From the UHGV virus genome UHGV-0038016: a stretch of DNA of 64,000 nt; one strand, written 5' to 3'. This document shows, one piece after another, positions 1 through 64,000 of this stretch; positions within the stretch are counted from its first letter, which is position 1, and each line of letters begins with the position of its first letter. The notes under the pieces are model-generated. The model worked only from the letters and a program-made list of their open reading frames with translations. It made no database searches and was not told the origin of the DNA. The DNA comes from a virus. The position numbers and the translations under genes were made by a program.

Positions 1-892
1 TAATATTTTGGAAAGTATTAGCAGTATAATCTTCTTTTTTATTTGCTTCTCGAACTGGTTGTACTACATTGCCGTTCATATAAGCTTGCGTTAATGCACT
101 TGTTGTGCCTTCCATTGGTTGAGATAATACTTCAATAGTAAAGTTTGAAATAGTATTTTCTAAACTTTTAGAAGTAGCAAATAATTCTTGTAATTGATGA
201 CGAACCGCAAATCGTACAAATGCTTGTGGGATATTATCATCTTCTGCAGTAATAGTTTCTTCTTGAACACCATTAACTATATTTGTAAATACATCTTCTG
301 GTACGTCCACCAAATTTTTGCCTTCGTTAAAGACTAAAACAGTTTTTCTGGAGTTATCAAAAGCAATATGAGTTGGTGCTAATTCAACTAATACATCTGG
401 CACTCCTGGTTGAACCTTCCATTTATCTCCCTTAACATAAGTTAATGGTTGACCTGTATTAATAGATTGTTGTGCGAATTTAAGTTTTAAATTATTTGGA
501 TCTGTATCATCAATTTGTAAAGCATAAGATAAACCTGAAGTTGTAGAAGTTACAACTGGTGGATAGCTTAAGTTTTCAATTAATTGTGAAATATAAGGAA
601 CTAAACGTGATAGTTCATCTGTAGTTAAAACAATATCCTCGAAATTATTTGGTACTTTATCAATTAGTTGAGTTAAGGCAACTTCTTGTGTAGCTAATGC
701 TCGAATAGGTTCTGCATTAGTAATCAACATATCAACAATATCAATCTTACCACCAAATCTAGTTAAAATTTGTTTTTCTGAATTATCTACAAAGCGTCTA
801 TCTGGTGTTTCTCTTACCATTTCTGAGACTGTTTCAGGAAGTATAATATTCCCTTGATGGTCACGGAAAGTGTGTTTTTTAAATCCTTCCAT
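1..892 (-). CDS. hypothetical protein, 3' end beyond window start (N-terminus MEGFKKHTFRDHQGN...)
   Basis: Minus-strand ORF with ATG at 890-892, preceded by a GGAGG Shine-Dalgarno sequence (minus-strand aaaaggaggaaaaggata-ATG). Open to the window edge (about 297 codons visible). Last gene of the late operon after the lysin. Confidence 0.45.
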   Translation of the reverse strand, partial: MEGFKKHTFRDHQGNIILPETVSEMVRETPDRRFVDNSEKQILTRFGGKIDIVDMLITNAEPIRALATQEVALTQLIDKVPNNFEDIVLTTDELSRLVPYISQLIENLSYPPVVTSTTSGLSYALQIDDTDPNNLKLKFAQQSINTGQPLTYVKGDKWKVQPGVPDVLVELAPTHIAFDNSRKTVLVFNEGKNLVDVPEDVFTNIVNGVQEETITAEDDNIPQAFVRFAVRHQLQELFATSKSLENTISNFTIEVLSQPMEGTTSALTQAYMNGNVVQPVREANKKEDYTANTFQNI

Positions 893-984
893 TATCCTTT
901 TCCTCCTTTTGTTTTTTGCTCTAAAAGTATTGAAAAAGAGGATAAGCACATTGTTATTGCATACCCTCTAATTCTTTTTATATA

Positions 985-1200
985 TTACCCAATTGAATCA
1001 ATTGGGAATGTTATTAGCTGTCCTTTAGTACTTATTTTAAGTTTATAATATCCTTGATAGGTTTTAATTCTTACTGAATTTTCTCCTTCTTCATCAGTTT
1101 TTGTTGTATACAATTGACGGATACCATCTTCATGATATACTCGGACCAACCAATTCTGTCCTTTTGGGTCTCTTAAAATTAAAGATTTACTTTGGCTCAC
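985..1200 (-). CDS. hypothetical small protein (71 aa), GTG start
   Basis: ORF from the track. GTG start with GGAGG 10 nt upstream (minus-strand ccagaaggaggtatgttag-GTG). Overlaps the lysin stop by 14 nt. Confidence 0.4.
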   Translation of the reverse strand: MSQSKSLILRDPKGQNWLVRVYHEDGIRQLYTTKTDEEGENSVRIKTYQGYYKLKISTKGQLITFPIDSIG

Positions 1201-3619
1201 CTAACATACCTCCTTCTGGAGTTTTTGGAGGGATAGCTTTAGTTTGTTCGTAACCTTCTGGATTATTCATAAATTTTGTAATATCTACATCATTATCTAA
1301 TACTTCTAATAATGTAATAATTCCAGTTCTTCCTCCAAAATTATATTGATCTCCTTGGTTTGTAAATATCAATTCTAATACATTTCCATCTGAATCATTT
1401 AATTTATTTGATACCACAACTGCTTTTCTATTATATTTAGTTGCTGATGGAATTTCTATATTAATTACTGAACCAATATCTAATAAATCTGGATGAGCAA
1501 CTACAGCTAACCCATTTTTAATTGGCAAACTATTCTCTACTGTAATAAAGTCTTCTGGTTCATACCGTCCTCTTACAGTAGTTGAAGTTGGAATGCCCTG
1601 TTCAAAATTAATATCTTCTACAAATTCTTCAGATAAATCAATATTCAAAGTCGCATATGTAGAATTAGCTACAGCCCAATGATTTTTTTCTAAATCTACT
1701 TGAGCAAAACCATTCTCTACAGCGTAAATATTCATACTTGTTTTTTCAGGAAGAATTCTTGGCGTTCCTTTCTCTATTGCTGGTTCTGCTACGTAAGTAG
1801 GAGCAGAATATACTTTTGTAGGTAATTTAGTTGAAATAGCCCCAATAGGAGAAGATGGTGTAGATAATCGTGAAACTGTTATTGCATCACTACTCTTAGG
1901 CACCCATAATTCATTAGAAGCTAATTGTAAACTAGTTTTACCAATTTCTTGTACTCTATAAACTTCATTGGAAGATAACCTTCTTTGAGATACTCCACCG
2001 ACATCAGCATTGGTTGCAACAACTGATTTTTTAACATTAACAACATATGTTCCTTTAGGGTCAATTGTAGGTTTTGAAGGTTTCCCCCCTCCTGATTGAG
2101 ATTGGTTATAATCTGCATCAGAAAAAATTCGTTTCACACCATAGATTTTTGGTCCCCAATAACTATCATTATAATTGTTTAATTTTGGACCTGGTGTAGA
2201 ACCAAAGTCAATCATTTTTCCTCCACCAACAACAATTCCAATATGAGTGGTTGTCATATTAGTAGCATAAGTTCCAGCAAAGAATATTAAGTCTCCTGCT
2301 CTAGCATCTTTGACGTCAACTTTTTTACCCCAACTTCCAAACCATTGGGCATCAGTATAACTTCCTATATCAACTTTAGCATGTTTTTGGTATAGATATT
2401 GACAGAATGAAGAACAGTCTCCAAAACCGCCTTTTCTTATTTGGGCAGGTCTTGTCCAAGAATAGGTCATTGACCCAAGCAAATCATTGGCTTCTTTAAT
2501 AATATTCTTAATTGTGCCTTCTCCATTTGGTATTAACCCATCAGCGCCAGTTCCTCCTCCACCACTATTATAGTCAGGATTTGTAATTACATCTTCTCCT
2601 TTTTCAATGGCATCACTTACCATTCCTACAAAGGCAGTATATAAGAAAGGATTATTATACCAGCTAATAGGTTCGCTTACTCCATCTACTTGCCAAGCTG
2701 GTAATACAGCGGTTGCAGGTATCTTATATGTTCTACATATTTCTGCAATAACTAAGGCTAATTTAATATTTAAATTGGTAGAAAAATTAGAAAGTGAACG
2801 TTTTGTTACTACTCCAATAGAGATAGTTTTTTTATTTGGATTACTCATGCCAGCAACTAAGCTTTTGCCTCTCTCCGCATGATAAACTCCTTCTGTAAAG
2901 GGCACTACTAATTGGGCGTCATTTTCCGAGATAATAACGTGATAGCCCATTTTTTGTCCACCATTTCCAGAATTAAGAATATTCCTTATTCCACCTAAAT
3001 TAGAACTACTTTGAATATCATGTACCACAATGGCTTGCATTGCTTCTAATTTAAACCCTGGTCTTGTAGTACCATTTTTCTTGATAAGATTTTCAGAAAA
3101 GTTTTTATAACCATTTCCTCCACCTATATCTCCACTGAATCCTCCGCCATCTCCACCAGAAAAAGCGTCTAAATCCCATGCTCTTAAATTATTAGCATTA
3201 ATAACTGACATAATTTTGCTTGGATAAGCAGGATCTGTTGCATAACCAGCGCTCCAAATTGCTGTGATTTGAGCTAAAGGATCTGTTTTCCCAATAGCAG
3301 CACGATAACGAGCATTTTCTGCAATTAATTTACCATGTTCCACAATGGAAACATCCCAACTAGGATACTTAGCAAAGGCGTCATTAATAGTTACATATCC
3401 CCCACCAGTCCACTCTTGGGTAGGGAAAACAATAGACTGCCCTTTATAACTTCCTTTTACACCAAACAGATTTTTCCCTTGTGTTGCTAGGGAACTTCTA
3501 CCCCAGTTTGACTCCAATGCTGCCTGAGCGGCAACAACAGAAGGTAAAACCTTATAGTTTTTCCAACTAGCATAAGCTCCACCTTTTATCTTTTTTAAAA
3601 AATCATCTGTAAAAGCCAT
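1187..3619 (-). CDS. endolysin / peptidoglycan hydrolase, multi-domain (GH73 glucosaminidase + amidase_2-like + NlpC/P60-CHAP-like + C-terminal binding region), 810 aa
   Basis: Lies immediately downstream of the holin. The N-terminus has AQAALESNWG...FGVKG, typical of GH73/FlgJ-like glucosaminidases. The middle has AIVVHDIQ...GYHVIISENDAQLVVPFTEGVYHAERG...NKKTISIGVV, an amidase_2/PGRP-like pattern. Further on, GFGDCSSFCQYLYQKH...LIFFAGTYATNMTTTHIGIVVG fits a Cys-His papain-like peptidase (NlpC/P60 or CHAP). Confidence 0.75.
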   Translation of the reverse strand: MAFTDDFLKKIKGGAYASWKNYKVLPSVVAAQAALESNWGRSSLATQGKNLFGVKGSYKGQSIVFPTQEWTGGGYVTINDAFAKYPSWDVSIVEHGKLIAENARYRAAIGKTDPLAQITAIWSAGYATDPAYPSKIMSVINANNLRAWDLDAFSGGDGGGFSGDIGGGNGYKNFSENLIKKNGTTRPGFKLEAMQAIVVHDIQSSSNLGGIRNILNSGNGGQKMGYHVIISENDAQLVVPFTEGVYHAERGKSLVAGMSNPNKKTISIGVVTKRSLSNFSTNLNIKLALVIAEICRTYKIPATAVLPAWQVDGVSEPISWYNNPFLYTAFVGMVSDAIEKGEDVITNPDYNSGGGGTGADGLIPNGEGTIKNIIKEANDLLGSMTYSWTRPAQIRKGGFGDCSSFCQYLYQKHAKVDIGSYTDAQWFGSWGKKVDVKDARAGDLIFFAGTYATNMTTTHIGIVVGGGKMIDFGSTPGPKLNNYNDSYWGPKIYGVKRIFSDADYNQSQSGGGKPSKPTIDPKGTYVVNVKKSVVATNADVGGVSQRRLSSNEVYRVQEIGKTSLQLASNELWVPKSSDAITVSRLSTPSSPIGAISTKLPTKVYSAPTYVAEPAIEKGTPRILPEKTSMNIYAVENGFAQVDLEKNHWAVANSTYATLNIDLSEEFVEDINFEQGIPTSTTVRGRYEPEDFITVENSLPIKNGLAVVAHPDLLDIGSVINIEIPSATKYNRKAVVVSNKLNDSDGNVLELIFTNQGDQYNFGGRTGIITLLEVLDNDVDITKFMNNPEGYEQTKAIPPKTPEGGMLGEPK

Positions 3620-3657
3620 TTATATACCTCCTTATAAATACTCTCTTTAATGTAAAA

Positions 3658-3690
3658 AAATAGGCTGTGCAATGACAGCCTATTGATTTA
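3658..3690. terminator. bidirectional intrinsic terminator between holin and lysin genes
   Basis: 8-bp perfect stem taggctgt/acagccta with loop gcaatg, flanked by an A-run on one side and a T-run on the other. Confidence 0.45.
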
Positions 3691-3696
3691 TTTTAT

Positions 3697-4026
3697 TTAT
3701 TTTTCTTGTTTAGTTTCATCTAGACCTTTTTCAAAGCCTTTTTTAGCAGCAGTATCAAATTGATTAGTTGCAATATAACCACCGATTAAACCACCAATTA
3801 TACCAACAATATAGTTAAGTCCTACAATTCCAAGAGCAGGAGCAATTGCCACTAGTACTGCTCCGATACCCCCTCCTAAAACTACTGCGATTAATTTAGT
3901 ATAATCGCTAGGAATAAAAGGTTTGATTAATTGAATAATATAAAATACGATTGGTGCCAAGATACCACCAAATGCTACCAAAGCAGCGAAAACATCTTGA
4001 ATTTGACTCATATCAATATTTGCCAT
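3697..4026 (-). CDS. holin (109 aa)
   Basis: Small protein with two or three hydrophobic helices rich in Gly/Ala/Ile (LVAFGGILAPIVFYIIQLI; LIAVVLGGGIGAVLVAIAPALGIVGLNYIVGIIGGLIGGYIA) and a charged C-terminus. Strong SD (attaaggagg). Sits directly upstream of the lysin. Confidence 0.65.
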   Translation of the reverse strand: MANIDMSQIQDVFAALVAFGGILAPIVFYIIQLIKPFIPSDYTKLIAVVLGGGIGAVLVAIAPALGIVGLNYIVGIIGGLIGGYIATNQFDTAAKKGFEKGLDETKQEK

Positions 4027-4113
4027 AATTTTATTTCCTCCTTAATTTTTGCCGAGATTAAAAGATTAGAAGAGCTAGGAAAAAACCTGCTAGCATTCCT
4101 AAACCAAATAATA

Positions 4114-4266
4114 TTACTCGGCGGTAACGTCTTTTTTTGCCATTTCATCTACAAGCTTCATAACATCGTCTCGGATCATAGCTGGAATTTGGTTTTCTTT
4201 TCCTTTCCAACCTTCTGGATCTTTGATGATAAGACTTGCGTAAAAAATTGCTAAATATGGATACAT
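4114..4266 (-). CDS. unannotated small ORF (50 aa, MYPYLAIFYASLIIKDPEGW...), translationally coupled
   Basis: Absent from the ORF track because it is under 60 aa. ATG has a strong SD (aaaggaggtgattatta-ATG) that overlaps the stop of the upstream gene. Ends 87 nt before the holin start. Confidence 0.3.
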   Translation of the reverse strand: MYPYLAIFYASLIIKDPEGWKGKENQIPAMIRDDVMKLVDEMAKKDVTAE

Positions 4267-4281
4267 TAATAATCACCTCCT

Positions 4282-5016
4282 TTAAGGTTGTCCAATAATC
4301 ATATTAGATAACATATTAATAGCATCAACTAAAGCCATTTCATTTAACTCTACTTTTTGTTTAAGTTCTTCATTTTCTTTCACTAAAGCGTCAAATTCTT
4401 CTTGGCTAATTTTGCCATCTCCATTTAGATCAATAATTGGTTTTTCTGGCAATGGTTCATCAGGAATAGAATCCCACGTAATTTTAAGTAGCTCATCCTT
4501 ATCAGTTTGACTGTCTACTAATGGATACAGCTTTTCTTTTAGTTTGTTCATTTTAGCTGTTTTTACTAAACTAGCAAAAGTATAAAGCGTTAAGAAACCT
4601 ATTTCATCTAATTCCTTTAAGAGAGTTTCCCCATTAGAATTAATAAACTCCCATTTAATATGCGTAATAATTTTACGTTCGAAGAGCGACTTAACCTCTT
4701 CGAAGTATTGTTGTTTATTTTTAGAGTAGGATACATGGTAGGTTTCCTCACTATTTAGTTCGTAGTCAAAACCAGAAATTATACTTTCATAACAAGACAT
4801 CTCTAAGTCATTTTTTACGTATTCTTTCAGGTTGTTTAATTCAAGAGAATTATCTTTGATCAGTTTTCCGTCTTTGTAAGTGTAATTACCAAAAAAATCA
4901 TTTAATACAATAATGGGGTGGTCATCTGGTATTTCTACTTCTGTCAGACCTTCAGAGTAACTGCTACTCCACCCCAAAACAACATTATTTGTATCTAATT
5001 CAACGTAAATAGTCAT
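4282..5016 (-). CDS. hypothetical structural protein (244 aa) with canonical EF-hand Ca-binding loop
   Basis: ORF in the tail-fibre/lysis region. DLNGDGKISQEEF matches the 12-residue EF-hand loop DxNxDGxIxxxE. Confidence 0.5.
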   Translation of the reverse strand: MTIYVELDTNNVVLGWSSSYSEGLTEVEIPDDHPIIVLNDFFGNYTYKDGKLIKDNSLELNNLKEYVKNDLEMSCYESIISGFDYELNSEETYHVSYSKNKQQYFEEVKSLFERKIITHIKWEFINSNGETLLKELDEIGFLTLYTFASLVKTAKMNKLKEKLYPLVDSQTDKDELLKITWDSIPDEPLPEKPIIDLNGDGKISQEEFDALVKENEELKQKVELNEMALVDAINMLSNMIIGQP

Positions 5017-5028
5017 CTGACCACCTCC

Positions 5029-7410
5029 TTAAAATTCATGTACCCTTACTAGTACAGCACGATTGGCATAGTTTTCGCCCTTCCAATTGTTATCATTACC
5101 TTTTATTTGCGTATTAGTAACATAGAGATATTTATGAGCAACAACGTCACCATAGGCCCCGAATAGCAAACGTACTCCGGCAGTGCTTGAAGTAGTTACC
5201 ATATCCTTCCCAATATAGGTCTGAATCATGTCGGCCCAAAATGAAGCACCATTAATATATTTACACCACATAAGCACCCAACCATTTCTACATTCAGACA
5301 AAGGCTTAGATGGTGTTATAGTTTGATTGCCTGCCATAAACCAACCACCTGACCATAGCATTGTGGCAGGATAATACATACGACCATTATCAGTAACTTT
5401 AAATATTGGAGTACCATCATGGTTAACATAGAATCCGTTATCTCTCATGTACATACGGTCGTAATCTTGACTTTGATTAGGAGAGTTAATATCTTTATCT
5501 GATTTGATGAAGTGTAGCCCTTCTCCATCATTGTTCATTGTATCATTCGAGAAGAAAATACCATTTAAACCAGATATATCACTATTATTCATTTGAATTC
5601 CCGTTTTACCTGTACTATGGTATTTTTCAGCTTCAATTTCTATAACACCAGACAATCCTCTTTCTTCACCTGTTGTTGGAAAATCTCCAAAAGAGACAGA
5701 TTTACGGTTTGGATCGATAAACATTAATGGTTTACCTTCCGTAATATTATATGATCTAGAATATGTTCCAGTTTTATCTGTAATGAATATTGTAACTGTC
5801 CAAGACTGAGAATTATCTAATGGTAATGTTTGTGCTGTAATACTTAATACATTCGCTGCTGTAGTAAAAGGAATATCTACCCTATCTGAACCACTTATTT
5901 GGTATTGTACAGATAAAATTTTATTTTTCCCATCAACAGGAGACCAAATAGAAGTACCTGAAACTAAAGTATCTGTTTCAAAACTATTATTTCTTCTTAC
6001 ATTAAAATTAATTACAGGCATATTATATGGAAGTACCGTAACTTCATAAGAAACACTTCCCTTTAATCCTCGACTATCAATAGCAGTAACAGTTAGGTTT
6101 CCTGTTGTTCCTGTAATAACACCAAAGTCTAAAACCATATTTCCTTCTGCATAATTAACCGTTTTTTTGATCCCTGCAAACGATGCCTCAACACTAGCTG
6201 GTTTACCATAATCTCTAGTTGTTATTATTGAACTAGGAACCGTTACCCTCAAAGTAGAATTTTTGTCTAAAAGTATTTTTTTGTTTCCTGTTATAGCAAT
6301 AGATACTTGATTTGTATCTTCATGAGAAAAACCTTCAGTTATTAAGGGTGAAGCTGTTTCTGTATTAACAATCGCACTTGCATATTTTTTTATACTATTT
6401 CTATATTGGGAACCACAAAGTTTAGAAACAATTTCTACTTCATAACCATTTTTTGTTGCTCCCGTAAATCTACTCAACATATTATTTACGTCTTCTTGGG
6501 TTAGCGTCCATCCTGTAGAACTTGTCGTTAAATTAGACCATGATTTACTCCAGCCAGCACATCTAAATGTTACATCATATTTAAACTTACTATCTGATTG
6601 GAAACTATCTAAACCAATATTAATTTTTTCACCTGAAGTTAAAGAAAAATCTTTAATATTAGGAGAAGCTGGTGCTGGATGAGCAATCTGGACTGTTCGT
6701 TGTTGACTAAGTCCGGACACGCCGTTCGTCCATAGTTTAACCTTTCCCAAAATATTTCCACCATCACCAGCAAATTGTTTTATTCTTTGAGCAATAGTTG
6801 ATAGCTGTCCATCTGTAAAATTAAATTTACCACTCGTTGCGACATTGCTTACATCTGCAAGCCACGTCCAATGACTATCATCAGATAGCGTAGGGTTAGC
6901 TCTATTTTGGACCCAAAAGCTTAGTCCATGTGTAAAATTTGATTGTCTGCTAATAGAAAAAGAACATCCATTAGGGACTGTAAATGTTGGTACTGGATTC
7001 AATGAACTATGTCTAGGTATTTTTGGTAAATCTGCATTAAAATTCCCAACAGATATTGTTCCGTAATAAACTCCTGCAAATGTAACATTTACAAAATAAC
7101 TTCCAGAAACAGTAGTCGTTTTTGAGCCGTCATTATTGTGTCCTACTCGATAATCTTTAGCTAATAATAATTTATTTTGACGCGCACTTAATTGAGAAGT
7201 TGCGTTTTCAGTTTGTTTTTGTCCATTAATTGTAACTTGTGCTTGACCTACGGCAGAAGCTGAAATAGCTCCATAGGCGTCCATAGATTGTAAATATAAA
7301 AAACCGGTGACAATTGTATAGTTACCAGCAATATCTTGTCGGTTTATCGACCATCTACAATTTAAATGATGTCGAGCAAAAGCAGTATATTTCTCTCCAC
7401 TTGTTGCCAT
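5029..7410 (-). CDS. tail fibre / receptor-binding or baseplate protein (793 aa)
   Basis: Large Ser/Thr/Asn/Gly-rich beta-type protein downstream of the giant fibre gene. Carries the same PSxYxW-type repeat module seen in neighbouring tail proteins. Confidence 0.5.
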   Translation of the reverse strand: MATSGEKYTAFARHHLNCRWSINRQDIAGNYTIVTGFLYLQSMDAYGAISASAVGQAQVTINGQKQTENATSQLSARQNKLLLAKDYRVGHNNDGSKTTTVSGSYFVNVTFAGVYYGTISVGNFNADLPKIPRHSSLNPVPTFTVPNGCSFSISRQSNFTHGLSFWVQNRANPTLSDDSHWTWLADVSNVATSGKFNFTDGQLSTIAQRIKQFAGDGGNILGKVKLWTNGVSGLSQQRTVQIAHPAPASPNIKDFSLTSGEKINIGLDSFQSDSKFKYDVTFRCAGWSKSWSNLTTSSTGWTLTQEDVNNMLSRFTGATKNGYEVEIVSKLCGSQYRNSIKKYASAIVNTETASPLITEGFSHEDTNQVSIAITGNKKILLDKNSTLRVTVPSSIITTRDYGKPASVEASFAGIKKTVNYAEGNMVLDFGVITGTTGNLTVTAIDSRGLKGSVSYEVTVLPYNMPVINFNVRRNNSFETDTLVSGTSIWSPVDGKNKILSVQYQISGSDRVDIPFTTAANVLSITAQTLPLDNSQSWTVTIFITDKTGTYSRSYNITEGKPLMFIDPNRKSVSFGDFPTTGEERGLSGVIEIEAEKYHSTGKTGIQMNNSDISGLNGIFFSNDTMNNDGEGLHFIKSDKDINSPNQSQDYDRMYMRDNGFYVNHDGTPIFKVTDNGRMYYPATMLWSGGWFMAGNQTITPSKPLSECRNGWVLMWCKYINGASFWADMIQTYIGKDMVTTSSTAGVRLLFGAYGDVVAHKYLYVTNTQIKGNDNNWKGENYANRAVLVRVHEF

Positions 7411-7492
7411 TATTAAATTTCCTCCTTTTCCTCTTCTCTCTTGGGAAATAAGAAATGGTCACTCCCAAATAATTAGGAATGACCATTTATTT

Positions 7493-10400
7493 TTAGTCAG
7501 TATCTTCACCATTGTATCCAACAAAGGCCCAGCCCTTAATAGTTGGAGAATCAACCGATACAATTTGTACTGGTTTCATCATAAATCTTTCTTGCGCTTC
7601 TAATTTTTTAACTTTCGTTGTATCTTTATTTAAAGTAAATACTCTTTCATAAACTTCCCCATTACGATAATAACCTGCAAATTCTCTAGGAGTCATAACA
7701 TTATATCCATCGTAATCAGAATTAAATACTTTCAAGCCACTACTATCAATTCGGACATTTGTAGAATATACTTCTTCGTGATGAGATTGCCAAGAGAGAG
7801 GATATGGACCAATGTTAATCATTAATCCTGCTGCGGATAATGTTGCATCTGCGCTTCCTTCTCCTTCTAAACCAATTCTAATAGTAACTGCACTTGTGTT
7901 AGTTACTGAAAAAGTAACAGACATTCGTTGGTATCCAATAGTATCAGCAGAGGCTTCTGAAACAGCTATTTCTTCTCCAGTTTTTGTATTTAATACTTTT
8001 ACATAATATTTACTCTTCCCTGACTGATTAATTTTATTAGCGTACCAGCTTAGAGTATATTCTGTATTTGGATTAGGTAGAAGAATATCTTGGTCTAGTT
8101 TATATCTTAAACCTTTTAATTCAAAACCAGCAATTAAACCAAGTTCTTCTAGTGATTCATCACCTAAAATTTGTCTAATTTGGGCATTGGCTGAATCATT
8201 TTTATGCCAGAAATCAAACATCCCAGAATATAAAACTACACTAGGTTTTCTAAAATCAAAATAGTCAGTAACAGTTGTAGAACTATTATACAAACATACC
8301 TTCATAAAAGCGGCTCCAGATGGTATTGTTACATTAACAGAATAATTACTCCAAATATCTTGGACTATATTATTTGTTTTTACAGTGTAAGAATCTGTTT
8401 CAAATATGGAACCAGCATTGTGCTTTTTGTCTGTAAATAGATAGATAAAACCTTGTCCATCTCCTATTGTATCCGCTTCAGAATTAGCTGATGGATCGCT
8501 TGCTGCCCCATAGAATCTAATAGAAACATAAATATGTTGAGTATCTCCAATAGTGTTAGGGATACGAGCCTGTCCAGAAATATTAATCAATTGACCTGGA
8601 GTAACAGGAATATTTTTACTATAACTATATTTGGTTCTTGAATTAGTTCCACCAATACGCATAATATTATATTCTGGAAAGTCATTTTCTGCTCCTATTA
8701 TTTGACCCATTCCTGTATCATTATACACCCAACCATTATCATTTAATCCAGTAGTTGAGATTGTTCCTTCAAATTTAGGATTTGTTAACATTTCATCGCT
8801 AGGCGCTGTATCTTCCCATTGGAAACCTGTTGAATTTCTAATTAAGTTAACCCCACCAGCTTTATCAATACCAAAATTGAATTTATTCATTTCTTGTTCA
8901 AATTCTGATTTGTTTACATATGTTGTATCAATTCCAGCAAAAGCTTCTTGCATCTGCTTATTATATTCTTCTATTTTATCTGATAATTCATGGTTGGCAC
9001 TACTTAGTTCATCGACCGCATCAGTTTTAGCATACACTTTCGACATATCTTCTGAACCAACTACTGTTTGAACAATAGAATCATCCGAAGTTTTTTGGGT
9101 AATTTGATAAATCCAGTCAATAATTGTAGAACCGTCTTCATTATTTAACCATGGAAGCATTTCTAAATCAGAAGCACTTAGAACAACCCATCCCCATTCG
9201 TAAGTTGTTTCTATTTTTTCTTGTGCAATACCTTTGGCACCGTTAACGTCTTCGCTACCATTTTCTGTAGTGATTGACTTCCAATTATAAGAACTAGGAG
9301 TGGTTGGATCTGGTGCTGTATCAGTTACACAATATCCAATATACATAGGTTTTTGACTACTATTATAAGTAACACTAAACCCTGGATCTGGTGTGACACC
9401 ATCTTCTTGATATCCAGTTGGTGTATTTGCATAAGCATAATGCGCATATTCAGTTCCAATTACACTTTCAATTGCTGATTTACCCCAACGATAAACTAAA
9501 CTTGGATTAGTTTTATCTAGAGGATCTCCACTACCACTAGAAGTATCTAACCATAATAATCCAGGATAAGGATTAAGTGGAGCAGTTGGTTGTCGTAAAA
9601 TTAACGGTTTTGTTGCATCGAAGCTTTTATTGTTTACAGTCATATAATCAAAAGCTGCCATAGAATTATATTCTACTTGAGCTTTAAAACTAATTGAATT
9701 AGCCTCTAAGAATACTACTGGTTCAACAACAATATATTTTTTATTTAAGGTAATTCCATTTCCAGCAGTAATTACTGTCCATTCCACCGAAGAATCTTTT
9801 GACATATACCATGTTACTTTATCTGGTTCTACTATATCTCCATCAGATTGTGTTTCTACATTAATTTGAATTGGAGATTGCTCAATGTTTGTTCCACCAT
9901 TAGAATAAACTTTAGCTACAAGTCCGCCACTCCCTTTGATTCTACTCCAAGTATAATCACCATAGGCGCTTGGTGCAGTTGAAGTTTGTGTAATAGCAAT
10001 ACCAATGTATTTAGTTTTGCTATTAGGTGTTGTAGTCATTGGATTACCATTGGCGTTTTCTGAATAACGAATCCATGTATAACTACTTGAACCATTAGAA
10101 CCATTCGAACCATCTTTGACAATATTAATACTCTTTTGATCTAATTGTACATTTTTAGCTCCAGCAACATACATCTTAACTCGTGCAGACAAAACGTTTA
10201 ATGAAGAAGGAGTATAGGTATAGGTTAATGCGTCTGCATCATACTTAGTAGTCCATGTAGTTCCATTAGTAGTTTCTTCTACAACAATACGAGATTTGAT
10301 GTTCTCAATAGATTTGTCCCCTGTTTGAGCCATACCAGAAATAGTAATATTTTCAGGAACTAGTTTACTTGCTCCTCTTGGTAATGACATTACTTGGCTG

Positions 10401-13400
10401 CTTAATAATAATGAATAAGCTGTAGAATCATTACCCTTGATCTGGCTCCAAGCATATTGAGTTGGATCATGAGGTTGTTCGCTTTCTCCTCCAACATAAA
10501 CACCCATATATTTATATGAATCAATGTTAGGAGTTCTTGTATCTCCTTTTTCTAGTTTTATCCAATCTATGGTAACTGCCCCAATTGTAGATTGTGGCAC
10601 CTGATAGATACTTAATACATCAGTTACGCCAGTATCCATAATAGCCTGTGTGACTTTAAATGTGAGTTGCCAAACGTCAGACAAACCTTCTACAGGTTTC
10701 ATATTACCAACACCCATTGCTCCGCCTAACAAATAAACACCGAATTGTTGTGTAGCTGGTTTAGTTGCCTTCATGGTAATTGTATATGTTTGATTCAATT
10801 GATACTTTTCAATATTTTTACCTAGGTATATATTATATGAACTGGTACTATAAGGAAATACTTTTTTAGGATCAGTAATATTCTCACCTAAAGCCACCTT
10901 ACTCAAATAATACGGTGCATCTAGTAGATTTGGCTGGTATGGGGTGGCTTTATCCCCTTTTTCGATTTTGATAGTATATCTAATGTTTAATTTACCTTTA
11001 AACTCTGTATTAGAAAGATTCGCTTGAAGCCATACAGACTTACAGTTATTAATTAAATCAGGTATAATATGATTCCCATCCATTGTTGTTAATGTATACC
11101 ATTTATTGGCTACAGGATTAGTAACGTCTCCAATTAGTACACCTTGTGCAACTGGAGCTGGGCTTCCATCTGGCTTATTGATACGATAACTCATACGGAT
11201 TCTTCCTGTCCATGTAGTATCAGTACTTACTTCTGCAGACAGAGTATAGTTTTGATTAGCTTCAAGTAAAGGAAGTGGATGACTAAAACCAGCATATACA
11301 TTCATATCACCACTATGTTTACTAAAATCAAAGCTTACATATTCGCTATTTACATCAGCCTTCGTAATACCTGCGCCCATTAAATCCCAATCATCTAATG
11401 AGAGCGGTCTCATAAAATTATAGTTCCCACTATAATCATAATTTCCAAAATCTTTTGAATTAGAATACTTTGTATAAGTATATGTTTCTTTCCCTGCTTT
11501 AGATTTAGCCACACTTAATATTTTTTCAATCTTAATATTTTTATAAGTAGCTTCAAAGACTGCTATAGCAGAATCTTTGCTCATTTCAGTCATATTATAT
11601 ACTCCAGTAGAAGCATTAATATTAAAGGTTCCTCCTGACTTATTCTTTAATGTATAAACAACGTTTCTACCAGTAACATCTGATAATCCATCAAATACCT
11701 TAAACGTTCCTGAAGCCTCTGAGAAGCTCTCAACAATACCATTTTTATCAGCAGGTAATGTTACAGATTCATTTGTTAATAATCCAGTTATTGAATCAGC
11801 ACCATCTTTACCTTCTTTAACAGAAATAATTGTTTGCTTATCAATAAATGATTCAAATGTAGCAGTAACTACTAAAGAAGTCCAATTTTTATCCCAAGAG
11901 GAAGTAGAAAATGTTCTTATGTTTCCTGTCCCACCCAATGTTATTGCTGTTTGCGGTCTTGCTCCAATATATGGAGTGGCACTAAAAGTAGCAGTTCCTG
12001 TCATATTTTGCATATTAGCTTGAAGAGTTATAGTATCTGACTGAATAGAAGAATCTTGATTAATTTTAACAGTATTTGAAGAAGTTGATAAAATTAATGT
12101 TTTTGCAGATTCACCGTCAGAGCCCATAGAACGTGCCCAAGCGTAGTTCTTAGGGTTGTCGCTACCTTCCACATTGAAGTCAGAGTATGTTCCGGTGTAT
12201 GACGGATAAGCATTATCATAGTCTTCTTTTGGGGACGGGGTATCAATAGTTACTTTATTACCCAACTCGAATTTAACATTTTTAACGGAGGGTATCCGCC
12301 CAGTATCATAAGTACCATAAAAAGCTAACATAGCTTGTTTCATTTCCATATTTGAAGCTTTAGGTTTAAATGTGTGTGAATATCTTTTATATTCAGTAGT
12401 AGCTTGAATAGTATTTGATCCTATATCATACCTAGTACCTGAACCGTTTTGAGAGTAAACGTTAATTCCACCAGCCACTTTTGACTTCAAATCAAACGAT
12501 ACCGAGTATTCCCTATCCAATCCATATTTATCGATAATCGGAGCCATATCCCAATCAGGACTGTTAACAAATTCTCGACTTCCAGTACGTTCTGCCCTAG
12601 ACTTTACAAACAAGTTCTCATTAGGGTAATCCTTAGTAAACCTGTCAGTACCATCAGCGGACCAAGCATAAGCAGTGTGTACGTGAGAAGTTTCCCCATC
12701 ATTCCCTCGTATCAGACTCCAAGTATAATCGGATGGATTAGTACTGTTATCTTGCGTAAAGTCTGTGTACTGACCGATGTAGATAGGCCAGTCAGCAGTT
12801 GTGACTTCGCTATCTGAGGGCATATATGGAGTAGAGGTTGAGCTTAGTTCGTACTTATGACCGGCAGTCCATAAAATTGAATCCGTTCCAGTGCCTGATA
12901 TTTCGTATCTAATCCATACCTCATCATTAGCTTTTAAATTTAAAGTTACACTATCTCTAGTCCAGTCAAAGTTATTGCCTATTTTCTGTTGTATTGTGGC
13001 TTGAGATGATGCAGCATTTACTCCACCATATCTATACACATTTGCGGAATTTCCTGAACTTTTTATATAAGCTGAAAATGTGTAAACACCATCTTTAGGT
13101 GCAGTAAATGTTTTATAAATACCGTTCCATGACCAGGTTCGTTTTTTAACAGTTAAGCCTTTATATGTTCCATCAGTCACCCAATCGCTTGAATTTTTCC
13201 AAGTACCGCTAAAATCTTTAGTCCCATCCAATAAATTTAGATTCGGATAAACAGTCGTGAAACCGTCTACGCCATCAGCACTATTTGCATAAGCAATATG
13301 TGTATATTGCGTTTCTCCGGTATCGCCTTTGATAAGATTCCAAGAATACTTAGCTGGATTTGATGAGTCTGCTTGAACGAAGTCAGTATAGTTTCCTAGA

Positions 13401-14386
13401 TACTTATAATCATCAATATTGGGAGTTCGGGCGTTGCCTTTTTCAATTTTTAACCATTTTATGGTACATGAACCTAAAGGAGTATTTGGCGTTTGAGAAA
13501 GATATACCCATTTTGCGTTTTCCCCTAGCTGAGTTATTGTCACAGTGGTAACCCATGTATCAGCCAATCCTTCAACTGGTTTAAAGATACCGAATTGTTT
13601 TTGAGCCAAATAAACTCGAATAGCTTGTGAGGCAGGTTTAGTCGCTCCTATCGTCACAGTATAAGTTTCACCTAAAACAAAATCCTCTGATGCATTTTTT
13701 GCATAGATTGCCTCGCTACTAGTTGTGATTGGAAATTCAACCGTTGGGTCAGCAATATTCTCTCCCAGTGGAATAGTGTTAAAGTACCATGGATCACCTT
13801 TAATATTAGGCTGATATGGAGTGGCTGTTGAACCTTCTTCAATTTTGATATTTCTTACCCTAACTTTACCAGACGGCTTAAGGTTCCGAATATCCCTAAA
13901 TAATGGATACCATTCACCTGGTAAGCTAGAACCGTATGTTACCGTTCGTGTTCCAATAAGCTTCTGCCATTTATTCAATTCATTTTTAGGAACTGTATCT
14001 GTCTGCAAAGCAGTAATACCACCAGGCAAGTATGCGTGTAGTAGTTTTATTCCAGATGGGTCACCTGTGAAACCCGTTTCTAACATGATTTCACAGCTAA
14101 TTGTGTATTGTTTTCCTTCTACTAGAGGTGTTTGTGCTCCGAGAGTATACTTCGATAGTTGATTTGTGCCATCTAAGGTGAACACAATTTCATCATTATC
14201 ATCCGCGACTGTTGCGCCAGTACCTGAAGAAAAACTTGAAGCATTAAGTTTAGCGCTAAGGTTAGGATTCCCACTATAATCATAAGTACCGAAGTCAGTG
14301 CTGTTAGTATAAGCTGTATGAAAATATGAAGTTCTACCATCATCAACGTTCGTTATAGTGATTTCACCACGTGAAACTGTAGTCAT
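7493..14386 (-). CDS. giant tail fibre / host-specificity protein (2297 aa) with repeated carbohydrate-binding-like modules and an internal ~170-aa duplication
   Basis: Single 6.9 kb ORF. Recurrent modules of the form Y(T/A)W(S/N)xIKG...YTH(I/T)AYAxSADG...FT...YPN and TPNID(D/S)YKY(L/M)G. Two homologous blocks begin at GENIADPTVEFPITTSS and GENITDPKKVFPYSTSS. Confidence 0.65.
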   Translation of the reverse strand: MTTVSRGEITITNVDDGRTSYFHTAYTNSTDFGTYDYSGNPNLSAKLNASSFSSGTGATVADDNDEIVFTLDGTNQLSKYTLGAQTPLVEGKQYTISCEIMLETGFTGDPSGIKLLHAYLPGGITALQTDTVPKNELNKWQKLIGTRTVTYGSSLPGEWYPLFRDIRNLKPSGKVRVRNIKIEEGSTATPYQPNIKGDPWYFNTIPLGENIADPTVEFPITTSSEAIYAKNASEDFVLGETYTVTIGATKPASQAIRVYLAQKQFGIFKPVEGLADTWVTTVTITQLGENAKWVYLSQTPNTPLGSCTIKWLKIEKGNARTPNIDDYKYLGNYTDFVQADSSNPAKYSWNLIKGDTGETQYTHIAYANSADGVDGFTTVYPNLNLLDGTKDFSGTWKNSSDWVTDGTYKGLTVKKRTWSWNGIYKTFTAPKDGVYTFSAYIKSSGNSANVYRYGGVNAASSQATIQQKIGNNFDWTRDSVTLNLKANDEVWIRYEISGTGTDSILWTAGHKYELSSTSTPYMPSDSEVTTADWPIYIGQYTDFTQDNSTNPSDYTWSLIRGNDGETSHVHTAYAWSADGTDRFTKDYPNENLFVKSRAERTGSREFVNSPDWDMAPIIDKYGLDREYSVSFDLKSKVAGGINVYSQNGSGTRYDIGSNTIQATTEYKRYSHTFKPKASNMEMKQAMLAFYGTYDTGRIPSVKNVKFELGNKVTIDTPSPKEDYDNAYPSYTGTYSDFNVEGSDNPKNYAWARSMGSDGESAKTLILSTSSNTVKINQDSSIQSDTITLQANMQNMTGTATFSATPYIGARPQTAITLGGTGNIRTFSTSSWDKNWTSLVVTATFESFIDKQTIISVKEGKDGADSITGLLTNESVTLPADKNGIVESFSEASGTFKVFDGLSDVTGRNVVYTLKNKSGGTFNINASTGVYNMTEMSKDSAIAVFEATYKNIKIEKILSVAKSKAGKETYTYTKYSNSKDFGNYDYSGNYNFMRPLSLDDWDLMGAGITKADVNSEYVSFDFSKHSGDMNVYAGFSHPLPLLEANQNYTLSAEVSTDTTWTGRIRMSYRINKPDGSPAPVAQGVLIGDVTNPVANKWYTLTTMDGNHIIPDLINNCKSVWLQANLSNTEFKGKLNIRYTIKIEKGDKATPYQPNLLDAPYYLSKVALGENITDPKKVFPYSTSSYNIYLGKNIEKYQLNQTYTITMKATKPATQQFGVYLLGGAMGVGNMKPVEGLSDVWQLTFKVTQAIMDTGVTDVLSIYQVPQSTIGAVTIDWIKLEKGDTRTPNIDSYKYMGVYVGGESEQPHDPTQYAWSQIKGNDSTAYSLLLSSQVMSLPRGASKLVPENITISGMAQTGDKSIENIKSRIVVEETTNGTTWTTKYDADALTYTYTPSSLNVLSARVKMYVAGAKNVQLDQKSINIVKDGSNGSNGSSSYTWIRYSENANGNPMTTTPNSKTKYIGIAITQTSTAPSAYGDYTWSRIKGSGGLVAKVYSNGGTNIEQSPIQINVETQSDGDIVEPDKVTWYMSKDSSVEWTVITAGNGITLNKKYIVVEPVVFLEANSISFKAQVEYNSMAAFDYMTVNNKSFDATKPLILRQPTAPLNPYPGLLWLDTSSGSGDPLDKTNPSLVYRWGKSAIESVIGTEYAHYAYANTPTGYQEDGVTPDPGFSVTYNSSQKPMYIGYCVTDTAPDPTTPSSYNWKSITTENGSEDVNGAKGIAQEKIETTYEWGWVVLSASDLEMLPWLNNEDGSTIIDWIYQITQKTSDDSIVQTVVGSEDMSKVYAKTDAVDELSSANHELSDKIEEYNKQMQEAFAGIDTTYVNKSEFEQEMNKFNFGIDKAGGVNLIRNSTGFQWEDTAPSDEMLTNPKFEGTISTTGLNDNGWVYNDTGMGQIIGAENDFPEYNIMRIGGTNSRTKYSYSKNIPVTPGQLINISGQARIPNTIGDTQHIYVSIRFYGAASDPSANSEADTIGDGQGFIYLFTDKKHNAGSIFETDSYTVKTNNIVQDIWSNYSVNVTIPSGAAFMKVCLYNSSTTVTDYFDFRKPSVVLYSGMFDFWHKNDSANAQIRQILGDESLEELGLIAGFELKGLRYKLDQDILLPNPNTEYTLSWYANKINQSGKSKYYVKVLNTKTGEEIAVSEASADTIGYQRMSVTFSVTNTSAVTIRIGLEGEGSADATLSAAGLMINIGPYPLSWQSHHEEVYSTNVRIDSSGLKVFNSDYDGYNVMTPREFAGYYRNGEVYERVFTLNKDTTKVKKLEAQERFMMKPVQIVSVDSPTIKGWAFVGYNGEDTD

Positions 14387-14539
14387 CTAATCACCCTCTT
14401 CTTTAATTTCCTCAAAGGATTCGATATAAGTATCCATACCATATTTAGTCCATAAATATTCGATAGGATTTCCATCTGTACTAAATTCAATTTTTGTCCG
14501 TTCATTATTTAAAATGATATAAGCAATATAGTTCGTCAT
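14387..14539 (-). CDS. unannotated small acidic ORF (50 aa, MTNYIAYIILNNERTKIEF...), coupled between two tail genes
   Basis: The ATG overlaps the stop of the upstream gene as ATGA. Its TAG stop abuts the ATG of the 2297-aa gene. Possible fibre-assembly chaperone; this is speculative. Confidence 0.3.
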   Translation of the reverse strand: MTNYIAYIILNNERTKIEFSTDGNPIEYLWTKYGMDTYIESFEEIKEEGD

Positions 14540-15651
14540 TTGTTTTCTACCTCCACTTTGAATGTTGTTGTATTATCTACATCAGCACTTCCAACTGACA
14601 GCGATTTTCCAGTTTTATAAGCATTGCTTGTGCCGCCGAAGTTTGATACCATTGCGTTATTTTGCCACTTAGACCATTTATAGGTATATCCTGTACCGCC
14701 CGAATCGATTTCTTCTCCATTTTGGTACAATCGTGCTTTCAAAGTAGTAGATCCTACGCCATTCTTCAAAATGTTCCCTCCGGAGGACTCAATAACTACC
14801 ATAATTGGATCGTCCATGTCCATTAAAGTTACATACTGCTTCATTTTAGTTCCAGAAGTTCCTCCAGCATTATCTGTGACAACACACAAGAATGTTTGTC
14901 CATTTGTTACTGCATCTGGGTAGACCGTTAAAACTCCTTGAGCTGTAACTGCAACATCAAATCCCGAACTTGCAACAGCCCCTGATGTTCCTGTGGTTGC
15001 TGTAATTTTTCTCCAACCAACTCCAGCGTCAGGATCTTGAGATGTTGAAACGCTTGAATCTGCTGCGAACCATTTATATTTTCGAGAGCCATTGCTTAAA
15101 TCCCCATCCTTATAAACATCAGCAGTTAACTTCAGACTAGAAGGCGTATTATTTCGGAAGTAATTTCCATTAGGCGTACTCAAAACTGCTACTACTGCAG
15201 CTTTAGCTAGTTGAATAAGATTAATGTCGATAGTCGCTTGAAAAGTAATTGGTAGCGAAGTATCTGGGTCTGTATATATTCCCTCAACCGTCCAACGTAC
15301 AGCACTATTTGTTGTTGGGACGTTTACTTTTGTTGTCAACACACTGTTTGATGTGCCGCCCTTATACTCACTATCAGTATTTGTTGTAGAAGTTATTTCA
15401 GTAGTTGTTGCCCCTACTGTCTTTTTCCATTTAACATCTGATACAGCGGAGCCAATTAAGCTTCCTGTTCCACCTGCTTTTGTTAAGTTAAGTGTTAAAA
15501 CTTGTGCAGAGGACCCAAAATTGGGTGAATATGTGTTAGTTGTATTGTTGTATGTTTGAGTTGTTGTTTGACTTGCTGAAATCCATGCATTTAATGCAGG
15601 AGCATCATACAAATCAATAATTGTAATTTGACCGCTTGAAATTGTTGCCAT
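14536..15651 (-). CDS. tail / baseplate protein with Ig-like T/S-rich repeats (371 aa)
   Basis: ORF in the tail module between the Dit-like protein and the giant fibre. Thr/Ser/Gly-rich beta repeats. Confidence 0.5.
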   Translation of the reverse strand: MATISSGQITIIDLYDAPALNAWISASQTTTQTYNNTTNTYSPNFGSSAQVLTLNLTKAGGTGSLIGSAVSDVKWKKTVGATTTEITSTTNTDSEYKGGTSNSVLTTKVNVPTTNSAVRWTVEGIYTDPDTSLPITFQATIDINLIQLAKAAVVAVLSTPNGNYFRNNTPSSLKLTADVYKDGDLSNGSRKYKWFAADSSVSTSQDPDAGVGWRKITATTGTSGAVASSGFDVAVTAQGVLTVYPDAVTNGQTFLCVVTDNAGGTSGTKMKQYVTLMDMDDPIMVVIESSGGNILKNGVGSTTLKARLYQNGEEIDSGGTGYTYKWSKWQNNAMVSNFGGTSNAYKTGKSLSVGSADVDNTTTFKVEVENK

Positions 15652-16500
15652 TTATTCCATCTCCTTTATATCTTCGATAATGTCGCAGCTAAACGTTGCA
15701 CGTTTATTAACATCATCTGTTTCAATTATTATGCTTTTTGTACCACCAGCATGCATTGCATTCCATATTAAATCTGGCGATCCATCAGCATTTGTTTTAG
15801 TCCATCTAAACTGATTTGCGTCTAATAAATCAGTAATATTTTCATTTCCTTTAAAAACGATTGCATGAATAATAGTTGAAATTACCCCATTTTTAAAAAT
15901 TAAACCGTTTGATGATATAAGTTCTACATTGTATGGACTCTCTCCATCTTCTCCAGGAGTACCTTGTTTTACTTTTGCAATCTTAGCTACTTTTGTCAAA
16001 GTAGTTGTTTTATACTTAGCAATAAAAGTTATTTCTCCTGAGTCTACAGTCATTCCTGACACTTTATAAGTGTCCTTTGAAGAACTTAAACTCCCTTGAA
16101 TTCCTGCAGTTACTTCAACAGAAATATCCCATTCTGATGTATTTTCTCTTGTTCCTTCAAACAAAATAATTGACGTACTAGCATTAGAGAAATTACCATT
16201 ATTCCCATCTGCATCTGTATTAACAGCAATAAATTCATCAGTTAAGAGACCACTATAAGAATTTTGTCCATCTGAACCATCTTCACCCTTAATTTTAGTC
16301 CAGATATATTCACTTGGGTTCTCGGAAGGTTTATTTTTTGTGCTTGTATAAACCCCCATATATTTTGTATCTTCTGTTGGTCTTTCTGTCATAGGATTTC
16401 CATCTGGGTTTGCTGAAAATCTCCAGAATATATATTGACTTTGTCCGTCAATTACTTTTGAAATACCAGCAGAAGCTGTACCTACTTGAGTTAATGACAT
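15652..16500 (-). CDS. tail protein with phage-tail repeat module (282 aa)
   Basis: Contains YIFWRFSANPDGNPMTERPTEDTKYMGVYTSTKNKPSENPSEYIWTKIKGEDG. The same module recurs in the 2297-aa and 793-aa proteins. Confidence 0.5.
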   Translation of the reverse strand: MSLTQVGTASAGISKVIDGQSQYIFWRFSANPDGNPMTERPTEDTKYMGVYTSTKNKPSENPSEYIWTKIKGEDGSDGQNSYSGLLTDEFIAVNTDADGNNGNFSNASTSIILFEGTRENTSEWDISVEVTAGIQGSLSSSKDTYKVSGMTVDSGEITFIAKYKTTTLTKVAKIAKVKQGTPGEDGESPYNVELISSNGLIFKNGVISTIIHAIVFKGNENITDLLDANQFRWTKTNADGSPDLIWNAMHAGGTKSIIIETDDVNKRATFSCDIIEDIKEME

Positions 16501-16529
16501 CTTGTTCCCTCCTTTATCTCTATATTTAT

Positions 16530-18515
16530 CTACTCATTACGATATATTTTACATGTTACATAAACATTATCGTTTTCAGGGATATCTCCCCATTCTAATA
16601 TAATAGATTCTCCATATTTGGGCCATACTGTACTTGTAGTAAAAGGTTCCATTGGACCAATCATTCTAGAACTATTATCTATCAATTCTAAATTCCACAC
16701 AAAAGTGTAATTAGAAGTATCAGTTATTTTCATTTGTCCTAAATAAGCTTCTATTTGTAATGAAGTTGGTTCACCATTTTTTAATTGCGTATTGCCCAAG
16801 ATAACTCCTGTAATTGGGTCAGTAGAATCAATTAAAGTAGTTGTTGCAGCTCCCTTAAATTCTTCAAAGTAAGCTACCACCTTGATAGAAATACTCCCGT
16901 TAAAGCCATTTCCAGAAATAGATAGAATATTTGTATCATATCCATTTAAAGCTCCATTCAAATTATTTGTCTCGCTAATTAGAGACCAGCCTACTCCACC
17001 ATCTTTATCATAATAAGGACTAGAAGAATTAACTGATTCATCTGCATAAAACCATTTTCTATTACTTAATAAAGAAAGAACATCCTTATCAGCAAAATAT
17101 GCTTGTAATGATACCAAGAGAAGAGATTGTTGTTTATTTTTAATAGTTGTGCCGTATGGATGAAGAACATTAACTAAAAGAGCATTCTTTCCATCTTCCC
17201 CATCTTCTCCATTAGATACATAAGAGAAGTCTAAAGACAAAGAATCCTCAAGGGTTAATCTATATTCTTCACTATAATAAGATACTTTACAATCAATCAT
17301 CATTGTGGGGTTTTCTGAGTCCATTAAATTTCTTTTGATAAACAAAGCGTTGTTTTGAATTTCAAACCTACCATCATTAGTAATTAATTCTCCATTATAA
17401 TACCATTTATGTGTTACTAAAGAAGTAATATCATCTGCTCCTTTTAGAGTCTTGGCTTGAATGACTTGATTTTGTATAGTATAATCTGGTATAATATTTT
17501 TAGTGGTTGGGTCAAACGTTTGAGTTCTACTTAACTTAGGAGTTAAACTTAATTTAATATTTTCTATATCATTTAAATCAACTATAGTTATTGTATCTTG
17601 TGCTACCATTGCTTCTTCTACATATAATTGTACCACAAATACTTGTTTAATGTCAACATCCTCTGATGTAATAGGAATACTTTTACCAGTCTTAGACCAA
17701 TTAGGTAAAATAGAACCATCATCTTTCATTTTATACCATCTAATATTTTCTGGTTCGAATGATGAAGTTATAGTTTTTTTACCTCTCATAGCAATTACTT
17801 GCAAAATAGTATTGATTACACCATTTTTAAAACTCTCACCATTTGTTGAAACAATATCAGCCTTATAAGTAATTTCATTTCTTAATGCCTCTTGGATTAA
17901 AACTCTTACTGAGGTATCTTCAGTTAAATAATTAGATAAAACTTGTCTTACTGTATTTCCATCAACCTCTGTGGTAGTTTCCATATTTTCTAAAATAACA
18001 TTCATTAATGATTCTAAAGTTTTATATTTAGAATTTAAGCCAGTTAAATCAATTTCTGGATAAGGCGCAGAATTATTTAAAATCTCCTGATAAGACTTTT
18101 TAATTTGTTCCCATTGGATTTGTAAAGATTGTTTTTCTACTGGGGTAATTTTATTATCTGAAATTAAATCGTTAAAATTGTTAATAATATCCTGAATCAT
18201 ACCAAGAGTAGAATCAGATAGTCCATTTGCATTTGTTGTTATAGTTGGAGTCCTATCATTAGTTTTACCAATAATAAACTTGACCCCATCTAATCTTCCT
18301 TTAGGAAGCATTACATATACAGAATCTCCAGCATTATATCGTCCACCCATAGAACTTGCTAGAATTTCAATATTTTGATAAGAAACTTTATAAGCGTCGC
18401 TTGATTCAACACGTTCAATTACTGTACCAATTACAGTATCTGTAGATGATTGTTTTTCTATTTCGTTTCTTGCAATTAATCGAATCGCATCAAAAAGCTC
18501 TTGGCTTTTATCCAT
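16530..18515 (-). CDS. putative distal tail protein (Dit-like, 661 aa, extended)
   Basis: First gene after the tape measure gene, as in siphoviruses. Assignment is by position only. Confidence 0.45.
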   Translation of the reverse strand: MDKSQELFDAIRLIARNEIEKQSSTDTVIGTVIERVESSDAYKVSYQNIEILASSMGGRYNAGDSVYVMLPKGRLDGVKFIIGKTNDRTPTITTNANGLSDSTLGMIQDIINNFNDLISDNKITPVEKQSLQIQWEQIKKSYQEILNNSAPYPEIDLTGLNSKYKTLESLMNVILENMETTTEVDGNTVRQVLSNYLTEDTSVRVLIQEALRNEITYKADIVSTNGESFKNGVINTILQVIAMRGKKTITSSFEPENIRWYKMKDDGSILPNWSKTGKSIPITSEDVDIKQVFVVQLYVEEAMVAQDTITIVDLNDIENIKLSLTPKLSRTQTFDPTTKNIIPDYTIQNQVIQAKTLKGADDITSLVTHKWYYNGELITNDGRFEIQNNALFIKRNLMDSENPTMMIDCKVSYYSEEYRLTLEDSLSLDFSYVSNGEDGEDGKNALLVNVLHPYGTTIKNKQQSLLLVSLQAYFADKDVLSLLSNRKWFYADESVNSSSPYYDKDGGVGWSLISETNNLNGALNGYDTNILSISGNGFNGSISIKVVAYFEEFKGAATTTLIDSTDPITGVILGNTQLKNGEPTSLQIEAYLGQMKITDTSNYTFVWNLELIDNSSRMIGPMEPFTTSTVWPKYGESIILEWGDIPENDNVYVTCKIYRNE

Positions 18516-18604
18516 ATCATGTCAGCTCCTTTTTCTCTTTTTTCCTATTGAGATTAAAAAGAAAGGGCGAAAATAGTCGTATTTCCGCCCCTAGTTTTTA
18601 TATT

Positions 18605-21600
18605 CTATTTCTTTCCAACATAAGTTGATGCTTTGCCTAATAAGCCTTCGAACGCTGCTTCAATTTCACTTCGATCTCTAGCATTAGGGAAGTTTGGTGA
18701 AAGAGTAATGTTTTGTTCAACTGTACTCATTCTGTTACTATTTTGAATATTAGAGATATTAGAACTCATGTTTTGAATACTATTTTTTACAGAAGAACCT
18801 CTGCCCTTAATAGATTCCATTAGTCCTCTTTGCATTTTAACTGATTCTAAAATATTTTTTGTATCTTCTTTGTTAAGAATTAATTCTTTTTCATGTAAAA
18901 TTGCCATTCTACCCTCAGCATTATTAGTTGAATTGCTCCATGTTCCTGTATAACCACCACTGTCTAAAGATGCAGCTTTTTTAGTAGAACCTCCAGAAAC
19001 TTTATAAGAGCCATATCCAGCTAAAGTGCTGATTGCTGAACTGAAGTCAATGATACTATTTCTACCTTCTTTTGCATCACGTTTAACATTTCTAAACGCT
19101 CCAGCAGTATTATTAGTTTTACCAGTGATTCTATCAATATTTGTCATTGCTACTTTTGTAGGTTGGTCACTAAATGCATTAACTCGTTGGTAAGCGAATC
19201 TAGCTTCATTTCCCATTGCATTATATTTTACTGCTGAATTATAAGTTTTTCCACTTAATATATCAGTTTGTTTACCAGTATTTACCATTGAAGGCTGTAA
19301 TTGCTCATTCATAGTACGTTGCAATTGAACCATTGAACCAAACAGTCCTGAATTTCCATTTGAACCAATTAATCTGTTTTGAAGATTTAAAACACTATTT
19401 GATGTTGCATCAGTTTGTCTTTGACTTCTTAGCATTGCCTGAGTTTGTTTGTCAATAGTTGAAATAACTTGTTGAGAAGCTTGATTTGTTTGATTTAACA
19501 AATCATTTAATCTTCCTGTAGAGCTGCTATAGTCATTTAAAACTTTTGTAGCTTGAGACATATACTCAGCATAGGCATTTCCTAAGTTATTTACATTTTG
19601 TTGAGCAGTAGAAGTCCATTTATTACTTGCATCCATCATTGCTTCTGCAATATCCAGGTTATCTCCTAAGATTAATTCTAATAATTTATCCATTGTACCA
19701 CTAAGTTGATCGGCTGTCATACCAATAGAACTTGCAAAATCATCAAAGTCTCCGCTTAACATATCTTGAACTGTTAAAGTACCATCTTTCATTGCTGAGA
19801 AAATACTTGATAACGTATTTTTATCTACTCCTAGTTGATCTGGTGTAATAGTACCATTTGCAACCATACCTTGTAGATTACTTAATCCATCTTTTCCAGC
19901 ATTTTCTAACCATTTATTCATTTCATTAGTTTTATCTTTAATTTCATCTTCTGCTTCATCAAGAAGTTTTTGTAACTCTTTCTTATATTCTGCAGGATCT
20001 AATCCTTTATCTTGTAATTCTTTGATTTTGTCTTGATATTTAGAAATAGTATCAAATACACCTTTAGCAGATTCTCTCACCTTATCAGAATCAAAAGCAT
20101 ATAATTCATCTTTTTGTTTCTGTAAATCTGCGATTTCACTTGATAAATCTTCTGTTTCAGTTCTAACATATTCATAAGTCATGTTACCATTAGCATCACG
20201 AACTAATTGAGCTGTACGTTTTGCATTTTCTCGTTCCTGTAAAGCTAGTTCTTTTTGTTTAATATCATACATTTTCATTGCACGATCATAATCATCTTGA
20301 GAAACTTTATCTTGAGCCAAGAGAGCAGATAATTCTTTATCTCTAAAGTCTGCTAATTCTTTGGCGCGTTTAGGGTCTTGTGTTTTAGCAATTTCATCGT
20401 TAATTTCTTTGATTTTGCTACTGATATTTGTAAATTTTTCAAAGTTGCTGAAATATTTATCTTGTTTTTCAGTAAGTTTATCAAAATCATCAATGACTCC
20501 ATCTAATCCCCAAGTACCAAACATTTTTTGGAATCCATCCTCAACTGATTGAGTAAATAATTCAAAACGCTTTTGAGCTAACTCAAGTTTTTTCAATAAG
20601 GCATCGCTAATTGAATCAGCCATTTCGTTAATAGCATCATTTGCCTCATTCCAAGCATCTGATCCTTGTTTAACAGAATTTCGATATTTAATCATTCTAC
20701 GTTGAGCTTCCTGAAGATTCTTAACTTGACCATTAATCGCCTTCTCTTGGGTATCGAAATAACCAACAATTTTACCATAAGCTTTTGTACCATATAATTC
20801 TTCTGTTTTAGCTGCTAGTTGTCCAGCTTTTTCAAATAAATTATCATATCTATCATTAACCTTATTAATAGCTTCAATTGATTGTTTAACAAAGTCAGCC
20901 TGTACTTCTAATAATTCTTTATAACCACTTCTTGCTTTTGAAACTGCGTCGAGTAAGTTTTTATTATATTCTTGTAATAGATCTTGTCTATCAGAATCTG
21001 TTAAACCACGATCATTTCTAACTTGGTTCATCATAGATTGCCAATAAGAAACATTATCTAAAGCTTGTTTCATTTCTTTGCCGACGATTTGAGCTTTTTC
21101 ATCAAGGTCTGCATAAGAATCTTGCATTTCTTTAACAACATCTAAAACATCAGATTTGAATTCATCTTTGTCAACTCTAAGTTTAACAGTATATTCAATT
21201 CTTTCTCTAGCAATTTCAGAAAGTTGTTTTTTAATTTCATTTAATGTTTTTTGTTTATCTGGAATTAAATTAAATGTAATATCTTGGTAACGTGAAGCTT
21301 CTTCTTGAATCTTTTTAACAGCATCAATTGCGTCTTCTTTAGCGTCTCCGGTTTTAGAATTTGCGGCGTTTTGTAAATCAGTTAATTTTTGATTTAAATT
21401 ATCAATATCGCCATTAGCGCTAAATGTAAATCCTTGAGAAGCAAGTTTATTTCTTAACTCGTCTTGCTCTTTATTTAATTCAGCGGTATATTGTTTTAAT
21501 ACCCCTGCTTTTTGAGCTAATAATTGCTCTTCTTGCTTCATGATATTTAATCTATCATTGCCATAAGCAGCATCTTTAGCATCTGATAATTCAGAATAAC

Positions 21601-24600
21601 GTTTTTCAATTTCACTTAAGATATGATCTAATTTATAATATCTATCTAATTCTAATTCTAAATTATCAACATCTTTTTTACTATCTTTGTCTTCCTTTTC
21701 AATTTTGCCATCTTTTTCAATATCTTTATTTTCTGGGTCTCTAGGAACACCATTCAGACCTTCTAATGACTGTGGTTTATCAAGGTTTAACTTTTTCATC
21801 AAGTCTTCATTTGAGAGACCGTTTTTATTCTTGAATTCTCCTTCAAGAATTTGTTGGATTAAAGAATCTTTTTTCTCTTGTTCTTTTTGAGCTTCTTTAT
21901 TCTTTTTATCTACATAATTTTTAGCAAGATTAGAAGAAGGTAATTTATTCCAAATTGTCTCTGGAGCTCCACCTTCGCCCCAATCATTAACTTTATCAAG
22001 ACCTAATTTTTCTCTTATGCCTTTTGGAAGTTTATCAAAGAGTCCTCCTAATAAATCTCCAATTGCTTTATGAGCCCAATTCATCCAATTCAATAAAGTC
22101 TGTGACATACTTGCAAACAATTGGTTGAATCCATTGGCAACATCATCGTAAGCATTTAAGAAAGATGCTACAAGCTTTTGTGTATAAGTAAGATTTGAAT
22201 TAGACCAAATATCAGATAAAGAGATCATGTTGGTAAAGTGTTTAGCTTCACCAGCTAAAATTTGTTTATTCTTTTCATTATTTGTTTCTACTTCTTGTCC
22301 TGCAATGACTTGTAGATTTTCAAGGCTTAATGACTGTAGGGCAGTTTTATATTCAGCCAATGTTTGGTAATTAGCTGCATCAATGCCATAATCTTCAGCA
22401 ATTTTATTAATTGTCTTAGAATTATTTTGCATCCAAACCCCATAAAATTGCTCATTATTCATGACCATACCAGTTATAGCAGCTTCATGTTCCTCTGACA
22501 AGATATCATATAAATTTGAAGCATTTTGTTTAAAGGCTTCTGTACCTTTCTCAGCAGATTCCCTCATAGATTTTTCTAATTCTGGGAATTTTTGTTTTAA
22601 TACTTCTAATTGGCCGTCGTCCAAACCATTCTTTTGAAGTTGATCCAATGCTTGCATTGCAGCATCTATATCTCCAACGTGACCTAAGTTTTCATTAAAA
22701 CCTTCGACTGTTCTAGATGTTCTAGAATACTCTTCAGAAACATCAGACATAACATTTTGAAGTTTATCATAATCTTCAATTTTATCATTAATATTTTCGA
22801 TTTCTTTTCTATCACCAGTAAAGTCAGCGCCTTCTGCTTTAGAAAAATCAAATCTCATTTTGTTAGCGTCTTCAATCTTTTCTTCAAGATCTGAAGCAAG
22901 TTCTCCAATACGTTTTTGGGCTTTTTTAACATCTTTTTCAGGGACTACTTTATCTACAAAACTTAATGCTCTAGATTGCGCACCATCTGTAATTGGATCT
23001 GCAGCTTCCGCCATTTTTTCTTGTAAAGTTTCAATATTTCCTTGAACATCATATAAGGCTAATTTAGCCCATTCACTAGACTTGGCAATTTTATCTAAGA
23101 ATTCTTGAGCTTTTCCAGGATCTTGTTGAGCTATTTCAGTAAATTTATCTTTAATAAGACCCATATTTTGAACAAGATTTTTCATTCCTTCTTCGTCATC
23201 CTCAGATGCCATTCCTGCCAAGAAATTAGAGTTCATATAATTATCAGAAAAAGTTTCAAATGCTTCTTTTAATTCAGGAGTTTTATCAACTAATTTATTA
23301 AATTCATCGTTTGCTTCATTAAAAGGTACTACAATACTACTTTGAATATTAGCTTTAGTTTCACTGAAAGTTTTTTGCACTTCTGAAATTTTATTTTGAG
23401 CGTTAGTTAAATCTTTTAGAATATCATCTACTTTTTCGCCCTTGCCCTGTTTTTTTGCATTTTCAAGTTCTTTGGTTAATTTAGCAACTTCAACAGAATA
23501 GTCATTCATACTAGATTTAGCATTTTGTAGGTCAGAGACTTGCTGCACAATAAATGAGTTTCTATTTGCAGAAAGCATTTGATAATTATCTGTTCTAGCA
23601 GTTTTTTGTTGTTCCATCAAAGTTTCAAAATCTTTAGATAGATCTATAATTGCTCTACCAGTATCATCGTAACCTTTGACTAACTCTGGATTTGTTTGAG
23701 CAATTTTACCAGCTAAATTATCATAGTCTTCTAGATTTTTATTATACTTTTCAAAAGCTTCTGTGTCACTTGGATCTGGGGCATTATTAATAAATGCTTC
23801 AGCATTAACACCCTCAAAACGTTTATAGGTATCTGCAATATCATTTAGGTTAGAAATATTTCCATTAACTGTTTCTTGAAGAGACATAAAAGTTTTAGTT
23901 AATTGTTCATTAACTTCTTTTGCTTTTTCTCCACGAGATTTGAATAAATCAAATTTATCAACTATTAATGAAAATGCTCCGGCAGCAGCTCCTGCAGCCA
24001 TACCCCACGGATTCATAGATGCCATCAACATTGCAGAAGTAGTTTGTAAACCTGCAATTACACCATCTTGTTTACTAATACTTTTTTCTTGAACAGAATT
24101 ATAAGTAGCTATAATAGGAACTATTGTGCTATAAGCTAAACTCATTCCTCTAACGCCTTTTTGAATTAATTCCGTTCGTTTTGCAATTTGAGCAGTACTT
24201 TGAGCTTTATTTTCTAAAACCGTTCTATCAGCAATAATTTTATTTTGTTCTTTCATTTCATTAGTATATTGTTCTTCTAATACTACTTTTTTAGCTTTAT
24301 TTTCAAGTTCTTTTTGAGCCTTAGAAACATTATCAAGAGCTTCATACTCTTGTGATTTCATACTATCTCTAATTTGATCTTCGATTACTTTAGCCTCTTT
24401 ACGAACTTTCAATAATCCAGAATAGCTATCATATTGTTGGTCTATTCCTTCTCTAACTTTGTCAATATCCGCAGAGAATTTATCTGCCAAAGCTTTATTC
24501 TCATAAAGGGCTCCTCTATAATCATCTTCCCAAATAACAAGTTCTTCTTGTAATTTTTTAATTGAACTTGATGCTCTTTTATCTAATAATGTAACTTTCC

Positions 24601-26626
24601 CTTCTAAAGTAGAAAGTTGGTCAAGAGATACCTGTTCTGCTTTTTGTAAGGCTTCCTTAGCTTTATTAAGTTCATTAATATTACTTAAAATACGGGGGTC
24701 TTTTTCATTTTCTAAACCTTTAGCCGCTCTAGTAACATTTTTTTCATCTACGCCTTTATAATAACCATTTAAAGTAAGGGATTTTGCAGCTTCTTCAGTT
24801 TTAGCTTTTACCTCTTCTGCACTTTTAGGAATATCTTTTAATTTCTCATCAAGTTTAGTAATCTCTTTAGTTACTTCTTCGTAATTCTTAGCAGCTTCTG
24901 GCCCAAGAGTAGACATAATTTGATTTACTTGGGCTGCTGATTTATACTCTTCTTGTAGAGCCGTTAAATTACCCTCTTGAGCAACCTTTAATTTTTCTAA
25001 ACTTGCTGTAATTTCTTTGGCTTGTTTATTTAGTCTATTATTAGAATATAATTCTCCAATTTGGTTAGCGCCAAACATTTGTCCGCCAATACCAACAATA
25101 GGAGCAATTGCTGTAGCTAAACCACCAAGTCCACTTTTTGCGTCACCAATAATTTTTAAGAAATTAGTAGCATCTTCCAAAACACCCTTGAACATATCTG
25201 AGTCAACAACTGTATTTACAGCGCCCTGCCAAGCATTTTGAAGTTGTTCTCCTTTAGCTTTTAAAGAGTCCATATATACTAATTGTTGTTGCGCCGATGT
25301 TCCAGCAGAATCATAAGCTTCCCCAAGTAATTGATTGTATCGCTCTTGGTTGTTCATAAATGCACGGAATGTTTCTGCTTGATACTTACCAGCAACAGCT
25401 TCAGAAACTAAAGATTGTTGTTCTTTATTCATTGTTTGCCAGCGAGCAGCAATATCTTTAAAGATATCTGCAGCATCTCTTAGGTTCCCATTATCAAATA
25501 AAGAAATGTCTTCAATTCCACCAAGTTTAAAGGCTTCTTGAACTTTATTTGTGAAAGCTTCTACTTCCTCTTCACCAGCTTCACGCAATTGAGTAAATGA
25601 AGTAAGCATTGATTTAAACGCATTACCGATTGTTTCTGGTGTACGACGAGTTACTTCAGAAACAGTAGCAATCATTGTTGCTATTTCTTCAAATTCAAAA
25701 CCAACGTCTTTTGCTGTATTAGCAGTACGTGTTAAACCTGTAGCAATCTCAGCTAAGTCGGAACCAGATGCAGCCCCTAATTTAGCCATTACATCAGTAA
25801 TATAAGTACCAGCTTCTCCACCTTTTTCTTTTAATAGTTGGAAACCATTAATTGTAGCTGTAAGATATTCAGACATTTGGTCCGTTGCTACGTTAGAAAT
25901 ATTAGCGGCTGTTACAGTAGCTTCTGCTAATTCTTTTGCGTAATAAGCTGCTTGACCACCTTGTTGTTCAAAGATTAAAGAAGCATCTAAATAATCTTTT
26001 GTAGTGGTTCCTAAGGCATCAGCAGCATCTACAGCGGCATCACGATATCCTTCCATTTCTTTTCTAGTTTTACCAGAAACGATACTAATATCTGTTGAAA
26101 TTTCGTCTAATTGTTTTGTTACATTTAAAGCATCGGTTACTGCGCCTGTCACAGCCCCAATAGCACCAAAGGCAATAGTTTGTCCCATACCTTGTTGTAA
26201 ATTCACTCGTAACTGGTCAATTTGACCTGTTGTTCCTTGAATTTCTTTTGTTGCTAAACGAGCAGCGTTAGAGATAGATTTAAATCCTCCACCATTGTTA
26301 GATGTTTGGTTTAAAGATTTAATTTCTTTTTCTACCTTTGAAACACTAGTTGCAGTTTGTTTAGCTTCATTTTGTACCGCATTTAAATTAGACTGGAAAA
26401 TTCTACCAAAATCTCCACCACTTTGTTCAGCTTCTCTAATTGAGCGCTCCAAGGCTGAAATTTGTAATTTAGCTTGTTCAATTTCTCCATCTTTTAAGTT
26501 AAGTTTAACTCCATCTTTACCAATGGAGTCCATTAAGTTTTTTAGCTCTTTTAGGTCCTGTTTACCAGCATCAAGACCTTCGTAGGTAGTTTTAAACTTT
26601 AAACCAACGTCTACATTATTTGCCAT
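18605..26626 (-). CDS. tail tape measure protein (2673 aa)
   Basis: An 8 kb ORF that is highly alpha-helical with coiled-coil character (K/E/Q/A/L-rich) and has Gly-rich hydrophobic segments. Lies between the tail chaperone region and the distal tail genes. Its length implies a very long non-contractile tail. Confidence 0.85.
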   Translation of the reverse strand: MANNVDVGLKFKTTYEGLDAGKQDLKELKNLMDSIGKDGVKLNLKDGEIEQAKLQISALERSIREAEQSGGDFGRIFQSNLNAVQNEAKQTATSVSKVEKEIKSLNQTSNNGGGFKSISNAARLATKEIQGTTGQIDQLRVNLQQGMGQTIAFGAIGAVTGAVTDALNVTKQLDEISTDISIVSGKTRKEMEGYRDAAVDAADALGTTTKDYLDASLIFEQQGGQAAYYAKELAEATVTAANISNVATDQMSEYLTATINGFQLLKEKGGEAGTYITDVMAKLGAASGSDLAEIATGLTRTANTAKDVGFEFEEIATMIATVSEVTRRTPETIGNAFKSMLTSFTQLREAGEEEVEAFTNKVQEAFKLGGIEDISLFDNGNLRDAADIFKDIAARWQTMNKEQQSLVSEAVAGKYQAETFRAFMNNQERYNQLLGEAYDSAGTSAQQQLVYMDSLKAKGEQLQNAWQGAVNTVVDSDMFKGVLEDATNFLKIIGDAKSGLGGLATAIAPIVGIGGQMFGANQIGELYSNNRLNKQAKEITASLEKLKVAQEGNLTALQEEYKSAAQVNQIMSTLGPEAAKNYEEVTKEITKLDEKLKDIPKSAEEVKAKTEEAAKSLTLNGYYKGVDEKNVTRAAKGLENEKDPRILSNINELNKAKEALQKAEQVSLDQLSTLEGKVTLLDKRASSSIKKLQEELVIWEDDYRGALYENKALADKFSADIDKVREGIDQQYDSYSGLLKVRKEAKVIEDQIRDSMKSQEYEALDNVSKAQKELENKAKKVVLEEQYTNEMKEQNKIIADRTVLENKAQSTAQIAKRTELIQKGVRGMSLAYSTIVPIIATYNSVQEKSISKQDGVIAGLQTTSAMLMASMNPWGMAAGAAAGAFSLIVDKFDLFKSRGEKAKEVNEQLTKTFMSLQETVNGNISNLNDIADTYKRFEGVNAEAFINNAPDPSDTEAFEKYNKNLEDYDNLAGKIAQTNPELVKGYDDTGRAIIDLSKDFETLMEQQKTARTDNYQMLSANRNSFIVQQVSDLQNAKSSMNDYSVEVAKLTKELENAKKQGKGEKVDDILKDLTNAQNKISEVQKTFSETKANIQSSIVVPFNEANDEFNKLVDKTPELKEAFETFSDNYMNSNFLAGMASEDDEEGMKNLVQNMGLIKDKFTEIAQQDPGKAQEFLDKIAKSSEWAKLALYDVQGNIETLQEKMAEAADPITDGAQSRALSFVDKVVPEKDVKKAQKRIGELASDLEEKIEDANKMRFDFSKAEGADFTGDRKEIENINDKIEDYDKLQNVMSDVSEEYSRTSRTVEGFNENLGHVGDIDAAMQALDQLQKNGLDDGQLEVLKQKFPELEKSMRESAEKGTEAFKQNASNLYDILSEEHEAAITGMVMNNEQFYGVWMQNNSKTINKIAEDYGIDAANYQTLAEYKTALQSLSLENLQVIAGQEVETNNEKNKQILAGEAKHFTNMISLSDIWSNSNLTYTQKLVASFLNAYDDVANGFNQLFASMSQTLLNWMNWAHKAIGDLLGGLFDKLPKGIREKLGLDKVNDWGEGGAPETIWNKLPSSNLAKNYVDKKNKEAQKEQEKKDSLIQQILEGEFKNKNGLSNEDLMKKLNLDKPQSLEGLNGVPRDPENKDIEKDGKIEKEDKDSKKDVDNLELELDRYYKLDHILSEIEKRYSELSDAKDAAYGNDRLNIMKQEEQLLAQKAGVLKQYTAELNKEQDELRNKLASQGFTFSANGDIDNLNQKLTDLQNAANSKTGDAKEDAIDAVKKIQEEASRYQDITFNLIPDKQKTLNEIKKQLSEIARERIEYTVKLRVDKDEFKSDVLDVVKEMQDSYADLDEKAQIVGKEMKQALDNVSYWQSMMNQVRNDRGLTDSDRQDLLQEYNKNLLDAVSKARSGYKELLEVQADFVKQSIEAINKVNDRYDNLFEKAGQLAAKTEELYGTKAYGKIVGYFDTQEKAINGQVKNLQEAQRRMIKYRNSVKQGSDAWNEANDAINEMADSISDALLKKLELAQKRFELFTQSVEDGFQKMFGTWGLDGVIDDFDKLTEKQDKYFSNFEKFTNISSKIKEINDEIAKTQDPKRAKELADFRDKELSALLAQDKVSQDDYDRAMKMYDIKQKELALQERENAKRTAQLVRDANGNMTYEYVRTETEDLSSEIADLQKQKDELYAFDSDKVRESAKGVFDTISKYQDKIKELQDKGLDPAEYKKELQKLLDEAEDEIKDKTNEMNKWLENAGKDGLSNLQGMVANGTITPDQLGVDKNTLSSIFSAMKDGTLTVQDMLSGDFDDFASSIGMTADQLSGTMDKLLELILGDNLDIAEAMMDASNKWTSTAQQNVNNLGNAYAEYMSQATKVLNDYSSSTGRLNDLLNQTNQASQQVISTIDKQTQAMLRSQRQTDATSNSVLNLQNRLIGSNGNSGLFGSMVQLQRTMNEQLQPSMVNTGKQTDILSGKTYNSAVKYNAMGNEARFAYQRVNAFSDQPTKVAMTNIDRITGKTNNTAGAFRNVKRDAKEGRNSIIDFSSAISTLAGYGSYKVSGGSTKKAASLDSGGYTGTWSNSTNNAEGRMAILHEKELILNKEDTKNILESVKMQRGLMESIKGRGSSVKNSIQNMSSNISNIQNSNRMSTVEQNITLSPNFPNARDRSEIEAAFEGLLGKASTYVGKK

Positions 26627-26648
26627 TTAATTCCTCTCCTTTTGCTCT

Positions 26649-28007
26649 CTATGTTGTAAATTTAACAGGCATATTAGCTAATATTTCCCGTTCTCTCAAC
26701 TCTCTAAGTTGATTTTGATAAGAACTCTGACTAGCACTAGGATGAATTTTAAGAGATAATCTTTTCTCCATAATTGAATAATACTCTCCTAAGCTAATAA
26801 CTTTATCATTAAAAACCATATAATCAATACGATCATTTCCTCCCATTGCAATTGCATAGTCTGCAGACAAGGAAGCTAAAAACATTGTTAATTGGTCACT
26901 AGTTCGTTTTATAGAATCAGAACGCCACATTAATGTCCCAGCTAATTGTGATCGAAAATCTTGATTATTACTTATTAAAGCAATAAGCTGATTTGTATTA
27001 GAAGTATTTAATGAAACTCGTTTAGTTTTACCATTTTTAGATAAATTCTTTAAAGAAAAACCTAAGTCAACTCCTTCAACAGTTGCTCTAAGGTCTGTTT
27101 TACTTTGTTTAACTTTAAAAGGTCGTTCATCACTTAATGTTACCGAAACTCCTTCTGCACCTCCCAAGAGAGCAATGTCTGATAATGCTTCATTGACTTG
27201 GCGTTCCAAACCACTTGCTAATTGTGCTTCGAAGGCAAAACCCATCAAATTGCTCAATGAACCAACCATTGTCTTTAAGTTTCCCAATGTTTTTATTGTT
27301 GACGGTGCTTGTCCTCTAACTCCTTCATAACTAGGAGTTGTAATAACCATATTCGATAATTGTTTAACAGACAATCCTTCTTGATTAACTTTATCAATAG
27401 ATTGTTTTAAACCTACTATTAAAGCGTCTGCATTTTGCATCGCTGTCATAGCACTTCGTTCCAATCTAAAGGCTTGAGAAATATTCCTTCCACTTGCCAT
27501 AGAAATAGAACCTTTTATCTGAGCTTGATCCATATTTCTAAAATAATATAAATCATCTACTCTTGAAAGTACATCAAGATATTCTTGAACTGAGTTAGCC
27601 CAATTTTCTAATACTTTGATAATTTCTTTTTCTTTTCCAGCCAATTTTTGTAGTCTATCGGAATCTCCAGATAATAAATCATTAACATATTTGTTTAACT
27701 CTGTATTATTTATACTGAAATTATTTTGTGCTATTTTAAAATTTTTAATAAAATCTGTATTTTCTGTAACTAATTTACTATGAAGACCAGCTTTTTCAGA
27801 AAATTCTTCGGCATTCATTCCTGCCCTAGAAGTAAAATCTGCTTCATAAGCATTAATATAATTTTGATATATTCTATGCTTTGTATCGCCTGAATTAAAA
27901 TCTCTTAAAGAGTATGATTGTAAGGGCTGTAAATTATAGACAGAATAAAATTTTAAGTCTCGTATGTTTTGTAACGTATAAGGTATTTTTGGCAGATTAT
28001 CGGCCAT
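26649..28007 (-). CDS. hypothetical protein (452 aa; track ORF starts at 28112, more likely start MADNLPKIPY at 28007)
   Basis: The internal ATG at 28005-28007 has an excellent SD (aaaaggagggagaagg-ATG). It also avoids the 62-nt overlap with the upstream gene. Confidence 0.45.
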   Translation of the reverse strand: MADNLPKIPYTLQNIRDLKFYSVYNLQPLQSYSLRDFNSGDTKHRIYQNYINAYEADFTSRAGMNAEEFSEKAGLHSKLVTENTDFIKNFKIAQNNFSINNTELNKYVNDLLSGDSDRLQKLAGKEKEIIKVLENWANSVQEYLDVLSRVDDLYYFRNMDQAQIKGSISMASGRNISQAFRLERSAMTAMQNADALIVGLKQSIDKVNQEGLSVKQLSNMVITTPSYEGVRGQAPSTIKTLGNLKTMVGSLSNLMGFAFEAQLASGLERQVNEALSDIALLGGAEGVSVTLSDERPFKVKQSKTDLRATVEGVDLGFSLKNLSKNGKTKRVSLNTSNTNQLIALISNNQDFRSQLAGTLMWRSDSIKRTSDQLTMFLASLSADYAIAMGGNDRIDYMVFNDKVISLGEYYSIMEKRLSLKIHPSASQSSYQNQLRELREREILANMPVKFTT

Positions 28008-28050
28008 CCTTCTCCCTCCTTTTGGGATAAAAATAGAGACAGGAGATAGA

Positions 28051-28389
28051 TTAACTATCGTTCCTGTCTCCTTGTTTTTTCTCGCTATGCTCTTTTTCGT
28101 CATGAATTTCAAAGTGTTCTAGCTTACGATTTATTTCATCAACTTTATCGGAAACGTTGTCTGTCTTTTCATTTCCTTCTCGGATAAGTGCGACTAGTTC
28201 AGATAATGTTTCGGTAAAACTTGCTATAATTTTGAACGTTTTATCCATTTGTTCGTTGTGTAACATAGTTTGTTCTTGTTGTTTATCTAAAAACTTCCCA
28301 ACTAACCAGACTACCAAAAGGATAGCAACTATTCCGATCGTTAAATCTGACAAACCAGGAGCCGCATTTAAAACATCTGATAAAGACAT
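28051..28389 (-). CDS. small membrane-anchored coiled-coil protein (112 aa)
   Basis: N-terminal transmembrane segment LTIGIVAILLVVWLVGKFL followed by a charged helical region. SD aaggagg. Confidence 0.45.
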   Translation of the reverse strand: MSLSDVLNAAPGLSDLTIGIVAILLVVWLVGKFLDKQQEQTMLHNEQMDKTFKIIASFTETLSELVALIREGNEKTDNVSDKVDEINRKLEHFEIHDEKEHSEKKQGDRNDS

Positions 28390-28426
28390 TCGTACTCATT
28401 CCTCCTTGTGATAAGAAGGTATAATG

Positions 28427-28936
28427 TTAGTTATCTGACACTGTTTCTGATTCGTTGCTGACAATTTCACTCATAAATTTAGCTACCATGCCTTCAATAG
28501 CTTTCTCTTGAGCAGTATATCCTGATACAGAAGATTGAATAGATTTTTGCATTTGGTCTGAATAAGAATTAATATAACGAATAATGTCTTCTAATTCTGC
28601 AGGGTTCATTGCATCTTGTACTTTGCCTACAATATCATTAGATTCCAGCACATCAAATAAATCTGCATCATTCTGAAGCATTTTTTCTGTAAATGAAAAA
28701 TTAGTATATTCTTTAACTAATTCTACACCAAGGTAGGCATCTAACATATCTTCTCGAATAACGCCACCATTTGCAGATTTCGCAATTACATAAGAAACAA
28801 GTTTAATCTTATTTTCAATTGGAAGATATTGTTTTACTTCAATCTCATAAATCGTACCATCTGCACCTTCAATGTCTACAGTGTTGACACTATCATCAAC
28901 CTTTAATTTAAGTTTACTAAAAGATATTTTACTCAT
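28427..28936 (-). CDS. putative tail assembly chaperone (169 aa, acidic)
   Basis: Lies between the major tail protein and the tape measure gene. Acidic C-terminus. Assignment is by position. No obvious -1 slippery frameshift partner was seen. Confidence 0.4.
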   Translation of the reverse strand: MSKISFSKLKLKVDDSVNTVDIEGADGTIYEIEVKQYLPIENKIKLVSYVIAKSANGGVIREDMLDAYLGVELVKEYTNFSFTEKMLQNDADLFDVLESNDIVGKVQDAMNPAELEDIIRYINSYSDQMQKSIQSSVSGYTAQEKAIEGMVAKFMSEIVSNESETVSDN

Positions 28937-28984
28937 AGTATGTTTCTCTCCTTTTTCTCGTATGTCTTTATCAATAATAAAAAA

Positions 28985-29032
28985 TATGAATTACTTATAA
29001 AAAAAAGACCTAGCAAAAATACTAGGTCTTTT
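28985..29032. terminator. bidirectional terminator downstream of major tail protein gene
   Basis: The sequence aaaaaagacctagcaaaaatactaggtcttttata has an 8-bp stem agacctag/ctaggtct with A-run and T-run flanks. Confidence 0.5.
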
Positions 29033-29039
29033 ATAATTA

Positions 29040-30074
29040 TTAGCACTCATTTTCGCCAATTGGTTCTTCAGCAACATCCAATGCAAACAATGCTTTACAT
29101 TTTTTGTTAAATGGAAGATAATCAGGTTGTGCTTCAACTTGGAATGGGAATGTACTTGGATCACCAGTAGATGCCATTGTGAATGTGAAGTTAGAACTGA
29201 TTTTACCATTTGGAATAGTAAATTGAGCTGGGAAGTCGCGGCTATCAGCTTGACGACGGAACAATGTTGTTGCTTCGATTAAGAAGCTTCCTGCAAATTT
29301 ACCTGGTGTAATTGTCAAGTTTGAACCTGGTTGAGCTACATAGAAGTCAACTAAGTAAACTTTAGATTCGTCTAAAGCATTTGCTCCTGAAACAGCTGTA
29401 GTTGCGCTATCTCCAGCATAAGCACTTGCTAAATAGAATTTTTTAGTTACATTTAATTCAGTATCGTCACCTTGTTGTGACTCAGCCAAAGTAGATAGAG
29501 CTGGTGTAGAAGGAGCTGTTTGTAAAGCACCTGCTGTAACATCAAAACGACGAGTAATTTCACCATGTTCGTTAAGTTCCATTACATAAATACCTGCTTC
29601 AGGATATTTAGCATTTCCAGCTTCTGTTACCAAAGTAGGGTCTGCAGCACTTAGGATTTGTCCATTTTTAGGTAGATATGGAGCTAAATCAAGTACTGGT
29701 ACTTCAGCAGCAGTTTTTTCTCCCAATTGAATAGATGCTTTTGTAACTTCTACACGTTCTGTAACGTGCATATTTACACGAGTATTTTCTGTTAAATTAC
29801 CACCTGATAACAATGCAAAACTACGTGTTGATAATAGAGCTTCTTCAAAGTTGAAAGTAACTGTTTTGTCACCTTCCCAAGCAAGTAAACGAGCATTACC
29901 ACGTCCACCTTGAGCGTAAACAGTAGCAGTTGTAGACTCCAAAGTTGAAGTTTTAGCTGAGTCGAAGTAGATAACTGGTTCACCTTTTTTATACTTAGTG
30001 TTACCAACAGTCATAGCACTTTTAGCCTTAAATACTACGTCTACTATTTCTCGAACGCCAAATTTTTCATTCAT
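29040..30074 (-). CDS. major tail protein (344 aa)
   Basis: Sits in the head-tail module upstream of the chaperone and tape measure genes. Followed by a terminator, as is common for major tail protein genes. Ends in the acidic tail EEPIGENEC. Confidence 0.55.
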   Translation of the reverse strand: MNEKFGVREIVDVVFKAKSAMTVGNTKYKKGEPVIYFDSAKTSTLESTTATVYAQGGRGNARLLAWEGDKTVTFNFEEALLSTRSFALLSGGNLTENTRVNMHVTERVEVTKASIQLGEKTAAEVPVLDLAPYLPKNGQILSAADPTLVTEAGNAKYPEAGIYVMELNEHGEITRRFDVTAGALQTAPSTPALSTLAESQQGDDTELNVTKKFYLASAYAGDSATTAVSGANALDESKVYLVDFYVAQPGSNLTITPGKFAGSFLIEATTLFRRQADSRDFPAQFTIPNGKISSNFTFTMASTGDPSTFPFQVEAQPDYLPFNKKCKALFALDVAEEPIGENEC

Positions 30075-30171
30075 TTGTTTTTCCTCCTCTTATATGAGTT
30101 GTTCTTGGAATTATATTCCCTAATACATCTAGAAAAAACCAAGCTTGTATTATAAAGTTTTGATAGTAAAA

Positions 30172-30987
30172 TTAAACTGACTGTTGCCAGTTTACTACAT
30201 CATCTGCTTCTAAACCTCCAAAAGCCCCAAGTGTAATCTGTGTACGATATTGTTGGAACATTTGTGTTCGATTTAACTGAATAAGAACCTGTGGAAATGT
30301 TAATTTTAAGACCTCTGTTATTGGTATACCATCACTCGTAGCTAAAATTGAAGCCATTGTTCCTATTACAGATTCTTCATCTTTTTTAGCCTTATTTTTC
30401 CCATAAATTTTAGCTCTTCTTTCTGCTGCTGCAGCCATTTTATCAGCAATTTTTTGAGCCATTTCTCCAGCAGGATTTAGTTTCGCTTCTTGATCTTCTT
30501 CTGATTGGTAAGTAAACATATCAGAAACAGTTTCTTTTAATTCTGAGAAATTTTCTGCATCAAGAGTGATAGTATTTATTTTATTTTCTTCTTTGCTAAG
30601 AATATCTATAAAAGATAGTTGAAGCAACATTTTTGTTTCTCCTATGGGAATAAATTTTACTCCTCGTAATGATTCAAAAATTAAAAATAAAAAAGATTCA
30701 ATTACTCTTTTTTCTTGAGTTCCTAAACAATATTTATAAAAAACATCTAGTTCTGATGTTATCGTATAATTTAATTCAACTTCTGTTGCTCCACGTTCTT
30801 CTTCGGGTATTCCTTTAAGTACTTGTTTTTTAAAATAATCTGGAGAAGAACCCGCAAAGATTGCTAAGGCATCAAATAGAGTTCTTTCTCCTAATAAAGC
30901 TATTTCTTTTATCGTTGGTTGATGAATTAATGTAGCAAAAGGTATAAAATAAAAGTCTGTGCCAGCAACTTTTGTTAAAATATCCAT
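30172..30987 (-). CDS. hypothetical head-tail joining / tail completion protein (271 aa)
   Basis: ORF from the track in the connector region. Confidence 0.4.
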   Translation of the reverse strand: MDILTKVAGTDFYFIPFATLIHQPTIKEIALLGERTLFDALAIFAGSSPDYFKKQVLKGIPEEERGATEVELNYTITSELDVFYKYCLGTQEKRVIESFLFLIFESLRGVKFIPIGETKMLLQLSFIDILSKEENKINTITLDAENFSELKETVSDMFTYQSEEDQEAKLNPAGEMAQKIADKMAAAAERRAKIYGKNKAKKDEESVIGTMASILATSDGIPITEVLKLTFPQVLIQLNRTQMFQQYRTQITLGAFGGLEADDVVNWQQSV

Positions 30988-30989
30988 TA

Positions 30990-31517
30990 CTATTGTATTT
31001 CCGAAAATGAAAACATCATAGTATAACCAAGCATTTTTTCATTAATTTTCAAGCTAGTTGCTCCTAAGAATGTTGCTGGCCCCAAAGATTTCATCTTAGT
31101 ATTTGAAAAAAGTTGGTCTAATTCATTCATTATTAAATATGGACGTTGGTTATATCCATCTAAATTCCAAACTTCTGTGTTGCATAAAATATCAAACACA
31201 AAATTATATGTTAATCCTTGTATTGTAGGCACAATATCAGTAATTTGTACTGCGATAAAAGTATTTACTTCAATATCTTTATCTATAATTGGTATAACAC
31301 CAATATTAGTTCTCATTGCTTCAGCTCGTTCTTCGTCTGTAACAGGTCTATCATCTGTTAAAACATCTGAACCATTGCGAGTAAGCAATTTAATTAATTT
31401 GTCACTTTCTAAAAGACGATTAGCAATAATATTTAGATTGTCCCCACTTGTGATAAATCTATCTTTTATATACATATCTTTTGTAGCTTTTTTGGTTTTA
31501 CTATCATAAATAGGCAT
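30990..31517 (-). CDS. hypothetical head-tail joining protein (175 aa)
   Basis: ORF from the track. Tightly packed with its neighbours. Confidence 0.4.
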   Translation of the reverse strand: MPIYDSKTKKATKDMYIKDRFITSGDNLNIIANRLLESDKLIKLLTRNGSDVLTDDRPVTDEERAEAMRTNIGVIPIIDKDIEVNTFIAVQITDIVPTIQGLTYNFVFDILCNTEVWNLDGYNQRPYLIMNELDQLFSNTKMKSLGPATFLGATSLKINEKMLGYTMMFSFSEIQ

Positions 31518-31549
31518 ATTAAAATTCTCTCCTTTAACTCATTATTTTA

Positions 31550-32611
31550 TTAAGAAAACATAGATACTGTTTTAGCTGTTACTATATTAGAATTTCCTTC
31601 TTCATCTGTAAACATTATAGTAATTATGTTCCCAATTTTCGTTCCTTTTACATCGACCTCGTATTCATCTACCTTATTAAAGGTTGCGCCAGAAATTTCC
31701 CATGTTCCTTTAACTTTTTCAGACGTCTCTTCATTAATTGCATAAACTCTGCTAACTAATTTTTCTTTAATCTTAGCAGGTGCAACAATACGAATTTTAT
31801 TTTCTTTAGGTTCTTCTTCGTTAGGAGCGAAATCAATTTTACCATTAGGAATTAAAGCTACCATATCATCTGTTACTGGATTGTTGAAATCTTCAACGCA
31901 TGAAAAACGTAAAATATTAGGGTTAGAAATGTCATCGATTACTTGAATTCTCCAACATCTTCCTTTAATATTTATTTTATCATACCTTGTTAAATCACTA
32001 ACATCTTTAGGACTATTAGATCCCATCCATATTTCTACAGTATCATTTTGACGACCTACAATAGTATTTCCTCTAGTTTGTTCATATTTAGCACGAGTTT
32101 CAATGGGTCCTTGAACTGCAGCCCACTGTTGCTGAATTTGTCCATGTTCATTTTTCCATCTAATCACATGTTCAGCTTTTTGGATCTCTCCTCTGAAAAA
32201 TTCATTGATATTATAATCTTGCCATGTAATTAACCATCTAATCCCAAGTCTTTGCCAAGTTACTGTATTACCTACTTCAAAACCGACCCCATTCAAAGCA
32301 TTAATATATTTAATATCTTGTTGCCAATTATCTTTTTGGTTTTTAAGTATAACCTTCCAAACGTCAGTGTCGCCTTTCTCCCATACTGTAAACAATTCTG
32401 TTCCTTCTGCTGAATCTAACGCTTGTTGGAAACTTTTGTCTAGCATATTTAATTTTAAACTACTATCCATACGTTTTCTGGCATTATTTAAACAGTCCCA
32501 GGCAGTATTTGTATCTACAGGATCACTAGGTTTAACTTGATAACCACTCTCTATTCGATGGTCATGATTATCTTTTGCTTTGTTTGCTTTTCCAATATCA
32601 GTGATCTTCAT
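31550..32611 (-). CDS. hypothetical structural protein (353 aa)
   Basis: ORF from the track in the connector region. Confidence 0.4.
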   Translation of the reverse strand: MKITDIGKANKAKDNHDHRIESGYQVKPSDPVDTNTAWDCLNNARKRMDSSLKLNMLDKSFQQALDSAEGTELFTVWEKGDTDVWKVILKNQKDNWQQDIKYINALNGVGFEVGNTVTWQRLGIRWLITWQDYNINEFFRGEIQKAEHVIRWKNEHGQIQQQWAAVQGPIETRAKYEQTRGNTIVGRQNDTVEIWMGSNSPKDVSDLTRYDKINIKGRCWRIQVIDDISNPNILRFSCVEDFNNPVTDDMVALIPNGKIDFAPNEEEPKENKIRIVAPAKIKEKLVSRVYAINEETSEKVKGTWEISGATFNKVDEYEVDVKGTKIGNIITIMFTDEEGNSNIVTAKTVSMFS

Positions 32612-32618
32612 TTATTAA

Positions 32619-32933
32619 CTACCTCCTTTCTTTTTTCCAGTCCTCCAAGAGCGAGATAATTTCAAATACTGTTTTTCTATATAGCATGAAATCATTTTCA
32701 TTTTCAAGCCCAGCTAGTTTAGCCATAATTGTTATAGCAACTACTTCCTCTTGGGGAGATAAATTAATTATTCCTCCCATTTCCAATAGAATAGTTTGTA
32801 ATTGTTTTTCCCACTCGCCATTTTCTTCTTTGAGAGGTAGTAATTTAAATACTTGATTTTTCTTTTGTTTAATATATATTCCCCATGGTACTTCATTAAT
32901 ACCAAAGCCATTTTTAAATTCTGTATTAGTCAT
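32619..32933 (-). CDS. hypothetical head-tail connector protein (104 aa)
   Basis: ORF from the track. Overlaps the next gene by 8 nt (translational coupling). Confidence 0.4.
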   Translation of the reverse strand: MTNTEFKNGFGINEVPWGIYIKQKKNQVFKLLPLKEENGEWEKQLQTILLEMGGIINLSPQEEVVAITIMAKLAGLENENDFMLYRKTVFEIISLLEDWKKERR

Positions 32934-33501
32934 GACGTTTTACAACTCCTAACTGTGTGATAATAATATCTCGAGCACGTGGACCAACTCCAGAAAGATT
33001 ATCCGCATTAGGAACAATGTAACCATCTTTATCAATTTTACGTTTAGAGTATAAATTCAATTTATGTTTAATACGTTTTTGTTGGTCTAAAATAACTGCA
33101 TTTAATCTTTGCATATGTGCTGCTTGTGAAGTTTGTTTGAAATCAGATGTAGAATATCTCATTTGAATAATACGAGTTGTATTTAATTGACGTCTTAACC
33201 AGTTTAATAACATAATTTCAGCAATAATATCTTTTTCTTCATTGGTTAAAGTATCAACAAAAGCCCCTGTTACAACTGGATTCCCTTCTTCATCTAAAGC
33301 ATCAGAGGTGACAATATCTGGATCATATAATCCAATTCTAAATCTTGGGTAACTATATTCTGGTAAGGAATCCATAAAAATAGATTCAATAATTCTTAGA
33401 GTGTCTTCAAGACTTAATTCTAAATACATATCATCAGTGATTTTATCTAAAAAACGACAATAAATTTCAAAAAAACTTGTTCCAACTTGTTGATTCTCCA
33501 T
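32926..33501 (-). CDS. hypothetical head completion protein (191 aa)
   Basis: ORF from the track. Confidence 0.4.
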   Translation of the reverse strand: MENQQVGTSFFEIYCRFLDKITDDMYLELSLEDTLRIIESIFMDSLPEYSYPRFRIGLYDPDIVTSDALDEEGNPVVTGAFVDTLTNEEKDIIAEIMLLNWLRRQLNTTRIIQMRYSTSDFKQTSQAAHMQRLNAVILDQQKRIKHKLNLYSKRKIDKDGYIVPNADNLSGVGPRARDIIITQLGVVKRHD

Positions 33502-33562
33502 TTCCTTTTCCTCCTAAAAAAATGACTGGCTCGTAAGCCAGCCATTCTATTTTATCTTATTT

Positions 33563-34237
33563 TTATGTTCTGCGCTTACGACCTGAGCTTGCTGTTCCAG
33601 TCTTTGTTTTACTTTCTGCTCGTTTTCCAGTTGAACGACGTCCTGCGCTTCTTGCAGCAGTATTAGTTTTAATACCTTTAATCGTTTGGTATTGTAATCG
33701 TCCAGCATCTTCGTCTCCAGCAGCCCATTTAACGTTTTCTTCAAGGGCATCAATATTAATTTGTAGAACTTGTCCAATAAAATGACGACGTTTAGAACTA
33801 TCTACATTAATAGCTTCTTCTTTAATCCATTCTGCAATATAATAAGGACCGAATTCTAGCATATCTAAGATTTCATCTTCTGTACCTTTTTGCACAATAT
33901 TAGCTACAGTTTCTCGATCATATTCTACTTCTGGAGTATCTTCTGCTAATGGTAATCCTAAAGCTTGACGGGCATCATTGCTATCAATTTTTAGATTGTC
34001 CCAAATTAATTGCATACCTCCAGGCATATTACTTAAAGCATAAAGTTCTCCGAATGGAATATTTTTAGTATCTGGTCGCTGACCTTCTTGAAATTGACGA
34101 AAATCTCTTGTTACTCCAATTTCTTCAATAATATAAGCAACTCTTTTTCGCCCCATGTTTGAGACAGGAATCATTGTATCCCCTTTTAATCCCTCGACAA
34201 GATAACTAAAATCAATAGTTAGGTATGAATTATTCAT
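33563..34237 (-). CDS. hypothetical head protein with basic C-terminal tail (224 aa)
   Basis: C-terminus RSAGRRSTGKRAESKTKTGTASSGRKRRT. Directly downstream of the capsid gene. Confidence 0.4.
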   Translation of the reverse strand: MNNSYLTIDFSYLVEGLKGDTMIPVSNMGRKRVAYIIEEIGVTRDFRQFQEGQRPDTKNIPFGELYALSNMPGGMQLIWDNLKIDSNDARQALGLPLAEDTPEVEYDRETVANIVQKGTEDEILDMLEFGPYYIAEWIKEEAINVDSSKRRHFIGQVLQINIDALEENVKWAAGDEDAGRLQYQTIKGIKTNTAARSAGRRSTGKRAESKTKTGTASSGRKRRT

Positions 34238-34366
34238 ATTTATTTCTCTCCTTTTTCTCTGTTCTAATCTATTTAGAACTAACTAAAGTATACTTAAACA
34301 AATATGCCCCAAAAGAGCAAAAGAAAAGGCCCGAGTTTTAAACTCGAACCTCTTTGGACGTTTATA

Positions 34367-35464
34367 TTAAACCAAACGTGTATATGTTGGTGTAACAGCG
34401 CCTTCTGTTTCTTGAATAATTGGTCCGTTAACTACAGGCCATTCATTAAGAGCAGTGTTTTCATAGATACAGATAGCTGGGTTAGCCATCAACATAGTAC
34501 CCATTTTTTTGTAGAAGTGCATTTCTTTAGACCAGTCATCTAAATCTACTTCTTTAGTTTGCATTCCGCCTTCAAAAGCAATTTTAACTGGTTTGTTGTC
34601 TACATCTGGAAGGATCCAAGCCATACCTAATGGTAATGTTACTGCTTCTGCTTCGTTTGTTTCGTTGTAGAAGCTATGTGGTAGTACAACAATGTTAGCG
34701 CCTTTATAGTTTCCGATGAAACCATTACGGTTATATTCTTCTTTCATTTTTTCTGTTGCTAAATGTCCTTCAGGGATCATTTCAGCAGCAAATACATATG
34801 AAGTAAAGATTGTTGGTGTTGCATAAGCACTTGAAATACCAAGTAATGCTGCAAAACGACGTGGGCTCCAACCAGCTACACTATAGATGTTATTAGCAGG
34901 TAAAATTGTATTAGAGTTCAATGCTACCATATGGCGTAGAATTTCTTTATAAAGAATTTCTTCATAGCCTTCAGTAATGCATTGGATTAATTCTGCAAAG
35001 TCAATACGTCCTTCTAAGAATTCTTCTAAATCCAATCCTACAGCAGCACCATAAGCTGTTGTTGGCATATCGAATACTTCTCTGTCTAGACGGAATACTT
35101 CGTATAGACCAGCATGAGCAACTTGTGTCACAAAGTTACGTCCACGGACATTACCTTTACGACGTTTAAATGTTACTTTGTCTCCATCTGCAACATTTTT
35201 AATTTCTGCGAAACGATTCATTGAATCAAATACTCGTTTAGGTAGCAAATCATCAACTACTTCTGATAGTAAAGCATAAACTAATTCACGGTTAGCTGTG
35301 AAACGGTGTCCACCATTTCCCATTAAACTATTCATTTCTTCACGAAGAGCTTCATTCAATGTATGAGAATCATATGATTTATCTGAGAATTCAATAGATT
35401 CTCCAGTTTGAATATCTGCTGCTTGGAACATTAAAGTTCTAATTTGTTCAGGTTTTAAATTCAT
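34367..35464 (-). CDS. major capsid protein (365 aa)
   Basis: Position after the scaffold/protease and decoration-like genes. Size and alpha+beta composition are typical of HK97-fold capsid proteins. Followed by a hairpin terminator at about 34320-34350. Confidence 0.6.
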   Translation of the reverse strand: MNLKPEQIRTLMFQAADIQTGESIEFSDKSYDSHTLNEALREEMNSLMGNGGHRFTANRELVYALLSEVVDDLLPKRVFDSMNRFAEIKNVADGDKVTFKRRKGNVRGRNFVTQVAHAGLYEVFRLDREVFDMPTTAYGAAVGLDLEEFLEGRIDFAELIQCITEGYEEILYKEILRHMVALNSNTILPANNIYSVAGWSPRRFAALLGISSAYATPTIFTSYVFAAEMIPEGHLATEKMKEEYNRNGFIGNYKGANIVVLPHSFYNETNEAEAVTLPLGMAWILPDVDNKPVKIAFEGGMQTKEVDLDDWSKEMHFYKKMGTMLMANPAICIYENTALNEWPVVNGPIIQETEGAVTPTYTRLV

Positions 35465-35486
35465 TTTTCCATTTCCTCCTATCTAA

Positions 35487-36104
35487 TTACGCGCCTGTAG
35501 CTGCTGGATTTACTTCAACGATAGCAAGTTTTGCTGCAACTTGTCCATCAGCCATTGTTGTTTTTTGAACTACTTGTGCAATAACAACGTTTAAAGTTCC
35601 TGCTGTAGATAAAATACCTTTATCATTTAATTTTAATGTTGTTCCTACTTCTGGAAGTTCACCATCAGCAGTTTCGATTAAATTAGTAGTAAAGATATCA
35701 CCAGGCGTTGGGAAAATCAAACGAGGGATAACTGTAGCTTTTGGAGCTTCTTTTTTGTCATAAATTGGTGCTTGACGCATTTGGTTAATAGAAGGGTTTA
35801 CTGTAAATAAAGCAAAATCTTTATTTGAAGTATATTCGCTATATAATTTAACCTCACTATATACCAAACCAACATTTTTACTTTGCGCTGTTGGCAATTC
35901 TAATTGACCAGTTTTTAGATTTCCTTCAAAACCTGTGCCATAAACTGCATCTAAGAACATACCATTTTCAATACGGTCTCCGCTAGATTTAACAACCTCT
36001 GGTTTGACAGGTAGGTCTGCTAAAACTCGACCAGCTCGGATACCTTGAATACGGTTTTTCTCAACTTGTCCGTAGCCGACTTTTTTTAATAATTGTTGTG
36101 CCAT
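35487..36104 (-). CDS. hypothetical head protein (decoration/minor capsid-like, 205 aa)
   Basis: ORF between the scaffold and capsid genes. Confidence 0.4.
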   Translation of the reverse strand: MAQQLLKKVGYGQVEKNRIQGIRAGRVLADLPVKPEVVKSSGDRIENGMFLDAVYGTGFEGNLKTGQLELPTAQSKNVGLVYSEVKLYSEYTSNKDFALFTVNPSINQMRQAPIYDKKEAPKATVIPRLIFPTPGDIFTTNLIETADGELPEVGTTLKLNDKGILSTAGTLNVVIAQVVQKTTMADGQVAAKLAIVEVNPAATGA

Positions 36105-36213
36105 TTTCTATTTCCTCCTTATTTTTGAAATATTGCTTGGTTTACTCATTTTCAAATGAAAATAAGTAAACCTTGATTGCAATATTTTGATAGAAATAAT
36201 TTCCTATTTTAAA

Positions 36214-38493
36214 TTAAAAACGTGAACGTTTATTTTTCTTAGAAACTTTTTCTAAGAAAAGCGCTAAACTATCTTCTTCATCTAACGCATCTAGTTCAGT
36301 TTCTTCTGATTCAAGTGAAAATTGAATACCTTCACCAGACTCTTTTTGACCACCATGAGCTTCTTTAAATTCTCGGTGTTGTGCTAATGCTGCTTGAGCT
36401 TCAACTTCTTCTAAAGTTAACTCATCAAATTTAGCACGAATTTTATCTTTTCCTTCGTCAGAAAGACTAAATTCTAACAATAAGTTTTCTTTTGCTTCAC
36501 GTTCAGCTTTTAGTTTAAATTGTAGTAATGTTTCATTTTGTTGACGAAGATTTTCGTTTTCAACTGTTAATTGTTGATTTTCTGCAATAATAGCTTTAAA
36601 ATCTAAACTATAGTCTAATTTTTTCTTTTTCTTTTCTTCTTCTTCTGATTCTTCAACTACAGTTTTATCTTCTGGTGTAGATTTTTCAGATTTTTCTTCT
36701 GCCTGTTCTGGTGCTGGAGAAGTTTCTCCACCTTCATCAGTTGCTCCACCATCGGTAACTTCAATAGTTTTATCAGCTTTAACAACTTCTTTACCATCTT
36801 CTTGAAGAGTTTCTTCATCTGTCATATCTTCGCCTTCAGCAGCTAGTTCTGAATCAGGTTTATCAGATTTAACATCAATTTCTGGTTCTGTAGCATCTGC
36901 AGGAGTACTTACTGTTTCAGTACCTAAGTCTTCTTCAGTTGTTTCTCCTTCGACTGTTACATCTCCACCTTCTGGTAGTCCTTCTGGCACAGCTGTTCCC
37001 AACATTTCTTGTAGTTTAGTACGCATTTCATCTGCGGCAGCTACACGTTCAATAAGATAATCAAATAATTCATCATCGCCAACATCAGATAGTAAAGCGC
37101 TCGTACGTTTATCTTTAGCGGTTTCACGTTCTTCTGCAATTGTAGCAGCGGTTGCTCCTTGAGGGTCTTCTTGTACTTCCTCTCCAGGCTGTCCTGTTTC
37201 TTCCTCAACTGTATCTGCTTGAACTCCCGTTGCTTCTGGTTCAACTGTTGTCTTCTCTGGTTCAGCAACTGTCTGCTCTGCTCCAGGCTGTCCTCCAGGT
37301 TGAACTTCTTTGCTGGGTTGGTCTTCTTCTTGACTCACAGGTTCTTTTGTTTCTTCTACCTGCTTAGTTTCAGCAGTTTTGTCTTCAGGATTAACTTCAG
37401 TTTCTACTTTTGTTTCCTTTTCTACAGGTTCTTGAGTAACTGGATCTTTTTTAATTTCCTCTTCTTTTTTCTTTTTGATATCCAATTCCTTTTCCTCCTC
37501 TTTTTCGTCTTCATTTTTTTTCAATAAAGAATTACTTGCTTTTTTATAATTGAGGTTTTCTACACTAACGATACCATCTTTATAACCTGGTTGACCTTGT
37601 AGTCCACGATGAGCTGCCTCTGTTACAGGGATTATATCAGCTTCACGTTTCATATCAATTTCTGCGTCAACTAAACCTGAAATAGCATCATCAATTCTAT
37701 TTCTAGCCTCTTCGTCCTCAACTAAATCAGCTGCTTCATCTAATAAATCAACAGCCTCAGTAATCTTTTCACGATTAACCTTGTCTCTCTCTTCTCCATC
37801 TGTATCGACTACAAGAGGAGTACCAAGAGCAGAATCATCAAAGTTATTATCTAGGGCAAATTTTAATGCGTCCATAAGTTCATCTACTCCTTCTTCTACT
37901 TTATCTTCCTGTTCTGTTAATGGTTGATAAGAGAAATTAACTCCTTCAATAGAGGCATCAGCGAAAGCAGGCGTAACATCATTTCCAAGTATACATAAAC
38001 CAACAAAAGCAGTCTTAGTAATTTCCATAATTCTGCCCTTTTGGTGCATAATTGTATTTTCAAAACTTAATTCCATTGATTGAGGACGCCCATCTAATGC
38101 ATCAATTAATTCTGCATATCGGCTTGTCCATAAATAGCCATAAGTTACTAAATAGTTGTCTTCGTCCCAATAAATAATAGGATTTTCTGGAATTACACCT
38201 ACTGCTTGTGTATCGGCTGTGGTTACATATTCTCCTAATTGATTATATACTGCTTGGGTTCCATGCTCACCAAAATCTCCTTTATATTGATTATAATAAG
38301 CAACAATTGGTGTTAGACCTAAGCTTGTTTTTGCAGCATCTTCTAATACTGCTTTAGGAATATCATATCCATTTCTATTAATTCCTGACTGTGCAATTTT
38401 AATTTTAACCTTAGAAAGCATTGGATTTTCTTCAATTGCAACAGGTTCTAAGAATTGAATATCTGTAAAAAATAATAGTCTTTCATCTTTCAA
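36214..38493 (-). CDS. putative prohead protease-scaffold fusion protein (759 aa)
   Basis: Globular N-terminal ~200 aa, followed by a very acidic low-complexity E/K/T/P-rich region and C-terminal coiled coil typical of scaffolding proteins. Located between the portal and capsid genes. Confidence 0.5.
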   Translation of the reverse strand: MKDERLLFFTDIQFLEPVAIEENPMLSKVKIKIAQSGINRNGYDIPKAVLEDAAKTSLGLTPIVAYYNQYKGDFGEHGTQAVYNQLGEYVTTADTQAVGVIPENPIIYWDEDNYLVTYGYLWTSRYAELIDALDGRPQSMELSFENTIMHQKGRIMEITKTAFVGLCILGNDVTPAFADASIEGVNFSYQPLTEQEDKVEEGVDELMDALKFALDNNFDDSALGTPLVVDTDGEERDKVNREKITEAVDLLDEAADLVEDEEARNRIDDAISGLVDAEIDMKREADIIPVTEAAHRGLQGQPGYKDGIVSVENLNYKKASNSLLKKNEDEKEEEKELDIKKKKEEEIKKDPVTQEPVEKETKVETEVNPEDKTAETKQVEETKEPVSQEEDQPSKEVQPGGQPGAEQTVAEPEKTTVEPEATGVQADTVEEETGQPGEEVQEDPQGATAATIAEERETAKDKRTSALLSDVGDDELFDYLIERVAAADEMRTKLQEMLGTAVPEGLPEGGDVTVEGETTEEDLGTETVSTPADATEPEIDVKSDKPDSELAAEGEDMTDEETLQEDGKEVVKADKTIEVTDGGATDEGGETSPAPEQAEEKSEKSTPEDKTVVEESEEEEKKKKKLDYSLDFKAIIAENQQLTVENENLRQQNETLLQFKLKAEREAKENLLLEFSLSDEGKDKIRAKFDELTLEEVEAQAALAQHREFKEAHGGQKESGEGIQFSLESEETELDALDEEDSLALFLEKVSKKNKRSRF

Positions 38494-38507
38494 TTTTTAT
38501 TTCCTCC

Positions 38508-40085
38508 TTATCCTCCAGCATTTTGAATTGTTTTCTCAGATTTTTGTGAATCTGGCAATGGTGGTCTACCACCGCTGCTCGAACCTGAAGAATTAGATTT
38601 TCCTGATGCTGTGTGTGATGATTGTAATGGTTTCATAATACTTCCTAGGTTTAAAATAGAATTTTCAAAGATAGGTGAAGCCATAATATCTAGTTGTGAT
38701 TGACCTAGCGAAAGAGCTGGTAATAATTTTGAATATCCTAAAGTTGCCATATCTTTATATTTTGTAGATAATTCATTACGATTATTAATTGTAATTGGTG
38801 GAAACCAAAGTGATGTATCAAACATATCATCATCATCTTCCAAGAACTCATTATCTAATAGAAAATTTAACCAATTTTGATATTTTTCAACAAGAGTAAA
38901 CATCATAGCTTCATCAATATTTACAGATTTTTCTAAAGCCATATTACCTTCTGTAGAGAATAATTGTGGTGAAACACCAAGTTCTGCATAGATAGATTTA
39001 GTCCAAGGCTCAAAATCAATCGGATCAGCAGCAGCCTCATTTAAGTTCACATTTTGGATTTCTCCAAGAGTAGTAAGTAAGTCTGTTTGGTTACTGTTCT
39101 CAAAGATTTTTTTGGCACTTTCGTGGAAAGCTTGCATTTCAGGTAATTCTAAGATAGGTTCTCCATCATCTAAGAAGCCAAATTTTTGAACTACTAAGTT
39201 ATATAGTTCATTTTCAGCTTTTTTCTTTTCAATTCCTTTTAGTTCCATTACATCTAAAATAGCAAAAAAACTATTAGCTAATACAGGTTGTAGTGAAGGG
39301 CTAAAATAAAAAGCTGTACAATTATCTGGATTTAACAAGATCCATGTACCAGAATTGGTTAAACTTTGATTTTGACGTCTCTTAGAACTGTTTCTCCCTC
39401 GATGATTATCATTTTTCCAAATATTGTATTCACGTACAATTTCTGGCGGGAAGTTATTTAATTTAATAGCTTTTTCTTCTTCTGTTCCAAATTGTTCAAA
39501 ATAATCTAAATTAAATTCTACTGTAGGGAATCCATTTAGAACACTTCTAGTTCTACAATAGGATGTTGGCAATTTTTGAAAAACTGCCTGTTTCCCTCTA
39601 CGTCTAAAATATACATAAGCTACTCCATCTACAATAACATCTAAGGAAATTGATTGTAGGGACTGCTTTAATTTTGCTTTTTCTAAGAACAATAGTTGAT
39701 TAACAACTTCTCGTACAATAGTATCTTCATTAATGTTTGTGCCTACTACACGAGGAGTAATCATATAATCATAAGTTGGAAGGTAAGCTAAATATTCAGC
39801 CGCACGAGAATATACACCAGAAACTCTATAAAAATGTCTTGACAAAGTTTTAATGCCTTTAACATCTTTTCGTCTAAAAGCTTTATCCAAAGCTTTACGA
39901 ATGTCGTCAGTTGTTACAAATGATTCTCCTAATTCTGAAGTATAAGACCCGAAGCCAAAATTAGTGAAGCTTCTGTCAGCATAATAAGAAAAATCTACTG
40001 AAGGTTTTTTATTTTCGTAAAGTTTTCTTTCTTCTTTTTTGACTGGAGTTGGCTTTCTTCTCTGTCTTTTTGATTTGTCCAACAT
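38508..40085 (-). CDS. portal protein (525 aa)
   Basis: First large gene downstream of the terminase. Its size and position upstream of the protease/scaffold gene are canonical. Confidence 0.65.
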   Translation of the reverse strand: MLDKSKRQRRKPTPVKKEERKLYENKKPSVDFSYYADRSFTNFGFGSYTSELGESFVTTDDIRKALDKAFRRKDVKGIKTLSRHFYRVSGVYSRAAEYLAYLPTYDYMITPRVVGTNINEDTIVREVVNQLLFLEKAKLKQSLQSISLDVIVDGVAYVYFRRRGKQAVFQKLPTSYCRTRSVLNGFPTVEFNLDYFEQFGTEEEKAIKLNNFPPEIVREYNIWKNDNHRGRNSSKRRQNQSLTNSGTWILLNPDNCTAFYFSPSLQPVLANSFFAILDVMELKGIEKKKAENELYNLVVQKFGFLDDGEPILELPEMQAFHESAKKIFENSNQTDLLTTLGEIQNVNLNEAAADPIDFEPWTKSIYAELGVSPQLFSTEGNMALEKSVNIDEAMMFTLVEKYQNWLNFLLDNEFLEDDDDMFDTSLWFPPITINNRNELSTKYKDMATLGYSKLLPALSLGQSQLDIMASPIFENSILNLGSIMKPLQSSHTASGKSNSSGSSSGGRPPLPDSQKSEKTIQNAGG

Positions 40086-40190
40086 GAATTATATTCCTCC
40101 TTTTCTCTATTTTATCTCTTGGAAAATGAAATCTTTCCTTATAAAACTATATATTAAAGACCGATATTATGCAATATCGGCCTCTAGTTT

Positions 40191-40559
40191 TTATATACCT
40201 GCTTTTTCCAAAAGATATCCAATATCAACAATTTCAAGTTCCCAATATGGAATTTCTACTAATGGGATGCCATGATTATGACAATATAAACGTTTTTGAT
40301 GATCGTTGTATTGTTGACGTTTAAATTTATTTTTTCCTCCAAAAGCAGCAACTGGTTCATAATGTTGCTCACCATTGACCTCTATAGCAAAATCTATATT
40401 TCCATCGTCGTCCATTACCATAAAGTCAAAAGCTAATTGGCGGCCGCTAGAAGCGACTAAATCAGGAAAACTGTATTCTTCTTCCCAATTAAAACCGTTT
40501 TCTTCTAAAATATGACGAATTCTTAAATGCCCCCTACTTACTCCAGAAAATGTACTCAT
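40191..40559 (-). CDS. free-standing Vsr/DUF559-like (PD-(D/E)xK) endonuclease, putative homing endonuclease (122 aa)
   Basis: DFAIEVNGEQH motif and C-terminal GIPLVEIPYWELEIVDIGYLLE resemble the DUF559/Vsr-like endonuclease signature (IExDGxxH ... G(Y)xVLRFWxxEV). Inserted between terL and the portal gene. Has its own SD (agaggtgg). A hairpin at about 40150-40190 lies downstream. Confidence 0.45.
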   Translation of the reverse strand: MSTFSGVSRGHLRIRHILEENGFNWEEEYSFPDLVASSGRQLAFDFMVMDDDGNIDFAIEVNGEQHYEPVAAFGGKNKFKRQQYNDHQKRLYCHNHGIPLVEIPYWELEIVDIGYLLEKAGI

Positions 40560-40576
40560 TGTTCCACCTCTTTTCG

Positions 40577-41551
40577 TTAGTTAAAGAATGCAAAGTTAGC
40601 AAGACTACTTTTCTTCTTATTCCGTTCTTTATCCTCTTGTAACTTAATTACATAAATTGCATACATTAAGGATGAAACCTTATCTTTACCCATTCCTTTA
40701 TTAATTCTATCTAAGCTAAATTTAGTACTATTATTTTCAGGTCTAGTTAAATTCATCATTTCATTCTTTAGCGTAGACGTTAATACAAAAGGTCTAATAG
40801 CATCAGCTTTTTGTCCTGCTGACATTGTTTTATATGCTTTTTTACTTTCTAAATCACCTTTTGCATCACGCTCATTTTGTAAATATCGAATTTTACCAGA
40901 ACCCATTTGTTGAAGTAGTGCAGTATAACCCTCAAAGTTTAATTCTGAATCGGCTTTAACAATCCATAAAACTTTACCATAGCTATCGCCATGATTATCA
41001 ATTTTTTTATAAAGACCTTTATCATCATTGACAACCTCAAAAGCAGAAAAACTTTCTCCTGTTTTACTATCCGAAGAAGGCATGACTAAATAGTCGACTA
41101 ATCCAATCCCTAAACCATTACCATCGACTACAACATAACGAGGCATATAATTTAAATATTGACGTTTGATTTCATTAGCTTGAATCCCAAAATGCTCCGA
41201 TTCAATAACAATCATATTAACTACAGATTTAATTCCTACACCATTACGCTGAGGATTTACCTTAACTACTGTAATAACAGTTTGCCAACCATTACGACCT
41301 ACATCGACTCCAAGCACATAATAAGCTTCATCATTTCCTCGACCACTTCTTGTAAATTCAGCCTGTTTTAAAATTCTACATCTATCAAAAACGTCTCCAT
41401 TATAGAATGATTCTGTCGCAGAACCAGCCCAAACAGATTCATATTCTCGGTTAAATGATACTTCGTCAAAAGTACCATCAGACTTTAAATCATTGACAAA
41501 ACCTGGATCTAATAATCCCATTTTAACAGGAGTTCTCCAAGTTCCTCCCAT
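40577..41551 (-). CDS. terL: terminase large subunit, C-terminal (nuclease) exon; reading frame stays open upstream to about 41644
   Basis: NREYESVWAG and YYVLGVDVGR...VVDGNG match the RNase H-like nuclease domain of large terminases. No stop codon occurs for 31 codons upstream of the annotated Met, consistent with a 3' exon that follows an intron. Confidence 0.7.
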   Translation of the reverse strand: MGGTWRTPVKMGLLDPGFVNDLKSDGTFDEVSFNREYESVWAGSATESFYNGDVFDRCRILKQAEFTRSGRGNDEAYYVLGVDVGRNGWQTVITVVKVNPQRNGVGIKSVVNMIVIESEHFGIQANEIKRQYLNYMPRYVVVDGNGLGIGLVDYLVMPSSDSKTGESFSAFEVVNDDKGLYKKIDNHGDSYGKVLWIVKADSELNFEGYTALLQQMGSGKIRYLQNERDAKGDLESKKAYKTMSAGQKADAIRPFVLTSTLKNEMMNLTRPENNSTKFSLDRINKGMGKDKVSSLMYAIYVIKLQEDKERNKKKSSLANFAFFN

Positions 41552-42787
41552 GATAATAGCGGTACCAGGTTTAATTAATTGCCATACTAATAACTGAATT
41601 TGTTTTTGGTAACTAAAATGGTCTTTAAAGCCAGCCGCGTGATGTTATGAAATTGACCATTAATCAATTTCCTATATATTTCTATATAGACCAGACTATA
41701 TCTTCATCTTCTTATTAAGAAGAGCTTCCCGCTACCTAGTGTACTAGGATACTTAGTCGTTGAACCTTCCCCATATCATTTTGACTTAGGGACTTGGCTG
41801 CTGATTGCCTCATAAGCAACAATTTTCTAACCTTCATATTTTCTTTTCAGAAATATTGTGGTTTGTTGCTCTCAAAGGGGTCCCAGCAATTCGAGAAGTT
41901 TGCTTTTCTTGCTCACGCAAGAATGACGCCATCTCTTGTTTTTCTTCACTTGTTTTTTTAAGGAAGGTATCACGATAGTCTCTATAAGACCTATCGTTTA
42001 TTATTTCAGTTAAAACATTTCCTCTAACATTAAAATATCTTGCTAATCTCTTCAAAGGAACTATTCTTCCTTGTTCTTCATTCAGTAAAACGCAATGAAC
42101 TTGAAATTCATTCAGTTTTCTTTTTGAGGTTGGCATAATAGTACTATTTCGTTTTTTCGAGATAAAGTCTGAGCTTTGACAAAAAGATTTAAAAATTTCA
42201 AATCTTTTATCATAATCCAACTTTTGATATTTTAGTGTATATTGGAAATGGCTACTTCCTTTTTTAATTCTACTTATTGTTGTTGTTGTTACATTAAAAA
42301 TTTCAGATAAAACTGCACCAGGTCTTGAAGAAAATTCTAATGCAGAATTAATTGCATATATATCTGATTCTATTAAATGAGAACCTCCATTTGTAGCTCC
42401 AGTATGTCCTCCAAGACCTCCTGGATTTTGATTATATCCATTATTATATGAATCAAAATTCTGAATCCAAAAAATCTCTCTTTGAGAAGCTTCTTTTACA
42501 CTTAAACTTTTTTCTTCTATAATTTCAAAAGAAAAAGCTTCTTTACCAAACAAATTATATTCTTTTTGTAAAAAAGAATTATGATGTCTTTGTGTCAGTA
42601 AATCTGTAAAATGTCTCAACTGTCTTCTAGCTATATTACTAGTTAGACCAATATATTTTTTAGAGTTTATTTTATTTTCTATTTTGTAAAACCAATAAGT
42701 AAATTTTTTATCTTCTTCCATTTTTAAAAAACTCCTTTATTTTATATTTTATTTATTATAAAATAAAGTACAAGTGAATTATAACTT
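41552..42787 (-). mobile_element. group I self-splicing intron interrupting terL, carrying a GIY-YIG homing endonuclease ORF (boundaries approximate)
   Basis: The minus-strand sequence at 41800-41650 contains ...CAGCAGCCAAGTCCCTAAGTCAA...GGTTCAACGACTAAGT...GGGAAGCTCTTCTTAATAAGAAGATGAAGATATAGTCTGG. This closely matches the conserved group I catalytic core (J6/7-P7-P3-J8/7 ...GCCAAGUCCUAAGUCAA... and ...GUUCACAGACUAAAUG...AAGAUAUAGUC of the Tetrahymena LSU intron, recalled from memory). It lies between the ATPase and nuclease halves of terL. Confidence 0.6.
41834..42721 (-). CDS. GIY-YIG family homing endonuclease (295 aa), intron-encoded
   Basis: N-terminus FTYWFYKIENKINSKKYIGLTSNIARRQLRH...EIFWIQ...YNGYN fits the GIY-YIG pattern (GIY...YIG...R...E...N). 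The C-terminal region resembles NUMOD/IENR-type DNA-binding helices. Confidence 0.75.
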   Translation of the reverse strand: MEEDKKFTYWFYKIENKINSKKYIGLTSNIARRQLRHFTDLLTQRHHNSFLQKEYNLFGKEAFSFEIIEEKSLSVKEASQREIFWIQNFDSYNNGYNQNPGGLGGHTGATNGGSHLIESDIYAINSALEFSSRPGAVLSEIFNVTTTTISRIKKGSSHFQYTLKYQKLDYDKRFEIFKSFCQSSDFISKKRNSTIMPTSKRKLNEFQVHCVLLNEEQGRIVPLKRLARYFNVRGNVLTEIINDRSYRDYRDTFLKKTSEEKQEMASFLREQEKQTSRIAGTPLRATNHNISEKKI

Positions 42788-43516
42788 TTAGATTATTAAC
42801 GTAATATAAACTTGAGATTTATTCATTTTATCATTAGGATCTACTTGTCCATTGGCAGCTCGACGAGATACGTTCATCATAGGCAAAATAACTTGTGAGA
42901 ATTTTTCCCCATCAACCAAAATAACCTCATCAATAAGTCCTGAATGTCGACGTCCACCACGAGAACTTTCTTTAGCTGCTACTACGTCGAATCGACTACC
43001 ATTTTTAAATACAACTTGCACATAATCTTTACCATTAAGCTTCGTTTGTCCTGGTGCCCAATTGATTTCTTTTCTAATTGATGGTATCATATCACAGATT
43101 TCATTAATTTTTTCTGCAGCAATACCAGCAGCCTGTTCTTTACCACCAGAGGTAATAAATACTTTAATTCCTGGATATAAAATACATTTTTCCATCATTA
43201 GCATAACAGACAAAAAAGATTTAGAAAAGGCACGTGTAAAAGTACCAAAAAAGTATTTATGCCTCATAGCAGCACGTAAAAATAATCTTTGGTAAAAGAA
43301 AAAATTAAATTTGCTATCTGGACCCTTTATCATATCAATAAACATGTCTGGGTATTCTCTCCAAAAGGAGACGTATTCTGTAAAAGTAGGAATGCTTGCA
43401 CGCACCCTCTCTTCTGTTAAAAATACTTCTCGATTTTTTTTAGAGTTAATAAAATCTGATTTAATATCAATAAGAGTTGTACTTTTGTCTTCATGTTTTT
43501 TATTCTTCGCCATCAA
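42788..43516 (-). CDS. terL: terminase large subunit, N-terminal (ATPase) exon (242 aa ORF; real 5' splice site probably upstream of the in-frame stop)
   Basis: Deviant Walker A GTFTRAFSKS, Walker B HSGLIDEV, and motif-III-like VFITSGG. Overlaps the upstream gene by 17 nt, as terS-terL pairs often do. Confidence 0.65.
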   Translation of the reverse strand: MMAKNKKHEDKSTTLIDIKSDFINSKKNREVFLTEERVRASIPTFTEYVSFWREYPDMFIDMIKGPDSKFNFFFYQRLFLRAAMRHKYFFGTFTRAFSKSFLSVMLMMEKCILYPGIKVFITSGGKEQAAGIAAEKINEICDMIPSIRKEINWAPGQTKLNGKDYVQVVFKNGSRFDVVAAKESSRGGRRHSGLIDEVILVDGEKFSQVILPMMNVSRRAANGQVDPNDKMNKSQVYITLII

Positions 43517-44663
43517 GTTCTACCCCCAATAACTTAGCCTCATCAGTAAGTTCTGGTAGAACCTCAGTATTAACAGCTTCAAACAATAAATCATCATCAG
43601 AGACCATGTCTTCTTCCACAAACAGAGCATCATCTGCAGACATTTGTTCTTTTTCTTCGTCCAATTTAATTTGTTCTAAGCCTTTTTCAATTAGAGAATC
43701 TAAGTTTAATTCTTTTTCAACTAAATTACGTACGTAGTTTGTGAAATCTCGCAATGTAACATCTACGATATCTTGTGGCTCATCTGTATGGTATACAGGA
43801 ATAAACCCTTCTTCTTCACATAAACGCACCATTTCAGAGATACTGTCAATGAATTTATCTTCCTCTTTCTCTTGGGAAGCAGTAAATTTAGCAGATTTCA
43901 TCATTTTATCATAGGTATTAGATAATTTCTGGTATTCATCATACATTCCTGAATCAATTAAACTGTGCATACGTAAAGAAACTTTACAGATTTGCTTTAA
44001 GTAATCTTCATGGGAAGCAGAAGTAATATCATAAGATTCATGCATTTCTCCATAAAAAGTTTCTAATTGAATTAATTCTTCTTCATTATATAAAGTTCCC
44101 CATTTAATTTTTAATTCTTTTATTTGAGTCTTAGTTAATGCAGGATCTTCATCTTCTGTATCAATTCTTCCTGCCATTAGTTGCATAGCAGTGTCAGGAT
44201 CATAACCTTTGTCTAATAAATCCTCTAGTTTTTGATGAAGTATATCACGTTTTTGTTGAATCTCTTGATCGTGTTGTTCCATAAATTGAGGAGTGTCAGA
44301 GAATTTATAACCTTTATATTGTTCTAATCGCATTTTACCAATATAGCGTCCTAAGACAGATTGGTTTGCATTTTTATTACGAATAGTTTTACCATCTTTA
44401 GATGTTGAGAATTCATATCGTTCTCTTAATGAATTCCACTCATCTGGAATATATGGAATATCAATTTCTTCCATAATCTTCATTACTGTTGATGGAGATT
44501 TTAAATCAATAAGAGATGCCATACATTTCTTACATTTTTTCATTGGATCTCCATTTTTATCTTTATAAAAATCCTTTGCAGGATAAAATCTATTACAATG
44601 TTCGCAGTGAATTTTTTCTGCTTGCATTTCTACTACTGACTTTTGTTTTTCTTCCTGAGCCAT
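43500..44663 (-). CDS. Zn-ribbon protein, candidate terminase small subunit (387 aa)
   Basis: N-terminal CEHCNRFYPAKDFYKDKNGDPMKKCKKC zinc ribbon, helical middle and acidic C-terminus. Position immediately upstream of terL and coupled to it. Confidence 0.3.
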   Translation of the reverse strand: MAQEEKQKSVVEMQAEKIHCEHCNRFYPAKDFYKDKNGDPMKKCKKCMASLIDLKSPSTVMKIMEEIDIPYIPDEWNSLRERYEFSTSKDGKTIRNKNANQSVLGRYIGKMRLEQYKGYKFSDTPQFMEQHDQEIQQKRDILHQKLEDLLDKGYDPDTAMQLMAGRIDTEDEDPALTKTQIKELKIKWGTLYNEEELIQLETFYGEMHESYDITSASHEDYLKQICKVSLRMHSLIDSGMYDEYQKLSNTYDKMMKSAKFTASQEKEEDKFIDSISEMVRLCEEEGFIPVYHTDEPQDIVDVTLRDFTNYVRNLVEKELNLDSLIEKGLEQIKLDEEKEQMSADDALFVEEDMVSDDDLLFEAVNTEVLPELTDEAKLLGVELDGEE

Positions 44664-44734
44664 TTTTAAACCTCCTTAATTTAATAAAAATGTCCAGCTT
44701 CAGAATAATTGAAAGCTGGACATAATGTCTTATA

Positions 44735-46018
44735 TCATTTTGTCATTTGTTCTGCTAAGTCTGCAACACGTGAGCGATAAATATTACTTAAATGAATATT
44801 GCCAAAAACTTCTGTTCCAGCAAAAACTTCAATTAATTTAAGCATACCATTATTATCGCCTTCATAAGCCCATGAATCCAATTGTGTAGTTGGGTCTCCT
44901 TCAATAAAAACTTTAGTTCCTTCTCCAGCACGTTGTAAGGCTAGTTGCATTAAATCTTTATTTAAATTTTGAGCTTCTGTAATATATAAAGAAGAATTTT
45001 CTGTAACTTCATAACCTCGAATATCTGAAATAGGAATAATTTCAATAAGCCCAGATTCAATATATTCAATTGCTCTTTCTCGTTCACCAATTTTTGAAGC
45101 TAAGATCCCTCCAATAGATTCTTGCATCAATTTTAAATTTCTATCTCCCTTATAAAAACCAAGTGTTTTAGCTCCACGAGCCTTTTCTGGATTGACAAAT
45201 ATAGTAATTTTGCAAATCTCTTCTTTTTCTAGCATTTCAAATTGTTTTGCAAGCATTAAATAAGTTTTCCCTGACCCTGCAGGACCAGTTAATAGTGAAA
45301 TATCATGCTTGCCCAACATATCAAAAGCACAAAACTGAGCATAATCTTTTTCTTTAGGATTTAAAGTGCCAAATTCAGAAGAGCATATTTTAATATGTTT
45401 ATTGTGTCTTACTGGATTATTATCAAAAATTTTTGTGGCACGACCTTCTTCTACAACAAAGAAGTAAGGTTCTCCATGTTTTTCTAATACCAAATATTCA
45501 TTTTCTAATAACCCAAGAGAGGAAATATATTGGTTAGCTAGGGCAAATAGCATTGCATTTGTATCATCTTCTAATTCGTCGGAGACATCAACAACTGTAT
45601 ATCCTTCTCGATATTTATCTGCATCTTCATAAAAGTTTCGTACATTAACTCTATTTGCTTTAGCCACTGTTCCCATGGATAGGTCATTAGTTATTACCTC
45701 GATCTCGGAAAGCAAACGATTCTCTTTTTGCGCCAAGAATATGATATCTCCATCTACAGTAGATTTATCATAAGAGGGTCTTTCTGGGTTTTCTGTATCG
45801 ATAATCGTGAATAAATCTTCATTTTCTCGCAGCATTCTTAAGCCATTTCTAGCTTCGAACCCTCGCTGACCCTCAGCGGTTTTTAATCTATCTAGCTCTC
45901 CTAGAGTTCCAAGTGTAACTAATAAATCACAATCTTTGAATTCCTCAATTAAACTGCTAATTCTTTTTGTACTCATCAAAATATTTGTATCCAAAATTAC
46001 CCGTTTCTTATTTGTCAT
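44735..46018 (-). CDS. PhoH-like ATPase with N-terminal PIN domain (427 aa)
   Basis: N-terminal KRVILDTNILMS (PIN-like). Walker A LLTGPAGSGKTYL. Overall PIN+PhoH (YlaK-like) architecture. Confidence 0.7.
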   Translation of the reverse strand: MTNKKRVILDTNILMSTKRISSLIEEFKDCDLLVTLGTLGELDRLKTAEGQRGFEARNGLRMLRENEDLFTIIDTENPERPSYDKSTVDGDIIFLAQKENRLLSEIEVITNDLSMGTVAKANRVNVRNFYEDADKYREGYTVVDVSDELEDDTNAMLFALANQYISSLGLLENEYLVLEKHGEPYFFVVEEGRATKIFDNNPVRHNKHIKICSSEFGTLNPKEKDYAQFCAFDMLGKHDISLLTGPAGSGKTYLMLAKQFEMLEKEEICKITIFVNPEKARGAKTLGFYKGDRNLKLMQESIGGILASKIGERERAIEYIESGLIEIIPISDIRGYEVTENSSLYITEAQNLNKDLMQLALQRAGEGTKVFIEGDPTTQLDSWAYEGDNNGMLKLIEVFAGTEVFGNIHLSNIYRSRVADLAEQMTK

Positions 46019-46033
46019 ATTAGTAACTCCTCG

Positions 46034-47053
46034 TTATTTTTTGCTGTTACGACATTCTTTACAAATTGAATAAAACTGTGATGAAGATGTTCTATTAATA
46101 CTAAAATTACGATTATTTGCTAATTTAATTTCTTTACAACGAGAACAACGTTTGTAAGTTCCCTTAAGTTTGTTCATGTACATATAATCAATCCACTCTT
46201 CTGTTGCAGCATCTGCAATAATTTGTGGGATTTTATTTCTATATAAAGATGAAATATATTCTTGTGTATGATCTACTCCAAAAATTTCAATAAGTCCTTC
46301 TCTTATTTCATCATTACGTGACCCAATAATTTTTTCATTTAAAATATAAAGTAAAGTAGGTTTTTCAGCAAGAGATTTTTGAATTAATCTATCAAGATCT
46401 TCTAAAATCCATTTAATATCTGAATCATTATTATCTTTAAATTCAATTTTTAAGCTACTATAGTTGATTAATAATGATAATACTTGATCTCGTTGTTGTA
46501 GGTTAATAGTGTCATAATGAATATCTTGCTCAATATTCCCTGTATTACCTCTTCCAAAAATTGGTTGACGATGAGAATTTTTAAGAACATATTGGTCTCT
46601 ACGCATTTCAATAATTGTTTGTTTAATTTTTCCCGCTAATTTTTTAGGCATATCTGGATTTTCATCTAAATATTTTTGTAATTTATCAATTTCTTCTCTT
46701 AGTTGTGCCAAACCAGGTACTTCTTCAATATCTTTTTCTGTTATTTCTACTTTTGGTGTTAAAATTACATTTTTATCTTGTTTAATTAATTGATGGAAAG
46801 CACTTTCTCCTCCTTCAAGCTTTTCCATTAATCCTTCTCTTGAAGTTTCTCTTTTATTTACCGTAACTAAACGATTAGCTGTAATAATTTCTCCACGAGA
46901 TTCTGGATTAGTTCCATCTATTAAATATGTAGCAATTTTATCTCGTTGATATGGAGTTAATTTATCTTCTCCAATTCTTTTCATCTCTTTATTAACCCAT
47001 TCTAATCTTTCTTCATAGGTTTGCAAAGCATTATTTAATTGTAATGATGCCAT
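46034..47053 (-). CDS. hypothetical protein with C-terminal double CxxC zinc ribbon (339 aa); possible late-gene regulator
   Basis: C-terminus CSRCKEIK...CKEC. The N-terminus LTPYQRDKIATYLIDG is faintly like a sigma region-4 or HTH segment. Any regulatory role is speculative. Confidence 0.35.
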   Translation of the reverse strand: MASLQLNNALQTYEERLEWVNKEMKRIGEDKLTPYQRDKIATYLIDGTNPESRGEIITANRLVTVNKRETSREGLMEKLEGGESAFHQLIKQDKNVILTPKVEITEKDIEEVPGLAQLREEIDKLQKYLDENPDMPKKLAGKIKQTIIEMRRDQYVLKNSHRQPIFGRGNTGNIEQDIHYDTINLQQRDQVLSLLINYSSLKIEFKDNNDSDIKWILEDLDRLIQKSLAEKPTLLYILNEKIIGSRNDEIREGLIEIFGVDHTQEYISSLYRNKIPQIIADAATEEWIDYMYMNKLKGTYKRCSRCKEIKLANNRNFSINRTSSSQFYSICKECRNSKK

Positions 47054-47162
47054 CTATATTTATTCCTCCAATGTTTTATGTCTTTCTATATTTATATTAT
47101 ATCATATAGACTAAATAATGTCAAGTAAAAAAAGAGAACTTTTTCAAGTTCCCTTTTTAATC

Positions 47163-49025
47163 TTAACTATTTCTTAAGTTTTCCAATTCTTCTTTTAATG
47201 AATCTACTTCTTGAGACAGTTGTTGTGTCGCTCTCCATAAATAAGCTGTCAGCGCATAAGCGTTCACGCCTCGCCCTTCCATTTCTACTACCTCTTGGGG
47301 AAGACCATGCTCGATAATAAATCCTAATTGAGTACTTTGTTTTGGATCATTTTTATAAGCATATAACTCAGGCGTAACTTCTTTAACTTTTGATAAAGCA
47401 TCTTCTTCAAATTTCTTAATAGGATTCTTATATTTTACAGAAGAACGTGTAATAAAACCATCAGAAGATAAACGTACAAAATTATTACGTTCATTGCTTG
47501 TAAAGTTTGCATTACCCTTGAATGAGTCAACAACTAAAGTCTGACTATATTGCTCATAATATAATACAGCATAGTTTCTCAAAGCATTTGCCTCACCATT
47601 AAGCCCAGCTTTTCTTGGAAAAATACGTAAACATACATCCCCATCACCAGTACCCTTAGAAGTCTCATGGTTAAAACCAACATTAATAGCCGAACCAGAA
47701 TGAATTTTACCTTTAGCTCTTGTATTCCATGCTTCAAAATACAATGTAGCTAATTCAGAATTACTTCCCATACCAGCAATACGTAGATTTTTACGACCAC
47801 TACTACTGTTACCAGAAAGCAAGCTGTTCATTCCACCATTAACCTTATAATGCAATTGTCCATTCTTACCCTTAACAAATAATGGAACGTCACTAAAAGG
47901 CGCAACAATATCAACTGAGGTCCCACCACTATTATTATTATTCAAAATAGTAGTTCGTCCATTAGTACTTGCATTACCAAATACCGCACGAGGACCATTT
48001 GCATGAATATCAACCGACCCATCACTATAAGCCGACATAATATCAAAATTCTTTTTCACGTTAGCGATTCTAAAACGAGAACCGCCTTCTTTTCCTCCGT
48101 AAGTAGAATTCTTGGATGTACCTCTTGGATCATCCAATATTGCCACATTATTAGCAGAACCTGTACTACTAAATTGCACTTGAGAAACTTGTCCAGAACC
48201 AGCTTTCATTACTAAAGAACCAGTCATAGTATCTCCAGCTTTTTTAACAAAATTAGCTCCAGCTCCGGCCGCATCAATTTTATCTAAAATATCTTGCGCT
48301 AATGAAATAGTTTGTCCATTTGCCAATGTCTTTCCATCAGAGGCCAACCCTTTTCCTACATTTACTTTTAATTCTCCAAGAGAGGAATCAACAGTATCTT
48401 GTAGTTTGGTAAGGTCCGATTGGGCCGCTAGTGGAGTGAACTTATTGTTGACCCTTGTTTGGGCGGTGCCATCATCGCCAATGACGAATCCATAAGTATT
48501 GTTATTAGAAGCCTTACGTTGAATGAGCCAACCTGTTTTGCCATTGGGGCGATTTGCGGCGCTAGTTGTAATATAATTTTCAGTGGATTTTAATAGAGTA
48601 TTAACGTCACCATTAAAATCTTTTAATTGCATTTTACCGAAGTACCATGGGAATTTTTCGGCGATTTCGGCAAGAGCACCTTCAACATCTACCGAGGTAT
48701 AATTATCGGCGGTATCGTTGATTAAAACATTACCAGCGATGTTGCTGCCTCCACCTGTTCCTGGAATACTGCCGGTGCCAATTTCAACCCATTTTTCTGC
48801 AGTGGAAATATAATTTTTTTTGTTTGATCTATTATAATAAAATAGACCTGGCTCATTTGGTACTCCCACAGGAACAGCATCACCAACCATTTTCCCTGGG
48901 GAAATTAATCGTGGATTGCCTTGGTTATCAGCAACATAAATACCATTTGGATAAGAAAACCAAATATTTTCATCGCCAGATTCTACTTTAGCGGGCTTGC
49001 CGCTAACCTTGTGAAACTTAATCAT
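47163..49025 (-). CDS. tail fibre / tail spike protein with C-terminal intramolecular chaperone (peptidase S74-like) domain (620 aa)
   Basis: The C-terminus SSDGFITRSSVKYKNPIKKFEEDALSKVKEVTPELYAYKND...IIEHGLPQEV resembles the autoproteolytic intramolecular chaperone domain of endosialidase-type fibres. The rest is Gly/Asn/Ser-rich beta sequence. Confidence 0.55.
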   Translation of the reverse strand: MIKFHKVSGKPAKVESGDENIWFSYPNGIYVADNQGNPRLISPGKMVGDAVPVGVPNEPGLFYYNRSNKKNYISTAEKWVEIGTGSIPGTGGGSNIAGNVLINDTADNYTSVDVEGALAEIAEKFPWYFGKMQLKDFNGDVNTLLKSTENYITTSAANRPNGKTGWLIQRKASNNNTYGFVIGDDGTAQTRVNNKFTPLAAQSDLTKLQDTVDSSLGELKVNVGKGLASDGKTLANGQTISLAQDILDKIDAAGAGANFVKKAGDTMTGSLVMKAGSGQVSQVQFSSTGSANNVAILDDPRGTSKNSTYGGKEGGSRFRIANVKKNFDIMSAYSDGSVDIHANGPRAVFGNASTNGRTTILNNNNSGGTSVDIVAPFSDVPLFVKGKNGQLHYKVNGGMNSLLSGNSSSGRKNLRIAGMGSNSELATLYFEAWNTRAKGKIHSGSAINVGFNHETSKGTGDGDVCLRIFPRKAGLNGEANALRNYAVLYYEQYSQTLVVDSFKGNANFTSNERNNFVRLSSDGFITRSSVKYKNPIKKFEEDALSKVKEVTPELYAYKNDPKQSTQLGFIIEHGLPQEVVEMEGRGVNAYALTAYLWRATQQLSQEVDSLKEELENLRNS

Positions 49026-49041
49026 TTATTCACATCCTCCT

Positions 49042-49242
49042 TTACCAATCTAATGTTGTGAATACTGGAACTCGAGAGCTAAATTTAATATTATGATTAA
49101 TAACGTCAATATCAATTGTGCCATCGGTAATAAATTTTAAAATCCGCTCGGCGTTATCAGCTGTAATTTCTACTTCTCCATTAGTTACGACGTTAAAGCC
49201 CGAACCATGTAGAAGCTCTTCTTCTATGACGTGTTTTGCCAT
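49042..49242 (-). CDS. hypothetical protein (66 aa), first gene of minus-strand late module
   Basis: Strong SD (aaataaaggaggagttcgac-ATG). Immediately upstream of the fibre gene. Confidence 0.45.
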   Translation of the reverse strand: MAKHVIEEELLHGSGFNVVTNGEVEITADNAERILKFITDGTIDIDVINHNIKFSSRVPVFTTLDW

Positions 49243-50562
49243 GTCGAACTCCTCCTTTATTTACATTTACTCTGGTATCAATATAAAAACTGGGCAGAAC
49301 TATAGATAAATCTACCCCAACCGTGAGACGTCGTAGAAAAAAGACAGTCATGCGATTTTCAATTTTGAAGCTCTGATTAAGTGTTGTTGCCGCGGCTTCC
49401 CTGATTGACTTGTGAATATTTTCACAAATCCCAAAACCATCCCCACTAAAAGCTATTTTAGAAAAAATAACAGCCTGTAAGACCCGCATTAACCCAACCC
49501 CCATGGGCTAAAATAACAATCGTAAATCCAATTCCAATCTCAATTCCATTCCTGAAAACGCCCAAACCCTAATGATAACAAGCCTTTTACTACTGTTGTA
49601 AAAACTTATTGACCTAATTAAATAACGACCTGTGCATCCCTTACCACTAACCTCCTTATTAATTAAATAACACTCATCTGTGTTGCTGCCACCAAAAATA
49701 ACACTTGTTATTTAATAATATCAACTAATTTCTAACATTGAGTGGAATCCTTGTGAAATATTTCACAATCGTTTAAGGTTGTGATTGGTCTAGTCCATCT
49801 ATGTCTACTGCCACAATATATGAATATATGTTCACATGTACATCTCTTCAAGTATTTAAGTATGTTTAAATAACACTTGTTATTTTAAATATCGAACTAT
49901 AAAATTAAATAACCTTTGTTATTCATCGAGTTGCTGGGAACAAGCCGAACATATGTGCGCCAAGTATCTTTGCTTGACACCTTGCGTCAATGAGTTGTAA
50001 GCGCTTACATCTGTGACAATGCTCACAGACTAGCAGTAAGTACATATGAATATATGTACATCTGTTCATTCATACATATGAATAAATTATTATATGAATG
50101 ATTGTACATGTGTGAAATGTTTCACAATGTATTAGCTCATCACATCTCTGCCACCAAACATAACACTTGTTATAATAACTGATAAGTGTTATTTTATATA
50201 AGACTATTTATTCTAACACCTTAATAAAAGATAATAATAGCGCCCACAATACACTTCTTTGCTCTTCTCTTGGGTTTTATAATGCTTAATAGATAATTAT
50301 GCCAAATAATATGAAAAGCTCTTAAAACGTAAAATAAAGCGCTTTCAATTCATCTGTTTAAGTAAATCTTTTGTAAGCGCTTACATCTCTCGATAGTCTA
50401 TTAAAATAACATCTGTTATCGAATGCATATATACATACATAATGTATATAAAAATATTTTGTCTAATGTTAAAAACCATTTGACAATTAGGGTTTTATAT
50501 ATTATACTATTTATAGGGGTTAGATGAATAGCCCTAAAACCTATTGAAAAGAGGTATTCAAA
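49243..50562. promoter_or_regulatory. divergent control region between late (minus-strand) and early (plus-strand) modules; dense operator or iteron arrays; candidate origin of replication
   Basis: About 1.3 kb with no convincing ORF. Three TGTGA-N6-TCACA palindromes at 49411-49426, 49752-49767 and 50111-50126. Two identical TTGTAAGCGCTTACATCT palindromes at 49994-50011 and 50370-50387. Five AATAACA-NN-TGTTATT inverted repeats at 49697-49712, 49869-49884, 49908-49923, about 50160-50173 and 50405-50420. AT-rich CATATGAATATATG direct repeats at 49816-49845 and 50041-50110. Confidence 0.55.
50480..50508 (+). promoter_or_regulatory. sigma-A-type promoter (TTGACA-17-TATACT) for first early gene
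   Basis: TTGACA at 50480-50485, 17-nt spacer, TATACT at 50503-50508, then SD GAGG and ATG at 50563. Confidence 0.6.
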
Positions 50563-50799
50563 ATGAATAATGAAACTCTTGAAGCTATCGAGATTTTAGA
50601 ATTTGCTTTAGAATATGAACTAGAACGAAAGTACCTATCTAAATATAAGAAAGAGCTTACTAGCCCTTTAGTTGATAGCTATGCACTTAGTGAGTGGTTA
50701 CGGAACAAATATGATTTTAGTATGCAATTCCAAAATAGATTTGACATTCATCAAGTGTATAATGATTTTGTTAAATGGTTAAATGAAAATATTTATTGA
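50563..50799 (+). CDS. hypothetical early protein (78 aa)
   Basis: ORF with SD. Its TGA stop forms part of the next promoter's TTGACA. Confidence 0.55.
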   Translation: MNNETLEAIEILEFALEYELERKYLSKYKKELTSPLVDSYALSEWLRNKYDFSMQFQNRFDIHQVYNDFVKWLNENIY

Positions 50800-50825
50800 C
50801 ACCATCCCGAAACTATGGTATATTA
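50796..50825 (+). promoter_or_regulatory. promoter TTGACA-17-TATATT; the -35 box contains the stop codon of the upstream gene
   Basis: TTGACA at 50796-50801. The TGA at 50797-50799 is the stop of the 78-aa gene. -10 TATATT. Leader ATATAGAAAGGAATG. Confidence 0.55.
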
Positions 50826-50850
50826 GATATATAGAAAGGAATGATAATAT

Positions 50851-51210
50851 ATGATAGAGATTATTGAAATAGTTAATTTAAAAACTAATGAGAAATATCC
50901 TATACAAGTAATAACAAAGTCACAATATAATGAAGAAATGTTTTGGAATGAAAACAAAAAAAGTTTATATTTAAAAGGTTATACTAGCTGGCTACCCGAA
51001 AGATGTAATTATGTAGAGCTTCCTAAGAAGTTTTTTAGAAATAAACAGCGAGCAAGTGATACAAATAAATTTCATGATTTTCTTGGCTTTATAACTGAAA
51101 GAATTTGTTTGCTCAATAATACGAATGAAATTAAAATAGTATGGAAAATTGATGAAAAAACAGATTTTTGTGATTTTCTTGAAAAATACTTCTGGGAAAG
51201 AAAAAGATAG
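50851..51210 (+). CDS. hypothetical early protein (119 aa)
   Basis: ORF with AAAGGA SD 10 nt upstream. Followed by terminator/promoter unit 1. Confidence 0.55.
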   Translation: MIEIIEIVNLKTNEKYPIQVITKSQYNEEMFWNENKKSLYLKGYTSWLPERCNYVELPKKFFRNKQRASDTNKFHDFLGFITERICLLNNTNEIKIVWKIDEKTDFCDFLEKYFWERKR

Positions 51211-51249
51211 GTGTTAGGGGTTGACAACAACCTCTAACAATGTTATACT
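51211..51249 (+). promoter_or_regulatory. terminator/promoter unit 1: hairpin gtgttagggg-TTGACAACAA-cctctaaca with -35 in the loop, then TGtTATACT
   Basis: 9-bp stem with one mismatch. TTGACA at 51221-51226. 17-nt spacer. Extended -10 TGTTATACT at 51241-51249. Confidence 0.6.
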
Positions 51250-51281
51250 AATTATAGTTAAAAGAAAGGAATGATTTTAAA

Positions 51282-51767
51282 ATGAGAATAGTTATTGGTA
51301 GTATTTGTTTAGCTGTCTTAATAGGTCTTATGTTGTTTATGATTGGTTATAGTATTAGTGAGGCATGGTATAGAAGAAGAATATACAATCATGATCCAAA
51401 ATTAATGGATAAAAAAACAACAGTAACAACAATAAATAATCGAGTTACTGATGTAATAATGTTTCGAGCAAATCAAGAAGTTTCTAAAAAAATTGTAAGA
51501 AACGCTGATTCTGCTATTTCATGGCTTCAAGTTTCAATTTTAGATATATATTTAATAGATTTTGATACTAACGAACAAGTATGTTTTTCAGTTGTTGGCG
51601 GAAGAATAAACAATCATAACTATCCATTGACAGATAGCGAAATTTTGGCTCTTGAATTATCCAAAAATTTTAATGAAGAAAACTTGAATAAATTTTTAGA
51701 TAGTGAAGAAATGAAAGAAAAAATTGACGTATTAAAAAGAAGTATAATCGGAAAAGAATTAGTATAA
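51282..51767 (+). CDS. hypothetical membrane-anchored early protein (161 aa)
   Basis: N-terminal transmembrane helix IVIGSICLAVLIGLMLFMIGYSI. Leader AAAGAAAGGAATG. Confidence 0.55.
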   Translation: MRIVIGSICLAVLIGLMLFMIGYSISEAWYRRRIYNHDPKLMDKKTTVTTINNRVTDVIMFRANQEVSKKIVRNADSAISWLQVSILDIYLIDFDTNEQVCFSVVGGRINNHNYPLTDSEILALELSKNFNEENLNKFLDSEEMKEKIDVLKRSIIGKELV

Positions 51768-51801
51768 AGGACTTGCAAAAGTCCTTTTTTTGTGCTATAA
51801 T
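51767..51801 (+). promoter_or_regulatory. terminator/promoter unit 2: hairpin aaggact-TGCAAA-agtcctt plus T-run; TTGCAA -35 variant in loop, -10 TATAAT
   Basis: TTGCAA at 51773-51778. 17-nt spacer across the T-run. TATAAT at 51796-51801. Downstream lies a GTAAGCGCTTTC palindrome variant at 51829-51840 and no gene until a second promoter. Confidence 0.5.
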
Positions 51802-51878
51802 AATATTGTACCAAGAGAGGAAAGAAATGTAAGCGCTTTCATTGGAAAAATATTTTTAAACTTTTCGGCGCTTTTCTA

Positions 51879-51906
51879 TTGACTTATCCTATAACTGTGA
51901 TATAAT
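51879..51906 (+). promoter_or_regulatory. promoter TTGACT-16-TGaTATAAT (extended -10)
   Basis: TTGACT at 51879-51884. TGATATAAT at 51898-51906. Feeds the conserved leader ATAAAGAATAAGGAGTGAATAAAATG. Confidence 0.55.
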
Positions 51907-51935
51907 TATATTATAAAGAATAAGGAGTGAATAAA

Positions 51936-52262
51936 ATGCTAGAAAAAGAAATGAAAGAAAAAATTGACGAAATGAAAAAAGAAATTGAAAGAACTGAAAA
52001 ACGTTTACGTAATCATCATCTTTTAATTACAACGCTTTATAAAGATTTTGCTGAATATATAAAAGAGCAACTAGGAGGAGGTTTTTATGATGAAGATATA
52101 ACAGATGCTTCAAAAGATGCTTTAGATATTTTTTTCTCAACAAAAAAGACTTTAGATGCAAAAAACTATCGTATCTATAAAAATTCATTTGAATTAATAT
52201 ATCTTGAACAAGCCGAACAAATAAGGCAAGATGTGTTTGTTGGGAAAATTTTAAGAAGATAA
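51936..52262 (+). CDS. hypothetical early protein (108 aa; ATG start 9 nt inside the track ORF)
   Basis: The track ORF begins at a GTG that is itself part of the SD AAGGAGTG. The ATG at 51936 has the SD 8 nt upstream. The N-terminus is a charged coiled coil. Confidence 0.55.
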   Translation: MLEKEMKEKIDEMKKEIERTEKRLRNHHLLITTLYKDFAEYIKEQLGGGFYDEDITDASKDALDIFFSTKKTLDAKNYRIYKNSFELIYLEQAEQIRQDVFVGKILRR

Positions 52263-52265
52263 TCC

Positions 52266-52294
52266 TTGACAGGGTTATCTCTTTCTGTTATGAT
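52266..52294 (+). promoter_or_regulatory. promoter TTGACA-17-TGtTATGAT
   Basis: TTGACA at 52266-52271. Extended -10 at 52286-52294. Same conserved leader ATAAAGAATAAGGAGTGAATGAAATG. Confidence 0.55.
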
Positions 52295-52323
52295 ATTAAT
52301 ATAAAGAATAAGGAGTGAATGAA

Positions 52324-52740
52324 ATGCTTACAGTAGAACAAAAAGAATATATCAAGAAATTAGATGAAAAAACTGCGATAGTAGAATTAAATGAAGAGAT
52401 AGAGGGCTATAAATTTCTTATAATTGAAAATGTCCTTATTGCTAGAGATTGGCGTTCAAACTTATTTAAAATCTCACTAATGAATTTTATCGAAAAGAAA
52501 AAAATGTTTTCAAAAAAGAAGAAAGTAGAAATCATTTATTCTGAAAAATACCATTATACAGATAAGTGGGAAGAATCTGCAGAAAAAGAAAATTTATTAA
52601 TGTTATCAGAATATAAAAAAGGAAATATCAGATTGATTGACTTACCTTTTGTAAGAGATATGTTTTATTGTGTGGAAGATAGAGAGAAACAGAAAAAGAA
52701 AGAAATTGAACTAGAAAATTTATATAATGAATTTAAGTAA
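52324..52740 (+). CDS. hypothetical early protein (138 aa; ATG start inside the track ORF)
   Basis: SD AAGGAG 8 nt upstream of the ATG at 52324. The GTG at 52315 lies within the SD. Confidence 0.55.
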   Translation: MLTVEQKEYIKKLDEKTAIVELNEEIEGYKFLIIENVLIARDWRSNLFKISLMNFIEKKKMFSKKKKVEIIYSEKYHYTDKWEESAEKENLLMLSEYKKGNIRLIDLPFVRDMFYCVEDREKQKKKEIELENLYNEFK

Positions 52741-52775
52741 AAGGGGTTGACAACCCCTTTTTTACTTGCTATAAT
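52741..52775 (+). promoter_or_regulatory. terminator/promoter unit 3: aagggg-TTGACAA-cccctt hairpin plus T-run; -10 TATAAT
   Basis: GC stem of 6 bp, extendable to 9-10 bp with A/T pairs. TTGACA at 52747-52752 in the loop. Six T's after the stem. 17-nt spacer. TATAAT at 52770-52775. Confidence 0.65.
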
Positions 52776-52808
52776 AAATATATAAATAAAAGAAAGAAGG
52801 TTATAAGA

Positions 52809-53216
52809 ATGATTTATGTTATTATGTTTATTGCTATGTGTTGGTTAGATTGGAAGTTTGATACCTATGCAGGATTTAAATTTTTAGGAAGTTTTATATT
52901 GGGGGGCTTGATTTTCTTCGGTGGTCTTATGCTATGTAGTGATAAACAGACAGAAGTTAGCACCACACAAGAAACATTTATTAGTGGAAATTTTTCAGAA
53001 GAAAATCATAAAATGAATAGTAGCCAAACAGTTTTCGTTTATGCAACTGAAACAGGAACAAAAAGCATTGACACAAATCAAATCTTGAGTTTTAAAAAGA
53101 ATCAGAAAGAAAATAAAGTAATTATTACAGAATATGAGTATCCCAAAATAGCAAAGATTTTATTCTTTATGATTGGCGGCAGTACAACTTATGAAGTAGA
53201 ATTAAAAGAAAAATAA
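52809..53216 (+). CDS. hypothetical early membrane protein (135 aa)
   Basis: Two N-terminal hydrophobic helices (IYVIMFIAMCWL; FLGSFILGGLIFFGGLMLC). Confidence 0.55.
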   Translation: MIYVIMFIAMCWLDWKFDTYAGFKFLGSFILGGLIFFGGLMLCSDKQTEVSTTQETFISGNFSEENHKMNSSQTVFVYATETGTKSIDTNQILSFKKNQKENKVIITEYEYPKIAKILFFMIGGSTTYEVELKEK

Positions 53217-53221
53217 GAAAT

Positions 53222-53255
53222 AAGGGTTGACAAACCCTTATTTTTTTGTTATACT
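53222..53255 (+). promoter_or_regulatory. terminator/promoter unit 4: ataagggtt-GACA-aacccttat hairpin plus T7; TGtTATACT
   Basis: 9-bp stem with TTGACA (53227-53232) spanning stem and loop. T-run at 53241-53247. Extended -10 at 53247-53255. Followed by SD TAAGGAGGG and only a 30-codon ORF (53285-53377) that contains a GAAAGCGCTTACATCT palindrome. Confidence 0.6.
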
Positions 53256-53441
53256 GGAAATGTAAGGAGGGAGGGAACCATAAAATGAAAGCGCTTACAT
53301 CTTTTATACAAAATGAGAAAATTCTAATTAAAATTACAGTGTTTTATTATTGTCTTTCCTCTTGGTCTATGCTATAATAATTATAGAAAGTTAAGGAGGG
53401 AACAAAAAAAATAAAATAAAAAAATAAATTTAATAAAATGC

Positions 53442-53470
53442 TTGACAAAAGCTTTGAGGTTTGCTAATAT
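53442..53470 (+). promoter_or_regulatory. promoter TTGACA-17-TAATAT
   Basis: TTGACA at 53442-53447. TAATAT at 53465-53470. Leader TATAGAAAGGAACAATTAAAATG. Confidence 0.5.
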
Positions 53471-53495
53471 AGAATTATAGAAAGGAACAATTAAA

Positions 53496-53636
53496 ATGAA
53501 AAATAAATATTTAAGATTGAAATTGATTGCTAGAAAGAACCAAAGAGAAAAAGAAATTGACCGAAAAGAAAAAGCTGATAAAATGATAAAAGTGTTGACA
53601 GATGAATTAAGTCGTGTTATAATAGAATCAAGATAA
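53496..53636 (+). CDS. small basic helical protein (46 aa) containing an internal promoter
   Basis: ATG with a conserved leader. Under the 60-aa track cutoff. Contains TTGACA-17-TgtTATAAT at 53595-53623. Confidence 0.3.
   Translation: MKNKYLRLKLIARKNQREKEIDRKEKADKMIKVLTDELSRVIIESR
53595..53623 (+). promoter_or_regulatory. intragenic promoter TTGACA-17-TATAAT inside the 46-aa ORF, driving the next small gene
   Basis: TTGACA at 53595-53600. Spacer gatgaattaagtcgtgt. TATAAT at 53618-53623. Confidence 0.45.
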
Positions 53637-53644
53637 GGAAAGGA

Positions 53645-53812
53645 ATGAAAAAAATGAATAAATATATTTTACTTGTTAAATTCTTAGATGAAATTAGTTT
53701 GGATAGTGGTTATCCTAAAATTGAAGAAATTTTTGTTGAAGGTGATACTTATGAACAAGCCGTTCAAGACTTCAAAGAAGAATTTAAAAATAGAAAATTT
53801 GAAATTATTTAA
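53645..53812 (+). CDS. small hypothetical protein (55 aa)
   Basis: ATG with SD-like AAGGAAAGGAATG. Under the track cutoff. Confidence 0.35.
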   Translation: MKKMNKYILLVKFLDEISLDSGYPKIEEIFVEGDTYEQAVQDFKEEFKNRKFEII

Positions 53813-53815
53813 TAA

Positions 53816-53850
53816 AAAGTGTTGACAAAACATTTTAACAATGATATACT
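53816..53850 (+). promoter_or_regulatory. terminator/promoter unit 5 (weak hairpin aagtgtt-GACAA-aacattt with one G-U pair) with TTGACA then TGaTATACT
   Basis: TTGACA at 53822-53827. Extended -10 at 53842-53850. Weaker stem than the other units. Confidence 0.45.
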
Positions 53851-53881
53851 TAATATATAGAAAAGGAAAGGAAGTTTTAAA

Positions 53882-54085
53882 ATGAAATTATCTGAATTAG
53901 TATTATTAATTGTTTTTGTAGGAATTTTGGTCGCTGGAGGTATCTTACTACCATTCTATTTTACTTATCAAGCTATTTTATATACTGGATTTTTCTCTAT
54001 TCAAAGCTTGTTACTAATTGCTCTAACAACTATCACAAGTTATAGCGTTGTTACTTTCTTAAAAGAAAATTGGGAAAAGGCTTGA
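53882..54085 (+). CDS. small two-helix membrane protein (67 aa)
   Basis: LVLLIVFVGILVAGGILLPFYF and FFSIQSLLLIALTTITSYSVV. Its TGA stop lies inside the TTGACA of unit 6. Confidence 0.55.
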   Translation: MKLSELVLLIVFVGILVAGGILLPFYFTYQAILYTGFFSIQSLLLIALTTITSYSVVTFLKENWEKA

Positions 54086-54110
54086 CAAGCCTTTCTCAAT
54101 ACTCTATAAT
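54075..54110 (+). promoter_or_regulatory. terminator/promoter unit 6: aaaggc-TTGACAA-gccttt hairpin; -10 TATAAT; apparently orphan (no ORF before next promoter)
   Basis: TTGACA at 54082-54087 includes the stop codon at 54083-54085. TATAAT at 54105-54110. About 55 nt of transcript would precede the next promoter, with an AT hairpin aatttc-ttgtta-gaaatt. Confidence 0.5.
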
Positions 54111-54164
54111 AAGAGTATAAAGAAAACAACAAAAAATTTCTTGTTAGAAATTAGTATAAAACAC

Positions 54165-54193
54165 TTGACAAACAAACCAAAATGTTTTATACT
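54165..54193 (+). promoter_or_regulatory. promoter TTGACA-17-TATACT upstream of winged-helix-like gene copy 1
   Basis: TTGACA at 54165-54170. TATACT at 54188-54193. Confidence 0.5.
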
Positions 54194-54249
54194 AAGAATG
54201 TAATAAGAAATTATTACAAAAAAAATATTTTAAAAAGGTGGAATTTATC

Positions 54250-54663
54250 ATGGAAAAACAAATCACAAAAGCACAAGCATTGGAATTAGCGGTTAAAGTA
54301 GTAAGCAAAGCAATCGAGGATAAAACATTTTTAAATACTGACCTATTTGAAAAAGTTGATATTGAATTATTAAACAAATTGGAAGCTATGCACGCTCAAC
54401 AAGTGAAACAAGACAAGGCAAAACGTGGCAAAAAAGGCGTAAGCAAAACAGCAAAAGAAAAAGCTGAAAATATGGACAAAGTACGAAAAGCATTTCTTGA
54501 CTTAGAACCAGAAACAGCCTTAACATTACACGAAATTTCTGAACTAATTGGGCTTGTTGGCGCTACACCTCAAAAATTGACGGCAATCATGAAGCCTTTA
54601 GTCGATAATGAAGAATTTGAAAAAGTTGTAAAGGATAAAAAAGTAGCTTACAAATTGAAATAA
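54250..54663 (+). CDS. hypothetical DNA-binding-like protein (137 aa), module copy 1, gene 1
   Basis: SD AAAGGTGG, then ATG at 54250 (the track GTG at 54238 lies in the SD). Lys-rich central region and conserved C-terminus TPQKLTAIMKPLVDNEEFEKVVKDKKVAYKLK. Paralog of the gene at 59786. Confidence 0.55.
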   Translation: MEKQITKAQALELAVKVVSKAIEDKTFLNTDLFEKVDIELLNKLEAMHAQQVKQDKAKRGKKGVSKTAKEKAENMDKVRKAFLDLEPETALTLHEISELIGLVGATPQKLTAIMKPLVDNEEFEKVVKDKKVAYKLK

Positions 54664-54670
54664 GTTAGTA

Positions 54671-54706
54671 AAAGGGCTTGACAAGCTCAAGCCCTTTTGT
54701 TATACT
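54671..54706 (+). promoter_or_regulatory. terminator/promoter unit 7: 10-bp perfect stem aaagggcttg/caagcccttt, TTGACA in stem-loop, TTTTG, TGtTATACT
   Basis: Stem 54671-54680 / 54688-54697. TTGACA at 54678-54683. Extended -10 at 54698-54706. Confidence 0.65.
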
Positions 54707-54756
54707 TAAATAGTAGTTAAGGAACAAATAAATTTATTGAAAAGGTGGAAAATTGT

Positions 54757-55476
54757 ATGCAAGAAACATTTTTGATTTTAGATACTGAAACAACAAAAGA
54801 AGGCGAGGGAATGCCTTATCAATCAGTTTTCGATATTGGTTGGGCTATTTCAGACAAAAAGGGAAATATCTTAGTAGAACGTTCTTACATGGTAGAACAA
54901 TTCAAATTTCAAGCATTGAATAAAAAACGTGCTTTCCTGATTGATGAAAATGTAGTTGATGGAAAAATATATTTTACAAAATTACTTGAAAAAAGAATCA
55001 TTGTCAGTAAGTGGGCGAACATTATCGGGCAACTTAAAAAAGATTGTAAAAAATATAACGTTGCTTACATTGGCGCTTATAATTTAGGTTTTGACACTCG
55101 TGTAATTGCAAAAACTCATTTCTTTTTTTCGGGGAAGGATTTTGATTTCTTTGATAATTTCTTTTTGATTGATATTTATCCAGTTGCCGCCTATACTGTA
55201 TTAAATACGCCAGAATATAAAGAGTTCGCAAAAACTCACAACCTTTTGACAGAAAAAGGAAATTATCAAACAGGGGCAGAAGCAACTTACAAATTTTTGT
55301 TTAATGATACAGGTTACATTGAAGAGCATACTGCTTTACAGGATAGCATAGATGAAACAAAAATTTTACATTGTCTATTGAGTCAAGAAAAAGAAATTCC
55401 TATTCATGCCTATTCTATCAATCCTCAAGCGTGGCGAATTGTAAACGAAGAAAATTTAAATAAGAAAAAGAGTTGA
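54757..55476 (+). CDS. DEDDh-type 3'-5' exonuclease (DnaQ/RNase T-like), 239 aa; module copy 1, gene 2
   Basis: Exo I LILDTETT, Exo II YIGAYNLGFDTRV, Exo III HTALQDSIDE. ATG at 54757 after SD AAAGGTGG. Paralog of the gene at 60258. Confidence 0.7.
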   Translation: MQETFLILDTETTKEGEGMPYQSVFDIGWAISDKKGNILVERSYMVEQFKFQALNKKRAFLIDENVVDGKIYFTKLLEKRIIVSKWANIIGQLKKDCKKYNVAYIGAYNLGFDTRVIAKTHFFFSGKDFDFFDNFFLIDIYPVAAYTVLNTPEYKEFAKTHNLLTEKGNYQTGAEATYKFLFNDTGYIEEHTALQDSIDETKILHCLLSQEKEIPIHAYSINPQAWRIVNEENLNKKKS

Positions 55477-55501
55477 CACAACTCTTTTTCTTTGATATAA
55501 T
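55466..55501 (+). promoter_or_regulatory. terminator/promoter unit 8: aaaagagttg-ACA-caactctttt hairpin plus T-run, TTGACA containing stop codon, TGaTATAAT
   Basis: TTGACA at 55473-55478, with the TGA at 55474-55476 being the exonuclease stop. 10-bp stem. TATAAT at 55496-55501. Confidence 0.65.
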
Positions 55502-55527
55502 ATAACTATAGAAAGGAATGATACTAT

Positions 55528-55776
55528 ATGCTAATAACAAGAAGTTACAAAAGAAAAAGAAAAGTCCAAGAGAGGAAAGAGAAAATTATAATGGCGCTCG
55601 TTGGTGTGGCTGTCCTACTAATGATATTGTTTTTTATTCTAACGCCAATAATTGCTACAGTCTTTTCTTTTTATGTTGGTTTTGTTTTTACTTTTAAAAA
55701 TGTAATTGGTTTAGTTTTTCTTTATCTTTATAGCTGGGGAAGTTTATATCTTTTATACGATCATATTTTGGGATAG
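55528..55776 (+). CDS. small membrane protein (82 aa)
   Basis: Two hydrophobic helices (VAVLLMILFFILTPIIATVFSFYVGFVF; IGLVFLYLYSWGSLYLL). Confidence 0.5.
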   Translation: MLITRSYKRKRKVQERKEKIIMALVGVAVLLMILFFILTPIIATVFSFYVGFVFTFKNVIGLVFLYLYSWGSLYLLYDHILG

Positions 55777-55798
55777 CCTAAAAAGGCTATCTTTTTTT
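55772..55798 (+). terminator. strong intrinsic terminator (gatagcct-aaaa-aggctatc plus T7), without embedded promoter
   Basis: 8-bp perfect stem with a 7-T run. Followed by about 200 bp of non-coding DNA before the next cassette. Confidence 0.7.
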
Positions 55799-56003
55799 AT
55801 ATTGAAGGCTTGTGAAATAGTGAGCAAATTTGCCGTTTTCGGGCGGAAATTTTACCACAAAATTAGGTCTATGTCAAGAAAAAAATCAAAATTTTTTCTA
55901 AAAGTTTAATGAGAAAAAATATCCTAAAACTCATGTATTTATTATTTGATTTTTTTAGTTTTATTTGTTATAATTGTTATAGAAAGTTAAGGAGGGGACG
56001 AAA

Positions 56004-56252
56004 ATGGATAAAATGAAAAAAGATATTAATACCATTTTAGAAAATTCTACAGATGAAGAAATTAGCGATTTTTATGGTAAAGCTGATTGGGAAGGATTAG
56101 TCTATTATGTTTCTAATTGGGCAACGCCTTTTGATAAAAATCCTATTTATAAAAAATATATGCAAAAACCTTTTTTTGAAGCCTTAAAATTTTTAGAAAG
56201 TCTTTTTGTGGCTTGCGATAATTATCTTTGGGAAAAAAGAGAAAATAGTTGA
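56004..56252 (+). CDS. hypothetical early protein (82 aa)
   Basis: Leader TTATAGAAAGTTAAGGAGGGGACGAAAATG. Its TGA stop lies inside the next TTGACA. Confidence 0.55.
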   Translation: MDKMKKDINTILENSTDEEISDFYGKADWEGLVYYVSNWATPFDKNPIYKKYMQKPFFEALKFLESLFVACDNYLWEKRENS

Positions 56253-56277
56253 CACAAAAAAGTTCTCATGTTATACT
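56249..56277 (+). promoter_or_regulatory. promoter TTGACA-17-TGtTATACT (no hairpin), -35 contains upstream stop codon
   Basis: TTGACA at 56249-56254. Extended -10 at 56269-56277. Followed by the 35-bp leader ttatactatatatatagtaaaggaaaggaatg, which recurs exactly at 57847-57881. Confidence 0.55.
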
Positions 56278-56309
56278 ATATATATAGTAAAGGAAAGGAA
56301 TGGTGTTAT

Positions 56310-56717
56310 ATGCAAGAAACATTTTCTAACGGCGAAAAGATTACTTCTCATGATTGGAAATTAATTGATGAAATGGTTGAAAAATTAGAGCTAAATCTTG
56401 CTGAAGCTATCGAGTTAAGAGAGTTTGATAAGTTTGAAAGTGACAAGAAAACAGACTTTGAAAAAGAACAAAAAGAAATCAAGAAAGCTAAAAATGCAAA
56501 AGCAAAAATTACAGATGATGAAATTGACGACTTATTTAACAATGTAGTGAAAATTGCTTTCGGTGGCAAAGAGTATTTTCAAAATAAAGATTTTCATTTG
56601 TTAGTTGCTGACAAATACACAAACCGTCAGACCCCTAGCAGATTGAAAAAAATGAAAGAAAAGGGATATTTGGAAGATTTAGGTGGAAGTCCTAAAAAAT
56701 ATAAGGTAAAGGGTTGA
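56310..56717 (+). CDS. hypothetical early protein (135 aa; ATG start 42 nt inside the track ORF)
   Basis: The track ORF begins inside the promoter -10 region. The ATG at 56310 follows the leader AAAGGAAAGGAATGG. It shares the N-terminus MQETF with the exonuclease at 54757. Confidence 0.5.
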   Translation: MQETFSNGEKITSHDWKLIDEMVEKLELNLAEAIELREFDKFESDKKTDFEKEQKEIKKAKNAKAKITDDEIDDLFNNVVKIAFGGKEYFQNKDFHLLVADKYTNRQTPSRLKKMKEKGYLEDLGGSPKKYKVKG

Positions 56718-56742
56718 CAAACCCTTTACCACCTGTTATAAT
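56704..56742 (+). promoter_or_regulatory. terminator/promoter unit 9: 11-bp perfect stem ggtaaagggtt-GACA-aaccctttacc, TTGACA containing stop codon, TGtTATAAT
   Basis: TTGACA at 56714-56719 (TGA stop at 56715-56717). TATAAT at 56737-56742. No T-run after the stem. Confidence 0.6.
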
Positions 56743-56771
56743 AATAGTATAAAGAATAAGGAGTGAACGAA

Positions 56772-57143
56772 ATGCAAATTTTTAAAACATTTGAAGAAAA
56801 GAAAGTAAAACTAATTGGAGTGGACGAGCTTTGTGTTTATACTGGGAAATTTAACTTATTAACTAATAATATGATTGTTAAATTATATTATAAAGGTTCT
56901 TTAGTTGCAAAAAGAAAACGGAAAATTCAAAATGAATATGATTATAAACTAGTCGAATTTTTTGAGGATAATGAAGCTGATGAATTAACAGAAGTATATA
57001 ATTTTTTCGGGTCGAATAATTTTATTAGCGACAGTGACAAGCACAGAATCCACAGTATTGACGTGACAGATTTTTCTGCAAAAGAAAAAATTGAAAAAAT
57101 TAATGTAAAGGAAAAAATTACTAAAAAGTTTTTTGAGGGTTGA
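56772..57143 (+). CDS. hypothetical early protein (123 aa; ATG start inside the track ORF)
   Basis: Third copy of the leader ATAAAGAATAAGGAGTGAACGAAATG. The GTG at 56763 lies within the SD. Confidence 0.55.
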   Translation: MQIFKTFEEKKVKLIGVDELCVYTGKFNLLTNNMIVKLYYKGSLVAKRKRKIQNEYDYKLVEFFEDNEADELTEVYNFFGSNNFISDSDKHRIHSIDVTDFSAKEKIEKINVKEKITKKFFEG

Positions 57144-57175
57144 GGGTTGACTTTTCAACCCTTATAATATATAAT
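57143..57175 (+). promoter_or_regulatory. terminator/promoter unit 10: agggttga-CTTT-tcaaccct hairpin with TTGACT, -10 TATAAT
   Basis: TTGACT at 57147-57152. 17-nt spacer. TATAAT at 57170-57175. Confidence 0.55.
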
Positions 57176-57201
57176 AAGAATATAGAAAGGAGTTGTAACA
57201 A

Positions 57202-57504
57202 ATGCTTTTATTTACTAAAAAAGTTATTATCACACAACACGCCAAAGAGCGCTACTTAGAAAGAGTAGCGAAAGAACAAATGAATAATAGACAAGTTCGT
57301 TCGGCAATTCTTAACGATTTTCAAATTAAAAACGTAAGAAAGAAAACGCCAAAAAATGAAGAGAATGAATTTAAATTGTGGGTTTTCGGTTCTCGCTTAT
57401 ATGTCTGTAATGAAACAGATAAAACTATAGTAGTAAAAACTGTTATTCAAATGTTACCAGAGGACGAAAAAAGAATTATCAAAGAAATTGAGGAAAAGGG
57501 TTGA
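57202..57504 (+). CDS. hypothetical early protein (100 aa)
   Basis: Leader ATATAGAAAGGAGTTGTAACAAATG. Its TGA stop lies in the TTGACA of unit 11. Confidence 0.55.
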   Translation: MLLFTKKVIITQHAKERYLERVAKEQMNNRQVRSAILNDFQIKNVRKKTPKNEENEFKLWVFGSRLYVCNETDKTIVVKTVIQMLPEDEKRIIKEIEEKG

Positions 57505-57529
57505 CAAACAGCCCTTTCCTTGATATAAT
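57495..57529 (+). promoter_or_regulatory. terminator/promoter unit 11: aaaggg-TTGACAAACAG-cccttt hairpin, -35 contains stop codon, TGaTATAAT
   Basis: TTGACA at 57501-57506 (stop at 57502-57504). TATAAT at 57524-57529. Confidence 0.55.
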
Positions 57530-57561
57530 AATTATAGAAAGTTAAGAAAGGAATGAATTAA

Positions 57562-57819
57562 ATGCAAATGAATGTTTTTGTAAACAATGGTAACTATTAT
57601 ATTATTGAGAGTTTCCCAGAAGTAAAAATTTTTCTCCACGATCAAATTTTAAATGGTAAGCTGGCTTATGAATTTAGAAAAGGAGAAAATAGAAGTGATT
57701 TCTATTATTTTAGATTTAAGAATTTATCTATGTCAAAAAGTTTGATTGGTAAATTAGTAGCCAAAATAAATGGAAAAATTTTATTAAAACGATTAGAAAA
57801 ATTTAATCAAGAAAATTAA
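57562..57819 (+). CDS. hypothetical early protein (85 aa)
   Basis: Leader TTATAGAAAGTTAAGAAAGGAATGAATTAAATG. Confidence 0.55.
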   Translation: MQMNVFVNNGNYYIIESFPEVKIFLHDQILNGKLAYEFRKGENRSDFYYFRFKNLSMSKSLIGKLVAKINGKILLKRLEKFNQEN

Positions 57820-57857
57820 GTAAAGGGGTTGACTCCCCTTTACTTCCATGTTATACT
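57820..57857 (+). promoter_or_regulatory. terminator/promoter unit 12: gtaaagggg-TTGACT-cccctttac hairpin (loop is exactly the -35), TGtTATACT
   Basis: 9-bp perfect stem. TTGACT at 57829-57834. Extended -10 at 57849-57857. Followed by an exact copy of the 35-bp leader. Confidence 0.65.
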
Positions 57858-57889
57858 ATATATATAGTAAAGGAAAGGAATGAATTTAA

Positions 57890-58060
57890 ATGATTATTTT
57901 AAGTAATAAAAAAATGTATGAAAGATTAGAAAGACTTTGGGAAACAAGGGGAAACGAAAAAGAAAGCTTTGAGGATTTCCTTTTGGATTTATGTAACGAA
58001 TATATTATTAACACTGCAGAGCTGAAAAAATTTAGTGATTATCATAAAAACAAAAGATGA
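57890..58060 (+). CDS. small hypothetical protein (56 aa), last gene of the cassette array
   Basis: ATG after the conserved leader. Under the track cutoff. Followed by a strong terminator. Confidence 0.35.
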   Translation: MIILSNKKMYERLERLWETRGNEKESFEDFLLDLCNEYIINTAELKKFSDYHKNKR

Positions 58061-58086
58061 GATTTTTCTCATCTTTTTTTAATTTT
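58053..58086 (+). terminator. strong intrinsic terminator (aagatgaga-tttt-tctcatctt plus T7)
   Basis: 9-bp stem overlapping the stop codon. Long T-run. Confidence 0.7.
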
Positions 58087-58870
58087 GCTTGTGAATTTTT
58101 TCACAAAAAAATACGTGTTATTTTAAAAGCGAAGTTTGTGAAATGTATAAAATAAAATAACAACCCAAAAGGAAGAAGATAAAATAACATTGTGGGGGCG
58201 GGGTTCCCAAAACCTTGATGTATCAAGCTTTCATTTTCATTTTCATAAATTGGAAATTGATTTTCAAAAATAAAATAACAGAATCCTGAAACTAAAGTTT
58301 GTGAAATGAATAAAATAACAAATAGAGGACGTTATTTTTCGGCCGCTCGCTGGCGAGCGCCATTTTACTGTGTTATTTTATCCCTGTCAAGTTTTTGGCT
58401 TGTTATTTAATTGTTTTTTAATGTTATTTTAATATCCCAAAAGTCCATGCATGTGATTTTTTTCACAACCCAGAAAGCCTATTATATCAAGCTTTCACAG
58501 CCTTTTCATTCCAAGAGAGCAAGAGAATGTGAATGTGCGCACAAGCCAGAGTGTGTTATTTTTCTGCTCTTGGGTGTTATTTTATGTTTGTGAATTATTT
58601 CACATGTATTTTTTTGCCTGTTATTGAAACAACAATGAAAATTTCTGAAAATCTATTGAAAGCTTGATCTGACGCAGTTTGTAAGCGCTTACAGGTTTAT
58701 AAAATAACATGTGTCCAAAGAAAAGCTGTTATTTAATTATAAAATAACGCCTGGTGAATTGTGTGTAAATTAGAAACAGTTCTCATTAAACTTTAATAAT
58801 TTTAATGTATAAAATGCTTTACTTTTTATCATTTATCCCTTATACTAAGTATATAAGATAAAGGGAGGAC
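58087..58870. repeat. non-coding repeat island: TGTGA-N6-TCACA operators, AAATAACA iterons, GTAAGCGCTTAC palindrome, ATCAAGCTTTCA inverted repeats, GC hairpin
   Basis: Full TGTGA-N6-TCACA sites at 58090-58105, 58452-58467 and 58589-58604. Half sites TTTGTGAAATG at about 58137 and 58299. At least 12 copies of (A)AATAACA/TGTTATT(T). GTAAGCGCTTAC at 58681-58692. ATCAAGCTTTCA at about 58225 and 58486, with its inverse at about 58652. GGACGTTATTTTTCGGCCGCTCGCTGGCGAGCGCC hairpin at about 58320-58355. Confidence 0.55.
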
Positions 58871-58877
58871 GAAAGAA

Positions 58878-59504
58878 ATGAAAAATTTAATTCTAACAGA
58901 TGTAGATGGAACACTAACAAGGAAAAGCGTTGTTTTATCTCATGCGGGTTTTTTAATTGAAAAAGGAATTATTAAAGATGACGGCTCTTTTAAAGCATGG
59001 AAAAAAGACGTTAAGAATGAAAGTCTAATTGTTGCCGTTGCTGAAAATTATCGCAACGAGATAACAGGAAAAACAGAAAAAGAAATGCATGCAGAAGAGT
59101 TCGTTTCTCAATTTTTAGAAAATGAAAAAAATTGGTATGAAACATTGGACGATTTAAAAGAAAAAATTTTACAAGGCTTTGAGGTTGTTCTTGTTACAGG
59201 TTCGAGCGATTTTCTAATTAAGCATTTAGCTAACTTTTTGGGTTGTTCATATTATGCAACGGAATATTTAAAAGCAGACAACTGTTTTACCGGAAAAGTC
59301 AAGGGAATGTTTTCAGAATCACAAAAAGACGACTGTATTCAATGGAACATAAATACAAATGAATATAGTTATATAGAGGCGTGGGGAGATACTGCGAGCG
59401 ATTTCGGTTTATTCAAACATGCTGATTATCGTTTACTAGTCGAACCAACAAAACAAACACTAGAAACACTAATCAAAAAAATCACGATTGATAAAATTAT
59501 TTAA
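58878..59504 (+). CDS. HAD-superfamily hydrolase / phosphatase (208 aa)
   Basis: Motif I LILTDVDGTLT (DxDGT). Motif IV GDTASDFGLFKHAD. SD AAGGGAGG. Confidence 0.7.
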   Translation: MKNLILTDVDGTLTRKSVVLSHAGFLIEKGIIKDDGSFKAWKKDVKNESLIVAVAENYRNEITGKTEKEMHAEEFVSQFLENEKNWYETLDDLKEKILQGFEVVLVTGSSDFLIKHLANFLGCSYYATEYLKADNCFTGKVKGMFSESQKDDCIQWNINTNEYSYIEAWGDTASDFGLFKHADYRLLVEPTKQTLETLIKKITIDKII

Positions 59505-59514
59505 GACTTTATGC

Positions 59515-59543
59515 TTGCAATCTCTTTTCAAGTTTGCTATAAT
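59515..59543 (+). promoter_or_regulatory. promoter TTGCAA-17-TATAAT (first of three tandem), flanked by 13-bp inverted repeat TTGCAATCTCTTT / AAAGAGATTGCAA
   Basis: TTGCAA at 59515-59520. TATAAT at 59538-59543. Inverted-repeat arms at 59515-59527 and 59560-59572. Confidence 0.5.
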
Positions 59544-59604
59544 AGTATTAGAGATAAGGAAAGAGATTGCAAAAAGTTCTTTGAAAAATAAATAAACTTT
59601 ATAC

Positions 59605-59633
59605 TTGCAAAGTTAAAAAAAGTATGGTATACT
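59605..59633 (+). promoter_or_regulatory. promoter TTGCAA-17-TATACT (second tandem)
   Basis: TTGCAA at 59605-59610. TATACT at 59628-59633. Confidence 0.5.
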
Positions 59634-59700
59634 TGAGAGGGAAGTTCACTTGTTACTCTTTAAGCTTAAATGAGAATTTTCTAATAAAGCAAAAAAAGAC

Positions 59701-59729
59701 TTGCAAAATAATTGAAAATCGTTTATACT
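59701..59729 (+). promoter_or_regulatory. promoter TTGCAA-17-TATACT (third tandem)
   Basis: TTGCAA at 59701-59706. TATACT at 59724-59729. Followed by a 32-nt leader identical to that of the gene at 54250. Confidence 0.5.
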
Positions 59730-59785
59730 TAAAGAGTAGTAAGGGAACAACTTACTAACAAAATTTTAAAAAGGTGGAATTTATC

Positions 59786-60175
59786 ATGGAAAAAACACAA
59801 TTTGAAAAACTAGTCGTAGCTGAAAAATTTGCAGAAGTTGCTCGCATTTTGGCAAACGTGAAAGCACCGCAAGAAGTTATTGATTTTGTCGTAGAAAAAG
59901 GCGAACAAGCCCAAAAACGTAACGCTAACCGCAAACCTAGCCAAAGCAAGACAAACAAAGAAAAAATCGCAGACATGCAAAAAATTCAAGAATGGTTCTT
60001 TGAAGAAGCTGACCCAGAAACATTTTACACAAGTCAAGAAGTCAATGAAGCTTTAGAGTTTGACTACACTCCGCAAAAAATGACCCCACGCCTAAAAGGT
60101 CTAGTAGAACAAGGAATCCTAGAAAAAGGAATCGCAACAAGTGACAAGAAAAAAGTGGGCTACAAAATTATCTAA
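59786..60175 (+). CDS. hypothetical DNA-binding-like protein (129 aa), module copy 2, gene 1
   Basis: Leader ATTTTAAAAAGGTGGAATTTATCATGGAAAAA identical to 54219-54255. Protein is homologous to the 54250 gene product (KTNKEKIADMQKIQEWF...DPETFYTSQEV...TPQKMTPRLKGLVEQGILEKG...KKVGYKII). Confidence 0.55.
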   Translation: MEKTQFEKLVVAEKFAEVARILANVKAPQEVIDFVVEKGEQAQKRNANRKPSQSKTNKEKIADMQKIQEWFFEEADPETFYTSQEVNEALEFDYTPQKMTPRLKGLVEQGILEKGIATSDKKKVGYKII

Positions 60176-60184
60176 GGAACGTCT

Positions 60185-60222
60185 AAGGCTAGGCGTAAAA
60201 ACCTAGCCTTTAATTTTTTCAA
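60185..60222 (+). terminator. intrinsic terminator (aaggctagg-cgtaaaaa-cctagcctt plus T-run)
   Basis: 9-bp perfect stem followed by TAATTTTTT. Confidence 0.6.
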
Positions 60223-60257
60223 AAAAAATTTTTATTAAAAAGGTGGAAACGGTAAGC

Positions 60258-61016
60258 ATGAAAATTGACAAAAGAAAAAAATATATTTTAGTATTAGATG
60301 TAGAAACAGCTGGGGATGTTGAAAAAAATCCATTATGTTACGATGTAGGTTTTGTTGTAGCTGATAAAAAAGGGAATATCTATGAAGAACATTCGTTCGC
60401 AATTTCAGAAATTTTTGATGATGATGCTTTAATGCGTAGCGCTTACTACTATACAAAATTGCCTTTGTATCGTGAGAAAATTTCTCAGGGGATTATGAAA
60501 GTGAAGCCGTTTAGATATGTTAGAAGAGTTATTCTTAACATTATAGAAAAATACAATATCAAAACCGTAGCAGCCTATAACGCTTATTTTGATTTTGTCA
60601 AAGCTTTAAATAATACATGGCAAGAATTGACAAACTATCCATTTTTCTTCCCTTATGAAGTAGGGAAAAATTTAGAAATCAATTGCATTTGGCATATGGC
60701 TTGCCAGACAATTTTTTCGCAGAAAAGTTTTCCAAAATGGGCTTTTGAGAATGGTTACTACTCAAAAGCCGGCAATCTGAAAACAAATGCGGAAGTCGCT
60801 TATAACTGGATGATGAAAACAACCGACTTTGTGGAAGAACATACAGGGCTGGCAGATGTATATATAGAAACGGCAATAATGGCATGGTGTTATAAACAAC
60901 ACAAAAAAATGAATCGAAAAATAAATAGAATGTGTTGGCGTATCCCTACAAAAATTCATTCTGAAAAAATTTCTGAAATTAACATGAAAGAATTTGAAGC
61001 AAGTTTTCAAAATTAA
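60258..61016 (+). CDS. DEDDh-type 3'-5' exonuclease (252 aa); module copy 2, gene 2
   Basis: Exo I LVLDVETAG, Exo II AAYNAYFDFV, Exo III HTGLADVYIE. SD AAAGGTGG and ATG at 60258. Paralog of the gene at 54757. Confidence 0.7.
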   Translation: MKIDKRKKYILVLDVETAGDVEKNPLCYDVGFVVADKKGNIYEEHSFAISEIFDDDALMRSAYYYTKLPLYREKISQGIMKVKPFRYVRRVILNIIEKYNIKTVAAYNAYFDFVKALNNTWQELTNYPFFFPYEVGKNLEINCIWHMACQTIFSQKSFPKWAFENGYYSKAGNLKTNAEVAYNWMMKTTDFVEEHTGLADVYIETAIMAWCYKQHKKMNRKINRMCWRIPTKIHSEKISEINMKEFEASFQN

Positions 61017-61030
61017 TAAATGAGAAAATG

Positions 61031-61054
61031 GTGAGAGAAATCTCACTATTTTTT
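61031..61054 (+). terminator. intrinsic terminator (gtgaga-gaaa-tctcac plus T-run)
   Basis: 6-bp stem followed by TATTTTTT. Confidence 0.5.
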
Positions 61055-61056
61055 AA

Positions 61057-61561
61057 TCTATGAAAATGAAAATATTTTTGAAAGTTTTCATGAAATTTTC
61101 TGAAAATCAAATTTTTCTCAAAATTGTAAAATTAGAGATTTCTAATAATTTTTTTGTTATTTTTTAATAATAGTTTGTGAAAAATTAAAATTCTCTTGTT
61201 ATTTAAAAAACGTAAAATAACAGAAAAAACTTAATTTATAAAATAACACCGTCCCAAAACGTTGATATGACAGGCTTTCCAGCTTCCTGAATTAATATTC
61301 AATAACATGAATAAAAAACCAAAATCCCAAAACTGTTATTTTAATTTGTGAAAATTAGAATTCTCTCATAAGGGGACGTTATTTTTTGGCCGGTCGTGCA
61401 CGGCCGGAACCCAGCCTAATGTCGACCACCACGCTAGATTTTTTCCCCGTTAAAGGCTTGCCTCGTAAAGCCAGGATTTTTTCCTAAAACTCAGCACCCC
61501 TTGATTTTTTCTGTATAAAATGTTATAATAAAACAGAGAGGATAAATTATCCTGCCTAATA
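61057..61561. repeat. non-coding repeat island paralogous to 58.1-58.4 kb (AAATAACA iterons, TTTGTGAAA half sites, GGACGTTATTTTTTGGCCGG GC hairpin)
   Basis: TGTGA half sites at 61176-61180 and 61347-61351. At least 7 AATAACA/TGTTATT copies. GGGGACGTTATTTTTTGGCCGGTCGTGCACGGCCGG at about 61372-61407, which parallels GAGGACGTTATTTTTCGGCCGCTCGCTGGCGAGCGCC at 58.3 kb. The segment AAAATAACAccgtCCCAAAACgTTGATaTgaCAgGCTTTC parallels 58185-58235. A TTGATT-17-TATAAT promoter-like element lies at about 61503-61531. Confidence 0.5.
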
Positions 61562-61562
61562 C

Positions 61563-61586
61563 AAAAAAAGACCCACGAGGGGTCCT
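61563..61586 (-). terminator. terminator for the minus-strand 389-aa gene (gaccc-acgag-gggtc hairpin with U-run)
   Basis: GC stem. The A7 run on the plus strand becomes a U-run on the minus-strand transcript, downstream of the stop at 61592. Confidence 0.5.
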
Positions 61587-61591
61587 TACCT

Positions 61592-62761
61592 TTATTCTTC
61601 TTCATCAGTAGAGATTAAGCTGTTTAAGATATAACGAGTTATACTACCGCTTGATCTGTCAAAGACAATTTTGTTTTGTCCAAAAGGTTCAGTTGAAATA
61701 ATATTTCCAATAGTTAGATCATCAATTGCTTCTTCATAGGTTGCAGGTTGAAGGAATCCCTCCATGCGACGAGGGTTAGCAAGTGTATGTGTGCCTTGAA
61801 TAGATACTAAATTATAAGCTCCTGTAGTACCACTATAGTTACTTACCATTCCATACTCAAATGGACTCATCTTTGTAGGGGATTGATATTTAGCTAGATT
61901 ATCACGTAGGTATTCATGTCCCATATATTTCTGAGAAGTATATACATATTGCATCTCTACAATGTGTTTTTTAACGTCTTTCTCAAATTTTTCAAGTGTT
62001 TCTTGGATAAAGTCTGGATCAAAACCTAGGTCATTTAACACAGGTGAGCCTGCCCAACCGTTTTCCTCGATAGAAGTAAATAGTTGTGACCATGACCAGA
62101 TTGCATATAAGCCAATCTGATTCTTAATTTCAAAGTAAGGGTCAATCTTCTCTAACGATTTCTTAACAGAGAATGGAGCTCCTGCACGTACTTCTTCAGA
62201 TAGATAGAAAGGACTAATAATATCTCCAATCTTTTTGTCTGTTAAATTATTATACGTGTATTCATAAGCGCTTGAAATGGCTCTAGTTTCTTTAGGCATT
62301 AGATAATTTAATAATCCTTTTTGAATAATTGCGTATGGATCTACTTTCGTTTCTGCTTCAAGATTATTAGTATAAGGTAATAAATCATTGACTACTCCAC
62401 GCAGACGCATTCCAACTACTTTAGCTTCTTCATGAGTATAAACTTGAGGATATAAGATTAAATTAGAGATATTTTCAGATTGACTAATATTGATGTCATG
62501 TCCATCAACATCTTTTTCAGCCATAATATAGAAGCCAGCAGATTCACCATATCGTTCTACTCCAGTGATAAATCCTTCTGCATTAGTTCGATAAGTAGAA
62601 AAACCTTCTTGACCTTCTGCTACTACCATATTACGAGCCAATTTATTAAGAATAAACCCTAATGTGAAACCTTCTCCAGATTTTTTTCTTTGAAGTTGTG
62701 CTCTTGGAGTACCTTCTATAATTTCAATAACATCTTCTTGAGCTAGTCGTGATAATTTCAT
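61592..62761 (-). CDS. hypothetical protein (389 aa)
   Basis: ORF with SD AAAGGGGA. No motif recognised with confidence. A promoter-like TTGAAA-17-TATAAT lies at about 62882-62912 on the minus strand, and the 5' UTR contains GC hairpins. Confidence 0.5.
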   Translation of the reverse strand: MKLSRLAQEDVIEIIEGTPRAQLQRKKSGEGFTLGFILNKLARNMVVAEGQEGFSTYRTNAEGFITGVERYGESAGFYIMAEKDVDGHDINISQSENISNLILYPQVYTHEEAKVVGMRLRGVVNDLLPYTNNLEAETKVDPYAIIQKGLLNYLMPKETRAISSAYEYTYNNLTDKKIGDIISPFYLSEEVRAGAPFSVKKSLEKIDPYFEIKNQIGLYAIWSWSQLFTSIEENGWAGSPVLNDLGFDPDFIQETLEKFEKDVKKHIVEMQYVYTSQKYMGHEYLRDNLAKYQSPTKMSPFEYGMVSNYSGTTGAYNLVSIQGTHTLANPRRMEGFLQPATYEEAIDDLTIGNIISTEPFGQNKIVFDRSSGSITRYILNSLISTDEEE

Positions 62762-62960
62762 AATCTAAAATCCCCTTTCAAAATTGAAAAACGAAAATTG
62801 AAAATCCTAAATGCTCCTCCCGAAACTGGGGGAGTAAACTAGGGGGACATATCCACCCCTATGTTTTTATTTATTTTTCATATCTCATTTATATATTAAT
62901 TATATCATTATGAATATAATTTTTCAAACGTTGTCACCCAAGAGAGAAGAGTGAGGTTTA

Positions 62961-63260
62961 TCACTTGGGACCGTTACTCTTTGTTTGAGGTCTCCAGTAG
63001 GGACTGTCAGTTTCTGTGAGCTCACTCATAGATATACTCTGCACTTTTGGCTTATCATTAACATAATATTCTAATATGCGTCCAGTGGGGGCCGATAATG
63101 CACATACGAGGGTGGCGCCCTGTGTAATTGCGTGAAGCCTCATTTGGTCTACATTCCATTCGTCGGAGCGATGAGTTCCACTAGTGCCATCGTCAAAGTA
63201 ACATACCATTTTACCTTCGTGGATTACTGCCATTTTAAGCTGTTTACTCAAATAAATCAT
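62961..63260 (-). CDS. hypothetical protein (99 aa); start context poor (AGAAAGG directly abutting ATG)
   Basis: ORF from the track. May be the 3' part of a gene interrupted by the structured element at 63261-63583, or may start at the internal Met (MAVIHEGK). Confidence 0.35.
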   Translation of the reverse strand: MIYLSKQLKMAVIHEGKMVCYFDDGTSGTHRSDEWNVDQMRLHAITQGATLVCALSAPTGRILEYYVNDKPKVQSISMSELTETDSPYWRPQTKSNGPK

Positions 63261-63583
63261 CCTTTCTAGGTTTGTCGCGTATCGTCGTGTTTGCTGTAAG
63301 GGAGGACGGGGCTAGCCTTGCGTTAAACTGTGACTGGAGGGTGCCACACAACATTGAGGGTTTTCATTTCAACATTGAGAGTTTTTGAAGTTCATCTAGG
63401 GTTTTCATTTCAATTTCGAGAATTTCCTCTTGAATATTAAGAATTTCCGATACTCTTGAATAGTTTTTCGTATATTTTCCCGTCTAATGTGTCCTCTAGG
63501 CTAGGTTTTGTGCGTCTTAACCGTCTATCACACGGATTTTTTCTTTTTTATTTTTCCTTATTTTTTTACCAAAACGGAGGATT
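63261..63583 (-). ncRNA. candidate structured non-coding RNA or intron-like element between two minus-strand ORFs
   Basis: A 320-nt ORF-free segment with a conspicuously GC-rich patch (minus-strand ...GTGTGGCACCCTCCAGTCACAGTTTAACGCAAGGCTAGCCCCGTCCTCCCTTACAGCAAACACGACGATACGCGACAAACC) in an otherwise AT-rich genome. Also has direct repeats (GAAATGAAAACCCT twice, TCAATGTTG twice, CTTGAATA twice). Group I core motifs were not recognised. Confidence 0.25.
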
Positions 63584-63826
63584 TTACTCGTATTTGAACC
63601 AATCAGACCTAATATTTTCTGTGTCCAAGACCCATCTTTTTGAATAAGAAAAGCTATTAAACTTAGGAATATATGTATCTACATTAATCCTCCAAGCCGT
63701 CGCTTTCTCAAAATCCTCTTCTTGAAAAATCATACCTATAGAATCATCCATTGAAGGGGAAACCCAACCTATCCGTTCTTCCCTCTCCGTTAATTCTTTG
63801 ATAGGCCCTACTATCTTAATTGCCAT
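63584..63826 (-). CDS. hypothetical protein (80 aa)
   Basis: ORF with SD GGAGGAAGG. Its ATG overlaps the stop of the upstream partial ORF as TAATG. Confidence 0.45.
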   Translation of the reverse strand: MAIKIVGPIKELTEREERIGWVSPSMDDSIGMIFQEEDFEKATAWRINVDTYIPKFNSFSYSKRWVLDTENIRSDWFKYE

Positions 63827-63828
63827 TA

Positions 63829-64000
63829 TCCTTCCTCCAATACTTTACTTATTAAATGAAATGGAATATATACAGAATGATCGTCATTAGAATTAGCAAC
63901 ACAAGTTGTAAATATAGTTTGTTCTTTAACTAGGACAATTGTCTGAGCAATAACAGGACAATAACTTATAAGAGGATCTCCTGAGCCACCCCAAGTAATA
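63829..64000 (-). CDS. hypothetical protein, 5' end beyond window (C-terminus ...SVYIPFHLISKVLEEG)
   Basis: Minus-strand reading frame open from the window end to the TAA at 63829-63831. Translationally coupled to the next gene. Confidence 0.3.

Follow-up and report, generated by a model that had tools for sequence, protein, structure and literature searches.

The gene for the large terminase subunit (terL) of an Enterococcus phage is very probably interrupted by a mobile group I intron that carries a GIY-YIG homing endonuclease gene. All of the features concerned lie on the minus strand of the window, that is, of the whole 64-kb stretch of DNA that was analysed, and are collected in Table 1.

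Table 1. Predicted features of the interrupted terL gene and its intron (positions in the window).
Feature	Positions	Strand	Details
terL exon 1	42799..43513	-	715 nt; codons 1-238 and first base of Ser239
terL exon 2	40577..41637	-	1061 nt including stop; remainder of ATPase motif III and RNase-H-like nuclease domain
Group I intron	41638..42798	-	1161 nt; 5′ splice site after U42799; final base G41638 (omega-G); exon 2 begins at C41637
TAA closing the exon 1 frame	42788..42790	-	direct sequence reading
Hairpin, 12 bp, A/U	42735..42768	-	MFE and centroid folds; 3′ strand enters the Shine-Dalgarno sequence AAGGAG (42737-42732) of the endonuclease gene
GIY-YIG homing endonuclease gene (predicted)	41834..42721	-	295 aa; within the P1 loop
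P1, 5′ strand, ACGU↓UA across the 5′ splice site (↓)	42797..42802	-	pairs with UGGCGU 41931-41926
Internal guide sequence UGGCGU (P1, 3′ strand)	41926..41931	-	also codes for part of endonuclease Met-Ala-Ser
P2 hairpin, UUCUUGC-GUGA-GCAAGAA, GNRA loop	41906..41923	-	covariation; recovered by MFE fold
Catalytic core: P3, P4, P5-P5c, P6/P6a, P7 (pseudoknot), P7.1, P8, P9 with GAAA loop	41672..41898	-	Rfam alignment, covariation
P9.1 hairpin (41670-41650) and 3′ tail to omega-G 41638	41638..41670	-	covariation

The interrupted gene and its exon junction

Both halves of terL were recovered where a first-pass annotation of this DNA had put them: the ATPase half as a minus-strand ORF at 43516-42788, and the nuclease half as a minus-strand ORF at 41551-40577, with a frame that is open upstream to 41644 and is preceded there by an in-frame TAA (41647-41645, minus strand). 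Translation of terL was taken to start at the ATG at 43513, as in Enterococcus phage H1; the ORF list starts at the upstream TTG at 43516. Exon 1 encodes the Walker A (G-T-F-T-R-A-F-S-K-S) and Walker B (G-L-I-D-E) motifs.

Splice sites were set by comparison with the intron-less alleles of phages H1 and VRE9_4. Five in-frame exon joins are possible, and only one of these has both a U before the 5′ splice site and a G at the end of the intron. This join restores I-T-S-A-G and places the intron between the first and second bases of the Ser239 codon, within the invariant ATPase motif III (T-S-A-G); the terminal intron G is conserved across all lineages. The separation of the halves, estimated at about 1.2 kb in the first-pass annotation, was thereby measured as exactly 1161 nt, and the stop at 42788, which had been suspected to be intronic, belongs to a TAA inside the intron, 9 nt past the 5′ splice site. 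Alignment of the deduced spliced TerL (591 aa) with an intron-less homologue, which had been proposed as a check, placed the exon junction: the protein is colinear with the uninterrupted TerL of H1, to which it is identical at 586 of 591 residues. Neither an intein nor programmed frameshifting was accepted as the origin of the split, the insert having stops in all exon frames as well as a full ribozyme.

The divergence of TerL leaves it without a match to a curated family: no match was found in Pfam, nothing significant was found in the PDB by phmmer or by using a 30-sequence profile, and PHROGs returned only 15503 and 24618, unnamed fragment families that carry no terminase label. For the same reason these results are no argument against those of the fold search. 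An AlphaFold model of a full-length homologue (P0001, 73% identical; pLDDT 66.5, nuclease domain >80) was compared with the PDB, and the top 43 matches were all large terminases; T4 gp17 was the best of these (E = 8e-13), followed by Sf6, HK97 and D6E, and the model matched terminase nuclease domains with TM 0.65-0.72. The fold search thus confirmed that the split gene encodes a large terminase with a two-domain fold, an N-terminal ASCE ATPase and a C-terminal RNase-H-like nuclease. Residues K98, S99, E196 and T238/A240/G241 (Walker A, Walker B and motif III) are invariant in 30 TerL homologues, as are D350, D410 and D557, encoded by exon 2, and a portal gene (phrog_2739) lies two genes downstream of terL.

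Ribozyme core and internal guide sequence

A covariance-model search, also proposed in the first-pass annotation, gave a significant match to Rfam RF00028 (Intron_gpI) at 41969-41672 (minus strand; 96 bits, gathering score 50 bits; E = 1.6e-23), in which the full model (1-253) was matched. This was the sole group I match in the window, relaxed thresholds included. The core had been described as lying 3′ of the endonuclease ORF. The strings quoted for it were found (CAGCCAAGTCCCTAAGTCAA at 41800-41781 and GGTTCAACGACTAAGT at 41766-41751), but only part of the core lies beyond the 3′ end of the ORF, the last 33 codons of which overlap the 5′ half of the ribozyme (guide sequence, P2, P3, P4 and P5-P5c).

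Covariation was assessed by using five diverged metagenomic copies of this intron, all inserted at the identical position. A pattern search of IMG/VR yielded one near-identical copy only; further copies were obtained by a metagenome scan and by look-ups with the endonuclease protein. In the five-lineage alignment, for a P1-P9.1 model of 84 pairs, 98.5% of the cells are paired, compared with 36-48% when the partners are slid. Compensatory changes on both sides were seen in 25 pairs, and the observed covariation was reached in 0 of 500 shuffles, in support of the P2-P9.1 fold. All seven pairs of P9.1 show double changes in other lineages, and two of the seven pairs of P2 show compensatory double changes across lineages (U-A/C-G; G-C/U-A/C-G); P4, P7 and P7.1 never vary and are therefore uninformative in this respect. 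P7.1 (41748-41735) is the single extra hairpin between P7 and P3′; subgroups IA2/IA3 are characterised by P7.1/P7.2 or P7.1/P7.1a. The ribozyme part alone has an MFE of -89.5 kcal/mol (z = -6.3 against 200 shuffles), and the MFE fold of the core recovers all helices but the P7 pseudoknot. A chance origin of the ribozyme fold is excluded, and the insert is, as judged from its sequence, a complete group I intron that is IA-like with the one extra P7.1 hairpin.

The proposed P1 consists of 6 bp (ACGUUA/UGGCGU), with U42799 opposite G41929 in a U·G wobble, and is a long-range helix, as some 870 nt separate the 5′ splice site from the guide sequence downstream. The five diverged copies keep ACGU↓UAA...G↓C together with the guide AUGGCGU, and UGGCGU is the only guide candidate at the equivalent place in all five lineages. 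Both P1 strands are invariant in these lineages, so covariation cannot support P1; part of the conservation could come from the overlapping Met-Ala-Ser codons. Three other candidates were rejected. The P1 hairpin placed by Rfam (41969-41940) lies within the ORF and was discarded, the real 5′ splice site being located 830 nt further upstream; GCGUGA (41918-41913), which pairs with six exon bases, coincides in part with P2 and lacks the key G in lineages L007 and L008; and AGUGUAA (around 42501, in the ORF) has a position that is conserved in no other lineage.

Such an intron would be expected to splice, and to do so autocatalytically. With the 870-nt P1 loop, a P1 of only 6 bp and a P10 of at most 2 bp, splicing in the infected cell might instead depend on ribosomes, on RNA chaperones or on a phage or host protein. 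This dependence is considered unlikely, given that the core is complete and has the stability reported above. The introns of T4 td, nrdB and sunY likewise contain large looped-out ORFs, yet are self-splicing. There is, on the other hand, a precedent for dependence in certain Bastillevirinae introns, for which splicing was seen in vivo and failed in vitro (PMC11878797).

Endonuclease, probable mobility and overlap with the ribozyme

The GIY-YIG ORF noticed in the insert was matched by Pfam PF01541 (residues 9-97, 34.1 bits; cutoff 22.6 bits) and scored 44 bits with TIGR01453 "group I intron endonuclease", which is under the cutoff of 56 for that model. It was aligned with the catalytic domain of I-TevI (1MK0, 1LN0) by sequence (E = 5.5e-10, 33% identity) and, as a predicted model, by fold (Foldseek; TM 0.86, rmsd 2.3 Å). 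The catalytic residues of I-TevI (Tyr of GIY, Tyr of YIG, Arg27, His31, Glu75 and Asn90) are all aligned with identical residues in the window protein, and Y12, Y23, R33, H37, E82 and N97 of the latter are invariant in 29 family members. On these alignments the ORF is an I-TevI-type GIY-YIG enzyme in which all catalytic residues are present. In the predicted model, a low-confidence linker (103-108) is followed by helical modules (118-276). The C-terminal part gave no significant match to known DNA-binding domains, and the hints of a helix-turn-helix were all weak (HTH_11, E = 0.096; Foldseek, E about 1; helix-turn-helix Pfam matches in three homologues).

The hairpin at the ribosome-binding site of the endonuclease gene might conceivably be regulatory; the fold of the 116-nt segment that contains it is not statistically unusual (z = -1.15). 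A scan of the minus strand of the 77-nt 5′ intron segment for sigma-70-like promoters found none, the totals being equal to those of shuffled sequence. In L027, L007 and L028-L030 the ribosome-binding site was likewise seen, by eye, to be overlapped by a comparable hairpin.

Presence of the intron is polymorphic among close relatives (H1 and VRE9_4 are intron-less), and close relatives have from none to three introns elsewhere in terL, distributed over four further sites. Among a handful of phages with 96-99% identity, terL introns occupy, in varying combinations, five different sites that fall within 320 nt: one at Walker B, one at P211/M212, two in motif III and one at the R-E-Y-E-S motif. 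The EF5 allele has a neighbouring intron at +8. This polymorphism and the other introns in terL point to mobility. Vertical inheritance of a working ribozyme, with an endonuclease that is inactive or has no available target, is an improbable account of the same data. It would agree with the C-terminal DNA-binding region being unrecognisable and with the sequence of the insertion site, where intron-less and intron-bearing alleles differ at 6 of 10 bases (ACC AGT GCA and ACG TCG GCT, including an AGT/TCG switch of the serine codon), so that the known intron-less alleles are only putative homing substrates. It fits poorly, however, with an ORF that is intact in five lineages, together with all of its catalytic residues, at about 60% identity, with introns that are identical or 99.7% identical between phages with 2-3% divergence in the flanking genes, and with occupation of the same site in distantly related terL genes.

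In the public entries for the most closely related phages, VRE9_1/2/3, EF1 and EF5, the terminase is given as two to four "hypothetical proteins" and no intron is annotated; a literature search on VRE9 phages returned nothing relevant. A dead intron, with TerL made as two polypeptides that act in trans (the ATPase part stopping at the intronic TAA, the nuclease part initiated at the ATG at 41551), is highly improbable: gene callers do divide the gene into two ORFs in VRE9_1/2 and EF5, and PHROGs does have separate N-half and C-half families, but all ribozyme helices are intact and five lineages have preserved them through compensatory changes, the break lies within the invariant motif III and residues 239-270 would be missing from both fragments, full-length homologues are all single chains of about 575-596 aa, and comparable terL introns splice (PMC11878797).

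For the spliced and mobile intron that is preferred here, the following course is proposed. Transcription of terL would continue through the intron, and ribosomes on exon 1 would halt at the TAA just inside it. Pairing of the exon end ACGU↓UA with the distant guide UGGCGU would form the long-range P1 and loop out the endonuclease gene, after which the P2-P9.1 core would perform two guanosine-dependent transesterifications; U42799 would be joined to C41637, to give the mRNA for the 591-aa TerL. The endonuclease, if active as its residues suggest, would presumably cleave intron-less terL alleles in mixed infection, and repair would copy the intron in.

Because the endonuclease frame spans the guide sequence, P2, P3, P4 and P5, translation of its end and folding of the ribozyme would be mutually exclusive on one RNA, and some interplay of translation and splicing may be expected. 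That the overlap amounts to a real switch, in which a finishing ribosome unfolds the ribozyme and a folded ribozyme blocks the end of the endonuclease frame, is a tentative and rather doubtful proposal. If true, one transcript would give either terminase mRNA or endonuclease, with timing or limitation of both, and the site choices of ribozyme and protein would be forced to co-evolve in the same codons. The overlap is conserved throughout the endonuclease family (about 255 members), and where relatives use a site displaced by 5 nt, their guide codons are altered to match.

Significance and comparison with known systems

The exact splice sites provide the true 591-aa TerL for this clade, the two halves of which are kept by PHROGs as separate families of unknown function. 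The intron is a clear case in which homing elements target an essential gene at its most conserved codons, and gains, losses and competition of introns can conveniently be studied in this clade as a natural system; the understanding of group I intron and GIY-YIG enzyme function is unchanged.

Group I introns with documented splicing in vitro and in vivo are present in terL of the Bastillevirinae (SIOphi, phiAGATE), and splicing of SIOphi TerL was shown experimentally (PMC11878797). Staphylococcus phage Twort is also cited as having group I introns in terL (PMC6409932). The Herelleviridae cases resemble the present one in that one to three group I introns interrupt terL in a large virulent phage of Firmicutes, mostly with a homing endonuclease in a loop, with overlap of ribozyme and nuclease gene and with small internal exons. 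They differ in the TerL family (PHROGs 675 as opposed to 15503/24618, which has no Pfam match), in the host genus, which is Enterococcus here, and in the nucleases, which are VSR-like or HNH and not of the I-TevI GIY-YIG type.

The T4 td intron with I-TevI is likewise of group IA type, interrupts an essential phage gene and has an in-frame stop just inside the intron, and the catalytic domains of the two endonucleases are homologous. In td the ORF loops out from P6a, whereas the present ORF would lie in the P1 loop and overlap the ribozyme from the guide sequence through P5; the host genes differ, and no relationship is detectable between the C-terminal part of the present enzyme and the DNA-binding part of I-TevI. 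Lactobacillus phage LL-H has, as Mikkonen and Alatossava reportedly described in 1995, a terminase gene with a group I intron. That case shares an internal ORF, the large-terminase gene and a phage of lactic acid bacteria, and is distinguished by a small cos-type siphovirus, another terL family and another ORF.

The nrdF intron of the Bacillus cereus group, which encodes I-BthII, is also a group IA intron from Firmicutes with P7.1 and P9.1 additions and a GIY-YIG endonuclease, but has its ORF in the P6.1 loop and a ribonucleotide reductase as host gene (PMC2248736). An endonuclease gene between the two P1 strands is found in IA1-like introns of fungal mitochondria, where, however, the enzyme is LAGLIDADG and not GIY-YIG, the host is organellar and overlap with the ribozyme is not described (PMC4964425). 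Terminase introns have thus already been described in Twort-like and Bastille-like phages, and the present intron is of a known kind that had been unannotated in this phage group until now.

Intron boundaries and the predicted spliced terL product

The insert that divides terL (the large-terminase gene) had been read in the first-pass annotation as a group I intron with a GIY-YIG ORF, and this interpretation was upheld. The quoted group I core strings were found where they had been placed, and a covariance-model search of Rfam returned Intron_gpI (RF00028) at 41969-41672 on the minus strand (96 bits versus a gathering score of 50; E = 1.6e-23) as the sole above-threshold match in the whole window. 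At relaxed Rfam thresholds no further group I elements were found in the 64 kb; no tRNA genes were found in the window. Residues 9-97 of the ORF in the insert matched Pfam GIY-YIG. Splicing, self-sufficiency and homing of the intron are predicted from sequence.

The exon junction was placed by alignment of the window terL to that of phage H1, a relative with an intron-less gene, which left an insert of 1.16 kb. The site reads ATC ACC AGT GCA GGC TTT in H1; in the window it reads ATT ACG T/TAATAA... on the upstream and ...CATCACG/CG GCT GGC TTT on the downstream side (slashes mark splice sites). Of five frame-preserving joins, a single one has U before the 5′ splice site together with an intron-final G; it also gives back Ile-Thr-Ser-Ala-Gly. 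The in-frame stop at 42788, suspected earlier to be intronic, belongs to the TAA (42790-42788) that ends the exon-1 frame inside the intron. The predicted spliced product (591 aa, ATG at 43513) is colinear and gap-free with H1 TerL (586/591 identical).

Coordinates of terL features in the window and of terL introns in related loci
Source	Feature	Position	terL CDS site	Strand	Basis
Window	ORF (exon-1 frame)	43516-42788		minus	
Window	terL exon 1, 3′ end	U42799		minus	H1 alignment and U/G rule
Window (also VRE9_1, VRE9_2)	group I intron, 1161 nt, GIY-YIG ORF	42798-41638 (window)	715	minus (window)	H1 alignment and U/G rule
Window	endonuclease ORF, 295 aa	42721-41834		minus	
Window	terL exon 2, 5′ end	C41637		minus	H1 alignment and U/G rule
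Window	ORF (exon-2 side)	41551-40577		minus	
VRE9_3 (L004)	intron, 1009 nt, another GIY-YIG gene	1921-2929	590		
VRE9_3 (L004)	intron, 809 nt, HNH ORF	3063-3871	723		
EF5 (L003)	intron, 273 nt, without ORF	2221-2493	633		
EF5 (L003)	intron, 250 nt, without ORF	2584-2833	723		
EF5 (L003)	intron, 810 nt, HNH ORF	3021-3830	910		
L032	endonuclease relative and its ribozyme	~1990-3090			
L033	endonuclease relative and its ribozyme	~1990-3130			

Ribozyme model and endonuclease gene

Intron relatives were gathered by using the endonuclease protein and the conserved P7/P7.1 string. The same intron was found at the same terL position in five diverged lineages (L-numbers denote related loci): window, L002, L012 and L025 (lineage 1); L007 (lineage 2); L008 and L021 (lineage 3); L026 and L028-L031 (lineage 4); and L027 (lineage 5). 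The 5′ end ACGU/UAA and the 3′ end G/C are kept in all five. P1 as placed by Rfam is a hairpin inside the endonuclease ORF and cannot be right. Three candidate guide sequences (3′ strand of P1) with a G able to pair with U42799 are present in the intron. One of them, GCGUGA, does not survive in L007 and L008, and the only candidate at the equivalent place in all five lineages is UGGCGU (41931-41926), which lies two bases 5′ of P2. Since no other guide is common to all lineages, P1 was assigned to ACGUUA (42802-42797) pairing with UGGCGU, which sets U42799 against G41929. This predicted pairing puts the endonuclease gene in the P1 loop.

The full model (P1-P5, P5a-c, P6, P6a, P7, P7.1, P8, P9 and P9.1) was counted on the five-lineage alignment, in which 98.5 % of cells are paired versus 36-48 % with slid partners. 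Both sides have changed in 25 of 84 pairs, and the observed covariation score was reached by none of 500 shuffles. Compensatory pairs occur in P2 (two; GNRA loop) and in large number in P8, P9 and P9.1; P1, P4, P7 and P7.1 are invariant across lineages and hence give no covariation for or against. Thermodynamic folding of the ribozyme part alone gave all helices but the P7 pseudoknot (z = −6.3). P10 comprises at most 2 bp. In the L028 copy, an extra insert of ~300 nt (~1870-2200) separates P7.1 from the J8/7 strand; it reads like coding sequence and is partly N-masked.

Over its N-terminal 98 residues the endonuclease can be aligned to the catalytic domain of I-TevI (E = 5.5e-10); none of the catalytic residues is missing, and the model superposes on 1MK0 (TM 0.86). 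Beyond this domain the protein is helical, with no significant structural match and weak helix-turn-helix hints. The group I core had been described as lying 3′ of the ORF; the ribozyme is indeed downstream, except that the last 33 codons, from Met264, coincide with the guide sequence, P2, P3, P4 and P5-P5c. In all five lineages the frame closes at the same point, after the P5c 3′ strand, with a UGA (41836-41834 in the window). Each of 29 family members has the segment (L/M)(A/V)S(L/F)LR, which the guide sequence and P2 encode, and beyond it the frame ends after P2, in P3 or, as in the window, in P5. In the model the last helix (258-276) is confident and residues 281-295 are disordered. We conclude that the part past P2 is incidental read-through of ribozyme sequence, and that in this family the overlap of the frame with guide sequence and P2 is fixed.

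Endonuclease relatives (~52 % identity) were also found in terL of more distant phages (L032, L033), at an insertion site 5 nt upstream (TATGT/TAA...) and in a ribozyme whose core is of another type, having both P7.1 and P7.2. Their ORF likewise ends over the guide and P2; the guide, UUAGCAU, differs and occupies the corresponding codons. By eye, a consensus-like promoter (TTGACT-17 nt-TATAAT) was seen in the 5′ segment of the intron, ~60 nt upstream of the endonuclease ATG, in L026 and L030; TACAAT replaces TATAAT in L028 and L029, and such a site is absent from the window's own intron copy.

Related phages, insertion sites and TerL identity

Only seven records related to the window were found by megablast, all of Enterococcus phages (VRE9_1 to VRE9_4, H1, EF1 and EF5; 134-142 kb, 96-98.6 % identical, none identical). 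In H1, terL runs unbroken through 592 codons, stop included, under the annotation "terminase large subunit", and the VRE9_4 copy is likewise uninterrupted. VRE9_1 and VRE9_2 carry the window's insert (ribozyme part 99.7 %, endonuclease 100 % identical); in their records the intron is unannotated and the terL halves are hypothetical proteins. Other group I introns were found in terL, three in EF5 and EF1 and two in VRE9_3, none of which is marked in the records. Full-length TerL was recovered in each phage once introns were taken out, and every occupied site falls on invariant residues. In one metagenomic lineage, that of L008 (2867-2874) and L021, the window-type intron and an EF5-type (+8 site) intron are both present, separated only by the 8-nt micro-exon CAGCCGGT; the L008 contig stops inside the second intron, leaving its 3′ exon outside.

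The window intron lies in the codons of ATPase motif III. Differences from the intron-less alleles average 2.8-4.2 % over terL and cluster at CDS 711, 714-717 and 720, where all are synonymous, including an AGT/TCG serine switch; the bases concerned are exactly those forming P1, P10 and their immediate flanks. A short co-conversion from a donor allele or intron-less alleles escaping the endonuclease would each fit this pattern.

The split terL product had no match in Pfam, and TerL had no significant match in the PDB, by sequence or by 30-sequence profile. PHROGs matches were limited to two unnamed families, 15503 for the N half and 24618 for the C half. These evidently correspond to the fragments produced by introns of this type; the TerL family apparently forms two PHROGs because the pieces of intron-split genes entered the clustering as proteins of their own. 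Nearly all of ~5000 TerL homologues are single chains of 575-596 aa. A structure model was made of a 73 %-identical full-length homologue (pLDDT 66.5; nuclease domain >80). Its best 43 Foldseek PDB matches are all large terminases, headed by T4 gp17 (E = 8e-13) and followed by Sf6 gp2, HK97, D6E and the G20c nuclease domain (TM ~0.7). Residues that never vary correspond to Walker A (K98, S99), to Walker B (E196), to motif III (T238, A240, G241) and to acidic residues of the nuclease (D350, D410, D557), and the portal gene is two genes downstream. The assignment of the split gene to TerL stands.

Between terL and the portal gene, a 122-aa ORF (40191-40559, minus) has hits to phrog_9084 'homing endonuclease' (E = 1.2e-41) and to phrog_559; its Pfam DUF2726 score is slightly under the cutoff (24.5 versus 24.7 bits). 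In Bastillevirinae, phrog_559 is a VSR-like nuclease located inside terL introns (PMC11878797). H1, EF5, VRE9_3 and VRE9_4 have the ORF in this position too, so that it looks like a free-standing, fixed nuclease gene. On the other side, a 387-aa gene (43500-44663, minus) shares its last 14 nt with the start of terL. Its match in PHROGs is phrog_3314, of unknown function, and Pfam PF27269 YonG_N is present in its homologues on related contigs; from where it lies, the gene may have a role in packaging, perhaps as the small terminase subunit.

Comparison with known introns

Group IA introns with GIY-YIG enzymes are long established, as in T4 td with I-TevI. I-BthII is another such enzyme of a group IA intron (PMC2248736), and fungal mitochondria provide examples of endonuclease genes within the P1 loop (PMC4964425). 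Group I introns of terL are described in Bastillevirinae, where one gene has from one to three of them, with splicing demonstrated both in vitro and in vivo, loop-encoded nucleases, overlap of nuclease gene and ribozyme, and small internal exons (PMC11878797); those of phage Twort are cited in PMC6409932. The window's intron helps annotation and offers a natural setting for the study of intron turnover, but would not surprise a specialist. All of its features fall within these precedents; what it adds is the host clade, precisely placed boundaries, a long-range P1, and an overlap of ORF and guide sequence that is conserved.

Follow-up and report, generated by a model that had tools for sequence, protein, structure and literature searches.

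A block of small genes, probably built of composite promoter-terminator cassettes, in an Enterococcus siphovirus

Described promoter-terminator couplings and the present locus

Promoter-early stem-loops (PeSLs) are known from T4-like phages (Arbiol et al. 2010, PMC2839356; Comeau et al. 2014, PMC4122927). In one PeSL subclass the stem-loop overlaps the -35 box, and PeSLs mediate modular shuffling (PMC2839356, PMC4122927). Their stem-loops terminate transcription, and their promoters are very strong in reporter assays (PMC2839356). In bacteria, promoter-coupled terminators were reported in a preprint that mentions neither phages nor PeSLs (Fletcher et al. 2026, bioRxiv 10.64898/2026.08.19.745784); termination is stronger with the coupled promoter, in vitro as well as in vivo.

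We analysed a 64,000-nt stretch of a phage genome, hereafter the window, which harbours an array of similar junctions between small genes. The fused terminator-promoter architecture is not new: it matches both PeSLs and promoter-coupled terminators, which precede it, although the preliminary description of this DNA had taken it for an undescribed system. What is new is the lineage, a Gram-positive giant siphovirus, together with the uniform geometry.

Like PeSLs, the array units comprise a near-consensus sigma-70-type putative early promoter, a G-run/C-run stem-loop resembling a terminator or attenuator, a Shine-Dalgarno sequence and a start codon. They are likewise repeated between small ORFan genes in a hyperplastic region and tied to insertions, deletions and replacements between close relatives. 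In contrast, PeSLs belong to T4-like myoviruses of Gram-negative hosts, and the array to an unrelated siphovirus of the Gram-positive Enterococcus. PeSL stem-loops occupy five different positions, whereas the -35 box sits at the hairpin tip in all fused junctions of the array, where the upstream stop codon is also usually inside the hairpin, with TGA lying within TTGACA at six junctions. The activities and mini-circles of PeSLs were assayed; the promoters and terminators of the array are predicted.

Like the promoter-coupled terminators, the putative terminators of the array overlap the promoter of the unit that follows in tandem, with the -35 box within the stem-loop DNA and the T-tract immediately before the -10 box. 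In bacteria, no more than 35 bp separate termination and start sites, and the distribution peaks near 10 bp; the separation predicted here is 9-18 nt. However, the bacterial examples are scattered chromosomal junctions mapped by Term-seq and Cappable-seq, whereas the phage junctions are densely packed, have consensus-strength promoters and are predicted only.

Early-gene arrays of large Firmicute phages, namely the host-takeover module of SPO1 and the long-terminal-repeat genes of Kayvirus, likewise line up many small genes whose functions are unknown, and each or nearly each of these has a strong promoter of host type and a ribosome-binding site (RBS). The SPO1 early-gene array was reportedly described by Stewart et al. 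in 1998. In a strict scan, the SPO1 terminal redundancy showed no junction with the -35 box in a hairpin, and the phage K repeat a single one, at 6690 (AGGGCTTGA-ctt-TCAAGCCCT). SPO1 and Kayvirus are myoviruses of the Herelleviridae, unlike the present phage. Phage N4 early promoters also place a promoter element in a DNA hairpin, but the resemblance is superficial: N4 hairpins are recognised as extruded DNA by the phage-encoded virion RNA polymerase and lack -35 and -10 boxes, whereas the array boxes are canonical sigma-A elements. The 2297-aa and 2672-aa proteins of the window are tail proteins and not polymerases.

The promoter array and its junctions

Between positions 50480 and 58086, the window contains 22 near-consensus sigma-A-type promoters ahead of ~19 small ORFs, and 20 of the 24 plus-strand TTGAC[AT]-N16-18-TAnnnT sites of the whole 64 kb fall in 50480-57857. 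The spacer is 17 nt long in 21 of these 22 promoters. We consider it fairly probable, from the sequence features, that a ~140-kb Enterococcus siphovirus has here a hyperplastic block of small genes, assembled from composite promoter-terminator cassettes. The genes are probably early, judging by promoter consensus only. No Pfam family was found in the eight array ORFs tested, and the Block 1 ORFs are annotated as hypothetical throughout in the relatives. The array is organised as follows.

50563-55776, plus strand: Block 1, 13 small ORFs of 30-239 aa, each with a strong RBS
50563-50799, 50851-51210, 51282-51767, 51936-52262, 52324-52740, 52809-53216, 53285-53377, plus strand: first part of the Block 1 ORFs
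53496-53636, 53654-53812, 53882-54085, 54250-54663, 54757-55476, 55528-55776, plus strand: remaining Block 1 ORFs
55770-55793, plus strand: stand-alone classical terminator (10 pairs and a T-run) closing the first block
56004-58060, plus strand: Block 2, 6 small ORFs
56004-56252, 56310-56717, 56772-57143, 57202-57504, 57562-57819, 57890-58060, plus strand: Block 2 ORFs
58052-58077, plus strand: stand-alone bidirectional terminator closing the array

At 13 promoters, the -35 hexamer forms the tip of a hairpin. Minimum free energies (MFE) were compared with those of dinucleotide-preserving shuffles (n=200 per hairpin). Twelve hairpins fold better than their shuffled versions, with MFE of -11 to -18 kcal/mol and z of -2.8 to -5.8; 0-3 of 200 shuffles fold equally well. 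The 13 junctions, numbered in order, are listed with their conservation in related phages.

51212-51249, plus strand: junction 1, stem 51212-51239 (12 pairs, loop ACAA), -35 TTGACA at 51221, -10 TATACT at 51244; MFE -16.5, z -5.25; poor U-tract by hand count; kept in H1, VRE9_1 and VRE9_4
51766-51801, plus strand: junction 2, stem 51766-51787 (9 pairs), hexamer TTGCAA at 51773 followed by 7 T, -10 TATAAT at 51796; z -2.9; no ORF behind the promoter, cre-like site at 51828
52257-52294, plus strand: junction 3, stem 52257-52280 (10 pairs), -35 TTGACA at 52266, -10 TATGAT at 52289; z -2.8
52734-52775, plus strand: junction 4, core AAAAGGGG-TTGACAA-CCCCTTTT followed by a T-run, -35 at 52747, -10 TATAAT at 52770; MFE -14.9, z -3.5
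53215-53255, plus strand: junction 5, stem 53215-53246 (14 pairs), -35 at 53227, -10 TATACT at 53250; z -5.5; T at 7 of 8 nt past the core; the 30-aa ORF behind it (53285-53377) has a start overlapping a cre-like site
53816-53850, plus strand: marginal junction, AT-rich stem of 8 pairs (53816-53836) enclosing the -35 at 53822; not significant (z -1.2, equalled by 26 of 200 shuffles); stem broken in H1, VRE9_1, EF1 and VRE9_4 and lost in most relatives; probably a plain promoter
54076-54110, plus strand: junction 7, stem 54076-54094, -35 at 54082 holding the TGA stop of ORF 53882-54085, -10 TATAAT at 54105; z -4.3; orphan promoter in this genome, with a 57-aa gene retained behind it in EF1
54666-54706, plus strand: junction 8, 16-pair stem 54666-54702, -35 at 54678, tail TTTTGTT, -10 TATACT at 54701; MFE -17.9, z -4.6; identical across all relatives
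55462-55501, plus strand: junction 9, 14-pair stem 55462-55492 with T-rich tail, -35 at 55473 holding the TGA stop of ORF 54757-55476, -10 TATAAT at 55496; z -5.8; H1 and VRE9_4 show two compensatory changes
56705-56742, plus strand: junction 10, 11-pair stem 56705-56730, -35 at 56714 holding the TGA stop of ORF 56310-56717, -10 TATAAT at 56737; MFE -17.8, z -4.6; poor or weak U-tract by hand count; compensatory A-T to G-C change in H1 and an IMG/VR contig
57134-57175, plus strand: junction 11, stem 57134-57164, -35 TTGACT at 57147, -10 TATAAT at 57170; z -3.2
57495-57529, plus strand: junction 12, stem 57495-57517, -35 at 57501 holding the TGA stop of ORF 57202-57504, -10 TATAAT at 57524; z -4.7
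57818-57857, plus strand: junction 13, 11-pair stem 57818-57845, -35 TTGACT at 57829 forming the loop, -10 TATACT at 57852; z -3.5; compensatory G-C to A-T change in five relatives

Interspersed with these junctions are nine promoters devoid of such a hairpin, seven of which have z of -1.0 to +1.6.

50480-50508, plus strand: first promoter of the array, TTGACA-17-TATACT, no hairpin (z -1.0)
50796-50824, plus strand: hairpin-less promoter, -35 including the TGA stop of ORF 50563-50799
51879-51906, plus strand: hairpin-less promoter, the sole one of the array with a 16-nt spacer
53350-53378, plus strand: weaker promoter, TTGTCT-17-TATAAT, with an RBS and no gene behind it; it looks like the leftover of a cassette still present in VRE9_1
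53442-53470, plus strand: promoter without significant hairpin, TTGACA-17-TAATAT (z +0.2)
53595-53623, plus strand: consensus promoter within ORF 53496-53636, no hairpin
54165-54193, plus strand: hairpin-less promoter with a long leader of about 50 nt
55946-55974, plus strand: starting promoter of the second block, TTGATT-17-TATAAT, no hairpin
56249-56277, plus strand: hairpin-less promoter, -35 including the TGA stop of ORF 56004-56252; its 36-nt leader is that of the promoter at 57829 (56267-56302 versus 57844-57880)

All 12 junctions of the preliminary description were thus recovered where it had placed them, and it had overlooked a thirteenth, at 52257-52280. The 17-nt spacer that it proposed holds for all 13; the hairpin at 53816 is the one that fails the folding comparison. 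The junctions are not consecutive, given the interspersed promoters, and their loop is not invariant: junction 2 carries TTGCAA, and in most stems the TT(G) and CAA edges of the hexamer region are paired, leaving loops of 3-6 nt. The -10 consensus TATAMT has an exception in TATGAT at junction 3, and several leader families replace the single conserved leader. A TG extension of the -10 box is present in 11 of the 13 junctions.

Hairpin statistics, covariation and a possible mechanism

Stems of 8 or more pairs with the -35 box at their centre were found at 13 of the 22 array promoters. When the flanks were shuffled (1000 trials), the number of promoters with such a stem averaged 0.9 and never exceeded 6, and 5.5% of random positions in the region have one. 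The stem is absent from all 62 other TTGAC[AT] sites of the window, and of about 50 promoter-like sites that phage H1 has in its other 83 kb, none forms a fused junction.

The hairpin arms are junction-specific: contiguous pairs per junction average 8.96, versus 1.74 when arms are re-dealt among junctions. Covariation extends to seven related phages, with 5 compensatory double changes and 10 one-sided changes that preserve a pair of the G.U type, against 4 changes of the A.C type. This excess of G.U-type changes fits selection on the plus-strand RNA. Distinct substitutions per column amount to 2/56 in the loop, 31/280 in the stems and 37/288 in the flanks, and the -35 box is almost invariant. 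In agreement with the preliminary description, these in silico analyses support selection on both hairpin and promoter.

The geometry similarly supports, in silico, an intrinsic terminator overlapping the next promoter. The stop codon of the upstream gene is inside the hairpin at 10 of the 13 junctions, the T-rich tail adjoins the -10 box, and transcripts are predicted to end 9-18 nt ahead of the predicted start site. Only 8 of the 13 hairpins have five or more T among the 8 nt past the G/C core, and about five U-tracts are weak.

In a fused junction, the 5' arm of the G-rich hairpin contains the last codons and stop codon of gene n, and the promoter of gene n+1 contributes its -35 hexamer as the tip; the spacer of 17 nt is taken up by the C-rich 3' arm and T-rich tail. 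Behind it come an extended -10 box, a strong RBS within a leader of 19-27 nt, and the start codon. We propose the following mechanism. Host sigma-A RNA polymerase would initiate at every cassette. A polymerase arriving from upstream would transcribe the hairpin and U-rich tail and halt, completely or in part, some 9-18 nt short of the next start, which would limit the build-up of read-through and spare the next strong promoter occlusion by elongating polymerase. By analogy with the bacterial promoter-coupled terminators, the overlapping promoter, when occupied by polymerase, may present a roadblock and so make termination more efficient. In Firmicutes transcription is reported to outrun translation, and thus a terminator with a coding 5' arm can still fold. 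The sequences establish the arrangement of the elements, its excess over chance, the covariation and the recombinant junctions, from which promoter activity, termination, timing and the roadblock are inferred.

Complete insulation of monocistronic units, as first suggested, is an overstatement. The nine promoters without hairpin make full insulation of the array unlikely, and together with the weak T-tracts and the non-significant hairpin they make nested read-through transcripts likely.

Cassette exchange and alternative roles of the hairpins

The relatives gain and lose cassettes, with breakpoints within the junction motifs, and cassette content differs in every one of them, which bears out directly the shuffling surmised earlier. 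In VRE9_3, a hybrid of junctions 10 and 11 (P56714/P57147) arose by a crossover in GGGTTGAC that preserved the pairing. Crossovers inside the promoter are found in EF1 and VRE9_3, and one deletion used a short repeat other than a promoter element. The comparison supports the view that the repeated junction motifs provide short homologies for cassette deletion, insertion and swapping between related phages. The breakpoint positions could partly be a survivorship effect, because indels that cut genes are lost.

These exchanges would also suit stem-loops that are primarily DNA-level recombination signals, with termination incidental: a recombinase or the replication-recombination machinery would read hairpins, cruciforms or GGG...CCC motifs and excise or integrate cassettes, e.g. 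via mini-circles as proposed for PeSLs. Arbiol et al. detected such mini-circles and speculated on a GGGG...CCCC-binding protein. We regard this as unlikely, since a DNA cruciform would tolerate neither the G.U-type changes, which plus-strand RNA allows, nor the A.C-type ones, seen here in a 10 to 4 ratio, the 3' arm leads into a T-rich tail on the transcribed strand, the differing arms make the stem homology short, and no recombinase was found in the array.

Rather improbable is a non-terminating role, in which the hairpins stabilise 3' ends or serve for the processing of polycistronic read-through RNA, or are simply attenuating pause sites. Stems of 9-16 pairs are known to guard mRNA 3' ends against 3' exonucleases, and the weak U-tracts would fit. 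Nevertheless, such roles presuppose that a 3' end has been generated, eight junctions have the look of canonical intrinsic terminators, stability does not need a fixed register to the -10 box, and the stems are shorter than typical RNase III substrates.

Very improbably, a dimeric phage or host regulator uses the palindromes around the -35 box as operators to shut off early promoters. A bacterial terminator palindrome over a -35 box can double as a transcription-factor site (LexA, yobI/ruvA), and operator-like palindromes of other kinds are abundant around the array. However, the arms change by compensatory substitution and differ between junctions, with only TTGAC(A/T) in common, so that a single protein could not read them. 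Lastly, trivial A/T pairing between A-rich UP-like upstream sequences and T-rich spacers is refuted: A-tract/T-tract pairs do form the outer parts of many stems, but every significant stem has a G/C core, composition-preserving flank shuffles yield 0.9 stems per 22 promoters where 13 are observed, z reaches -5.8 against dinucleotide shuffles, and about 50 other promoter-like sites of the same genome have no stem.

As a separate observation, five perfect CcpA cre-consensus sites are confined to the array and its surroundings, a side finding that may be of greater importance than the fused junctions.

The array and its genomic setting

The source phage is a large Enterococcus phage of ~140 kb, whose nearest relatives (VRE9_1 to VRE9_4, H1, EF1 and EF5) show 92-97% identity across the region. 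The comparison set comprised seven GenBank phages and one IMG/VR contig. Phass-1, the sole distant match, was dropped as a comparator because it uses genetic code 15 and has another layout. Portal and tail proteins, as well as a tape-measure protein of 2672 aa, are encoded by the minus-strand block at 1-49025, and the window has a siphovirus-type tail module. The related records are assigned to Caudoviricetes only and are otherwise unclassified. Based on this taxonomy line and on the PHROG matches to the tape-measure protein, membership of the SPO1-like Herelleviridae was ruled out.

The array is a plus-strand block (50480-58086) divergent from the structural genes. It contains ~19 small ORFs of 30 to 239 aa with strong ribosome-binding sites, every one of which is annotated as hypothetical in the relatives. 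No Pfam family was found for the eight array ORFs tested, and no Rfam match within 48000-64000. Two stand-alone classical terminators each close a sub-block of the array.

Stand-alone classical terminators
55770-55793, terminator closing a sub-block
58052-58077, terminator closing a sub-block

Hairpins centred on the -35 boxes

The 64 kb contain 24 plus-strand TTGAC[AT]-N16-18-TAnnnT sites, 20 of which fall in 50480-57857. A consensus scan of the array identified 22 promoter sites that match at 10/12 positions or more, and the spacer is 17 nt in 21 of them; we name these sites P followed by the position of the -35 box. In 13 of these 22 promoters, the -35 hexamer is at the centre of a stem with 8 or more pairs, such that the hairpin of one gene overlaps the promoter of the next. 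When the flanks were shuffled with the hexamer kept, 1000 trials yielded a mean of 0.9 such junctions and a maximum of 6, versus 13 observed. Stems of this length occur at 5.5% of random positions in the region, and at none of the 62 other TTGAC[AT] sites of the window. Compared with dinucleotide-preserving shuffles, 12 hairpins (-11 to -18 kcal/mol) have z-scores of -2.8 to -5.8, and seven hairpin-less array promoters have z-scores of -1.0 to +1.6. These shuffles and genome controls led us to reject a compositional artefact as the origin of the stems. The fused design is specific to the array, as it is absent from the ~50 promoter-like sites that phage H1 has in its remaining 83 kb. N4-type hairpin promoters were also rejected, since the boxes are canonical sigma-A elements.

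The junction pattern noted in the preliminary description is thus real, with 12 of the 13 stems significant against shuffles, but several of its details needed correction. It had listed 12 junctions and missed an additional one at 52257-52280, and the hairpin listed at 53816 falls short of significance (z -1.2) and is disrupted in most of the relatives. The junctions, described as consecutive, are interspersed with nine plain promoters. Nor does the loop always read TTGAC(A/T): in one case the hexamer is TTGCAA, and bases of the hexamer region, the TT(G) and CAA, usually pair, leaving loops of 3-6 nt.

Twelve junctions have the stem and loop of an intrinsic terminator, defined as a G/C-containing stem of at least 5 pairs with a 3-8-nt loop and a U-rich tract behind it. 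The T-rich tail that follows the G/C core of the hairpin occupies the remainder of the 17-nt spacer. At 8/13 junctions, T makes up 5 or more of the 8 nt behind the core, and about five tails are weak.

Predicted U-tracts of the junctions, by -35 position (plus strand)
51773, clear
52747, clear
53227, clear
54678, clear
55473, clear
52266, moderate
57501, moderate
57829, moderate
51221, weak
54082, weak
56714, weak
57147, weak

With the 3' end placed ~8 nt past the core and the start site 7 nt past the -10 box, the two predicted positions are 9-18 nt apart. The stop codon of the upstream gene lies within the hairpin at 10/13 junctions. At six promoters (P50796, P54082, P55473, P56249, P56714 and P57501) a TGA stop corresponds to bases 2-4 of TTGACA. 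The leaders, 19-27 nt long for 15/18 genes, form a few repeated families, some of them 36-43 nt and 93-100% identical. Near-identical leaders are found at 56267-56302 and 57844-57880, and at 52285-52327 and 56733-56775.

In a set of 23 different hairpins, taken from the window and from six related loci, the arms keep 8.96 of 9 contiguous pairs. Re-dealing the 3' arms among junctions lowers this number to 1.74, and complementarity is therefore junction-specific rather than a shared consensus. As the hairpin arms vary, an operator for a single regulator was rejected. We compared orthologous junctions over the core stems of the window, in preference to an ungapped comparison, in which register shifts and recombinant junctions inflate the 'breaks'. 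This core-stem comparison revealed five compensatory double changes in the relatives, such as GGTAAAGGGTT/AACCCTTTACC to GGTAAGGGGTT/AACCCCTTACC at 56714. Among one-sided changes, 10 retain a G.U-type pair and four are of the A.C type; eight other stem breaks are chiefly at outer pairs or register shifts. That G.U-type changes outnumber A.C-type ones suggests selection at the level of the plus-strand RNA, as opposed to a DNA cruciform. Distinct substitutions per column amount to 31/280 in the stems, 37/288 in the flanks and 2/56 in the loop, which is the -35 box. The stems thus change about as fast as the flanks, and the -35 loop hardly changes. The compensatory and G.U-type changes, the nearly fixed -35 box and the junction-specific arms bear out the initial claim of selection on both hairpin and promoter.

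Proposed transcription of the cassettes, and their exchange

In the most likely mechanism, host sigma-A polymerase would initiate at every cassette, and the hairpin with its U-rich tail would stop polymerase arriving from upstream, either fully or in part. The termination point would lie just ahead of the next start site, within the next promoter. Termination would thereby cap accumulated read-through and shield each strong promoter from occlusion, and polymerase bound at the overlapping promoter may strengthen termination as a roadblock. Such reinforcement has been shown in vitro and in vivo for bacterial promoter-coupled terminators (bioRxiv 10.64898/2026.08.19.745784). The strictly insulated monocistronic units initially proposed do not fit with nine promoters devoid of hairpins and several weak U-tracts. 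For the same reasons, we expect nested transcripts with graded attenuation.

Far more speculative, and in our opinion improbable, is a transcription relay in which the hairpin-promoter modules would also act as portable units of recombination, carrying ORFan genes from phage to phage. As termination is predicted ~10-15 nt upstream of the next start site, polymerase would sit over the next promoter. After RNA release, polymerase still on the DNA over a consensus promoter could re-initiate there without first coming off the template. Were this true, the phage would capture a limited pool of host polymerase and hand it on from cassette to cassette. RNA polymerase recycling is possible according to single-molecule work. 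Fletcher et al. 2026 raised it as a speculation (bioRxiv 10.64898/2026.08.19.745784).

The conserved junctions had also been proposed to serve for cassette shuffling, and the comparison across related phages revealed cassettes gained or lost with crossovers in junction motifs. The cassette content of each sampled relative differs from that of the window. In VRE9_3, the cassette at 56772-57143 is missing and a hybrid junction combines the left part of P56714 with the right part of P57147; the crossover is inside the common GGGTTGAC, and a 9-pair stem still forms. EF1 and VRE9_3 lack the cassette at 50851-51210, P50796 and P51221 having crossed over in their -10 region. Two 'orphan' promoters of the window precede genes in relatives, P54082 in EF1 and P53350 in VRE9_1. 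The short repeat exploited by one deletion does not belong to a promoter element, so crossovers are frequent at junction motifs but not limited to them. The recombinant junctions reveal a route of accessory-gene diversification in the therapeutic Enterococcus phages of this group.

Integron gene cassettes lack promoters, are bounded by attC sites (57-141 bp) and lie next to an IntI integrase. In contrast, the cassettes of the array each carry their own promoter, their hairpins span 19-37 nt, and none of the array ORFs tested was identified as an integrase. An integron-like origin was therefore rejected.

Contrary to the initial view that no such system had been described, the architecture is already known from two sources, the promoter-early stem-loops (PeSLs) of T4-like phages and bacterial promoter-coupled terminators. 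PeSLs are composites of an early promoter and a stem-loop located between ORFan genes in hyperplastic regions. They fall into five subclasses by position, including one that overlaps the -35 box. They have been tested for promoter and terminator activity, mini-circles of them have been detected, and they have a role in modular shuffling (PMC2839356, PMC4122927). Like them, the array has near-consensus sigma-70/sigma-A boxes at ~17-nt spacing and 12 significant G-run...C-run stem-loops that adjoin or overlap promoters. Its elements are intergenic between small ORFan genes, with the Shine-Dalgarno sequence and start codon at their 3' end. They are clustered in a hyperplastic region and coincide with indel or replacement breakpoints between close relatives. 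However, the term PeSL was defined for T4-like myoviruses, whereas the array belongs to a siphovirus-type Enterococcus phage among unclassified Caudoviricetes. The array thus appears to be PeSL-like in evolution and, by prediction, in function, outside of the T4-like lineage. PeSL-like composite cassettes, known from T4-like coliphages and vibriophages, would thereby extend to a giant siphovirus that is unrelated to them and has a Gram-positive host. Their recurrence suggests that the same compact design evolved convergently wherever phages bear accessory early-gene arrays.

Promoter-coupled terminators are reported to be widespread in A. baumannii, E. coli, B. subtilis and other bacteria. Termination occurs ~10 bp upstream of the start site, within 35 bp and on the same strand; the -35 box coincides with the stem-loop and the T-tract is just upstream of the -10 box (bioRxiv 10.64898/2026.08.19.745784). 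Similarly, the -35 box of the array is in the hairpin at 13/13 junctions, the core is followed by 5 or more T in 8 nt at 8/13, and all junctions lie between plus-strand ORFs. The distances of 9-18 nt are predicted only, whereas those of promoter-coupled terminators were mapped and peak at ~10 bp. The preprint makes no mention of phages (bioRxiv 10.64898/2026.08.19.745784), and our literature search on this phage group found no paper describing the junction architecture. The geometry of the array is unusually uniform, and its compaction extreme.

A strict scan identified one such junction in the terminal repeat of Staphylococcus phage K and none in the SPO1 host-takeover module, which indicates that the motif is sporadic in other Firmicute phages. 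The phage K junction (L011, 6681-6720, in the long terminal repeat) reads AGGGCTTGA-ctt-TCAAGCCCT with TTGACT-17-TATTAT. The Kayvirus transcriptome papers treat promoters and terminators separately and do not mention their overlap.

With 12 units of one geometry and differing stems, the array is a natural test bed for promoter-terminator coupling. Nine hairpin-less promoters in the same strength class stand beside these units, which makes the ideas of a roadblock and of polymerase recycling directly testable. The compact units, some with a stop codon in the -35 box in the hairpin loop, could give insulator-promoter parts for Enterococcus and other Firmicutes.

Palindromes and other features around the array

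Non-coding regions dense in operator-like palindromes bracket the array. Five sites exactly match the Firmicute / E. faecalis CcpA cre consensus TG(T/A)NANCGNTN(T/A)CA, also written TGWAANCGNTNWCA, and three of them are the perfect palindrome TGTAAGCGCTTACA. A 16-bp palindrome, TGTGAA-N4-TTCACA (TGTGA-N6-TCACA, with Crp/Fnr-type half-sites), is present in six copies, and ATAACAnnTGTTAT in five.

Palindromes in and around the array
49996-50009, cre-consensus match
50372-50385, cre-consensus match
51828-51841, cre-consensus match
53286-53299, cre-consensus match
58680-58693, cre-consensus match
49411-49426, TGTGAA-N4-TTCACA
49752-49767, TGTGAA-N4-TTCACA
50111-50126, TGTGAA-N4-TTCACA
58090-58105, TGTGAA-N4-TTCACA
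58452-58467, TGTGAA-N4-TTCACA
58589-58604, TGTGAA-N4-TTCACA
49698, 49870, 49909, 50160 and 50406, ATAACAnnTGTTAT

The cre-consensus matches (10 strand-hits versus 0.11 expected) are confined to the array and its flanks and kept in all relatives; the other 83 kb of phage H1 contain none except the equivalent of 58680. Two are located downstream of fused promoters that are orphans (P51773 and P53227), at a distance of ~20-35 nt. Behind P51773 lie a strong ribosome-binding site and a minimal start-stop 'ORF' (GAGAGGAAAGAAATGTAA, 51809-51830), whose codons are part of the cre-like palindrome. These matches suggest host carbon-catabolite control, or CcpA titration, at phage early genes; our literature search found no paper describing such sites there. 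The TGTGAA-N4-TTCACA palindromes are found three per non-coding flank and nowhere else in the 64 kb (12 strand-hits versus 2.9 expected). ATAACAnnTGTTAT is restricted to the ~1.2-kb non-coding region upstream of the array (0.64 copies expected). With all its palindromes, this region looks like a regulatory or origin-like one.

In relatives, three or four tandem TTGCAA-17-TATAMT promoters, most of them preceded by an ACTTTA(T/C)-type motif, lie between a HAD-hydrolase gene and the next ORF (L001, 15730-15944; L003, 11657-11960). The equivalent window position is probably ~59500-59770. They may represent a second promoter class or a tandem promoter stack.

The 150-nt gap between the sub-blocks (55794-55945), with no Rfam match, harbours a minus-strand promoter-like site (TTGACA at 55877, TG-TAAAAT). 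It faces the terminator at 55770-55793, which is bidirectional, and a minus-strand RNA of ~75 nt is thus possible.

Lastly, the 239-aa array protein (54757-55476) has no Pfam hit and harbours DnaQ-like exonuclease motifs (LILDTETT ... HTALQDSIDE). Each relative has a further match to it, which by the relatives' annotations is outside of the array and equivalent to window positions 60243-61016. This out-of-array copy belongs to the same PHROG (20187) and is annotated as an exodeoxyribonuclease in phage H1.

Follow-up and report, generated by a model that had tools for sequence, protein, structure and literature searches.

The 64-kb stretch of DNA analysed here (the window), which belongs to an Enterococcus phage, raises the question of which protein reads the inverted repeats TGTGANNNNNNTCACA (TGTGA-N6-TCACA) lying in its gene-free DNA, and what a phage might gain from them.

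Palindromes in gene-free DNA

A preliminary description had listed six perfect 16-bp sites, and their coordinates (49411, 49752, 50111, 58090, 58452, and 58589) proved exact; a seventh, TGTGACAATGCTCACA at 50012-50027, was absent from its list. Shuffled sequences, the control it had named, contain a mean of 0.03 perfect matches and at most 1, as opposed to the seven observed, and allowing one mismatch adds only two sites in the window, one in island 2 (58528) and one within an ORF (63015). All seven perfect sites reside in island 1 or island 2 (Table 1). The claimed confinement to non-coding islands therefore stands, but the number of three islands was imprecise since a scan of the window found half sites only, and no full palindrome, in island 3. 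The genome-wide check called for in that description also upholds confinement: in the complete genome of a relative, Enterococcus phage H1 (138,084 bp), 6/6 perfect sites are located in the two homologous islands, and none outside them. A GenBank-annotated CDS of phage H1, H1_81, covers the equivalent of the 49411 site; the region is most likely non-coding because indels between lineages are not multiples of three and gene callers leave it blank in most other lineages.

The half site TTTGTGAAA occurs eight times in the window (2.57 expected). Two copies form part of full palindromes, four lie at 58135, 58298, 61174, and 61345, within 1–2 nt of the positions first given, and two are coding (25548 and 43738). 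As judged by sequence comparison, the half-site element of island 2 is a distinct conserved repeat rather than a broken palindrome, and it is conserved as such in lineage L026/L028. The first half site of island 3 is probably a decayed box, since it aligns next to a full box with a four-nucleotide spacer (N4) in L026/L028, where an N3 box is present in island 3 as well. The second copy is situated within a rearranged stretch.

Table 1. Features in and around the islands (positions in the window)
Feature	Position	Strand	Remarks
66-aa ORF	49042-49242	-	borders island 1; first gene of late/structural operon
Island 1	49243-50562		gene-free by ORF list; only trivial ORFs annotated in relatives
Conserved non-coding block, ~90 nt	49369-49457	-	around box 1; GGGGATGGTTTTGGGA-box-...GCCGCGGCAACAACACTTAA on minus strand; cross-lineage alignment
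Box 1, TTGTGAATATTTTCACAA	49410-49427		perfect 18-bp Rex-type box; "proximal" box, 168 bp upstream of 66-aa gene
Box 2, TTGTGAAATATTTCACAA	49751-49768		perfect; same as ROP core co-crystallised with S. agalactiae Rex; invariant in clade
SOS-type box, TGAATATATGTTCA	49821-49834		GAAC-N4-GTTC / GAACATATATTC family
Other members of this family	49946-49959; 50047-50060		first copy CGAACATATGTGCG
cre-type palindrome, TGTAAGCGCTTACA	49996-50009		perfect
Seventh palindrome, TGTGACAATGCTCACA	50012-50027		atypical: both arms have C at the inner position; spacer contains G/C
Box 3, GTGTGAAATGTTTCACAA	50110-50127		1 mismatch; arm is -35 (TTCACA) of minus-strand promoter-like site
Further cre copies	50372-50385; 58680-58693		perfect
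First early gene	from 50563	+	borders island 1
cre copies	51828-51841; 53286-53299		1 mismatch; early-cluster intergenic gaps
141-aa paralog of 133-aa protein	54238-54663		paired with exonuclease-like gene 54745-55476, paralog of 60243-61016
Island 2	58061-58877		gene-free; inside plus-strand cluster, upstream of HAD-like gene 58878-59504
Box 4, TTGTGAATTTTTTCACAA	58089-58106		perfect; just downstream of bidirectional terminator 58052-58077
Half-site element, AAGTTTGTGAAATGTATAAAATAA	58132-58155	+	repeat family; second copy 58295-58318
Box 5, ATGTGATTTTTTTCACAA	58451-58468		2 mismatches; ATGTGAA in other clade members
Box 6, TTGTGAATTATTTCACAT	58588-58605		1 mismatch; conserved in place in L028 (9431)
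133-aa protein	59774-60175	+	predicted three long helices and C-terminal winged helix; followed by exonuclease-like gene 60243-61016
Island 3	61017-61591		half sites only
Island 3 half site, TAGTTTGTGAAAA	61171-61183	+	second copy 61342-61354

Resemblance to the Rex operator and upkeep in distant lineages

Rex, the NADH/NAD+ repressor of Firmicutes, is a dimeric winged-helix protein that is DNA-bound at high NAD+ and released as NADH rises. Its published operator (ROP) is TTGTGAAW4TTCACAA in S. aureus, and the streptococcal version is almost the same. Binding requires an A/T-rich spacer of fixed length and is strongly impaired by spacer-length changes in S. aureus. Rex is present in E. faecalis (Vesic and Kristich 2013, as cited in later work on Rex). 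Six of the seven window palindromes fit the 18-bp TTGTGAA-N4(A/T)-TTCACAA with at most two mismatches, three of them perfectly; the spacer of these six boxes is always N4, with 23/24 bases A/T. The seventh directly adjoins the cre at 49996 and reads TGTGACAAC(G/A)TTCACA, nearer to the Rex type, in H1, VRE9_1, and VRE9_3. The same 18-bp inverted repeat and A/T-rich spacer characterize the S. aureus adhE/ldh1 and streptococcal adhE/ldh/rex ROPs, and one phage box equals a crystallised ROP. Host ROPs, however, overlap or closely follow the -35/-10 elements of the repressed promoter, with one to four per promoter, whereas the six to seven phage boxes are spread over gene-free DNA, mostly lacking a recognisable promoter. 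A box relative with an N3 spacer, conserved in most phage lineages, is likewise unlike host ROPs.

At least six distant lineages, with a flanking protein 32–50% identical, have boxes in the corresponding island. This island, 1.2–1.6 kb in length, was found in L010, L011, L016, L019, L021, and L028, and it carries three N4 boxes in L010, four in L011, two in L019, one in L021, and five to six in L026/L028 (0.03–0.09 expected by chance). Coding DNA of these lineages holds no N4 box except one match with a single mismatch (L026, position 18900). Although the islands are only 8–25% alignable between lineages, 26/26 N4 boxes lie within two mismatches of the Rex 18-mer, their spacers are 86% A/T, and 94% of half-sites have T or A as the outer base. 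Box 1 is invariant across six clade genomes and has a homologue in 7/7 lineages; the block around it is the main alignable segment between island 1 of most lineage pairs and yielded no covariation-supported RNA fold. Island 2 is 86% identical to that of L026/L028, whose proteins are ~50% identical. There, the arms of box 4 are invariant while its spacer reads TTTT, AATT, and AAAA in the window, L028, and L026, respectively, and box 5 has decayed. Within the close clade, no measurable excess of conservation sets the boxes apart from the remaining island sequence (7.4% versus 9.1% variable columns). Non-palindromic flanks are conserved too (GCATGTGAA in L010 and L011; the 90-nt block), more than Rex needs. 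The lineages have unrelated early genes facing their islands, and the binder should therefore be host-encoded or conserved elsewhere in the phage.

In IMG/VR, box pairs are 6–12 times more frequent than scrambled controls, on contigs of 26–47% GC. Other viral contigs harbor regular 29–34 bp tandem arrays of the box, which in L034 and L040 adjoin terminase genes. Since tandem arrays exceed the controls by this factor, the boxes may serve as decoys. Contig L009 begins inside the proximal palindrome.

Promoters and other repressor-type sites in the islands

The hexamer TTGACT (49405-49410) does abut, and indeed overlaps, the 49411 site, as first described, but it is no conserved promoter element: there is no -10 at 16–18 nt, and other lineages have not kept the hexamer. 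Only two of the six boxes overlap sigma-A-like promoters, and neither arrangement is conserved in L026/L028. One, detected by promoter scan on the minus strand (50116..50089, TTCACA-16-TATAAT, 11/12 match), overlaps box 3; box 5 covers roughly +7 to +24 relative to an extended -10 promoter-like site on the minus strand (TGATATAAT, 58481-58489). The islands of L010 and L011 show no enrichment of promoter-like sites, a scan found neither enriched DnaA boxes nor iterons, and a search of Rfam gave no matches. Control of an early/late switch or of replication, as originally proposed, is not borne out by the two promoter overlaps and the lack of DnaA boxes and iterons. Island 2 seems to have a minus-strand promoter that is conserved, as well as a GC hairpin showing a compensatory change, and may therefore be transcribed; folding of the putative transcript gives a z-score of only -2.0.

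The cre-type palindrome occurs five times (0.25 expected), and all copies match WTGNAANCGNWNNCW, the consensus applied to E. faecalis. Perfect copies are also found in L010, L021, L026, and L028, and one cre spans approximately +23 to +37 relative to a strong early promoter. The GAAC-N4-GTTC family, recognized from repeat families and the Firmicute LexA consensus, recurs in L010, L011, L016 (perfect CGAACGTATGTTCG), L021, and L028. That consensus cre and SOS-type boxes share islands with the Rex-type boxes shows a general habit of carrying host-repressor sites.

Candidate binding proteins and possible function

Invariant arms, a freely varying A/T spacer, non-coding confinement, and upkeep in distant lineages uphold the initial view that the sites serve a dimeric helix-turn-helix-type protein as a set of operators. 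This protein had been taken to be phage-encoded or a host Crp/Fnr-type factor; a host factor is indeed a serious candidate, but the flanks and A/T-rich N4 spacer fit a Rex operator rather than a Crp/Fnr site. We put at about one half the probability that the palindromes are Rex-type operators, most likely bound by enterococcal host Rex, and form part of a hub in which consensus-grade sites for host repressors surround the early genes. No Rex or CRP homologue was detected by tblastn with validated queries in the H1 genome, the window, and a set of distant loci (best E 5.7). The most conserved, proximal box counts against Rex: its spacer is N3 in 5/7 lineages, which should impair binding in view of the spacer-length effect in S. 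aureus. Also against it are the few promoter overlaps, the lack of promoter enrichment in L010 and L011, the conserved non-palindromic flanks, the iteron-like tandem arrays, the nearby winged-helix family, and the unexceptional conservation of boxes within the close clade.

The boxes could instead belong, as operators or iterons, to a dimeric winged-helix protein encoded by the phage and controlling replication initiation or early/late transcription, the Rex likeness being coincidence or mimicry (competition with Rex). This alternative is credible but less likely. The best candidates, the two proteins singled out in the preliminary description, are real paralogs (34% identity) with a predicted C-terminal winged helix. 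The AF2 model of the 133-aa protein (pLDDT 86) resembles MarR/ZitR/MepR/Fur-type winged helices (rmsd 2.3–2.9 Å over ~67 columns), although the Foldseek E-values are weak (2e-3 at best) and dimerisation and DNA specificity are only putative. The family is widespread (80 matches), occurs near the islands and in the box-carrying L021 and L026/L028, and its 59774 module lies between islands 2 and 3; the box-carrying L031 and L033 share the exonuclease-like gene of this module. Two paralogs could account for N3 and N4 boxes side by side, and the tandem arrays are iteron-like. However, no winged-helix homologue was detected in any array-bearing contig, and the much commoner TWAAATAACA (38 copies) is an equally plausible target of the paralogs. 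Identical arms in phages of such different GC content, sharing no detectable genes, would be unusual for a phage-encoded specificity, and chance hardly explains why exact matches to a host operator stand next to sites that fit the cre and SOS consensus exactly.

Recognition by a host Crp/Fnr-type regulator (ArcR/Flp-like in enterococci) is improbable. The phage boxes share with E. coli CRP and Firmicute ArcR/Flp sites the classical 16-bp core and recognition by a dimeric protein, and S. aureus ArcR binds such motifs in vitro. Arginine deiminase promoters combine ArcR/Flp, CcpA, and ArgR sites, and here, too, cre and TGAAT/GAAC-type families accompany the boxes. Yet flanking and inner positions beyond the CRP core are kept as in Rex (TTGTGAA/TTCACAA, with the outer T or A), activator distances upstream of identifiable promoters are absent, and the phage has no Crp-like gene. 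In the best-studied Firmicute case, that of S. aureus, the CRP-like motif was first assigned to ArcR and later proved to be, physiologically, a Rex operator, with ArcR affecting only the arc operon. About as improbable, finally, is an action by structure, as DNA cruciforms or hairpins or as RNA hairpins serving replication priming, packaging/termini, or a non-coding RNA. Every box can fold into a 7-bp stem with a 3–4 nt loop, a structure compatible with N3 and N4 spacers alike, and the island 2 promoter and hairpin, the terminase-adjoining arrays, and the start of L009 would suit such a role. The stems, however, are invariant across deep divergence, with no covariation, which argues for sequence-specific recognition, and the modest z-score and the lack of DnaA boxes, iterons, and Rfam matches also speak against structure.

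Phages can carry host-repressor operators, such as LexA boxes controlling phage genes, whereby development reads host physiology; most such phages are temperate, and they usually have one or two sites at a specific promoter. The present case differs in featuring three operator families, multi-copy and largely promoter-less, in phages whose records list vancomycin-resistant and clinical Enterococcus as hosts. Phage T5 possesses a gene-free injection-stop region beside its pre-early genes, with repeats, palindromes, and DnaA boxes. The arrangement here is similar, with small early genes bearing strong host-type promoters and flanked by 1–1.5 kb of non-coding DNA rich in repeats, palindromes, and host-protein sites, but T5 belongs to another phage group, and its host protein is DnaA, whose boxes are not enriched here; the present phage, moreover, is not known to inject its DNA in two steps. 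Decoy arrays of transcription-factor sites have been built in yeast (PMC3322331); their repeated, promoter-less high-affinity sites can sequester a regulator, a layout that the tandem arrays of L030 and L034 fit as putative decoys, although that system is synthetic and eukaryotic. The literature library searched yielded no paper on Rex boxes in phage genomes and no natural phage example of decoy site arrays.

We infer Rex binding and all its consequences from operator-consensus identity, confinement, deep maintenance, and the lack of a phage Rex/CRP gene. The hub would pack Rex boxes, CcpA cre palindromes, and SOS/LexA-type GAAC-N4-GTTC boxes into the islands bracketing the early gene cluster. 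In an oxidised, well-fed, undamaged cell, host repressors would occupy the islands. Rex would shut the island promoters that it overlaps (minus-strand 50089-50116 and 58481-58509) and, together with the other repressors, would impede transcription arising in or crossing the islands, including that running leftward toward the late operon starting at 49242. Occupancy would drop once NADH rises or replicating phage genomes outnumber the repressor pool. If the palindromes are indeed Rex operators, this suggests that the phage uses metabolic regulators of its host as a readout or titrates them away.

Palindromic boxes in the gene-free islands

The source phage of the window is an Enterococcus phage of ~138 kb, whose only close relatives in GenBank, at ~94% identity, are phages H1, EF1, EF5 and VRE9_1 to VRE9_4, a clade placed there as unclassified within Caudoviricetes. 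Gene content points to an SPbeta-like phage group: YonG_N and YonD_N domains as well as PhoH-like and DNA polymerase III alpha-like proteins are encoded in window 1-49000, downstream in related contigs L009, L010 and L017, and in the H1 annotation. The same gene sets comprise class Ia and class III ribonucleotide reductases, flavodoxin, glutaredoxin, and thioredoxin reductase; having an aerobic as well as an anaerobic reductase would suit a phage whose host is encountered in either redox state. Between 50.5 and 61.0 kb, small plus-strand genes are enclosed by minus-strand blocks on either side. This cluster, which looks like an unusually dense early module of the host-takeover type, has ~20 consensus or near-consensus sigma-A promoters at 50480-57860, about one per small ORF, six of them perfect TTGACA-17-TATAAT. 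Many early-cluster promoters lie within or adjoin the terminator hairpin of the preceding gene. Among 20 ORFs in or beside the cluster, a HAD hydrolase was the sole Pfam domain match, and Rfam gave no match at E <= 1 for 48-64 kb. Three gene-free islands flank and interrupt the cluster (see table). Among relatives, the cluster is mosaic (48-96% coverage) whereas the islands are 95-98% identical; local duplications of ~110 bp, in island 1 of VRE9_4 (L004) and island 2 of VRE9_1 (L006), differ among clade members.

The CRP/FNR-type core TGTGA-N6-TCACA is found in seven perfect copies in the window, versus 0.03 expected. The six coordinates listed in the preliminary description are all exact, and one further site, at 50012, had been overlooked. 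Confinement to three islands had been claimed as well: all seven perfect sites are indeed island-borne, but they occupy islands 1 and 2 only, island 3 harboring TTTGTGAAA half sites. Genome-wide confinement holds in the complete H1 genome (138 kb), where all six perfect sites reside in the two homologous islands. An ORF that overlaps the first box (49193-49504, H1_81) was rejected as a true gene on account of frame-breaking indels. The TTGACT hexamer reported beside the site at 49411 does adjoin it, but was dismissed as a -35 element since it is neither conserved nor followed by a -10. Similarity among the box copies stops at the palindrome edges, which excludes segmental duplication as the origin of the repetition.

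Coordinates of the elements discussed (window unless a contig is named)
Feature	Sequence	Coordinates	Remarks
Island 1	window	49243-50562	gene-free
Island 2	window	58061-58877	gene-free
Island 3	window	61017-61591	gene-free
Rex-type boxes	window	49410 (proximal box), 49751-49768, 50110, 58089, 58451, 58588	N4 spacer
Seventh palindrome	window	50012	atypical
Proximal block	window	49369-49457	minus strand
Proximal block	L010	3805-3890	
Proximal block	L016	1770-1860	
cre-type TGTAAGCGCTTACA	window	49996-50009, 50372-50385, 58680-58693	perfect
cre-type TGTAAGCGCTTACA	window	51828-51841, 53286-53299	one mismatch
GAAC-N4-GTTC / GAACATATATTC family	window	49821-49834, 49946-49959, 50047-50060	one core mismatch
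GAAC-N4-GTTC / GAACATATATTC family	L016	1057-1350	
GAAC-N4-GTTC / GAACATATATTC family	L031	throughout	
TWAAATAACA ranges	window	49467-50419, 58116-58749, 61155-61526	
CodY-box-like AATTTTCTGAAAATC	window	61094-61108, 58639-58653, 61111-61125	one mismatch; islands 2 and 3
Duplicated two-gene module	window	54238-55476, 59774-61016	
Conserved part of island 2	window	58040-58480	
Conserved part of island 2	L026/L028	8880-9330	
TTGACA-17-TAAAAT promoter	window	58362-58390	minus strand
GC hairpin	window	58340-58360	adjoins the promoter
Bidirectional terminator	window	58052-58077	
3′ part of island 3	window	61376-61590	
TTGATT-17-TGTTATAAT promoter	window	61501-61529	
Tandem box arrays	L030	1-700, 2313-2816	
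Tandem box array	L034	11623-11795	
Tandem box array	L035	7010-7204	
Tandem box array	L037	414-607	
Tandem box array	L032	2471-3841	

Within the close clade (window, H1, EF1, VRE9_1/3/4), variable columns amount to 7.4% in the boxes and 9.1% in the rest of the islands, a divergence too low for footprinting, and the 620-aa gene adjacent to island 1 was therefore used to find distant homologs. The comparison set consisted of contigs carrying such homologs, a Carnobacterium-associated 139-kb contig, and a lineage found via the 133-aa protein encoded near island 3; protein-based searches of IMG/VR yielded just one near-identical contig. Gene order is kept across this set (66-aa gene, ~620-aa gene, ~339-aa gene, then PhoH and YonG/YonD-like genes), and every lineage that is complete there possesses a gene-free island of 1.2-1.6 kb at the equivalent place. 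Only 8-25% of the distant islands can be aligned with island 1, namely one proximal block and motif-sized fragments. Boxes with a 4-bp spacer (N4) nevertheless recur in the distant lineages L010 (three), L011 (four), L019 (two), L021 (one), and L026/L028 (five to six), against a chance expectation of 0.03-0.09, and are absent from their coding DNA apart from one match with one mismatch in L026. All 26 N4 boxes across lineages lie within two mismatches of the Rex operator 18-mer TTGTGAA-N4-TTCACAA, with T/A as the outer base in 94% of half-sites and 86% A/T in the spacers. Lineages with ~50% identical proteins share 86% identity in island 2, where both arms of the box at 58089 are unchanged while the spacer reads TTTT, AATT, or AAAA (window, L028, and L026, respectively). 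Invariant arms around a drifting spacer are the signature of recognized half-sites.

Candidate binders of the boxes

Rex is an NADH/NAD+-sensing repressor whose published operator is of the TTGTGAA-N4-TTCACAA type. The S. aureus consensus, TTGTGAAW4TTCACAA, is nearly identical to those of S. mutans, S. pneumoniae, S. suis, and S. agalactiae, and mutagenesis has established that Rex requires an A/T-rich spacer of fixed length. The conserved sequence of the window sites reaches past the CRP core, and six of the seven fit the Rex 18-mer with at most two mismatches (three perfectly, two with one, one with two). These six boxes all retain the critical G/C at arm positions 4-5 and all have the spacer that Rex requires, N4 with 23 of 24 bases being A or T; the one at 49751 has the same sequence as the ROP core co-crystallized with S. 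agalactiae Rex. A characterized Rex is cited for E. faecalis. Two of the six boxes overlap sigma-A-like promoters: the box at 50110 overlaps or forms the -35 of a minus-strand TTCACA-16-TATAAT at 50089-50116, and that at 58451 lies at ~ +7 to +24 of a minus-strand TGATATAAT promoter-like site at 58481-58509. No convincing sigma-A promoter accompanies the remaining four boxes, neither arrangement is kept in L026/L028, and the L010 and L011 islands show no enrichment of promoter-like sites.

Several alternative binders have to be considered. The preliminary description proposed the operator set of a dimeric regulator, either phage-encoded or a host Crp/Fnr-type factor. The same ambiguity is on record for S. 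aureus, where TGTGA-N6-TCACA was initially assigned to ArcR, a Crp/Fnr protein that binds this sequence in vitro; later work identified Rex as the regulator at this sequence and confined the influence of ArcR to the arc operon. In the window, L010, and L011, boxes show no consistent spacing to promoter-like sites, as an activator-type placement at about -41.5 or -61.5 would require. A tblastn search with Rex and CRP queries, the Rex one validated against PDB 2VT2, covered the window, the complete H1 genome, and those distant loci collected by then; it returned no Rex or CRP homolog in the phage DNA (best E 5.7). A conserved divergent gene can be ruled out as the cognate regulator because the island-facing genes are unrelated between lineages. 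The small proteins nominated earlier are credible binders: they form a conserved phage paralog pair of 141 and 133 aa, the latter with a confident structural model featuring a C-terminal winged helix like that of MarR/Fur-type domains, and homologs exist in L021, L026, and L028. They might, however, bind the abundant island motif TWAAATAACA instead. Each paralog belongs to a duplicated two-gene module (see table) in which it is followed by a 243- or 257-aa protein with DEDD-exonuclease-like motifs and a weak PHROG match to a DNA polymerase exonuclease subunit; this exonuclease-like gene is also present in two array-bearing contigs, L031 and L033. A role of the islands as replication origin was rejected: DnaA-box matches are not enriched (20 in the window versus 21 expected, none in the islands), iteron-type tandem arrays are missing from the window, and the boxes are irregularly spaced (341, 359, 362, and 137 bp).

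We estimate the probability that host Rex is the binder of the N4 boxes at roughly one half. The preliminary observation is confirmed and strengthened, whereas its interpretation receives partial support: an operator set is present and a host factor is favored, but in two islands rather than three and with Rex as the candidate family in place of Crp/Fnr.

The proximal box deserves separate treatment, being the one box common to every lineage. It is located 145-220 bp upstream of the 66-aa gene, with which the late operon begins. In five of the seven lineages (L010, L011, L016, L017, L021) it has an N3 spacer, which should weaken Rex binding since Rex needs a fixed spacer length. The surrounding non-coding block of ~90 nt (GGGGATGGTTTTGGGA-palindrome-GCCGCGGCAACAACACTTAA) is kept across lineages with 32-50% identical proteins. 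Something other than Rex may recognize the proximal element, for instance a protein involved in packaging or a factor acting on late promoters. The block may represent a packaging signal or a late promoter used by a phage factor. Its palindrome is where contig L009 begins. A structured RNA was rejected for lack of covariation support, with a consensus energy of -1.6 kcal/mol.

Co-occurring operator-like families and island elements

The islands host further motif families. A perfectly symmetric cre-type palindrome, TGTAAGCGCTTACA, occurs in three perfect copies and two with one mismatch (0.25 expected), confined to the islands and the intergenic gaps of the early cluster. All five match WTGNAANCGNWNNCW, the cre consensus applied to E. 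faecalis, including the central CG, and nine strand-counted matches to this consensus compare with 1.15 expected. The site at 53286 occupies ~ +23 to +37 relative to a strong early promoter, a classical CcpA position, and perfect copies recur in L010 (five), L021 (three), and L026/L028 (three), which suggests a host CcpA input to early transcription or, as another possible reading of these sites, CcpA titration. The GAAC-N4-GTTC / GAACATATATTC family is found in most lineages. The Firmicute LexA (Cheo/SOS) box has a GAAC-N4-GTTC core within CGAACRNRYGTTYC, and perfect boxes of this kind are found in L016, L021, L011, L028, and L031. The L016 copy CGAACGTATGTTCG, a perfect Firmicute LexA-type box, sits just downstream of consensus sigma-A promoters, and L031 has 16 GAAC-N4-GTTC-type boxes in 12 kb. 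The window copies deviate by one core mismatch (GAATATATGTTC; CGAACATATGTGCG) and also resemble ARG boxes. Since two to three families match the consensus sites of distinct global repressors of the host, pure coincidence is unlikely, and the cre- and SOS-type matches raise the prior that the TGTGAA boxes are host-factor sites as well. The mix of families differs from lineage to lineage but draws on a common palette. TWAAATAACA is the most abundant island motif, with 38 ATAACR cores across the 2.7 kb that the islands cover. Its copies lie on either strand, are irregularly spaced, and frequently form the palindrome AAATAACACTTGTTATTT. Of 29 exact AAATAACA matches in the window, 26 are island-borne, and the motif recurs in L026/L028 and L021 but is missing from the L010 island. 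CodY boxes are weakly enriched in the window (seven versus 2.75 expected), and CodY-box-like sequences lie in islands 2 and 3.

Other features of islands 2 and 3 suggest transcripts. The part of island 2 shared with L026/L028 contains a conserved minus-strand promoter and an adjoining GC hairpin, in which L026 has a compensatory replacement of C-G by G-C. A bidirectional terminator lies in the same region; island 2 is a candidate non-coding RNA locus of ~300 nt, its fold z-score being only -2.0. The 3′ part of island 3, strongly conserved with L026/L028, may encode a tiny transcript. It holds a GC-rich palindrome, GGCCGGTCGTGCACGGCCGG, paralogous to the island 2 hairpin context GGACGTTATTTTTYGGCCG, and a promoter followed by hairpins within ~50 nt; Rfam gave no match for this segment.

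Box arrays in other phages and possible consequences of repressor binding

IMG/VR was scanned for two perfect boxes 100-130 bp apart. Such pairs were present in 12 contigs, whereas two scrambled palindromes of matching composition gave 2 and 1, so that the box pairs were 6-12 times more frequent than these few controls. In some of the contigs, 5 to ~25 TTGTGAA-N4-TTCACAA boxes follow one another in tandem within gene-free DNA, the period being 29-34 bp: L030 has ~22 boxes repeating every 29 bp, L034 has five perfect repeats of 29 bp, and the period is 33-34 bp in L031, L035, L037, and L038. Arrays adjoin packaging genes in L034 (TerL) and L040 (a gp3-like protein). Only L031 and L033 have genes in common with the window, the other contigs showing no homolog of those window proteins that were tested, and their GC contents span 26% to 47%. 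That phages without other relationship have the same arms would fit a conserved host protein, Rex in Firmicutes; CRP is possibly the binder in the contigs of 44-47% GC, where the inner positions of the arms are less strict. The periodic arrays also look like iterons of phage proteins or decoy arrays.

Should host Rex bind the N4 boxes, its dimers would occupy them at high NAD+ and repress the island promoters that boxes overlap. Together with CcpA and an SOS-type repressor, Rex would hinder transcription that takes place within the islands or passes through them, also where it runs leftward out of island 1 to the late operon; between 50089 and 49242, no intrinsic terminator was detected on the minus strand. 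Relief would come from a rise in NADH or from replicating genomes exceeding repressor numbers. These regulatory consequences are more tentative than Rex binding itself. It is unlikely, though conceivable, that the islands are transcription-factor sponges, promoter-less sets of maximum-affinity operators for host Rex, CcpA, and LexA. Multiplying phage genomes would then out-titrate the host repressors, derepressing host fermentation and NAD+ regeneration, carbon catabolism, and SOS functions while simultaneously lifting the roadblocks on the phage late operon. The outcome would be a protein-free, copy-number-driven takeover and early-to-late timer, and unrelated viral contigs, with their arrays of 5-25 Rex-consensus boxes, would show this device at its most extreme. 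Sponging stays alive as an idea because the sites are promoter-less, consensus-grade, and variable in number. The phage genome has 7 perfect cores versus 16 perfect motifs upstream of genes in the whole S. aureus genome, and 5 cre sites versus 34 intergenic matches in the 3.2-Mb E. faecalis V583 genome. A hundred copies of the phage genome would contribute many more sites than the host possesses, making titration of master regulators a concrete and testable idea.

Operators of host repressors on phage DNA are known, and Rex-box sets, of which no description in phage genomes was found in the literature searched, would be a variant of these. If host Rex binds the boxes, a phage of vancomycin-resistant enterococci would be wired to the NADH/NAD+ state of its host, and the cre and SOS-type boxes would link it also to carbon supply and DNA damage. 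This would affect phage performance in the anaerobic gut versus aerated laboratory culture, a matter relevant to phage therapy, and the islands offer defined engineering targets where box deletion or mutation could alter phage timing. As the same box is arrayed in other phages, the phenomenon may be general.
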